Shown here: positions 1-33,850 of the stretch, in pieces
Layout of the letters: each line of letters opens with the position of its first letter
Numbering within the stretch: position 1 is the stretch's first letter
Source: a virus
Lineage: Duplodnaviria; Caudoviricetes
IMG/VR virus record: IMGVR_UViG_3300047290_000102
Coordinates: 1-33,850 of that record
Length of the DNA stretch: 33,850 bases
Direction: 5' to 3' (one strand)
Position numbers and translations under genes: made by a program
Notes under the pieces: generated by a model
Told to the model about the DNA's origin: nothing
The model's database searches: none
The model's input: the letters and a program-made list of their open reading frames with translations, nothing else

Positions 1-102
1 TGGCACTATGACAAGACCGGAGACATTGTAAAAGCAATTGAATTGTTGCTTTTGTCTTGCTCTATCATTGGCATCAGAACTGGCTACCAAAGAATACAAT
101 AA
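1..102 (+). CDS. 3' end of a small membrane protein, possibly a holin (5' truncated by the window)
   Basis: Frame 1 is open from base 1: WHYDKTGDIVKAIELLLLSCSIIGIRTGYQRIQ*, a hydrophobic helix with a short basic tail. It lies near the lysis genes and is followed by a terminator. Confidence 0.45.
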   Translation, partial: WHYDKTGDIVKAIELLLLSCSIIGIRTGYQRIQ

Positions 103-126
103 TTAGTGAAGGTTAAATTAATGGGT

Positions 127-155
127 AAAGCACTTCAGCAATGGGGTGCTTTTTT
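127..155 (+). terminator. Intrinsic terminator
   Basis: Stem AAGCACTTCA / TGGGGTGCTT (two G-U pairs) with a GCAA tetraloop, running into a T tract. Confidence 0.7.
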
Positions 156-161
156 AATACT

Positions 162-719
162 ATGAAAAACACCAAGGACATATTGCTCATTCTTTGCCTC
201 CTATTTGGATTGGCAATTTACCTTGACATAAGGTTTAACAATCCATTCAAATCCAATGACACCATAATTTCAAGAGATAGCATCATTGTCAACCTACCAT
301 CACAAACATTCAACTTGCCACCTTCAGCACCAATAAGTGTGGTCAATAATCAATTGCCTTCCAAGATAGATACTGGGGCAGTTTTAAAGGCTTTCTTTAG
401 TGAAGTGACCTACTTGGATAGTGTGGACAATGATACCCTTAAAATCGTTTTAAAAGAGGTAATAAGTAGAAATGCCATTGTCTCAAGGGAATTGACTCAT
501 CGGCTCAAGATACCCATCACAAAAGTCATTGAAACAACTTATCAACCAAAAGGGATGTTCTATTATGGAGCATCAGCAACATATGGACAAACACTTGGCT
601 TGTCTCCAATGGTAGGCTACAAAAACAAAAGGGAGCAATTTTACTTTGGCTCTTACGATCCAATCAACAAGTCATTCCAAGTTGGTGGGATGTTGCCTAT
701 AAGGAAGTTCAGACCTTGA
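162..719 (+). CDS. Membrane-anchored exported protein, possible lysis accessory (spanin-like)
   Basis: ATG at 162 preferred because 141 lies inside the terminator. N-terminal TM helix (ILLILCLLFGLAIYL); C-terminal amphipathic beta strands (FYYGASATY...FQVGGML). Confidence 0.6.
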   Translation: MKNTKDILLILCLLFGLAIYLDIRFNNPFKSNDTIISRDSIIVNLPSQTFNLPPSAPISVVNNQLPSKIDTGAVLKAFFSEVTYLDSVDNDTLKIVLKEVISRNAIVSRELTHRLKIPITKVIETTYQPKGMFYYGASATYGQTLGLSPMVGYKNKREQFYFGSYDPINKSFQVGGMLPIRKFRP

Positions 720-894
720 AATTAGCCACACACTTTTTGACCTCTATCCAATAGGCTTCATTCTCCTTATCTTGCACTATCATTTTGTCAATGTAATCCA
801 TAGTGTCACCAAAGGATTTCTTGTGCAACAAATCATAATTGTTGAACCAGTTCAAGAAAAACAATTCACTTGCCTTTTCCTTTGGATTAATCAT
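709..894 (-). CDS. Small hypothetical phage protein
   Basis: MINPKEKASELF...YWIEVKK resembles small phage proteins of the MTPKEKA...YWxEVK pattern. The ATG at 894 overlaps the endolysin stop region. Confidence 0.6.
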   Translation of the reverse strand: MINPKEKASELFFLNWFNNYDLLHKKSFGDTMDYIDKMIVQDKENEAYWIEVKKCVANFKV

Positions 895-1351
895 TGTCCA
901 AAACTTTTGGGTGTACAAAGATGCAATTCTTGTAAGACCTTACTCGTAACATAACCTCACCACCATTAGACTGATTAGTTAAAGATGTGTTGCCTTCAAT
1001 GGAATGGAATTGGAATGGCTCAAGATGAGCAAGAAAGATTCCGGTGTGGTCATATCTTTTGTCACCATTGAAATCAAAAAAAACTATATCACCCGGTAGA
1101 GGCTTGGTGGTTATTTCGCCAGTCTTTTTGAAATGTGCCACGGCAGTTTGACAACCGGCAAAGCCTTTGCTGAATCCTATCCTACCAAGGTTTGCATCAG
1201 CTTGGTCATAAACCCAAGAGACAAACATTCCACACCAAGCCAATCCATCCAATCCAAACCATTTACCATACTTGGTCTTGTTTGAATTTCTTGGGAATTC
1301 CTTATATCCCAATTCGCCATTTGCTATCTTCAATATCTTTAGAGCCTTCAT
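887..1351 (-). CDS. CHAP-domain endolysin (peptidoglycan hydrolase)
   Basis: Motifs WCGMFVSWV (catalytic Cys), PGDIVFF, HTGI (catalytic His) and IEGNT. Confidence 0.92.
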   Translation of the reverse strand: MKALKILKIANGELGYKEFPRNSNKTKYGKWFGLDGLAWCGMFVSWVYDQADANLGRIGFSKGFAGCQTAVAHFKKTGEITTKPLPGDIVFFDFNGDKRYDHTGIFLAHLEPFQFHSIEGNTSLTNQSNGGEVMLRVRSYKNCIFVHPKVLDND

Positions 1352-1574
1352 CTACGAAAATAAAAGTTATCTTTTTTTCAAGTCTATTAATCTTATACTT
1401 CAACCTATTCCCATAGTTCCAAAGCCTTCTTTTGTCATAAGGTTTAGCCTCATCTGAATGATACCAAATTTGGAATTCAGCATAATGCTTTTTCAACCTA
1501 TGATACACTTCAAGTGTGTCGGTAGTCTTTTCGCTAAAGGGAATAGGTGGAAGTTCTTTGGGTGTGGCTACCAT
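1302..1574 (-). CDS. Hypothetical protein
   Basis: 90-aa ORF overlapping both neighbours in the leftward unit; no motif recognised. Confidence 0.55.
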   Translation of the reverse strand: MVATPKELPPIPFSEKTTDTLEVYHRLKKHYAEFQIWYHSDEAKPYDKRRLWNYGNRLKYKINRLEKKITFIFVDEGSKDIEDSKWRIGI

Positions 1575-2008
1575 TCAAAGTATGAGTTTTTCCAATTAAG
1601 ATGCACTCCAATGGTTGTCAGCATTGATAGGAAGGTAGTGGATGCCCAAAACCTTTTGCCTCTCTTTTGCTTTTTGATTTCCTTGCTTGTCTCAATTGCC
1701 ATTGCCATATTTTGTGAAGCAAGTGTGTCATTGTATTCTTGCAAGTTCTTCATTTCTCTTTTCAGAGTGGTGATGGCATTCTCTTTTTTTGCATAGTCTA
1801 TATAAAGCAAAGTCAATTCTGCCTTGGCTTTCTTCAGTTCTATACGATCCAAGTCACATTGGTTCAAGTCAGCCATCAACATTTCCATCAATGACTTGGG
1901 TGTATAAACCAAAGTGTCTCCCCAGTAGATGTTATTGGAAAGAGTATCGGTTTGAGAGAATGTTGGTAATGTTTTCAGAAGCAGAACGATTAATAGGATT
2001 TTTTTCAT
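1568..2008 (-). CDS. Exported coiled-coil protein with C-terminal hydrophobic segment (spanin-like candidate)
   Basis: Signal peptide MKKILLIVLLLKTLPTFS|Q, central heptad pattern, basic patch and then FWASTTFLSMLTTIGV. Lies upstream of the endolysin. Confidence 0.6.
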   Translation of the reverse strand: MKKILLIVLLLKTLPTFSQTDTLSNNIYWGDTLVYTPKSLMEMLMADLNQCDLDRIELKKAKAELTLLYIDYAKKENAITTLKREMKNLQEYNDTLASQNMAMAIETSKEIKKQKRGKRFWASTTFLSMLTTIGVHLNWKNSYFEW

Positions 2009-2276
2009 TGCGTTTGTATTTGATGATTGTTAAAGGTTTTTGATTTAGTTCTTGTTGTAACTCATTGCACTTGATAATTAGTTGGGCATTCTCATTTAAG
2101 AGGTCAACCTCTCTTTCATCCCACTTGGTTTTCATTTGCTCCAATTCTTGGAGTCTTTGATAATCGGCAGAGACCGGAGTGGTTACCGATTTCAATTTTT
2201 GGTGCATTCGGTAAGTATTGGCTACCAAGCCAAAGATTACTAATGTCACCACAATGGGCAAAATTCTTTCTTTCAT
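1932..2276 (-). CDS. N-terminally anchored coiled-coil protein (i-spanin/Rz-like candidate)
   Basis: TM helix ILPIVVTLVIFGLVA followed by coiled coil; overlaps the next gene by 77 bp. Confidence 0.6.
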   Translation of the reverse strand: MKERILPIVVTLVIFGLVANTYRMHQKLKSVTTPVSADYQRLQELEQMKTKWDEREVDLLNENAQLIIKCNELQQELNQKPLTIIKYKRNEKNPINRSASENITNILSNRYSFQ

Positions 2277-2288
2277 AAGTTTGATTGT

Positions 2289-3212
2289 TTAAAATGGTAA
2301 GTAATTATTGTAAGTTAGTTTTAATCCTTCATCCAAGGAGGTCTTGTGTGACCATCCAAGTGCATTGAGCTTTGATGAGTCAAGTAATTTTCTTGATGTG
2401 CCATCCGGCATTGATGTGTTGAATTCAAGATATCCAACAAAATTGGTCAACTCCTTTATCTTAAATGCCAATTCCCTCACACTTATTTCTTCACCAGTGC
2501 CTACATTGATGTGCATAGGGTCATCATAATTGCACATCAGAAAGTGCATTGCATCGGCAAGGTCATCCACATAAATGAATTCCCTCAATGGTGTGCCAGT
2601 CCCCCAAACTTCCATTGATTCTTGGTTGTTAGCCTTGGCAATTTGAAATCTATGAATAAGGGAAGCAATGATATGACCATAGTGTTGGTTGAAATTATCC
2701 CCAATCCCATACACATTGCAAGGCATTAGGCTAATGATGTTAGTGCCATACTGGGAGGCATAGGCTTGAGCAAGTTTGATGCCCATAATCTTTGCCAATG
2801 CATAAGGCTCATTGGTTGGCTCAAGATAACCATTCAACAAATATTCTTCTTTGATTGGTTGTGGACAATGCTTTGGATAGATGCAAGAAGAACCAAGCAC
2901 CATTGTCTTTTTCACTCCCCATTTGTGACAAGCACTTATCACATTCAAAAGCATTGTGGCATTGTCATAAAGGAATTCACTTGGGTAGGTATCATTGGCA
3001 AGAATGCCACCAACCTTACCGGCACACATAACAACATAATGTGGTTGGTGTGTGGCAAAGAATGAATCTACAAGATATTTGCTTGTGAGGTCAAGTTGAT
3101 TCCTTGTTGGGACTTGGATCGTTGAATAACCTTCTTTGATTAACAATCTAACATAAGCAGAGCCAACCATTCCATTAGCACCAAGAACAAGAATGCGTGA
3201 ATCCTTTTCCAT
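2289..3212 (-). CDS. fcl: GDP-L-fucose synthase (GDP-4-keto-6-deoxymannose 3,5-epimerase/4-reductase)
   Basis: GANGMVGSA Rossmann motif, AGKVGGILAN, LGSSCIYP, EPTNEPYALAK (YxxxK), VWGTGTPLREFIYVDDLA, PDGTSRK. Confidence 0.97.
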   Translation of the reverse strand: MEKDSRILVLGANGMVGSAYVRLLIKEGYSTIQVPTRNQLDLTSKYLVDSFFATHQPHYVVMCAGKVGGILANDTYPSEFLYDNATMLLNVISACHKWGVKKTMVLGSSCIYPKHCPQPIKEEYLLNGYLEPTNEPYALAKIMGIKLAQAYASQYGTNIISLMPCNVYGIGDNFNQHYGHIIASLIHRFQIAKANNQESMEVWGTGTPLREFIYVDDLADAMHFLMCNYDDPMHINVGTGEEISVRELAFKIKELTNFVGYLEFNTSMPDGTSRKLLDSSKLNALGWSHKTSLDEGLKLTYNNYLPF

Positions 3213-4213
3213 TATCGTGATTCAATTTCAGTTTTAATCATATCCTCAATGAGCATATCAATATCATAAAATGGATGCCATCCAAGTTCATTTCTTATTA
3301 AACTGGAATCCCCAAGGAGTAGGTCAACTTCATTAGGTCGGTAATATTTGTGATTGGTTTGCACTCTTTTCTTCAAACTCACTTGGTCAATGCCTATCAT
3401 ATTGATGCCATCACCTTCCCAATCTAATTTGATGCTGAAGAAATCAAAACACTTGGTAAGGAATTCAAATACTGAAATGGTCACTCCGGTAGCAACAACA
3501 TAATCCTTTGGCTTATAGTTTTGAAGCATCAGCCACATTGCCTTGACATAATCCTTGGAATGTCCCCAGTCCCTTTTTGAATAAAGATTTCCAAGTGTCA
3601 AGAAATCCAACTTGCCAAAGTACATATCAACAAGACCTTTGGTTATTTTCCTTGTTACAAAGGTTTCGCCTCTGCGTGGGGATTCGTGGTTAAATAAGAT
3701 TCCACTAACTGCAAACAAGCCATAAGCCTCCCTATAATTTTTTACCATATGATGGGCAAAGACCTTTGCAACTGCATAGGGTGAAACTGGGTTGAATGGT
3801 GTGGATTCCTTTTGTGGGGTCTCCAAAACCTTTCCAAACATTTCAGATGAACTGGCTTGATAGAACTTGGTATGGGGTGAGTATTTGCGTAAAGTTTCAA
3901 GAATGTTCAAGCATCCAATGGCATCCACTTGGGATGTATAGCAAGGCATAATGAATGAAACAAGCACTTGGCTTTGTGCTGATAGGTTATAACACTCATT
4001 TGGGTTAACCTCAAGAATCACATCCATCACACTTGCCATATCAGTCACATCCCCATAATGCAAATGCAGTTGCTCATAGATATGGTCAATTCTTTGTGTG
4101 TTGAACATTGAGGCTTTCCTAATAACACCGTGGACTTCATATCCTTTTTCAAGAAGCAATTCAGCAAGATACGATCCATCTTGTCCGGTGATACCAAAGA
4201 TTAGTGCTTTCAT
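3212..4213 (-). CDS. gmd: GDP-mannose 4,6-dehydratase
   Basis: GITGQDGSYLAELLL, YQASSSEMFG, SPYAVAK, GILFNHESPRRGETFVTRKIT, RDWGH. The stop overlaps the fcl start. Confidence 0.98.
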   Translation of the reverse strand: MKALIFGITGQDGSYLAELLLEKGYEVHGVIRKASMFNTQRIDHIYEQLHLHYGDVTDMASVMDVILEVNPNECYNLSAQSQVLVSFIMPCYTSQVDAIGCLNILETLRKYSPHTKFYQASSSEMFGKVLETPQKESTPFNPVSPYAVAKVFAHHMVKNYREAYGLFAVSGILFNHESPRRGETFVTRKITKGLVDMYFGKLDFLTLGNLYSKRDWGHSKDYVKAMWLMLQNYKPKDYVVATGVTISVFEFLTKCFDFFSIKLDWEGDGINMIGIDQVSLKKRVQTNHKYYRPNEVDLLLGDSSLIRNELGWHPFYDIDMLIEDMIKTEIESR

Positions 4214-4401
4214 TGTTTGCCTCCTTCTTCATGCCAATCATTAATTGCTTTCCTTAATTCTTTGCTTTCAACCGGAGTGAACTTGTTAAACTCCACACAA
4301 AGGTCAAATCGTTCTTCATCCATTCCACAAGCAAGGAGCAAGACCTTCTTGTTTATACCTTCAGATAAGGCATCAATTATGAGGTCTTGAAGTTTGTTCA
4401 T
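4210..4401 (-). CDS. Small hypothetical protein, possibly HTH-like
   Basis: 63 aa, ATGA-coupled to gmd; helical pattern similar to the upstream gene. Confidence 0.55.
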   Translation of the reverse strand: MNKLQDLIIDALSEGINKKVLLLACGMDEERFDLCVEFNKFTPVESKELRKAINDWHEEGGKQ

Positions 4402-4588
4402 TGATGGCTACTTTAATAATGATGTCTTTATCTATGCGAAGGTGAAAGGCAATTCGCTCCAGTTCATCCATTGTAAAAAGGTATGGTGTCTTAATGGCTT
4501 TATAGAAACGATTCCTTGGGATTTTAGCCACCTTTAAAAGATGCTCTTTCTTCACTCCGGTGCTTGTTATCAGTTCATTTAGTGTCAT
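4373..4588 (-). CDS. Cro/CI-type HTH DNA-binding protein
   Basis: LNELI..GVKKEHLLKVAKIPRNRFY...FTMDELERIA fits the XRE-family helix pattern; first gene after a divergent intergenic region. Confidence 0.65.
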   Translation of the reverse strand: MTLNELITSTGVKKEHLLKVAKIPRNRFYKAIKTPYLFTMDELERIAFHLRIDKDIIIKVAINEQTSRPHN

Positions 4589-4596
4589 AATGGGTG

Positions 4597-4629
4597 TAAA
4601 TATACATCAGTACCCACCATAGTTTTCAA
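4597..4629 (-). promoter_or_regulatory. Putative Bacteroidota-type promoter, leftward
   Basis: Minus strand has TTG, 22 nt, then TATATTTA (one mismatch to TAnnTTTG), ending 8 nt before the ATG at 4588. Confidence 0.45.
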
Positions 4630-4701
4630 CAACCCTCTGATTTTATGTGGCTAAAGTGCTGTAAATGAGCAGAATTGCAATTGTTAAAAAAACATATTGA
4701 T

Positions 4702-4735
4702 TTTGACGCACGGGTACATATTTGTACTATATTTG
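4702..4735 (+). promoter_or_regulatory. Putative Bacteroidota-type promoter, rightward early
   Basis: TTTG at 4702-4705 and TATATTTG at 4728-4735, matching the -33/-7 consensus with slightly long spacing. Confidence 0.6.
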
Positions 4736-4774
4736 CCATATCAAAATCAGTCAAACAATTTAAAACTCTTTGTT

Positions 4775-4963
4775 ATGAACCAATCACTCACTTCCCTAAT
4801 CGTTCTTGCTGAAACTTCAGCCAATGCTAATTCTTCTGCTCTTTTCTGCTTGTCACAAGCAAAGCAATTGTTTTCTTCTGATGAGCAGTCTGCTCGTATG
4901 TGGGCAATTCGCTCACTCAAGTATTCATTGGGTGTTCTTAACCCAATTTTCAAAACTCTCTAA
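4775..4963 (+). CDS. Small early hypothetical protein
   Basis: ATG at 4775 downstream of the promoter, in an A-rich context; 62 aa. Confidence 0.6.
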   Translation: MNQSLTSLIVLAETSANANSSALFCLSQAKQLFSSDEQSARMWAIRSLKYSLGVLNPIFKTL

Positions 4964-4970
4964 TCCAACC

Positions 4971-4989
4971 GGGGGGCTAACAACCCCCC
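4971..4989 (+). other. G6/C6 stem-loop in an intergenic region
   Basis: GGGGGG-CTAACAA-CCCCCC with no following T tract on the plus strand. Confidence 0.55.
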
Positions 4990-5022
4990 ATCACAAAATC
5001 TAAAAACCAAAACAAAAGCAAA

Positions 5023-5166
5023 ATGAACAAGTCACAACTATTCAAAGTCAACTACATTTTCAACGGCAATTCTTATGAGTGCCTCCTTTTAATTTATCCA
5101 AACGATAGGATTGAAAAGATGCTACCAAGTGAGTGCATCATTATGTCAGTTACTGAAATCAAATAA
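5023..5166 (+). CDS. Small hypothetical protein (47 aa, not in ORF track)
   Basis: MNKSQLFKVNYIFNGNSYEC...VTEIK*, preceded by the recurring AAAACAAAAGCAAA leader. Confidence 0.65.
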   Translation: MNKSQLFKVNYIFNGNSYECLLLIYPNDRIEKMLPSECIIMSVTEIK

Positions 5167-5193
5167 TAACACTAAAACAAAAGCAAAATGAAA
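5160..5193 (+). repeat. 34-bp perfect direct repeat, copy 1
   Basis: CAAATAATAACACTAAAACAAAAGCAAAATGAAA, identical to 5349-5382. Confidence 0.9.
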
Positions 5194-5355
5194 ACCTACC
5201 ATAACCATTCAAAATCAAAGTGCATTTGGTACGATTACCGTTTAAGGCTTTGGACACTTCAAATGTTAGATGAGCAAGGCAATCAAATTGATGGTGTGGA
5301 TTATGTGGTTAATCGTATTGATGCCTTCAATTGGTTAAATGAAATAAACAAATAA
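5188..5355 (+). CDS. Small hypothetical protein (55 aa, not in ORF track)
   Basis: MKTYHNHSKSKCIWYD...WLNEINK*; the start lies in repeat copy 1 and the stop in copy 2. Confidence 0.7.
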   Translation: MKTYHNHSKSKCIWYDYRLRLWTLQMLDEQGNQIDGVDYVVNRIDAFNWLNEINK

Positions 5356-5382
5356 TAACACTAAAACAAAAGCAAAATGAAA
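5349..5382 (+). repeat. 34-bp perfect direct repeat, copy 2
   Basis: Identical to 5160-5193. Confidence 0.9.
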
Positions 5383-5496
5383 TACCTACTACTAACCTTT
5401 GTGGCATTCGCTCTTGTGGAACAAGACCACTTTATTGCCGGAACTATTGTATTTGTATACTGCATCTATAACCTTTTAAAACTCCAAGCAAAATGA
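5377..5496 (+). CDS. Small hydrophobic protein (39 aa, not in ORF track)
   Basis: MKYLLLTFVAFALVEQDHFIAGTIVFVYCIYNLLKLQAK*; ATGA overlap with the next gene. Confidence 0.6.
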   Translation: MKYLLLTFVAFALVEQDHFIAGTIVFVYCIYNLLKLQAK

Positions 5497-5684
5497 ACAT
5501 TGAAGAAATGAATGCACGAATCACAAGTGGTCAAGTGATAAGGCTTGACTGCAATGAAACTATCCGTGGAGGTATTAACCTTTCACAATTGGACAAGTTA
5601 AGGCACTACTGGGCAGAACACGGCTTTCCAAATGGCAATGACATTGATGAGGCAAAAAAGAAAGTGAGGGTGAAGAATGGTTAA
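5493..5684 (+). CDS. Hypothetical protein
   Basis: 63 aa, coupled to both neighbours, AAGCAAA-ATG start context. Confidence 0.6.
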   Translation: MNIEEMNARITSGQVIRLDCNETIRGGINLSQLDKLRHYWAEHGFPNGNDIDEAKKKVRVKNG

Positions 5685-5877
5685 TATGTATGTCTACCAC
5701 CCAACCAATGGAACAAGTGTTGATTTGGAATGTGAATGGGATGAGAATGGATTTCCTTATTGGTATAAAATAATTTACATATGGGATGCCACTGGTCACA
5801 TTGAATTGGACAAGTCCACTTATGACCTATCTTGGATGACCTTTGATTATATTGAAGAATTTGGAGAAAAATGTTAA
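5677..5877 (+). CDS. Acidic hypothetical protein
   Basis: 66 aa, rich in D/E and aromatic residues; overlaps the previous stop. Confidence 0.55.
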   Translation: MVNMYVYHPTNGTSVDLECEWDENGFPYWYKIIYIWDATGHIELDKSTYDLSWMTFDYIEEFGEKC

Positions 5878-5897
5878 ACCATAATACCAAAAGCAAA

Positions 5898-6167
5898 ATG
5901 ACACCGGAAGAAATAAAAGACAACATCAAGCAACTTGACTTCAATGCCTACAAACAAATTGTGGACATTGCATTAATCCACAACCTACCACACCAAGTGG
6001 TTGACCAATTGTGTGACATAGTAAATGAATCCAATATGCGAAACTTCTACATTGGATCGTATAGTACTGCCAACAACATATTGACCAATGAAGAATTCAA
6101 TAGGATTTATTCTGAAAAATTAATTGAGAAAGTAAATAAGTATAACCAAAAAAATCAAAAGCAATGA
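5898..6167 (+). CDS. Hypothetical protein
   Basis: ATG at 5898 follows the CAAAAGCAAA leader; ATGA-coupled to recT. Confidence 0.6.
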   Translation: MTPEEIKDNIKQLDFNAYKQIVDIALIHNLPHQVVDQLCDIVNESNMRNFYIGSYSTANNILTNEEFNRIYSEKLIEKVNKYNQKNQKQ

Positions 6168-7027
6168 GCAACATTCAAACAACAACCAGTTCAATTGACC
6201 TCCTAAAGAGTGAGGCAGTACAAACCAAGTTCCAAGAATTACTTGGAAGCAAAGCCAAAGGATTTGTGACATCAGTTATGTCAGCCATAAGCACAAACCC
6301 ATCTTTAAAGAATGCTGACCCCAATTCAGTTTATATGAGTGCAATGATGGGGGCAGTTCTTGACCTACCCATTAATCAAAACCTTGGATTTGCGTATATA
6401 GTACCATATGGTGACAAGGCACAATTCCAAATAGGTGTGAAGGGATTGGTTCAACTGGCACAAAGAAGTGGGCAATTCAAAACAATCTCCAGTTGTCCGG
6501 TATATGATGGGCAGTTGACTTCACAAGACCCATTGAAAGGATTTGAATTCAATTGGGAGGCTAAAAGAAGCGACAAGGTGATTGGCTTTGTGGCTTACTT
6601 CTCTTTGCTCAATGGCTTTGAGAAAACGCTTTATATGTCATTAGATGAGGTCACAACGCACGGCAAGAAGTATAGCAAGACCTTTGGCAACAAATATGGG
6701 GTTTGGCAAACTGATTTCAACGCAATGGGTGAAAAGACCGTATTGAAAAGACTGCTTTCAAAATATGCACCACTATCCATTGAAATGCAGAAGGCAATTA
6801 TTTCTGACCAAAGTGTTATAAACAATGCTGAAACCTTGGATGTGTCTTATGTTGATAATGAAGTGACAAAAGAAGACAATGAAAGGGATAGGCTCATTCA
6901 ACTCATTGGGGCATCCACATCAGTTGAGCAACTTGACAAACTTGGTAAGCACATCAATGAGGGAGATAATGAACTTATGGACATTTATCTTTCAAAGATG
7001 TATGAACTGAAAGGAGGTAACAAATGA
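6164..7027 (+). CDS. recT: RecT-family single-strand annealing protein
   Basis: LDLPINQNLGFAYIVPY, AQFQIGVKGLVQLAQRSGQ, WQTDFNAMGEKTVLKRLLSKYAPLS. Confidence 0.92.
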   Translation: MSNIQTTTSSIDLLKSEAVQTKFQELLGSKAKGFVTSVMSAISTNPSLKNADPNSVYMSAMMGAVLDLPINQNLGFAYIVPYGDKAQFQIGVKGLVQLAQRSGQFKTISSCPVYDGQLTSQDPLKGFEFNWEAKRSDKVIGFVAYFSLLNGFEKTLYMSLDEVTTHGKKYSKTFGNKYGVWQTDFNAMGEKTVLKRLLSKYAPLSIEMQKAIISDQSVINNAETLDVSYVDNEVTKEDNERDRLIQLIGASTSVEQLDKLGKHINEGDNELMDIYLSKMYELKGGNK

Positions 7028-7689
7028 GCCAGTTCAAGATTAGGTGTAGTGCCATTGGTCAGTTGATGACTGAACCACGCACCAAAAGTGAAGCACTTTC
7101 AGAGACTGCAAAGGAATACATCCGGCAACAATGGATTGCAGACACCTACGGCAGACAAAAAGATTTCTCAAGTAAGGCAATCCAAAAGGGGATTGCCAAT
7201 GAAGAAGAAGGAATTACAATGCTATCACTTTACCTTGGTGAATTCCTTTTGAAGAATGAAGACACTTTGGAAAACCAGTACATCAAAGGCACTTGTGACA
7301 TCATTCATAATGGTGTGGTGTATGACATCAAATGCCCTTGGGACATTTTCAATTTTGCAAAAGCAGACCTTAAGAAAGAATATTGGTGGCAGTTGCAAGG
7401 TTATATGGAACTCTATGGCATTGACAAAGCTTGTTTGGTATATGTGCTGACCGATACTCCGGCATCCATCATAGAGAACGAAGTCCGATCCATCATTTAC
7501 AAAATGAATTCAATTGATGTTGATGCCATTGAAATACAAGCAATGGTGACAAAGCAACTGACCTTTAATGACATCCCTAAAGAGTCAAGGATTAAGTTGT
7601 TTCACTTTGATAGGGATGTTGAAGCAATGCAAAAGGTAAAAGAGAAATGGGTAATTGCAAATGAATATTATAACACTTTAACTCTATGA
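7024..7689 (+). CDS. Lambda-exonuclease/YqaJ-like PD-(D/E)XK exonuclease
   Basis: FKIRCS, KGIANEEE, GTCD...DIKCPW, YWWQLQGYMEL; coupled to recT. Confidence 0.85.
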   Translation: MSQFKIRCSAIGQLMTEPRTKSEALSETAKEYIRQQWIADTYGRQKDFSSKAIQKGIANEEEGITMLSLYLGEFLLKNEDTLENQYIKGTCDIIHNGVVYDIKCPWDIFNFAKADLKKEYWWQLQGYMELYGIDKACLVYVLTDTPASIIENEVRSIIYKMNSIDVDAIEIQAMVTKQLTFNDIPKESRIKLFHFDRDVEAMQKVKEKWVIANEYYNTLTL

Positions 7690-7904
7690 GAAAATATAAA
7701 TATTGGACAACAACTGAAAAAAAGTTTGTTGAAGACAATTTGATGTTAACTGACAAGCAACTTGCCAAGGCACTTGGAAGGGAATGGAAGAATGTTCACG
7801 CATTCAGAAGAAGACTTGGCTTAAAGAAGCCATCAGAATTCTTTGTAATGGTCAAGAAAGACAATGTAAAATTAGGTGGTGGCAGACCTATAAAAAGAAA
7901 CTGA
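7686..7904 (+). CDS. Small basic HTH-like protein
   Basis: WTTTEKKF...TDKQLAKALGR...V...RRRLGL pattern. Confidence 0.65.
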   Translation: MRKYKYWTTTEKKFVEDNLMLTDKQLAKALGREWKNVHAFRRRLGLKKPSEFFVMVKKDNVKLGGGRPIKRN

Positions 7905-7905
7905 T

Positions 7906-9147
7906 ATGGTGGTACTATCCTTATTTGATGGAATGAGTTGTGGGCAACTTGCCTTGCAAAGATGTGGCATCCCGGTTGAAAAATATTATGCAAGTGAGAT
8001 TGACAAGTTTGCCATCAAAGTCACAAAGCATAATTTTCCAAACACCATCCACATTGGTGATGTTAGACAAATTGATTCATCCAGTTTCAACGATCCAATT
8101 GATATGGTCATTGGTGGTTCACCTTGCCAATCATTCTCCTTTGCCGGTAGAAGGAATGGAATGACCACGGTTGACAATATTGAAATCACAAGTCTTGAAC
8201 AATACCTTGAATTGAAGAAAGCCAACTTTGAATTCCAAGGTGAGTCCTATTTGTTTTGGGAGTTTGTCAGAATAGTCAATGAGTTAAAGCCAAAATATTT
8301 CTTTCTTGAAAATGTAATGATGGAAGAAAGATGGTCATCATTGATAACACAAACACTTGGGGTTCATCCATTGGAAATAAATTCAAGACTTCTATCAGCA
8401 CAAAATAGGAAAAGACTTTACTGGACAAACATTGGCTTGAAGCCACAAGGTTTGTTTGGTGATATGCATCAAAGCATTGAACAACCAAAAGACCTTGGAA
8501 TTTTGCTAAAGGATATCTTGCAAGACAATCCAAATGCGAAGCACTATTTAAGTGAAGAATGGAGCAAAACAATTTTATCTTCTCAATATAATAGAATCAT
8601 AAAAGATATAAATACAAAAACTGATACTTTACTTTCAAGGCAGTCATCCGGTAGTGATATGCTTGGCATCATTGATGAAAAGTATTTCTTGAGTGAAAAG
8701 ATGATTTCTTGGTTAGACAAGCACTCAAAAAAATTAAATGCTGAAATTAAATTTACTGAAGGTGATAGAAAAAGTTCCAGTCTTACTTGTTCCGGTTTAT
8801 CAAAGGTACATTTACAAAGTGACTTTATTGTTCACAATCTACAAAGAAGGTCAGAGAATAGACCAAGCATTGAGAAAAACAAGAATGCCGGTGGTAGTGG
8901 TCATCTATCAAAAGCCGATGGCAAATCATATTGCTTGGATGTGAGTAACTCAATGGCTATTGAAACAACTCAAAATAATATTTATAATAAAAGAATCCGA
9001 AGGTTAACACCAATTGAATGCGAAAGACTGCAAACCGTTCCCGACAACTACACCAGTTGTGTAAGTGATGCCCAAAGGTATAAGATGCTTGGGAATGGAT
9101 GGACAATTGATGTGATTGCACACATATTTAAACACATAGAAAAATGA
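7906..9147 (+). CDS. DNA (cytosine-5)-methyltransferase with an extended variable region
   Basis: Motifs I (LFDGMSCG), IV (GGSPCQSFS), VI (LENV), VIII (QNRKRLY), IX (RRLTPIECERLQ) and X (YKMLGNGW). Confidence 0.95.
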   Translation: MVVLSLFDGMSCGQLALQRCGIPVEKYYASEIDKFAIKVTKHNFPNTIHIGDVRQIDSSSFNDPIDMVIGGSPCQSFSFAGRRNGMTTVDNIEITSLEQYLELKKANFEFQGESYLFWEFVRIVNELKPKYFFLENVMMEERWSSLITQTLGVHPLEINSRLLSAQNRKRLYWTNIGLKPQGLFGDMHQSIEQPKDLGILLKDILQDNPNAKHYLSEEWSKTILSSQYNRIIKDINTKTDTLLSRQSSGSDMLGIIDEKYFLSEKMISWLDKHSKKLNAEIKFTEGDRKSSSLTCSGLSKVHLQSDFIVHNLQRRSENRPSIEKNKNAGGSGHLSKADGKSYCLDVSNSMAIETTQNNIYNKRIRRLTPIECERLQTVPDNYTSCVSDAQRYKMLGNGWTIDVIAHIFKHIEK

Positions 9148-9626
9148 TACAACAACAAAGCGACAATGCCACAAAGTTGGCTTATGAAATGATTGAAAAG
9201 GAATTTGGTTACAAGTGTATCCCGATCCGTGGTCTATACTCTGAAGTGGATGGTTTTGTTCTTGACAAAGATGAATTCAAGTATGTTTATGAAATCAAAG
9301 TGAGGGATTTCAGCTACCAGTATTTGCAAGAACACTTCAACAATGAACTACTGGTTAGCAAATCAAAGATTGATGCCGGTGTAATGCTTTCAAGAATCTG
9401 CAAAATTCCTTTTTACATCTTTGTCTTTTGCCTTAAAGACAAAACACTTTTACTTAAAAGGATAACAGACAACAAAGGTGAGATTGATGCAATCTATAAA
9501 GAGAAAGTAACAACAACAAAAAAGACCATTGAAGGTGGTGAAGCTGATAGGTTGAATGCATTTATTCATATGACTGATTTGGTCATATTACCACACCATC
9601 TTGAATCTGAAATGCAGACACCGTAA
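9144..9626 (+). CDS. PD-(D/E)XK nuclease-fold protein
   Basis: EVDGF...VYEIKVR catalytic-like pattern; ATGA overlap with the methyltransferase. Confidence 0.6.
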   Translation: MIQQQSDNATKLAYEMIEKEFGYKCIPIRGLYSEVDGFVLDKDEFKYVYEIKVRDFSYQYLQEHFNNELLVSKSKIDAGVMLSRICKIPFYIFVFCLKDKTLLLKRITDNKGEIDAIYKEKVTTTKKTIEGGEADRLNAFIHMTDLVILPHHLESEMQTP

Positions 9627-10638
9627 AGTTGCCTTCTTCGTGCAAGTCAATGGTTGCACCTCCTTGAGTCCATTGGTTCAGCACTCCGGTGTATCGTGGT
9701 TTAAGATAGCATAAACAACCAATGCTCCAAGCACTATGCACTTCATCTGCAAGGTTTCTTGATGAATCGTTTTGGTTTTTGTGCCAATGCCCAAACATCA
9801 CATTGACACCTACTCGCATTCTTACTTGCCTTGCAATGTTCACCGTGCCACTCTTTAAACCCAATTCGTGTCCGTGTGCTATCCATAACTTTCCAAACTT
9901 TGCCACCTTATGTTCCGGCACATAAGTGATGTTGTACTTATCAAACTGCAACTGGGTGGGTATATCCAAGCCATAAAGATTGGCAAGTTCATCACATCTT
10001 GTTGCTATATATGATTGAAGTCTTTTCTCGTGGTTGCCATCTTTCCAGTAGATTGGAATTGTTGGGAATAATTTTCTCAAAGACTCCAAGAACTTTCTGC
10101 CCACTTCAATCTCATCTTTCAAATACATCTTGCTTGGCATCTTTTCAAATCTACTCACTTCTTCCATATCCAAGATGTCACCATTCAAATAGATGCCATC
10201 CACTTCCCTCTTTTTGAATTCAGAGAAACAAGCTCTCACCCCATATTGGCAATGGTAAGGAATATGCAAGTCATTGCAGACCCCAAGTCTTTTAATGCCT
10301 TGGATTATGATTGGTTCATTTACTTCTGACCAAGAAATTGGGAAGTCAATAAGGTTGGCTAATGGATCGTTGAAATCCGGTGTTGCCTCAAAGATGGTGG
10401 CACTATCAATGTTGTGTAACATTTGATTTGCTATGTCATCCAAATTTGCCCTATTGTCTTCAATCAATGTTCCATTCCTAATCTTTTGAATGTATTTCCT
10501 TATCGTGTGCCAAGACATTGGGCAGTCGGGAAACAACTTACAAAACAAGGTGGTCAATTCCCTATCACTTAACAAAGCAGTTTGTTGGTTTTCTTCTGCC
10601 TTCTTCAGCCAGTCAATTATTTCTTTTCGTGAATTCAT
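9583..10638 (-). CDS. Calcineurin-like metallophosphoesterase with an N-terminal extension
   Basis: NDLHIP, NGDILD, GNHE, HGHE and GHWH metal-binding motifs. Confidence 0.9.
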   Translation of the reverse strand: MNSRKEIIDWLKKAEENQQTALLSDRELTTLFCKLFPDCPMSWHTIRKYIQKIRNGTLIEDNRANLDDIANQMLHNIDSATIFEATPDFNDPLANLIDFPISWSEVNEPIIIQGIKRLGVCNDLHIPYHCQYGVRACFSEFKKREVDGIYLNGDILDMEEVSRFEKMPSKMYLKDEIEVGRKFLESLRKLFPTIPIYWKDGNHEKRLQSYIATRCDELANLYGLDIPTQLQFDKYNITYVPEHKVAKFGKLWIAHGHELGLKSGTVNIARQVRMRVGVNVMFGHWHKNQNDSSRNLADEVHSAWSIGCLCYLKPRYTGVLNQWTQGGATIDLHEEGNFTVSAFQIQDGVVI

Positions 10639-10987
10639 AGATTTCTGAAATTAGATAGCCAAAGAGATAGGCAAATGATTCTTCATTGCCATTGTTGAAT
10701 TTTTGACCAATATATTTATTGTGCCACATTACAATGTGGAACACTTCGTGGGATATGGTATTAAGGTCGGTGTGCTTAAAGACAATGGCATAATGCCCCG
10801 GAAGGCTATACTCCAAATCATAAGCATAGGCTACTGATGAACTGCCAATTTCAAAGTCTTTGGCTATATGCTTACTCAATTTGTTTTTAATCCTATTCAA
10901 TCGTGTAGCCACTTGCTGACCATTAGCATCAAGAAAAATGTGCAAGGTGAATGGCAAGTGCTTGATATGGATTTTTTTGTACTTCAA
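10613..10987 (-). CDS. Small HExxH zinc-metallopeptidase-like protein
   Basis: TISHEVFH...NEESFAYLFGYL; TTG start. Confidence 0.7.
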   Translation of the reverse strand: MKYKKIHIKHLPFTLHIFLDANGQQVATRLNRIKNKLSKHIAKDFEIGSSSVAYAYDLEYSLPGHYAIVFKHTDLNTISHEVFHIVMWHNKYIGQKFNNGNEESFAYLFGYLISEIYEFTKRNN

Positions 10988-11076
10988 TTTTGCAAAGGTG
11001 CTATGGTGTTGAAAAGAATGGTGTTAACCATATGACTTTAGTGTGTGAATTTACATTAATGGTTAAACAATTCATA

Positions 11077-11084
11077 TATGTTTG
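11077..11084 (+). promoter_or_regulatory. Bacteroidota -7 promoter box for the replication unit
   Basis: TATGTTTG matches TAnnTTTG and is intergenic. Confidence 0.55.
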
Positions 11085-11088
11085 CAAA

Positions 11089-11210
11089 GTATTGTAGGAG
11101 ATACAACAAAAAAGATATTTCAAAAGGGACTGCTCATCTTTTCCCTATCCCCAGTTGTGCCTCCTACCACACTGGGGATTCTTTTTTTAACGCATTAAAA
11201 AAGTAGGAGA
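11089..11210 (+). ncRNA. Structured leader / candidate antisense regulatory RNA
   Basis: GTAGGAGA at 11094 and 11203, the complementary CTCCTAC in a hairpin loop at 11161-11167, and three successive hairpins. Confidence 0.5.
11147..11188 (+). terminator. Intrinsic terminator / attenuator in the leader
   Basis: ATCCCCAGT-T-GTG / CAC-ACTGGGGAT stem followed by TCTTTTTTT. Confidence 0.75.
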
Positions 11211-11369
11211 ATGGTAAACTATTATTTGAGATTTGGAAAGTACAAGGGGTTAACGATCCGTGATGTTATGCGAACAAAAGAAGGTCGCTTATACCTACTT
11301 TGGTTGGCAGACAAAAGGATTGTTGGCAAAAATGAGCAACGATTAATCTACACTTTAATTCATCAATAA
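11211..11369 (+). CDS. Small FGKYKG-motif protein (ExoX C-terminal/DUF3820-like; 52 aa, not in ORF track)
   Basis: MVNYYLRFGKYKGLTIRDV...YLLWL; stop lies 1 nt before the next ATG. Confidence 0.7.
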   Translation: MVNYYLRFGKYKGLTIRDVMRTKEGRLYLLWLADKRIVGKNEQRLIYTLIHQ

Positions 11370-11370
11370 G

Positions 11371-12096
11371 ATGCAAGGAAGGTATATTAAAATGTACCAC
11401 TCCATATGGGAGAAGGGGTGGTCAAAGAAGCCAAATTTGGTGTCATTGTGGGTGTATTTGTTATGCAAAGCAACACACAAGCCAATTGAATACTATTGGA
11501 ATGGACAAACCATTATGCTTCAGAGTGGTCAGTTGATTACCGGAAGGAAAACTTTAAGTGATGAAACTGGCATAAATGAGTCCACCATTGAAAGAGCCTT
11601 ATCATATTTTGAGAAAGAGGGACAAATTGAACAACGAAAATCATCCACAAGTCGCTTGATATCAATCACTAATTGGAGCAAATGGCAACAAGGTGAACAA
11701 CGGATGAACAACGAACGAACAACGGATGAACAACGGATGAACACTAAACAAGATATTACTAATACTATAGATAATATATATTGTCAAGATTCTGAAAAGT
11801 TGGTTCAGTTCATCAATGAGACCTTTTCAAAACGATACAAGCATAGTGACAAAATAGTATCACACTTCAAAGCACGATTGACCAAAGACAAATACACCAA
11901 GCAAGAAATATTTGAAGTCATCAAGGCACTCAAGGAAACCCAGTACCACAAAGACACCAACTTCAAATACTGCACACCGGAGTTTATCTTGCGACAATCA
12001 ACCATTGAGAAATACAAGCACGGTGCTATCAACCAACAACCAACCAATCAACCCAAGTCTAACTCAAACATAATGGATGACTTCTATGGAGACTAA
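11371..12096 (+). CDS. Phage replication initiator (replisome organiser)
   Basis: N-terminal winged-helix pattern (GQLITGRKTLSDETG...ITNWSKWQ), internal iterons, C-terminal YCTPEFILR...EKY; upstream of the helicase. Confidence 0.82.
   Translation: MQGRYIKMYHSIWEKGWSKKPNLVSLWVYLLCKATHKPIEYYWNGQTIMLQSGQLITGRKTLSDETGINESTIERALSYFEKEGQIEQRKSSTSRLISITNWSKWQQGEQRMNNERTTDEQRMNTKQDITNTIDNIYCQDSEKLVQFINETFSKRYKHSDKIVSHFKARLTKDKYTKQEIFEVIKALKETQYHKDTNFKYCTPEFILRQSTIEKYKHGAINQQPTNQPKSNSNIMDDFYGD
11694..11744 (+). repeat. 11-bp tandem iterons (probable replication origin)
   Basis: TGAACAACGGA, TGAACAACGAA, CGAACAACGGA, TGAACAACGGA, TGAACAC, followed by an AT-rich tract. Confidence 0.8.
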
Positions 12097-13438
12097 AAGC
12101 CTACCCCATTCACACGAACTGGAGCAACAAATTCTTTCTGCCCTCATTCAATACACTTCTGCCAAGGATGAACTTGCCTACCTAAAGCCAAACCACTTTT
12201 TTTCTGAAAGCCACCAAATCATTTACCAAGTAATTCAAACCTTGGACTTGGTGAATCTGCAATCAGTCCATCAATATTTGAAAACCAACAAACTATTGGA
12301 CAAGATTGGTGGACTTCAGTACCTAATGCACATCAATGGCTTGTTCCTAAACCAAGCCAGTCTTGACTACTTTGGGAGAATTCTTCAACAATTTTTTATC
12401 AAAAGGGAACTGATAAGGGTCAGCAATGAGGCAATGGCTGAATCCTTTGACCCCACAACTGACTGCTTTGATGTTTTGGATGACTACACCAAGAATATGG
12501 AAAGCATCTTTTCTATCCTTGACCCCCAAACTTCAAGCACTGGTTACATATCAGACCTTGACAATGAACTTGACTTTTTTGCAGAAGCCTTGAAAGGTGA
12601 GCAAAAGACTGGATTAAGCACCGGATTCGCCCATTTAGATAGACATTTCCGTTTTAAGCCAAAATCCTTCGTTTTAATCAACGGACACGATAATGTGGGT
12701 AAGACCTATATAATGCTTTATTTGGCTGTTATATCAAGCCTAATGCATCAATGGAGGTGGATTTTATGTTGTCTTGAGAACCAAGAAGGGAGGGTTAGGC
12801 AAGACCTTATCCAATTCAAGACCGGCAAACACATCAGCCAACTAACAAAGGATGAGTTTGACAAGGAGTATAAATGGGCAACTGATAACTTCACAATTCT
12901 CAAGATAACCAATGAGATAACTGCCGATAGACTTCTACACCTTGCCTCCAAACTTTGCAAGACCTCCCATTATGATGCTTTCTTTATTGACCCATACAAT
13001 GCCTTGGATGTGACCATTAAAGACAAATGGATGTCCAGTCACGAATACCATTACCAAGTCACCAATCGTATGCGTAACTTCATAAAGAAGCACAATTGTT
13101 GTATCTATCTATCCACCCACGCAGTTACCGAAGCCTTACGCAAAATGCATACCAATGGGGAATACAATGGCTTTCCTATGCCTCCCCAAAAAGCCGATGT
13201 GGAAGGTGGTGGTAAATTCGCAAATAGAGCTGATGACTTTATCACGATCCATCGTTATTCGCAACACACAACTGATTTCAATCAAACCCATATCCACATC
13301 AGAAAAATCAAAGACACCCAAACCGGAGGTAGACCTACCACTATTGATGACCCAGTAAGACTTCAAGTCAAGAAAGGATATTTTGGATTTTTTGATATGG
13401 ATGGCTTTAGTCCAATACTATCTTTGCCAAAAAACTGA
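12077..13438 (+). CDS. dnaB: DnaB-like replicative helicase
   Basis: N-terminal LPHSHELEQQIL...FFSESHQIIY; TGF, Walker A GHDNVGKT, FIDPY, RADD. The start may be 12086. Confidence 0.85.
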   Translation: MTSMETKSLPHSHELEQQILSALIQYTSAKDELAYLKPNHFFSESHQIIYQVIQTLDLVNLQSVHQYLKTNKLLDKIGGLQYLMHINGLFLNQASLDYFGRILQQFFIKRELIRVSNEAMAESFDPTTDCFDVLDDYTKNMESIFSILDPQTSSTGYISDLDNELDFFAEALKGEQKTGLSTGFAHLDRHFRFKPKSFVLINGHDNVGKTYIMLYLAVISSLMHQWRWILCCLENQEGRVRQDLIQFKTGKHISQLTKDEFDKEYKWATDNFTILKITNEITADRLLHLASKLCKTSHYDAFFIDPYNALDVTIKDKWMSSHEYHYQVTNRMRNFIKKHNCCIYLSTHAVTEALRKMHTNGEYNGFPMPPQKADVEGGGKFANRADDFITIHRYSQHTTDFNQTHIHIRKIKDTQTGGRPTTIDDPVRLQVKKGYFGFFDMDGFSPILSLPKN

Positions 13439-13439
13439 T

Positions 13440-13742
13440 ATGGTCAAAGGCAAAGAAGCATTTGAATTAATCCTTTCTTCAATTGATGGAATGGTAAAGG
13501 AACATACCTTTCATCCCACAAGAAAGTGGAGATTTGATTTCTACTACCCACCAACCAAAATAGCCTACGAGTTTGAAGGAATCATTGCCTCCAAGTCAAG
13601 GCATACATCCATAACCGGTTACACCAAGGATTGTGAAAAGTACAATGAAGCGAACAAGATGGGTATTAAAGTGTACCGATTCACTCAACTCAACATTCAT
13701 ACTTTGGAACAATACTTACCAAGTGTCACCAAAATCTTTTAA
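13440..13742 (+). CDS. DUF559/Vsr-like endonuclease-fold protein
   Basis: EHTFHPTRKWRFDF...IAYEFEG...RH...DCEKYNEA...VYRFT; ATG 1 nt after the helicase stop. Confidence 0.8.
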   Translation: MVKGKEAFELILSSIDGMVKEHTFHPTRKWRFDFYYPPTKIAYEFEGIIASKSRHTSITGYTKDCEKYNEANKMGIKVYRFTQLNIHTLEQYLPSVTKIF

Positions 13743-13749
13743 CTCTGCT

Positions 13750-13757
13750 TATCTTTG
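13750..13757 (+). promoter_or_regulatory. Bacteroidota -7 promoter box
   Basis: TATCTTTG ending 4 nt before the ATG at 13762. Confidence 0.55.
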
Positions 13758-13761
13758 CTAT

Positions 13762-14022
13762 ATGCCGAAAATCACAAGGTCACAAGCCAAAGACAAAAAG
13801 TATTCAGTTGAAGTCAAAGGAAAGATTATCAACTTTGGTGCTAAAGGCTACCGAATAAAACCCGGTACTGATGCCGGTGATTCATATTGTGCAAGGTCTA
13901 ATGGCATCAAAGGTGCTAACGATCCATCAACTGCAAACTACTGGGCAAGGCAACTATGGTCTTGCAAAGGAGACAAATCAGTTTCATCAAAGCCATTCTT
14001 TGGCAGAACTAAACTCCCATAA
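13762..14022 (+). CDS. Basic phage protein of unknown function
   Basis: KKY...INFG...SYCARS...TANYWARQLW pattern that I recognise from other viral small proteins; ATG 13762 preferred to 13633. Confidence 0.7.
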   Translation: MPKITRSQAKDKKYSVEVKGKIINFGAKGYRIKPGTDAGDSYCARSNGIKGANDPSTANYWARQLWSCKGDKSVSSKPFFGRTKLP

Positions 14023-14024
14023 CT

Positions 14025-14159
14025 ATGCCATTCGTATCCAAATCTCAACAAAGGTTTATTTGTGCTACCGATAAAGAACTTTGCAAAAGGTTTGCATCCA
14101 AGACTCCAAAGAGTGCATACAAGTCACTACCGGAAAAAGTAAAAAAGAAAAAGAAATGA
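14025..14159 (+). CDS. Small lysine-rich protein (44 aa, not in ORF track)
   Basis: MPFVSKSQQRFICATDKELCKRFASKTPKSAYKSLPEKVKKKKK*; fills the gap exactly and has an ATGA overlap downstream. Confidence 0.7.
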   Translation: MPFVSKSQQRFICATDKELCKRFASKTPKSAYKSLPEKVKKKKK

Positions 14160-14335
14160 TTGAAATTGAAGTCAAATACAAAACAAACGAAGAAGAATTC
14201 AATGCAGAAGTGCAACGAATCATTAAGGTTTGTGATGAACTGAAAGCAAAACTCAATGAACTCAAAGTTCAAATTGAAGTGAGTGAAGTGCCAACAAAGA
14301 CTACCACTCAAGTAGAAGCAAGTGGTAAGGTATAG
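14156..14335 (+). CDS. Hypothetical coiled-coil protein
   Basis: MIEIEVKY...; start coupled to the upstream stop. Confidence 0.55.
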   Translation: MIEIEVKYKTNEEEFNAEVQRIIKVCDELKAKLNELKVQIEVSEVPTKTTTQVEASGKV

Positions 14336-14359
14336 AATTGTAACTTTCAATAATTAGCA

Positions 14360-14656
14360 ATGCCATTCAAACCCGGTCAAAGTGGAAATGTAAAAGGTAA
14401 GCCAGTAGGTGCAAAGTCTGAAAAGACCAAGCAATGGGAAGAACTTGCCAATTCAATTGTCAATGAACAATCGGAACAATTCAATGAGTTCCTAATGTCT
14501 TTATGGACTGGCAACAAACAAGACAAGGCTTTGGCATCAGAGCTTTATTTGAAAACTCTTGAATACTTTAAGCCAAGACAAGCAAGAACTGAAGTAAAGC
14601 AAGAGGGAGTGCAACAAATGGAAATCATAATAAAGCGAAAAGATTCTTCGCAATGA
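14360..14656 (+). CDS. terS: Terminase small subunit (DUF5681-like)
   Basis: N-terminal FKPGQSGNxxGKP motif; directly upstream of terL. Confidence 0.75.
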   Translation: MPFKPGQSGNVKGKPVGAKSEKTKQWEELANSIVNEQSEQFNEFLMSLWTGNKQDKALASELYLKTLEYFKPRQARTEVKQEGVQQMEIIIKRKDSSQ

Positions 14657-14658
14657 TA

Positions 14659-14729
14659 TCCCAGTTGATGTAAATGGTAACACTGCCTCTTTATGAGGTT
14701 GAATGGGGGTTCAATTCCCCCACTGGGAA
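14659..14729 (+). tRNA. tRNA-like element with a shortened anticodon arm (pseudo-tRNA or TTA anticodon)
   Basis: Acceptor TCCCAGT/ACTGGGA, D arm ATGT-AAATGGTA-ACAC, anticodon stem GCCTC/GAGGT with a 5-nt loop TTTAT, T arm GGGGG-TTCAATT-CCCCC. Confidence 0.75.
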
Positions 14730-14732
14730 CAA

Positions 14733-16040
14733 ATGCAAGTCACATTAGAACTTCAGACACCACACCCCAAGCAAAGGGAATTGCTTGAGAATCGTAAAAG
14801 GTTCAATGTGCTGAAATGTGGGCGAAGGTTTGGCAAGACTGAACTTTGCCAAGAGTTGATTCTTGAAGCCTTTGAGCAAGGTCATTACATAGGCTACTTT
14901 TCTCCAACTTACAAAGACCTTTGGGAGGTATGGCGAACAACTCTGAACAACTTCTACCCGGTCATTAAGACCAAATCGGAAACGGTCAAACAAGCCATCT
15001 TTGTCAATGGTGGCAAGGTGGACTTTTGGTCAATGGAAGACCCTAATAGTGGAAGGGGTCGCAAATATCATAGGGTAATAATTGATGAGTGCGAAAAGGC
15101 ATTGAAGTTTGAAGAGGCTTGGACTCAAGCAATATCCCCAACACTAACTGACTTTGGTGGGGATGCTTACTTTCTTTCAACCCCCCAATTTGGTGACACT
15201 TACTTTAAGAGGTTATGCAAACAAGAATTGGAGTCACCACAAAACTGGAAGACCTTTGTTTATTCCACATATGACAACCCACACATTGACCGGAATGAAA
15301 TTGAAATGATGAGGTCAATCTTGCCTCCATTGGTGTTCCAATGTGAATACTTGGCAGAAGATGTGGATGGCAAATCAATGAATCCTTTCTTGTATGCACT
15401 CAATACTGAAGTCCACTTTGACAACAATGTTCAGTTGGATTGGAAGAAACAATTGCAGATAGGGATTGACTTTAACCTTAATCCTTTTGCAGTAGTGTTT
15501 GCCAACATTTGGAGGGATGAAGCCGGACTTCATATCAACATAGTCAATGAACTATCAATTGAGAATGGATCGTTGCAATCAATGGCACAAAAGATAAAGG
15601 CACTTTACAACCCACTTATCTTTAATGCAAAGATGACCGGTGATGCAATGGGCAACAATCGTAACATAGCAGTAAGTGACAATGCCAGTAACTACGAAAC
15701 ATTGAGAAGGCTACTTGGGATGAGGCAAGGTCAAATCATTGTGCCTCCCAATCCAACACACGAACAAAGCCGAAACGATTTCAACTACCTTTTGCATATC
15801 AGTCAAGACCCACGCAACAAGATATTCTTGAAGGTCAATCCAACCAATTGCAAAGGCTTGGCTAATGATATGAAGGTGGTGCAATGTGATGCTGAAGGAA
15901 GCATAATAAAGGGAAATCGTAAAGACATAACCCAAAAGGCTGACCACTTGGATTGTGCAAGGTATCTGATAAATACTTTTGTGAAAGGTGAGATTGAAAG
16001 ACATCAAAAAACTAACTTTGGAAAAATTACATTCAAATGA
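14733..16040 (+). CDS. terL: Terminase large subunit
   Basis: PHPKQ, GRRFGKT (Walker A), VIIDE (Walker B), LSTP, GIDFN, DHLDCARY. ATG 14733 preferred because 14703 is inside the tRNA-like element. Confidence 0.93.
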   Translation: MQVTLELQTPHPKQRELLENRKRFNVLKCGRRFGKTELCQELILEAFEQGHYIGYFSPTYKDLWEVWRTTLNNFYPVIKTKSETVKQAIFVNGGKVDFWSMEDPNSGRGRKYHRVIIDECEKALKFEEAWTQAISPTLTDFGGDAYFLSTPQFGDTYFKRLCKQELESPQNWKTFVYSTYDNPHIDRNEIEMMRSILPPLVFQCEYLAEDVDGKSMNPFLYALNTEVHFDNNVQLDWKKQLQIGIDFNLNPFAVVFANIWRDEAGLHINIVNELSIENGSLQSMAQKIKALYNPLIFNAKMTGDAMGNNRNIAVSDNASNYETLRRLLGMRQGQIIVPPNPTHEQSRNDFNYLLHISQDPRNKIFLKVNPTNCKGLANDMKVVQCDAEGSIIKGNRKDITQKADHLDCARYLINTFVKGEIERHQKTNFGKITFK

Positions 16041-16441
16041 ACTGCAAGAATTGTATAAAGGTTAACCCATTGCCCAAGTGTGTGGATGCTGATGGGGTCA
16101 TTATATTAAGCAACATAATTCTTACTACTGCCTTGAACACGGAAGTGTTTGCAGTCTTACACAATTACTCAAGTGACCACACCACTATGTGGACTGCCAC
16201 CATTGATGGCAATGGCAACATCATTGAAACAAATGGAGTGGCAACAAGTGGCTTGGACATAACTGATGCTTATGACTTGATGAACCACCACTATCAAATT
16301 GAATTCCTTGACAAGATAACCTTGGAAAGCCTTGAGATTACCATTGATGAGCAAGTGGGTTGTTGCATTGACTTTTATGTTGAGAAAGCAATAAAAGGTG
16401 ATGGAATTTTTACCATAAGCACTACCGGTTGCAATGTCTGA
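16037..16441 (+). CDS. Hypothetical Cys-containing protein, possibly virion-associated
   Basis: ATGA-coupled to terL; beta-rich and acidic. Confidence 0.6.
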   Translation: MNCKNCIKVNPLPKCVDADGVIILSNIILTTALNTEVFAVLHNYSSDHTTMWTATIDGNGNIIETNGVATSGLDITDAYDLMNHHYQIEFLDKITLESLEITIDEQVGCCIDFYVEKAIKGDGIFTISTTGCNV

Positions 16442-16775
16442 AATAATCCTTGGCATCATTGCCAGTACCTTGGTGAGCTTTGGTGTGTATGTAAGCACTC
16501 AATGGGACACATCAGAAATGTTTGATGAAGACCCAACTTATTGGCGAACCAAAGCCAAGCCAAAGCACCCAATGATACTTTGGTGGATTCGTTGGTATGG
16601 ATCGTACTTGCCTTACCAACTTCGCAAACCCATCTACTTTTGTTTGCCTTGTATGGCATCCATTTGGAGCATCCCTTCTTTTATCTATTTAGATTTGCCA
16701 TTGGTTGCATATCCATTCTTTGCCTTGGCAGTATGTGGTTTGAATTCATTGGTAAGATATAATCTCAATACCTAA
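16434..16775 (+). CDS. Membrane protein with CxxC (DUF1360-like)
   Basis: Hydrophobic segments at both ends and FCLPCMASIW. Confidence 0.6.
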   Translation: MSEIILGIIASTLVSFGVYVSTQWDTSEMFDEDPTYWRTKAKPKHPMILWWIRWYGSYLPYQLRKPIYFCLPCMASIWSIPSFIYLDLPLVAYPFFALAVCGLNSLVRYNLNT

Positions 16776-16939
16776 TGAAATACGAAAGGGTAAATGGATT
16801 CCATTATGTCCAACGCAAAAACGATTGGTATGTTCTAATCGGAGGCAAGTGGTTCAAGTGTGCAAGACCAAGACAAGACTGCAAGACACCATTATTGATT
16901 GAAAATGATATTCCGAAAAAAGAAGACAAAGGAGGTTGA
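16775..16939 (+). CDS. Small hypothetical protein (54 aa, not in ORF track)
   Basis: MKYERVNGFHYV...KEDKGG*; TAATG coupling with the upstream stop. Confidence 0.5.
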   Translation: MKYERVNGFHYVQRKNDWYVLIGGKWFKCARPRQDCKTPLLIENDIPKKEDKGG

Positions 16940-17600
16940 TGACCTCAAGACCTTATGGCAAAAGCATAGGGAAGAATTCCTAAAGTTTTATGCTAATGAA
17001 GTTCCACAAGGTGAAAAGGTGACAATGGAGAAAGCCTTGGTGGATTTGGATGGCAAGGTGTATTACCGTTTTGTTGGAAGTTCAACCATTATGCCATTGG
17101 AAAGAATGGGCAAGATGCAAGACTTCTTGACAATGATGAGTGCCGGTTTGGATGGGAATGAACTGGAGGCTTTGATTGATATTGCCAACAATGAACTTGC
17201 AATGGCATTAGCCGGAAAGAAAGCCGATGTGCTAAAGATTGGGGCAGTACTGAACCAAATCAAAGAGAGGCAATCAATGATTCTGCACGACCAATTGATG
17301 TGGCAATTTATGGCAGTCCAATTGGTGAGGGAGGATGAACCGGCAAGTCAGTTTGTGCAAAAGATACACGATGAAAAAATTGAGGCACTTCAGTTGTTGT
17401 ACTATAAAAACGATGACTACTCTTTTTTTCAAAATCCCGAATTGAGGCTTCTAAACGACTTGTTGAGGTCTTCACAAGAAGACTTGCAAATGTTGTTAAT
17501 GAATTCAATTCGGGAGAGGGAAGTGTTAAAGAAGAAAATTTCATTGTTGCGTGGAGGGAGAGAGTTAGGCAAAGGCAAGAAGACCAACGCACCCATATAA
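16905..17600 (+). CDS. Probable tail assembly chaperone (gpG-like)
   Basis: Helical protein directly upstream of the tape measure gene, with an in-frame slippery heptamer T TTT TTT at 17423-17429. Confidence 0.7.
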   Translation: MIFRKKKTKEVDDLKTLWQKHREEFLKFYANEVPQGEKVTMEKALVDLDGKVYYRFVGSSTIMPLERMGKMQDFLTMMSAGLDGNELEALIDIANNELAMALAGKKADVLKIGAVLNQIKERQSMILHDQLMWQFMAVQLVREDEPASQFVQKIHDEKIEALQLLYYKNDDYSFFQNPELRLLNDLLRSSQEDLQMLLMNSIREREVLKKKISLLRGGRELGKGKKTNAPI

Positions 17601-17749
17601 TGATGCTTGTGGATGGGGACATTAACAACTACCATTCCATACTGAAGTCCGATTGTGAGACCTATCTAATTGCTTTGGCTACCTATGTGAAAAAGATTAA
17701 GGCAAGTCAACCCAAAAAAGATTCACCAATCAAATTCAAAAAGAGTTAA
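17423..17749 (+). CDS. -1 frameshift extension of the tail assembly chaperone (gpT-like)
   Basis: The -1 frame opens after TGA 17414-17416, just before the T7 run, and stays open to TAA 17747-17749. Confidence 0.7.
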   Translation, partial: FFSKSRIEASKRLVEVFTRRLANVVNEFNSGEGSVKEENFIVAWRERVRQRQEDQRTHIMMLVDGDINNYHSILKSDCETYLIALATYVKKIKASQPKKDSPIKFKKS

Positions 17750-17790
17750 ATTTGTGAATCTCTAATCTTTGGTGTCATAAGCATTGACAA

Positions 17791-17798
17791 TAAATTTG
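17791..17798 (+). promoter_or_regulatory. Bacteroidota -7 promoter box
   Basis: TAAATTTG ending 10 nt before the tape measure ATG, with TTTG at 17768-17771 upstream. Confidence 0.55.
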
Positions 17799-17808
17799 CT
17801 TTTAAGAT

Positions 17809-20800
17809 ATGGCTACCGAAGACATAATAATTAGATACAAGGCTGATGTCTCCCAATTGGAGAAAGACCTTGATGAACTTGTAAAGGCACAAAAAGATAT
17901 TGCTGATACTTCCAAGAAGGCAAGTGCTGAAGTTCAAAAGTCAGCAAATGCACAAGAGGTTGCAGTTCGTAAAAGAACTGAACTTCTTGAACTGGAGAAA
18001 AAGAAACTTGAGAATCTACGCAAACAACAAAAACTTGCCTTCACACCGGAAGACATTGACAAGTTCAATAAGGAGATTTCAGAAAGCACAAGAAGGATTG
18101 ACCTTTTAAGTGGCAAGGTTAAAGAGGTAGGCACAACTACTGATAAGGCTTTTCAGCAAATCAACAATACGGCACAAAGGATTGCCGGTGCATTTGGTTT
18201 GGCTTTTGGATTGGAGGCAGTCATTCAATTTGCGGATCGTTCAGTTGAAGCATTCATTGAGGCAGAGAGGTCAGCACAATTGTTGCAAGACACTATTGTG
18301 GGAATTGGTGGGCAGAGTCAACAAGCCTTTGATGTGTTGAACAACCAAGCAGAACTTTATGAATCGGTAACTAACCAAAGTGCTGAAGCAATTAAGTCAG
18401 CACAAATAACCTTGACCAACTTTGGTTTGTCAGCAAGTCAGATTGAGCAATTATTACCGGCATTGTTGGGTCTTGCCAAAAAGACTGGGGATAGTATTGA
18501 TGGCATTGCACAAAAAGTTGGTAATGCTCTTGAGGGAAGTGGTAAGCAATTCAAGAACCTTGGTGCGAACATTGATGCCAACAAGACCCCATTGGAAAAC
18601 TACAATGAACTTGTCAGAGCATTAAGTAAGTTCCAACAAGATGCCACATTGGATGCAACCAAATTGGCTGATGCCTTGCAATTACAAAGGAATCGTGCTG
18701 ATGAACTTCAAGAAACGGTTGGTGGCAAACTGGCTGAAAGTTGGATAAGTGTGAAGGGGGCAGTCTTGGACTATGTTGCCTCATTATCCGGTATTACAAC
18801 AACTGAAAAAGAAGTTGGGGCAAAGGCATTGGCTAATGCACAACAAAGAGTTCAGACCAATGTGGATGCATTGAAACAACAAGGCAAGTCAACTGCCGAT
18901 ATCATTGGTGAATTGAATGTTGAAATATTCACGGCAGAAAGAAACATTGGAGGTTTGCAACAACAACTAAAAGACAACCAAGAACAATTCAATGGTTTCT
19001 TTTCTACTGCCGCAAAGGTGGTCAATCCTTTCTATGCTGAAAGCACGAGACTTGCTCTTGAGTCATCAGCACAAGCCGTTGCAGTTGCACAAGCCAACAT
19101 TGATGCAACCAAAAGCCAAGTGTTAGCACTTCAACAACAAGAAGACCAAGAAAAAAGAATTATTAAGGAGACTGACCTTAAAGGATTCAAGATTGAAAAA
19201 CTCAATGAGTTGCTTTTGGAAAATCAAAAGGTGAATGACCTTGCCGGTCAAACCAATGTGCAAAACATCCAAAAGGAAATTGACTTGAGGGATAAGGCAC
19301 AAAAGAAATTGGAAGCATTGATTGAGGCAAGAAAGAAATTGTTTGAGCAACTTACTGGGGAATTGCAAAGCATCCAAAGGGAGAGTGAGCTTTATCAAAT
19401 CAATTTGATTGAGCCAAAATCCTTTGCAGAAGCAGTAGATAAGATTGAACAAATAAGAGAGGTCAATAAGAAATATATTGATGAGGATATCAATTTAAAG
19501 ATTGCACAAGCCAAGGCACAAGGATTATTGACCAAGGATGTTGCTGACCTCTTTGAAAAGATTAGACAAGGCAGAAAGGATTTGATTGACCAAAAAGCCG
19601 GTAAGGAAGTTTTGAGTCTTGAAGAAACCACGATTCAGAAACTGGCAGAACTGAAGCAGAAGGCACAAGACCTAATTACTCAAACCAATCTTGGTGACTT
19701 GCAAAAGATAGTCAAGAAAAGTGGTGACGCATTTGAGAAAGCCATTGTGGATGTGGAAGCAAAGATTGGAACTGCACAACAAAAGGAGGCTGAAGATAAC
19801 CTTGCAAAGAGGTTGGTGCTTTATCAAAAGTCCATAATCAGCCAAAGGGATGCAGACATTCAAGCAGTAAAGGATAGAGCAACAAGGGAGGCTGGTTCGG
19901 TTAAGGCAAGTGCAACGGCAGAGCAAGAAAGAAAATTGATTTTTGCCAATGCCAACAAAGAGATTAAGGCATTAACTGATAAGGCACAAGAAGAACTTGA
20001 CCAAGCCAATCAGTCTTATGATGAGACTACTGATAAACTTTCACAAGGAGTTGTTGACTTTGTTACTGCCAATGCTCAAGCCTTCCAGTTGGTGGGTGAG
20101 TTGCTTGGTGAGTTGTCCAATATCTATGACCAATTTGCAGAGAAAAGGATTCAGCAAATTGAAGAAACAAAGAACGCAGAAATCTCTGCCATTGATGAGC
20201 AAATTGCAAAAGACCAAGAAGCACTTGAGTTAAGGAGAATAAGTGAAGAAGAAGCCTTTCAAAGGAAACAATCCTTGGAGGCACAAAAGGTGAAGTTGGA
20301 AGAAGAAAGTGCCAAGAAGGTTAGGGAGATTAAGAAAAGACAAGCAACACTTGACAAGGCAAATGCTTTGTTTCAAATTGCTCTGAACACTTTCCAAGCC
20401 TTGGCTGATGTGAAGAACTTGACAACTGCGGGTGCATTGACTCCATTGATTATTGCTTTAGCCGGAATTCAAGCCGCTGCCGTATTAGCTCAACCGATAC
20501 CATATCGTAAAGGTTCAAAAGATACTGGGGCAAGTGGTCATATGGCAAGAGTGGGTGAAGAAGGTGAAGAAATTGTGTATATGCCAAGCCATTCAAAGGT
20601 CTTACCGGCAAGGCAAACAAAGGAATATGGTAACTTGCTTGATGCAATGTTTGACAACAAATTGAATTCATATGTTGCCAAGACTTATGTGACTCCGGCA
20701 CTTCAAAGGCAGAAGGCAATCTTTGAAAATGAAAAGCAAGAATCCTTTGCCAACAACATCAGCAAATCCATTTACTTCAATGGTGGCTTGAATGCAAACG

Positions 20801-20904
20801 ATTTGGAAAAAGTGAGAAAGAAGGGACAAGCCATTACCAATGTTGATGAACTTGCCAAAGCAATAGTAAAGAACTTACCAACTTACGATCCATATAGGAG
20901 ATAA
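17809..20904 (+). CDS. Tail tape measure protein
   Basis: 1031 aa, A/Q/E/K-rich helical sequence with hydrophobic patches; C-terminal YRKG...ARVGEEGEEIV motif. Confidence 0.88.
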   Translation: MATEDIIIRYKADVSQLEKDLDELVKAQKDIADTSKKASAEVQKSANAQEVAVRKRTELLELEKKKLENLRKQQKLAFTPEDIDKFNKEISESTRRIDLLSGKVKEVGTTTDKAFQQINNTAQRIAGAFGLAFGLEAVIQFADRSVEAFIEAERSAQLLQDTIVGIGGQSQQAFDVLNNQAELYESVTNQSAEAIKSAQITLTNFGLSASQIEQLLPALLGLAKKTGDSIDGIAQKVGNALEGSGKQFKNLGANIDANKTPLENYNELVRALSKFQQDATLDATKLADALQLQRNRADELQETVGGKLAESWISVKGAVLDYVASLSGITTTEKEVGAKALANAQQRVQTNVDALKQQGKSTADIIGELNVEIFTAERNIGGLQQQLKDNQEQFNGFFSTAAKVVNPFYAESTRLALESSAQAVAVAQANIDATKSQVLALQQQEDQEKRIIKETDLKGFKIEKLNELLLENQKVNDLAGQTNVQNIQKEIDLRDKAQKKLEALIEARKKLFEQLTGELQSIQRESELYQINLIEPKSFAEAVDKIEQIREVNKKYIDEDINLKIAQAKAQGLLTKDVADLFEKIRQGRKDLIDQKAGKEVLSLEETTIQKLAELKQKAQDLITQTNLGDLQKIVKKSGDAFEKAIVDVEAKIGTAQQKEAEDNLAKRLVLYQKSIISQRDADIQAVKDRATREAGSVKASATAEQERKLIFANANKEIKALTDKAQEELDQANQSYDETTDKLSQGVVDFVTANAQAFQLVGELLGELSNIYDQFAEKRIQQIEETKNAEISAIDEQIAKDQEALELRRISEEEAFQRKQSLEAQKVKLEEESAKKVREIKKRQATLDKANALFQIALNTFQALADVKNLTTAGALTPLIIALAGIQAAAVLAQPIPYRKGSKDTGASGHMARVGEEGEEIVYMPSHSKVLPARQTKEYGNLLDAMFDNKLNSYVAKTYVTPALQRQKAIFENEKQESFANNISKSIYFNGGLNANDLEKVRKKGQAITNVDELAKAIVKNLPTYDPYRR

Positions 20905-20907
20905 CCA

Positions 20908-23007
20908 ATGGCATTCATTGTAACAAATAGTAGTGAGTTAACCATTAACATCAATGATGGATGGAAAGACCTTGACATTCCCAAGTTTCGCATTTATATG
21001 CAAGTGGCTGAACCAAACATTACCATTTGGTGGGCAGACAATGAAAAGGGAAAGCAAGGGATAACAAGGAATCTTGTAATGGATTACAATGATGTGTTGT
21101 TTGGTGCATATGCTCCAAGTAGTGCAACTGAAATCCAATCCATAATTAATGGTTACATCATAAGTGCTTGGACTGACATATGGTCAAACTTCGCAAATTA
21201 TGTTCCATACATAGGAGCGACAACCAATGTAGACCTTGGCACATTTGGTTTGTCTACTGATTATGTTGCTTGGGATTTAAACCCAGTAGCAAGTCCCGGT
21301 GCGGGTCAAATTGCTTATGATGGGCAGACTGGTAGTCTTTCCTATTTGCTGAATAATTCAAATGTGGTAAGCAACATTGGTCAGACACTTCACGCATATG
21401 TTCATAATGCAGAAGGCTCACCATTGACAAAAGGTCAAGTTGTTTATTTGTATCAAGCAAGTGGCAACAAAGCAAGTGTGAAACTTGCAAGGAACTTGAG
21501 TGATTCAACAAGTGCCAAGACCTTGGGTATTTGTGCTGAAAATATTGCAACCAATAAGAGTGGGATGGTGATTTGTCAAGGCAAGATTACTGGATTAAAT
21601 ACAAGTGCTTTTGCTGATGGTGATACCGTTTACTTGGCAAACACTTTTGGTAATATGACCAATGTGAAGCCTTATGCTCCGGAGCATTTGGTTTATGTGG
21701 GTGTGGTTGAAAAGTCAAGTGTTGGCAATGGTGAGATATATGTAAGACCTCAAAATGGTTATGAGTTGAATGAGATTCACGATGTGGATTTAATCACCAC
21801 ACCACCATCTACTGGGGATGTATTGACATATAATGGATCGTTATGGGTTAATCAAGCTCCAACAAGTGGAAGTGGAACGGTAACATCCATTGCAACTTCA
21901 TCACCAATCACCGGAGGTACTATCACAACAAGTGGCACTATTGGAATTAATAATGCCAAAGCTGATGGCACAACTAAAGGGGCAGCGACCTTTGAAACAA
22001 ATGACTTTGATGACAATGGTAGTGGACTCATCAAATTGGATTACAACAATGGTCAGTCAGCAAGTTCATCAACAAAAGGATTTCTGACTTCAACTGATTG
22101 GTCAACCTTTAATGCCAAAGAACCGGCATTGACCAAAGGCAATTTGACTGAAGCCACAAGTTCAGTATTGACAATTAGTGGTGGCACAAGTTCAGTCATT
22201 GGAAGTGGCACAAGCATTCAAGTCAAACAAGCAAGTGCTTTACAAAGTGGTTATTTGTCTTCAACTGATTGGACTACCTTCAACAACAAAGGGAGTGGCA
22301 CGGTTACAAGTATTGCCACAAGCTCACCAATTACTGGAGGCACAATAACCGGAAGTGGAACAATAGGCATTCAAGATGCCGTTGCCGATGGCACTACCAA
22401 AGGAGCATCCACATTTACTGCAAGTGATTTTAATTCTTCAAGTGGAGTGATTAGCATTGACTATACCAATGGTCAAACTGCAAATGGTTCAACAAAGGGA
22501 TTCTTGACAAGTGCAGATTGGACAACATTCAATTCCAAACAAGCGACTCTTGTAAGTGGCACAAACATCAAGACCGTTAATGGTGTGTCAATCCTTGGAA
22601 GTGGTGACCTTGACACCGGATATACATTGTCAGTTCAAGCCTTGACTTCTTCTCCAGTAGATGCACAAACAATATATTTTGGAAATCTACCAAAAGCACC
22701 AGTAACAACGGCAAACATTTCAAAAGTATATATACCAAGGGATGGAGTGATAAAGAGGGCAGAGATATATTGCTATAGTGGTACTGCCGGAACAAATGAA
22801 AGTTGGAGTGGTTATATTCGTTTGAACAATACTACTGACACATTGATTGCAACACTTGGAGTGGCAACTTCAGAAAGAAGGTTTTCAAATACATCATTGG
22901 CAATATCAGTTGTTGCCGGTGATTACATAGAGATTAAATTCATCAATCCAACTTGGGCAACTAATCCTTTAACAACCATCTTTGGTGGTTACATTTACAT
23001 TGAATAA
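20908..23007 (+). CDS. Tail fibre / virion appendage protein with Ser/Thr/Gly-rich repeats
   Basis: Two roughly 83-aa repeats (GTVTSIATSSPITGGTIT...GFLTSxDWxTFNxK), GDVLTYNGSLWVN, LVSGTNIKTVNGVSILGSG. Confidence 0.75.
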   Translation: MAFIVTNSSELTININDGWKDLDIPKFRIYMQVAEPNITIWWADNEKGKQGITRNLVMDYNDVLFGAYAPSSATEIQSIINGYIISAWTDIWSNFANYVPYIGATTNVDLGTFGLSTDYVAWDLNPVASPGAGQIAYDGQTGSLSYLLNNSNVVSNIGQTLHAYVHNAEGSPLTKGQVVYLYQASGNKASVKLARNLSDSTSAKTLGICAENIATNKSGMVICQGKITGLNTSAFADGDTVYLANTFGNMTNVKPYAPEHLVYVGVVEKSSVGNGEIYVRPQNGYELNEIHDVDLITTPPSTGDVLTYNGSLWVNQAPTSGSGTVTSIATSSPITGGTITTSGTIGINNAKADGTTKGAATFETNDFDDNGSGLIKLDYNNGQSASSSTKGFLTSTDWSTFNAKEPALTKGNLTEATSSVLTISGGTSSVIGSGTSIQVKQASALQSGYLSSTDWTTFNNKGSGTVTSIATSSPITGGTITGSGTIGIQDAVADGTTKGASTFTASDFNSSSGVISIDYTNGQTANGSTKGFLTSADWTTFNSKQATLVSGTNIKTVNGVSILGSGDLDTGYTLSVQALTSSPVDAQTIYFGNLPKAPVTTANISKVYIPRDGVIKRAEIYCYSGTAGTNESWSGYIRLNNTTDTLIATLGVATSERRFSNTSLAISVVAGDYIEIKFINPTWATNPLTTIFGGYIYIE

Positions 23008-23010
23008 GAT

Positions 23011-23310
23011 ATGAACTTACAAGCGAATCAAAGGGAGATAGTATCATTTGACATATGGAAAGAGGGAGTCTTTCACCCAGTCAATGTCTTAAAACTTGCC
23101 GTCTATAGTGGTTATGATTTCATTGCCTCACCCGGTCAAGTGCATTATGATTTGATACACCACGAAGTGGATGTTGATGGTAGCATCTATGAAGAAATAG
23201 TTGCTCACGGTTATGTGCCATTGACCTTTCAAATTGTTTCAACTTGGGGTGTGGATGACCAACCAATTTTTGATTATGTCGCACAAGAGTTATCAATCAC
23301 ATTAGTCTGA
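23011..23310 (+). CDS. Small acidic protein, possible fibre accessory
   Basis: Follows the fibre gene; WGVDD...YVAQEL ending. Confidence 0.6.
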   Translation: MNLQANQREIVSFDIWKEGVFHPVNVLKLAVYSGYDFIASPGQVHYDLIHHEVDVDGSIYEEIVAHGYVPLTFQIVSTWGVDDQPIFDYVAQELSITLV

Positions 23311-25364
23311 TGGCTTTCAAATTCTACCTTGATGGTCAATTGACCGACACACCTATTTCTGACAAGGAACTTACTTCTTCCATCAAAAGGGATAGGACTA
23401 CCAAGATTCTTTCAATCACACAAGATGCAGAGATAACTTACAATGGCAATAACGATCTTGAGCCAAACACGATTAGTGGCTTTGCATATTTGAAGAATCT
23501 TTTTGAAACACAAATCTGCAATGAGGTTGAAGTAGTAATTACTGATGAGGTTAGCGATGTCTTGACTTATCAAGTTTATGTGGGCATCATTAAGATTCCT
23601 TCCATAAGGATAGATTATCAAGAGCAAATCCTTTACACCAAGGTTCAAGATAGAGGCTTTTACTCATACATCAACAACAATAAAAGTGTCATTGTGGATT
23701 TGGCTGAAACATTCACCAAGTCAAACCTTCCACTTGACCCAATTGACTGGTATAGTGTTGACCTTTATAGGCAAGATACTTGCACATATGGTGGTGCAAA
23801 TAACTACTACTTCAAAGGCTTTAAGATAACTGATGTCTTTGCGTTTGTTATTGATTACATAACTGACAAGAAACTTACTTTTCAATCCGACTTCTTGGAT
23901 GCTTTGCCACAACCACCTTTCTTGTTTAGTGGACAAGCATTGGCAAACTCCTATACCATTTATCCAAATGCTCAAGAGCCGGTCATTAAAATAACCTTCT
24001 CAAAGTTGTTTGATGAACTTTCCAAGATTTACAACTTGGTCTTGTACATTGATGCAACTGATATGGACAATCCAGTTGTAAGAATTGAGGATGCACAAAG
24101 CACTTATGAGCAAAGCATAGGTTATCAGTTTGATGACATTAAGGAGTTAAGCACATCAATGGACATAACAAGTTTGTATGCTATTGTAAATGTTGGAAGC
24201 AATAACTTCATTGGAACTGACACACCAAACAATCAAGTGCCATTCCCTACGGATCGTGCTTACTTTGGTTGGAGGGCAGAAACCTACTACCCACTTGGGC
24301 AATGCAATGTTGAGACAACTCTTGACCTTGTGAATGATTGGATTATTGACACAAATGTTTTATGGCAAAGCATCAATGCCAATTCAACAACCTACTTTGA
24401 TGACATCTTTTTGATTCAATGCAGTAATATTGATGACTACAACAAGACTGCCGATGGGCATCAATTTGAATTCTTTGGTGATGGCACTTGCACTTACAAC
24501 CAAGGATTGAATAACTTCAACAAACTACAAAGGTTTTCAGAAGAATTTGAAAGTGCTTTTGGTACTGGATTTCAAAGTTTCACCGATGGTTTTAGAGCAT
24601 CCCTTTCCAACAACATAATCCTTGAGGCAAATCCATCATTGCCATTGGGAGGGATATTCCTACCAAGTGCCAGTTCACCACCTTTGCCAAATATAACATT
24701 TGAACCATTTGTTTTTGGTGATGTTACAAGCGGCATCAATTATAATAATGGAGGCAATTATAATCCATCTACCGGAGTTTACACCATACCAACAAATGGT
24801 CTTTACTCCTTCAACTTCACAATGGATTATTTCATTCAAGGAGTATTCAGTTCCTTTTACACAAATTACTTTTTCATCACAATGGGATTCAGACATTATG
24901 ATTCAACCAATGTCTTGAAGTTTCAAAGTGGTCAAACCTTTACCTATGGGGCAGTACCACCAATTGGAGTGAATCAACAAAGCAATGTGGATGTGGTTAT
25001 TGATGCCGTTGCCGGTGATTATATACAAGTTATTTTATCAGTTGCTTATGATAGTAACCTACCATTCTTCAATACTGAAGGAGTCTTTATCAGACAAAAT
25101 AGTTTCTTTGAATGCACTGGAACACCAAGTGGAGGCTTGACTCCTACAACTGGAACAAGGCAAACCAAGAAATACTTTTTTGAATTCAACTATGAAATCC
25201 CCGAATCCGATTGGTTAAATTTGACGAAGAACATTACCAAGACAATCCAATTTGAAAAGGATGGAATCATTCGTTATGGATGGATTGAGAACATCAAAAG
25301 AAATGATTGGACTGGAATAGCAAACATTAAACTCATAACATCCAATGCCACTTATACACAATAA
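23310..25364 (+). CDS. Tail-tip structural protein with a C1q-like domain
   Basis: 684 aa, beta-rich; NYNPSTGVYTIPTNGLYSFNF...AGDYIQV is a C1q/TNF-like signature. Confidence 0.65.
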   Translation: MAFKFYLDGQLTDTPISDKELTSSIKRDRTTKILSITQDAEITYNGNNDLEPNTISGFAYLKNLFETQICNEVEVVITDEVSDVLTYQVYVGIIKIPSIRIDYQEQILYTKVQDRGFYSYINNNKSVIVDLAETFTKSNLPLDPIDWYSVDLYRQDTCTYGGANNYYFKGFKITDVFAFVIDYITDKKLTFQSDFLDALPQPPFLFSGQALANSYTIYPNAQEPVIKITFSKLFDELSKIYNLVLYIDATDMDNPVVRIEDAQSTYEQSIGYQFDDIKELSTSMDITSLYAIVNVGSNNFIGTDTPNNQVPFPTDRAYFGWRAETYYPLGQCNVETTLDLVNDWIIDTNVLWQSINANSTTYFDDIFLIQCSNIDDYNKTADGHQFEFFGDGTCTYNQGLNNFNKLQRFSEEFESAFGTGFQSFTDGFRASLSNNIILEANPSLPLGGIFLPSASSPPLPNITFEPFVFGDVTSGINYNNGGNYNPSTGVYTIPTNGLYSFNFTMDYFIQGVFSSFYTNYFFITMGFRHYDSTNVLKFQSGQTFTYGAVPPIGVNQQSNVDVVIDAVAGDYIQVILSVAYDSNLPFFNTEGVFIRQNSFFECTGTPSGGLTPTTGTRQTKKYFFEFNYEIPESDWLNLTKNITKTIQFEKDGIIRYGWIENIKRNDWTGIANIKLITSNATYTQ

Positions 25365-27717
25365 ACACCAACCATTCTTTCCCGACCCCGATTCACCAAA
25401 CAACTACAATTGTGGTACTGAAAGGTATTGCCATCCATTGAATGGTGGTGACACTTTTATGACTCAATTTTATCAGACTCCTTGCAATGACAATGAGATT
25501 CTTGACCCGGAGTTTGATGACTATTCATTGGGTGCTGAATTGACTGACAATGGGGATTTCATTTCAACAAGTTTGAATCAATGGAATAGTGGTGCAACTC
25601 CATTGTCCACAACACTTGGAGTGCTTGTCAATGGATGGACTGGTGCAAACCCAACAAGAGTGGAACATATTAGTGGTTATACCGATTCATTGAATCAAAC
25701 ATCTTTGGGTTTTGTTGTTGGTGAGGCTTATCAAATAACCATAGAATTCACAAGAACAAGTGGAAGCATTGAGGTTGTGCTTGGTGATGGGGTTGAAGAA
25801 ACAAAGAGTGGAGCATTGGAAGTTGGAGGCACATATACTTTCAACCTAATGTACTTGGACAATTTCAATGACATTGTGCAAGTAAGACCAACTACTGACT
25901 TTGTGGGTTATGTGAATTCAATTAGTGTCAAGCAAATCAATTATGATTATTGGGTTGCGAATGGTTCTTGGACTTTTGATAATGGCTTTGCTTGTCATAT
26001 TGAAGGGACAATTGGAGACTTGGTAGATACTGCCCCAAATTACATTGATGCCGGTGGTTATTATGTAGCATCAATTACCGTTTCAAGTTATGTCCAAGGC
26101 TCAATTAATTTATTTGTTTCTGACATATTGGTTGGAATAATTTTCGCCAATGGCACTTATACCTATTATGCATTTCCATCATTGAACGGAACAATGAAGG
26201 TGGAGGCATCAAGTGACTTCATTGGATGCATTAGTTTGCCTTCAGTCTATGAGTTGAGGGATGACTATACTGCATTCATTATTGATGAGAATGGCAACCA
26301 ATATGATGTTTCAAATTATATTGAATATTATGAGCAATATGTGACATTGAAATTTGACTTTGCTACCGTTGGGAATTATGAGTTACCAAGTGGATGTTAT
26401 AGTGTCAAGATGTATGACCAATGTATTATTCAAAGTGATAATCTTGTTTGGAATGGAGATTTTGTTGATGGCTTTACTGATTGGTATAAGAATAATGGGA
26501 ATGCCCCATATAGCATCACTGGTGATGAGTTGACCATAACATTTGACCCCTTTAGTTATGGCAGTACCAATTTCATAACAAACGGAGATTTCAGTAGTGG
26601 AACTACTGGATGGACATTTGGAACTGGATGGTCATTGGTTAGTGGAAAAGCAAGACATACTCCCGGTAATACTGCGACTTTAAGTCAAACATTAACATTA
26701 CCCACACCACCACTTCCCGCAGTTGGTTATAATTACTTTGTAAAATTCACTATTTCAAATCATACCATTGGAACGGTTAATATTGGATTGGGTACTGGTT
26801 CAAAAGTATACGGTGGAAATGATGATTTCATTATATTCTTGCCTTCCGGTGCTTCTGGAAATGTCAATTTAACCATAACACCTTCAAGTAATTTTGATGG
26901 TGATATTGATGATTTTGGAGTTATAATAGTTAATTTATCATCCTCAATATTATTGAATAACAAGATTCAACCATTAATAACTCCGGGAACATATCAAGTT
27001 GAATGGGATATTATTTCATCTACATTATCAAATATTAGAACAAGAGCAGTTTTAGTAGCAGCTCAAGGAAATGTGCCTTTACAAAATACGGCTGGTTCTT
27101 ATAGCTATACTCAAACATATACTCAAAATGGTAGTTATGTTCAAATCCTTGCTGATTTTACAAAAACCAATTCTTTTTCATCAAATGTTTATGGAACAAA
27201 AGGCTCAATTACGGTAGATAATATTAGTCTTAAAAAAATAGAACCTTTTGAGGCTACCTATGAAACTGAATGTCTTTCATACAATGAGAATGGATGGGAT
27301 AAGACCAAGATGATTGTGGCTTGGTGTGACCAACCTTCATTTGGTTTTGAGTTTGCCAATACTGGATTCAAGTTGCAACAAAGGGCATTGATACGATCCA
27401 TCAACCCAACCTATCCAAATCAAAAGAACATCCAACAAATGGGTAGTGGAAATGCAAGGATGGTTTATGCAGAGATTGAAAAATATTGGGAATTACATAC
27501 CGACTTTGCCTCTGAAACATTCCACGATGCTATGGCAGTCCAATTGAGTTGTGACCATTTGCAAATTGGAGACACACAAGGAAACGGAAAAGAATACATA
27601 ACCAATGGTGATGAATACATACCAAGTTGGCAAGGTGATGGAACATATAGTTTGGCAACTGCGACCTTTGAAGTTAGAATAAAAGAAAAAGGTCAGATAT
27701 TCAATAGACACATTTAA
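25345..27717 (+). CDS. Tail structural protein with repeated carbohydrate-binding-like modules
   Basis: Repeated NGDF...W starts (LTDNGDF, LVWNGDF, FITNGDF) and F(V/D)Gx(V/I) ends, typical of CBM4/9-like beta sandwiches. Confidence 0.62.
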   Translation: MPLIHNKHQPFFPDPDSPNNYNCGTERYCHPLNGGDTFMTQFYQTPCNDNEILDPEFDDYSLGAELTDNGDFISTSLNQWNSGATPLSTTLGVLVNGWTGANPTRVEHISGYTDSLNQTSLGFVVGEAYQITIEFTRTSGSIEVVLGDGVEETKSGALEVGGTYTFNLMYLDNFNDIVQVRPTTDFVGYVNSISVKQINYDYWVANGSWTFDNGFACHIEGTIGDLVDTAPNYIDAGGYYVASITVSSYVQGSINLFVSDILVGIIFANGTYTYYAFPSLNGTMKVEASSDFIGCISLPSVYELRDDYTAFIIDENGNQYDVSNYIEYYEQYVTLKFDFATVGNYELPSGCYSVKMYDQCIIQSDNLVWNGDFVDGFTDWYKNNGNAPYSITGDELTITFDPFSYGSTNFITNGDFSSGTTGWTFGTGWSLVSGKARHTPGNTATLSQTLTLPTPPLPAVGYNYFVKFTISNHTIGTVNIGLGTGSKVYGGNDDFIIFLPSGASGNVNLTITPSSNFDGDIDDFGVIIVNLSSSILLNNKIQPLITPGTYQVEWDIISSTLSNIRTRAVLVAAQGNVPLQNTAGSYSYTQTYTQNGSYVQILADFTKTNSFSSNVYGTKGSITVDNISLKKIEPFEATYETECLSYNENGWDKTKMIVAWCDQPSFGFEFANTGFKLQQRALIRSINPTYPNQKNIQQMGSGNARMVYAEIEKYWELHTDFASETFHDAMAVQLSCDHLQIGDTQGNGKEYITNGDEYIPSWQGDGTYSLATATFEVRIKEKGQIFNRHI

Positions 27718-27721
27718 TGAT

Positions 27722-27729
27722 TATATTTG
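27722..27729 (+). promoter_or_regulatory. Bacteroidota -7 promoter box
   Basis: TATATTTG in the intergenic gap before the 27812 gene. Confidence 0.6.
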
Positions 27730-27811
27730 CAACAAGGTGTCAAAGTGGGTGAGACAAAAAGTAATCCCTTAACCAACTTAAAACAACTTAACACCAAAAT
27801 CTCTTAAAAAA

Positions 27812-28363
27812 ATGGGATGTCTTAATTACAATTGTGCTACTCTCACCGAACACGAAGTAAGCACCTTGGCTTGTAAAGGGCCGCGACCAGCCGGTATTTC
27901 TTCAGCCGTATTTATTCTTTGTTCTTCTACTCTTGTTGACCCAAGTGATGGAACTGAAATCAATGCTCTCATTACTTCCGGTGATGCGAAGTTGGTTGAG
28001 AACATTCGTATGGGTTTAGGTAGTGGTGAAGTAACACAATCACCAAAGGTGACTGCTTGTGGTCTGCCACAAACTCTTTATGTGACCTATAGTGGTAACA
28101 TTACCGACTATTCTTTCAACCAACAAAATATGGAGTTTTGGACAACCTTGACAAGTGGTTACACCATTAGTGGAATCATTGCAAGGCTATGCCCAAAGAG
28201 TGGCTTTGATGACGAGTCATTGTGGATGGATGGTGAAGTTTCATTTAGTGGTTCACCAGTCATTGCTGACACCGATGAAGAAGCTGCAAATTTTGCAATT
28301 ACCTATCAATACAAAGGAACGGTTTCTTTGATTCCAACACCTACTGGAGTATTTAGTGCATAA
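27812..28363 (+). CDS. Probable major tail (tube) protein
   Basis: 183 aa, acidic, S/T/G-rich beta pattern, own promoter box and long A-rich leader. The call rests on size and context only. Confidence 0.5.
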   Translation: MGCLNYNCATLTEHEVSTLACKGPRPAGISSAVFILCSSTLVDPSDGTEINALITSGDAKLVENIRMGLGSGEVTQSPKVTACGLPQTLYVTYSGNITDYSFNQQNMEFWTTLTSGYTISGIIARLCPKSGFDDESLWMDGEVSFSGSPVIADTDEEAANFAITYQYKGTVSLIPTPTGVFSA

Positions 28364-28372
28364 AAATTTTGA

Positions 28373-30598
28373 ATGGATAAGGGGATTATCCTACTTGCTT
28401 TCGGAAAGAGAGGTTATGGGTTTATGGCTTATAACCTCTCCCTTTCCATTAAGCATTATACTCCAAACCTACCCATCCATTTAATTGCAACAAAAGAAGT
28501 TTTAAAGGAAGTAACTGACCATTCAGTTTTTGATAGTATTGAATGGTTGGAAAGTGTGCCAAGTGACCCCGGTCTTTTCAAGGCTCAAATAGGAAGAAAC
28601 CTACCATTTGAACATAATCTTTTTTTGGATGTTGATGCCATAGCATTGCAATCTCTTGAGCCATTATTTCAAAGGCTAATTGATAGTGATGTGCATTATG
28701 CTACTTACATCCACGATGTTTATGACATCAACTCACCCAACATCTTGCCAATGATGTTTTGGGCATATAGGGAAGACATATGGCAACACTATGGCTTTGA
28801 TGCCAACACAAAGTTTCCGGCAACACAATCAAGCATCCAATACATTAGAAAGTGTGCCAAGACTAATGAGCTTTATGACTTATTCAATGAGGCTTTTGCC
28901 AATCCGATCCCATTGGAAAGGTTAAGAAATAAGTGGGGTGGTGGTCAACCGGATGAACTATATTTAAATGTCGCTCTTGCCAAGCAAGGTGGCTTCAATC
29001 ACATAGGACAAGACTCCATTTGGTTTGGCAATGATGGTTCACGCAGACCACACGAACTTGTTTACTCTCATTATTTGCTTTCCTACTTTGGATATAGGAA
29101 TAACATTAGACCAATCTATTGGGAGTATTATGATAAGGTCTTGCAAAAGATGGCAAGTGCCAAAGGAATGAGGCACATTTTCAAAAGCCATCTACTGAAA
29201 GGTGATAAGATTGCAAATGTTCAAAATGATAGGACTAAAAATGCAAGGTCAAACATTGGAACAAATTTGATAAGACCCGATGCCAAGAAATATTCAAAGG
29301 GAGACAAACGCATTATTCTTTTTACTCATTATTATGAGCAAAAATTTTCAGACCGACAAAGGGAATTAAGAAAGGTTATGGAGGCAAACATTAATTGCCC
29401 ATCCATTGACCTCATTGTTAACCTTGGAGTGCCTTATTCAAGTCATAAAGTGGTGAATATTGAATATGAGAGACCTACTTACGCAGACTTTTGCAAGGAG
29501 GCACAAAGGATTGATGCAGATTTTTACATAATTGCCAATACTGATGTCTATTTCACAAGCGAGATTGAGCAAATCAATGAACTGGAAATGGATGGAAAGG
29601 CACTTTGCTTGTCAAGATGGGATGTTCAATCCAATGGTTATGCCAAGCTATTCAATTATGAGTGGTCACAAGACACTTGGATTTTCAAGGGCAAACCTCC
29701 ATTGATGGAAAAGTGTGATTTCACAATGGGACTTCCGGCTTGTGACAATAGATTTGCATATGAACTTGCACAAAAGGGGATTCAACCAATCAATCCATCA
29801 TTGAGCATCAAGACTTATCACTTGCATATAACCAACAAAAGAAACTATAAGGAGCAAGATAGGTTACAAGGTCAAGTGATGCCAGTACAAGTTGAAGATT
29901 GGTCAAAATATAGAAGAAAAAAGTTGTTGATTCATCAGCCGGGTAAGGTTGGTGACATCATTATTTGTTTACCCATTGCAGAGCATTACCACAAGTTGGG
30001 ATGGATCGTTGAATGGATGTGTCCGATTCAATATCATTCACTTTTTAAATATGTGGATTATGTCAAACCGATTGTTTCAAAGGTTTCTGCTTACGATAAA
30101 GTCATTGATTTGTCTTTTGGAATCATTACCAATAGTGAAGTGCATAGGTTGTGGCTCAAGCAAAGGAACAATCTTGATTCGTTTGTTGAACTTAAATACC
30201 AACTTGCTTCAGTACCTTTATTGGAATGTCGCAATCTTAATTATACACGGAATGTACACTTGGAGAATTCTCTTTATACTGATTTGGGGTTGGATTCTAT
30301 CAATGATTATATCCTTGTGCATAGTGGTAGTGATTATGGTTCTTCCATTGATGTTTCTTCTGACAAGACTATTGTTCATTTTAAACCAATTGAAGGCAAG
30401 AACTATCAGATTTTTGATTGGAGAAAAGTGATTGAGAATGCTTCAGAGATTCATTGCATAGATAGTTCATTATGTAACTTTGTAGATAGCCTCCCATTTA
30501 CAAGAGGTGAGTTGCATTATTACATAACCGACAAAGTGCCTCACAAATCTGACCGTACTTTGCTCACAAAAAAATGGTTGGTCTATGATTTGGTATGA
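28373..30598 (+). CDS. Multidomain glycosyltransferase (two GT-A-like plus one GT-B/GT9-like domain)
   Basis: Domain 1: LFLDVD (DxD)...QPDE. Domain 2: IIANTDVYF, LSRWD, SQDTW, CDN, HLH. Domain 3: GKVGDII...LVH...IHCIDSS. Confidence 0.8.
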   Translation: MDKGIILLAFGKRGYGFMAYNLSLSIKHYTPNLPIHLIATKEVLKEVTDHSVFDSIEWLESVPSDPGLFKAQIGRNLPFEHNLFLDVDAIALQSLEPLFQRLIDSDVHYATYIHDVYDINSPNILPMMFWAYREDIWQHYGFDANTKFPATQSSIQYIRKCAKTNELYDLFNEAFANPIPLERLRNKWGGGQPDELYLNVALAKQGGFNHIGQDSIWFGNDGSRRPHELVYSHYLLSYFGYRNNIRPIYWEYYDKVLQKMASAKGMRHIFKSHLLKGDKIANVQNDRTKNARSNIGTNLIRPDAKKYSKGDKRIILFTHYYEQKFSDRQRELRKVMEANINCPSIDLIVNLGVPYSSHKVVNIEYERPTYADFCKEAQRIDADFYIIANTDVYFTSEIEQINELEMDGKALCLSRWDVQSNGYAKLFNYEWSQDTWIFKGKPPLMEKCDFTMGLPACDNRFAYELAQKGIQPINPSLSIKTYHLHITNKRNYKEQDRLQGQVMPVQVEDWSKYRRKKLLIHQPGKVGDIIICLPIAEHYHKLGWIVEWMCPIQYHSLFKYVDYVKPIVSKVSAYDKVIDLSFGIITNSEVHRLWLKQRNNLDSFVELKYQLASVPLLECRNLNYTRNVHLENSLYTDLGLDSINDYILVHSGSDYGSSIDVSSDKTIVHFKPIEGKNYQIFDWRKVIENASEIHCIDSSLCNFVDSLPFTRGELHYYITDKVPHKSDRTLLTKKWLVYDLV

Positions 30599-30818
30599 AT
30601 TCAATATAAGCATCTATGACCAAAAACTTGAAGACCTTGGTGTCTCAACATATAGGAATGCCAAGGCAATGGTCAACTTGAATGACATCCAACATTTTTC
30701 CCAAACCTACATTCACGATACTGACACCGAATGCACATTGATAAACTTTGTAAATGGAGATTCAATGGTTGTCAATGAATCATATGACCAAGTAAAAAGG
30801 ATAATGAGATGCAAATAG
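30585..30818 (+). CDS. Hypothetical protein
   Basis: 77 aa overlapping both neighbours; VNLNDI...I.F.NG...VNESYDQV pattern. Confidence 0.6.
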   Translation: MIWYEFNISIYDQKLEDLGVSTYRNAKAMVNLNDIQHFSQTYIHDTDTECTLINFVNGDSMVVNESYDQVKRIMRCK

Positions 30819-31447
30819 CACAACACATAATGCCCAATGGAATGAGTGCAAAGGCTGAATTCTGCTTTGCCATAACTGAACTTATAAGGAATTTCAGACT
30901 CAAAAAAATTGTGGAGACTGGAAGTTATATGGGTGAAGGCACAACCAAAGCCATAGCCGATGCAATGCTTGGAGATGAAATGGTTTATTCCATTGAAGTA
31001 AATCCAAGATACTATGAGATAGCAAGAAAGAAACACAAGAACACAAGCATCAATTTCCTACTTGGCTTGTCAGTTAAAAAACCATTGTTGCCTACTGACT
31101 TCACTTGGGATGTCCCTTCAAACATTGTCATTGACCACCTTGACCATAATAGGGAAATACTTTACAAGCAAGAAGTGAGTTTCAATGTGCCGGACAATAT
31201 GCTTGACTTTGCATTGAGCAAAATGAATTACCAACCCGATTTAGTGATATTGGATTCAGCCGGTCATATGGGATTGGTTGAATTCAAGGAGTTGATGAAA
31301 CTTGCAGAAGCACCTTTCTTTCTTGCCTTGGATGACACCAATCATATCAAGCATTATGAAAGTGTAAAGTTGCTTGAGGCAATGGATGTGGATTTGATAT
31401 TTGAAACTGAAGAAGGCTTTGGCAGTAGGATTTATTACATTAAATGA
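30809..31447 (+). CDS. Class I SAM-dependent methyltransferase (probable sugar O-methyltransferase)
   Basis: IVETGSYMGEGTT (motif I), VYSIEVN, LVILDSAGH, LDDT; no DNA-MTase PC or DPPY motif. Confidence 0.8.
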   Translation: MQIAQHIMPNGMSAKAEFCFAITELIRNFRLKKIVETGSYMGEGTTKAIADAMLGDEMVYSIEVNPRYYEIARKKHKNTSINFLLGLSVKKPLLPTDFTWDVPSNIVIDHLDHNREILYKQEVSFNVPDNMLDFALSKMNYQPDLVILDSAGHMGLVEFKELMKLAEAPFFLALDDTNHIKHYESVKLLEAMDVDLIFETEEGFGSRIYYIK

Positions 31448-32223
31448 GATACGCATTCACCATAGTGTTCAATGGTAAACACCATTTGTTGAATCAAAGG
31501 TTCATTGACCTTATGGTTGGATCGTTTGACAAATGGATTATTGTGGAAGGTTTTTCTTCCAATGGTGGTTCAACTTCTTGGTGTCATAACTTGAACATCC
31601 AAAGGAATTCAACTGATGGCACATTGGAACTTCTTGCAGAGTTAATGGAAAAGCATTCAAACATCATTGTTCATTCAAGAAAGAATGGTTGGAAAAGCAA
31701 AGATGAGCAAGTGAATAAGTCAATGGAGTTGTTGCAAGGCAGTCCAAGTGGATGGCTATGGCAAGTTGATGTGGATGAGTTATGGCAAGAAGGTGATTTT
31801 GCAAAGGCAGAATCAATGATGGAACAAGATGTTTCAGTTGCCGGTGCTTTTCAGTTCCATCATTTGCTTTGCCAAGATTACAAGGGAAGGCAATTGGTTG
31901 GAAAAGGTGAATGGGGTAGCAATTGGCACACACGATTGTGGTGGTATGAAGGTCAAGATTTCATAAGCCACGAACCTCCATTGATGAAAGGTCAGAAAAC
32001 CATCAAGCAACTGCCTCAAAAGTATCACCACTATTCTTATTATTTTGAGCAAGATGTTCTTTTCAAGTCCAAATATTACAAAGGTTATGCATCTTTGTAT
32101 AGGAATTGGATAAGATTGCAGAAGAAAGCCTTTAACTTTCCCATAAGCACAAGGGAATTGTTTGGCAATTCAAGTAGTATTAACCATAAGAATTCAACCA
32201 TTACCCACTATGAAAGTTTGTAA
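31444..32223 (+). CDS. GT-A fold glycosyltransferase (GT2-like)
   Basis: IIVEG...STDGTLE, WLWQVDVDELW (DxD), HYSY; ATGA-coupled to the methyltransferase. Confidence 0.8.
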   Translation: MRYAFTIVFNGKHHLLNQRFIDLMVGSFDKWIIVEGFSSNGGSTSWCHNLNIQRNSTDGTLELLAELMEKHSNIIVHSRKNGWKSKDEQVNKSMELLQGSPSGWLWQVDVDELWQEGDFAKAESMMEQDVSVAGAFQFHHLLCQDYKGRQLVGKGEWGSNWHTRLWWYEGQDFISHEPPLMKGQKTIKQLPQKYHHYSYYFEQDVLFKSKYYKGYASLYRNWIRLQKKAFNFPISTRELFGNSSSINHKNSTITHYESL

Positions 32224-32278
32224 GCCGTGCCAAGGTGGTAGACCAAGACCCACCATCAAACCTAAACCAAAAAGTTAA
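32210..32278 (+). CDS. Possible 22-aa basic CxxC peptide
   Basis: MKVCKPCQGGRPRPTIKPKPKS* bridges the GT stop and the portal ATG (1-nt gap). Confidence 0.35.
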   Translation: MKVCKPCQGGRPRPTIKPKPKS

Positions 32279-32279
32279 G

Positions 32280-33850
32280 ATGTTAACTCCAGAATTCATA
32301 TATCAACTTGTCACTTCAGTAGTGGACAAGAAGAAGTCAAGTGCAAAGACCAAACCAAAATTGGGAAGTCAATGGTCTAATGCAAGTGTTGATGACAATC
32401 ATTTGCCGGAGTATTACCAAGGCTATACCTTGGCAGTAAAATGGTTGCAACAAATAAAGGTTCACGCACAAAAGGGAGTTTATCCTTACGCATTGTTTGA
32501 AAAACAAGCTCCCAATCAAACTCCTATGGAGGCTGAATATGTTCGTGCCAATTACAAGCAGACAACCATACAAGTGTTCAAAGATATGGTTGACACATAT
32601 GGCAGAGCATACCACGAAAACAACTGGAGCATTCAATTCACTCCCGATGCCGACCAATATGTGAATTCAAGTCAGACCCTACAACAATACATTGACCAAG
32701 ACTTTCCGGAATATGGATCGTTGGACAACTTTGTTTTCACCTTTCTGCCTCCTTTGAAAATGATGGATGCAATGGGAGTGGTTGCAGTTATGCCATATGA
32801 GATTCCAGTTATTGAAAAAGATGGTGAGCAAATCATAGACCCCGACCAACTTGTTGAACCATTCACCAAGTTCTACCATACAACAAGAGTCTTGGCTTAT
32901 GCACCGGAGTATTGTGTTATTGAGTCAGAAGAATTGTCTCCAGTAGATTACAATGGTAAGGAGATATATGATGGATTGGTTTTCTACATCTTTGATGAAG
33001 AATGGATTTATAAAGCCATTCAAGTAGGTAAGAAAGTTGACTACACATTTGAATTGGTTGAGTGGTTTAATCATAATACCGGTAAACTTCCAGTCAAAAG
33101 AGTTGATGGTATAGCCATTCAGATTGATGAGACAATGATGCAACAAAGTCCATTCCTTTATGCTACTGACATATTGGATGAGGTGCTTTTGGATAGTGCA
33201 TTGTTGAGAGGCATCAAACCAACTTGCACATATCCTTTTAGGGTAATGGTTGGTGAGTATTGTGAATTCAGCATAAGGGACAATGGAGAGCAGTTGGTTT
33301 GTGACAATGGCTACCATTATAGAAGTGATGGCACAAAGTCAATGTGTCCGGAGTGTAATGGGACTGGTGCAAAAGATAGGGTTTCACCTTATGGAACTTT
33401 ATTAATTAAGCCACAAAAAGGAGCAAATCAAGGAGACACCGTTTCACCGGACAAGGCAATGTACTATGCAAGTCCATCAGTTGAGACACCAACTTTCCTA
33501 CGCAATGAGATTGCCCAAGGGATGGCAATGGCTTATGATATTTTGCATCTAAAGAAAACCGACAACAAGGTTCAAGGTGGTAGCAATATGACTGCTACCG
33601 AAGTTGCTTCTGACCAAAAGAGTTTGATTGCCGGTATCAAACAAAACTGCCTTCAGTTATTTGATATGTATGAATGGTGCATTGATATGATTGGCTTGAT
33701 GCGTTATGGTGTCAATTATAGAAAGCCAGTCATCAAGAGACCAGTCAATTATGACTTCTATATGGAGTCAGATTATATGGCTCAAATAAATGAGGCTATC
33801 ATTTCAAAGCAACCACCTTTTGTAATTCAGTCCATCATTTATAAGTATTT
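32280..33850 (+). CDS. Portal protein (3' truncated by the window; absent from ORF track)
   Basis: Long open frame MLTPEFIYQLV... with no stop seen. Contains FNHNTGKLPV and MTATEV portal-like motifs and an inserted C..C..CPECNGTG zinc finger. Confidence 0.75.
   Translation, partial: MLTPEFIYQLVTSVVDKKKSSAKTKPKLGSQWSNASVDDNHLPEYYQGYTLAVKWLQQIKVHAQKGVYPYALFEKQAPNQTPMEAEYVRANYKQTTIQVFKDMVDTYGRAYHENNWSIQFTPDADQYVNSSQTLQQYIDQDFPEYGSLDNFVFTFLPPLKMMDAMGVVAVMPYEIPVIEKDGEQIIDPDQLVEPFTKFYHTTRVLAYAPEYCVIESEELSPVDYNGKEIYDGLVFYIFDEEWIYKAIQVGKKVDYTFELVEWFNHNTGKLPVKRVDGIAIQIDETMMQQSPFLYATDILDEVLLDSALLRGIKPTCTYPFRVMVGEYCEFSIRDNGEQLVCDNGYHYRSDGTKSMCPECNGTGAKDRVSPYGTLLIKPQKGANQGDTVSPDKAMYYASPSVETPTFLRNEIAQGMAMAYDILHLKKTDNKVQGGSNMTATEVASDQKSLIAGIKQNCLQLFDMYEWCIDMIGLMRYGVNYRKPVIKRPVNYDFYMESDYMAQINEAIISKQPPFVIQSIIYKY

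Follow-up and report, generated by a model that had tools for sequence, protein, structure and literature searches.

Purged words and evenly kept words in the genome of an uncultured tailed phage, with a tentative explanation from host DNA marking

The question raised by this phage genome is why a sequence purged of many short words keeps a few others, and keeps them at regular distances. The window, meaning the whole stretch of 33,850 nucleotides that was analysed, belongs to an uncultured phage whose host was probably a member of the Bacteroidota. The phage is a freshwater one; sequencing runs showing small word shares were set aside as evidence of habitat. Contigs from a public sequencing run were identical to the window in the 8 pieces listed for positions 5164–20000; this run is possibly the source of the window and is not treated as independent. 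The coordinates of the features are given in Table 1.

Table 1. Features of the window
Feature	Position	Strand	Details
Tailed-phage contig (G000)	1..33850		linear, 38% GC, 82% complete by CheckV
GATC	657..32719	13 on +, 11 on -	24 sites, all CGATC, 23 CGATCC, in all reading frames
GATC, first half of sites	657, 1846, 3117, 4173, 6055, 7487, 8092, 9224, 10365, 11255, 13246, 13921		
GATC, second half of sites	15568, 16600, 18235, 20887, 21836, 23454, 24252, 27395, 28906, 30004, 31520, 32716		
CCGG	17..33634		88 sites; mean gap 386, largest 1251, CV 0.68
CCAGT/ACTGG	79..33745		88 sites; mean gap 387, CV 0.78
RecT and exonuclease genes	6164..7689	+	upstream of the methylase
C5 cytosine methyltransferase	7906..9147	+	413 aa, modular variable region; PF00145, E 2e-45
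Three exchangeable modules	8521..8988	+	putative target-recognition domains; boundaries read from alignment
Modules A, B, C and remnant of a fourth	~8521-8673, ~8674-8826, ~8827-8964, ~8965-8988	+	
160-aa protein	9144..9626	+	predicted PD-(D/E)XK nuclease; Atlas feature hits 0.97
Terminase large subunit	14703..16040	+	

The depletion of short words in the window was examined using 150 codon shuffles that kept the proteins and the codon usage. About 73 minimal words of 4–6 bases were avoided. CAGG/CCTG, CCAGG, CTAG, TCGA, ACGT, GCGC, CTNAG and GGACC were absent and CATG, GGCC and CGCG occurred once each, which agrees with the missing CCTG/CAGG and the nearly absent palindromes described in the initial annotation. 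The shuffles gave expectations of 118 for CAGG, 40 for CCAGA, 23 for CCAGC, 22 for CCAGG, 74 for CATG, 90 for TCGA and 50 for CTAG, while ACAG/CTGT was found 3 times against 144 expected and GATC 24 times against 93. None of the depletion was reproduced by the shuffles, so it goes beyond codon and protein constraints, and it was strand-symmetric. The depleted palindromes match targets of restriction enzymes; for CAGG, ACAG and CCAGA no corresponding enzyme was identified. The initial annotation had explained the depletion by avoidance of a CCWG- or CCDG-like target. Depletion of the restriction-avoidance type is real and present on both strands, but a single target of this kind did not hold, since neither CCWG nor CCDG was even in 64 loci in which CCAG was.

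Two retained words exceeded their codon-shuffle expectations, with 88 sites each against 39 for CCGG and 65 for CCAGT. This bore out the earlier description of CCGG as frequent and of more than 70 CCAGT/ACTGG sites (40 on the plus and 48 on the minus strand). The five exceptions it had named among the 93 CCAG sites were exact: CCAGA at 32289 (+) and 26854 (-), and CCAGC at 27887 (+), 19891 (-) and 27091 (-). When the null model was made aware of the avoidances, CCAGT was not enriched (88 observed, 100–112 expected) and CCGG was enriched only 1.1–1.5-fold, while CGATCC was found 23 times against about 3 expected, an 8-fold excess.

The sites of the retained words were found in every reading frame and on both strands, and they were evenly spaced. 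The gaps between GATC sites ranged from 605 to 3143 bases with a mean of 1394 and a CV of 0.42, an evenness matched by 6 of 1,000,000 random draws; for CCGG the corresponding figure was 46 of 1,000,000. The spacing of CCAGT was less marked in the window alone (p 0.010) and stronger in the relatives. Among 2,419 words tested in the window, GATC/CGATC and CCGG were the most even, with CCAG 14th and CCAGT 26th. A null that kept the proteins, the codon use and all avoidances gave CV values of 0.89 for CGATCC, 1.09 for CCGG and 0.98 for CCAGT, and the observed values of 0.43, 0.68 and 0.78 were all below it. A first null, fitted to 4-mers, fixes the CCGG and CCAGT counts and was used for spacing only. 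That codon, dinucleotide or protein-repeat bias makes the pattern is therefore a negligible prospect: an avoidance-aware model does yield a large part of the counts of CCGG and CCAGT, but the zero counts and the spacing were absent from the codon shuffles and the fitted nulls, which refutes bias for both, and the sites occupy all frames and both strands. The spacing also bears on the earlier proposal that CCAGT and CCGG are exempt from avoidance. Both words are special, but protected neutral sites would fall at random and these are even, so a neutral exemption was not supported.

Relatives of the window were found via the terminase large subunit, and six related contigs showed the same pattern. 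In four genomes of 73–81% identity, CCAG, GATC and CCGG were the top three for evenness among 100 scored 4-mers, and CCAGT and CGATC were the two most even among 382 5-mers. The sister phage G007 (86% complete) had CCGG at rank 1 and CCAG at rank 3 of 135. The two orientations of a word complemented each other: for CCAGT, none of 3,000 shifts reached the observed evenness in 4 of 7 contigs, with L001 as an exception to the evenness of the pooled orientations, and for CGATC p was at most 0.02 in 4 of 5 contigs. Evenness of CCGG was lacking in G003 (p 0.14) and in G006, and that of CCAGT in L105 (n 11). GATC was nearly all lost in the lineage of G003, G004 and G006.

The spacing persisted between genomes though most site positions differ, with 15 CGATC positions shared and 48 private. 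Private sites kept away from shared ones (p 2.5e-4, 2.7e-5 and 1.5e-5, from pairs that are not independent), and such avoidance was seen in 0 of 6 control words. Conservation of the sites themselves was modest (ranks 38/128, 73/436 and 170/1,231). Isolated sites had a slight advantage in retention, which did not exceed that of the control word GCAGT. For replacement of a lost site nearby, p was 0.026 with CGATC and 0.011 with the control GCAGT; CCGG and CCAGT gave no significant result.

The regularity of CCAG extended well beyond this clade. In 74 other loci CCAG was the most even of 133 4-mers, and its evenness survived codon shuffles in 63 loci (p 3e-8); for GATC the same comparison in 46 loci gave p 0.003. 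The base after CCAG differed between phages, being CCAGG in 27 of 28 sites of L131 and CCAGA in 19 of 20 sites of L037. The core is thus constant and the flank varies by locus, so that CCAG looks retained and not targeted, and a special meaning of the 5-mer CCAGT was not supported. The Flavobacterium phage tant8-1 contained 0 CCAG in 40,000 bases. Pooled orientations were more even than shifted ones in 58 other loci. Whatever the mechanism, an explanation is needed for this regular, strand-independent placement of CCAG in dozens of unrelated loci.

Several simpler descriptions of the words were rejected. One common CCRG or CCDG motif failed because pooling CCAG with CCGG brought no gain in evenness over shifted controls in any of 6 genomes, and CCRG scored the same for evenness as CCAG alone. 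Chi-like or priming sites would need a separate series for each orientation, and the pooled series was more even in most contigs. For type III restriction, there was no strand bias, orientation switched as often as expected, and direct pairs and both inverted arrangements were all depleted. Opposite-strand CCAGT pairs seemed to be lost in excess within the clade, but 43 other loci did not bear this out. The surroundings of the sites were not rich in C, with a C fraction of 0.17–0.23 against 0.18–0.21 around the control word.

The methyltransferase of the window carries invariant PC, ENV and QNRxR motifs, with P73-C74 and E135-N136-V137 unchanged in 15 homologues, and the library of its modules comprised at least 113 variable regions. 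Bacillus phages SPR, phi3T and rho11s reportedly encode multispecific C5 methyltransferases in which one core carries several exchangeable modules; the window enzyme has the same layout in another host group and with a far larger module library. The 160-aa gene lay directly 3' of the methylase in the window and also came after it in the clade contigs covering that region. Its product had no Pfam or PHROG match, and PF24579 stood on 14% and 87% of members in two of the three Atlas features listed. No tblastn match to the C5 methylase was obtained in G007, which encodes a helicase-N6/N4 methylase fusion and so is not methylase-free, and tblastn with the 160-aa protein matched neither G007 nor any other terminase relative.

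Two explanations lie within the phage itself. A multispecific C5 methylase might shield CCAGT, CCGG and CGATC, leaving them as neutral exemptions, which we regard as unlikely. The window has three modules and three words, and both GATC cytosines of CGATCC lie within CC or CG steps. Module C was present in the 6 CGATC-keeping clade contigs and deleted in the only GATC-less lineage, a single event, and it accompanied weaker CCGG depletion (42 against 17 loci, p 0.004, one of 30 tests). Neutral protection nevertheless predicts random spacing, and in 64 loci no module showed a link to any 4–6-mer that exceeded chance (lowest p about 6e-5, with about 2,700 words and 14 modules), nor was any tied to the evenness of the words; the assignment of three modules to three words thus gained no support from the association tests. 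L013 and L027 are 93.5% identical and have the same word pattern, yet they have only one module in common. C stood before GATC in an equal share of cases whether module C was present (0.162) or absent (0.175), and G007 has the spacing without a detected C5 methylase. A methylase, even if it modified these words, would account for the flanks and not for the spacing, and methylation may decide which flank survives. That a phage factor, such as a DNA-binding protein or the nuclease encoded just after the methylase, docks on the words or reads them as self seems more improbable still. Within the clade, the predicted PD-(D/E)XK gene does accompany the methylase. Against this, G007 lacks a match to the 9144–9626 protein and still has even CCGG and CCAG, and CCAG is even in many unrelated loci; the contig, at 82% completeness, may be missing a gene.

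Two further alternatives place the cause in cutting or in repair. The retained words could be the targets of enzymes that require two nearby sites, with selection deleting close pairs, and some GATC and CCGG cutters require two sites. Pairs were in deficit at short range (about 300–400 bases for CCAGT and 600 for CGATC), CCAGT was at or under its neutral count, and some phages such as tant8-1 purge CCAG entirely. This is a serious competitor but a rather unlikely one: repulsion is unable to yield the 8-fold enrichment of CGATCC, and pairs closer than 300 bases were still present in four genomes (142 for CCAGT and 148 for CCGG), whereas other words were driven to zero. With a fitted Strauss repulsion, long gaps were rarer than modelled in 4 of 4 tests, a rough result from 8 samples per setting. 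Gaps above three times the mean numbered 4 for CCGG against about 11 under pair repulsion alone, and 2 for CCAGT against 6–9. Site-directed mismatch repair, as GATC directs it in E. coli, would produce both enrichment and regularity if mutation were reduced near sites and new sites arose in the gaps without selection. Divergence showed no consistent rise with distance to the nearest site in 23 tests on 8 genome pairs (z -1.4 to +1.8, negative in the closest pairs). This weakens the account, which we consider very improbable.

The analysis establishes the purge and a spacing that holds whichever strand carries the site, that each word shows independently of the other two, and that persists as sites turn over. 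At somewhat under an even chance, we tentatively favour the reading that the phage retains CCAG, CCGG and GATC evenly because host enzymes mark them and a scanning defence needs regular marks. By its purge the phage would evade restriction enzymes present in its host range. Each retained word would also be costly, since some hosts, or some flanks, would expose it to cutting; a flank would then persist only where it agrees with the other avoidances (CCAGT, CGATCC), and redundant neighbours would vanish; the absence of CCAG from tant8-1 was counted as evidence for the cost. The benefit of each word would be set by the distance to the next site, so that long gaps would be refilled. A host defence that scans DNA may take a long unmarked stretch for foreign, and the host enzymes would chemically mark phage DNA at the retained words often enough for it to pass. 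Coverage was independent of site orientation, as predicted for a translocating reader.

Most of the weight given to host marking falls on phosphorothioate (PT) modification by Dnd, Ssp or BREX type 4 as the best-fitting chemistry, and the rest on a methylation-based equivalent. The systems compared were DndABCDE-FGH/DndI, SspABCD-E/FGH and BREX type 4 (further sources PMC9646914, PMC10470545 and PMC10853773). They resemble the pattern in using short motifs that include G*ATC and C*CGG, in defining self by presence of the mark, in the translocation of DndFGH and in their occurrence in Bacteroidota. Unlike the features described here they are host-encoded, and the window contains none of their genes; no dnd, ssp or brx Pfam families were found among 41 window ORFs and 18 extra ORFs of relatives. 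Reported PT motifs are C*AG, C*CA, C*CGG, G*ATC as well as G*AGC (PMC11931770). GATC and CCGG match motifs of this set, and CCAG does so only in that it includes C*CA along with C*AG. Methylases commonly act at GATC and CCGG as well, so the match is not specific to PT. CCAG was not found as a PT consensus in the PT literature searched, and the PT 3-mers CCA and CAG and the words GAAC and GAGC were not even in the clade. PT spacing has been proposed to matter in self-recognition (PMC8053081), and PT impedes DndFGH translocation (PMC11662687). PT is present at only 10–17% of sites (PMC11662687, PMC12914056), so spacing at 0.4–1.4 kb should blur, which argues against PT; how self is told from foreign with 10–15% of sites marked is stated to be an open question, to which mark spacing is a proposed, still unproven answer (PMC8053081, PMC11662687).

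If host marking is the correct reading, these phage genomes would record a mark-spacing rule as it operates in nature, with CCAG, CCGG and GATC as the motifs together with their distances, and phages would have a second mode beside site avoidance, in which they gain by keeping certain host sites. Spacing statistics could then expose, from viral sequence alone, host modification systems not yet known. It is conceivable, though doubtful, that many aquatic phages keep a regular lattice of host-modified words, licensed by defences that read mark density, while they purge other targets, and that CCAG/CTGG belongs to a widespread undescribed system of aquatic Bacteroidota, probably a phosphorothioate one; if so, phage gap sizes would read out the natural reach of each system. 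A genome scan for the host gave only a 35% terminase match; the genome with this match gave no PF11751 hit, and neither did the controls. DUF4007 occurred in 1 of the 21 genomes of the host-search sample, a figure given no weight.

The literature searched contained no account of phage genomes being shaped to give site coverage, and passages of PMC11185561 and PMC12137116 yielded nothing pertinent. Restriction-site avoidance is described for phage and prokaryote genomes (PMC4687349). The window resembles it in the near-total loss, on both strands and beyond codon bias, of 4–6-base palindromes and of several asymmetric words; avoidance in itself does not address regularly kept words, of which the phage has three, one of them 8-fold enriched. 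LpnPI-type CCDG, in the section of PMC6329791 on this target, covers CCAG, CCGG and CCTG, the words flagged by the initial annotation; CCTG was purged, CCAG and CCGG were separately even and pooled CCDG was not. The Dpd 7-deazaguanine target CxGCxG, as given in an extract of PMC10164549, fits none of the three words. There is also a likeness to HIP1 of cyanobacteria, which in the portion of PMC5861425 consulted is a GATC-containing word, over-represented, selected and non-randomly spread. HIP1 is one palindromic octamer of host chromosomes with periods of 10–90 kb (same portion), and a HIP1-type repeat was rejected, with 0 CGATCG in the window and the clade loci. The phages instead have three words of 4–5 bases spaced at 0.4–1.4 kb, with GATC purged from contexts other than CGATC.

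The 33,850-base virus record (single, linear, 82% complete) was analysed for word usage. The initial annotation had described CCAG as surviving almost only as CCAGT/ACTGG, with CCTG/CAGG apparently absent, seven palindromes nearly absent and CCGG frequent. These counts were reproduced: CCAGT/ACTGG occurs 88 times, with five exceptions (19891, 26854, 27091, 27887, 32289), CAGG/CCTG is absent, CCGG occurs 88 times and each palindrome has 0–1 copies. Codon bias did not explain the depletion, as codon shuffles gave expectations of 118 CAGG, 40 CCAGA, 23 CCAGC and 74 CATG. The purge was broader than originally described, with 73 minimal words below 27% of expectation, ACAG at 3 copies compared to 144 expected, and GATC reduced from 93 expected to 24, all survivors being CGATC. 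Under an avoidance-aware count null, CGATCC was observed 23 times (3 expected), CCGG 88 times (57–80) and CCAGT 88 times (100–112); clear enrichment among the retained words was limited to CGATCC. GAATTC was also in excess (36 copies, 12–15 expected) with random spacing (CV 1.14), perhaps because changes that remove the avoided GAACTC end in it; the relatives G003 and G004 have none.

The retained words are regularly spaced, a feature absent from the initial annotation. Among 2,419 words of 3–8 letters with 12–300 copies each, GATC/CGATC and CCGG were the most even in the window, with CCAG 14th and CCAGT 26th. Exact draws as even as observed numbered 6 per million for GATC, 46 for CCGG and 10,337 for CCAGT, so the CCAGT spacing is weak in the window taken alone. 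Fitting the null model to the proteins, their codon use, the 4-mers and the avoided words gave CVs of 0.89 for CGATCC, 1.09 for CCGG and 0.98 for CCAGT; the observed values were lower, at 0.43, 0.68 and 0.78.

The relatives of the window (G001, G002, G003/G004/G006, L001, L027 and L105) are 72–86% identical where aligned, and CAGG was absent from all of them where counted. Across four relatives, evenness was highest for CCAG, GATC and CCGG among 4-mers and for CCAGT and CGATC among 5-mers; the three series were mutually independent in the clade. CCGG evenness was not found in G003 or G006, nor CCAGT evenness in the short contig L105, and the G003 lineage has 0–1 copies of GATC. In G002, 8 of 18 GATC sites are CGATCT or CGATCA, and the constant part is therefore CGATC. 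Retained sites occurred in every reading frame, and gaps of one orientation were filled by sites of the other. Conservation of individual sites was modest and the majority were private to one genome; private sites avoided shared sites for the retained words, while six control words did not. The conserved property is site density. CATG belongs to the purged words in the window and in L001, but it is common in G001, L027 and L105 (3.7–5.2 per kb). G002 and these last three contigs tolerate CCAGC, and in G001 that word is evenly spaced too.

Methylase, terminase and RecT searches, in which the two largest scans contributed 80 of 558 and 80 of 578 matches, gave 108 loci, of which 74 dereplicated loci of at least 8 kb lay outside the clade. 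Among 133 4-mers in these 74, CCAG ranked first for evenness, GATC third and CCGG thirteenth; CCAG scored −6.85 compared to −0.1 to +7.8 for 12 control words. The CCAG signal was carried by 64 loci, most of which are contigs from IMG/VR and JGI; it was not found in 10 set apart as gut-like or other, and it persisted against codon shuffling, with short and long gaps both underrepresented. The flank of the surviving CCAG differs (CCAGG in contig L131, CCAGA in L037). Even CCAG was found in none of 12 named control phages (six with Bacteroidota hosts; seven limited to the first 40–50 kb); in 11 of them z ranged from −1.2 to +2.4. The remaining one, Flavobacterium phage tant8-1 (MN812239.1; L225-L226), has no CCAG/CTGG in 40,000 bases, with 211 GATC and 159 CCGG, and offers a cultured system for seeking a CCAG-specific enzyme. 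CCGG was even in Croceibacter phage P2559Y (z −2.3). Restriction-site avoidance is already known; a literature search, with subscription journals mostly outside its coverage, found no paper on phages holding such words at even spacing. Three points are new here: one genome contains three independent series, sites turn over while their spacing is conserved, and CCAG recurs as a core over many loci.

Neutral exemption of the retained words would leave their sites randomly spaced, and therefore some process acts on distance. Divergence was not lower near sites, contrary to what repair-driven self-organisation predicts, and the orientation tests ruled out polar systems. Pair repulsion by two-site enzymes is consistent with the short-range pair deficit, but fails on the 8-fold CGATCC excess and the additional scarcity of long gaps. 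A model in which each site would be costly and coverage beneficial fits all of these observations.

Such coverage could reflect a host mark required at intervals, which we regard as quite possible; phosphorothioate would be the likelier form of such a mark, and this specific reading is less probable than the general one. Phosphorothioate systems are the known case in which presence of the mark denotes self. Against this reading, phosphorothioate marking is partial, the retained words are also common methylase sites, and CCA and CAG taken alone were not even in the clade. In the retention tests, isolation raised the survival of sites slightly, to no greater degree than for the control word GCAGT, and replacement of a lost site by a nearby one gave p 0.026 for CGATC but p 0.011 for GCAGT, with no significance for CCGG or CCAGT. 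Reported phosphorothioate motifs include G*ATC, C*CGG, C*CA and C*AG (PMC11931770), and DndFGH is described as translocating and being impeded by the mark (PMC11662687, PMC10853773). Mark spacing has been proposed as relevant (PMC8053081, PMC9646914), BREX type 4 reportedly adds phosphorothioate systems in Bacteroidota (PMC12914056), and a GATC-type Dnd system is reported as functional in laboratory strains (PMC10470545).

The C5 methylase contains three exchangeable modules and the remnant of a fourth. A correspondence of three modules to three words, although tempting, was not upheld; no module showed an association beyond chance with a word or with evenness. Two contigs 93.5% identical have the word pattern in common but share only one module, and the sister phage G007, with no homologue of this enzyme detected, shows the spacing and carries another methylase. 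Module C, the third, accompanies weaker CCGG depletion (p 0.004, 1 of 30 tests) and is deleted in the GATC-losing lineage; both links remain weak leads. Whole module sets are exchanged between near-identical phages.

The window also encodes terminase, RecT, exonuclease, DnaB, endolysin and GDP-fucose genes, the last with possible roles, together with the glycosyltransferase-like gene, in virion glycosylation. Among cultured phages, those of Bacteroides, Phocaeicola and Croceibacter give the best matches to the methylase (40–44%), and a Bacteroidota host is therefore likely. Nearly all window words are present in two freshwater metagenome runs, which may be its source.

Features of the window and of the sister phage G007
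Position	Strand	Feature	Remarks
2289-4213	-	GDP-mannose dehydratase and GDP-fucose-synthase-like genes	
28373-32223	+	block with glycosyltransferase-like gene	adjoins putative portal
4992-5382		three 37-base direct repeats, 165 and 189 bases apart	each with AAAATGAA at end; between divergent gene blocks
7906-9147	+	C5 methylase	member of a large phage C5 methylase family (also in loci L026-L184) whose module library, with at least 18 types, is shuffled
9144-9626	+	predicted PD-(D/E)XK nuclease	immediately behind methylase across clade; 4 close homologues found
11695-11749		four 11-base tandem copies, iteron-like	within replication-initiator gene
27876-27894		cluster of five otherwise rare or special words (GGCC, CCGC, CGCG, CCAGC, CCGG)	in K-G-P-R-P-A-G codons of 27812-28363 gene; Gly-Pro forces part
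L206:2147-4444 (G007)		SNF2-type helicase fused to N6/N4 methylase
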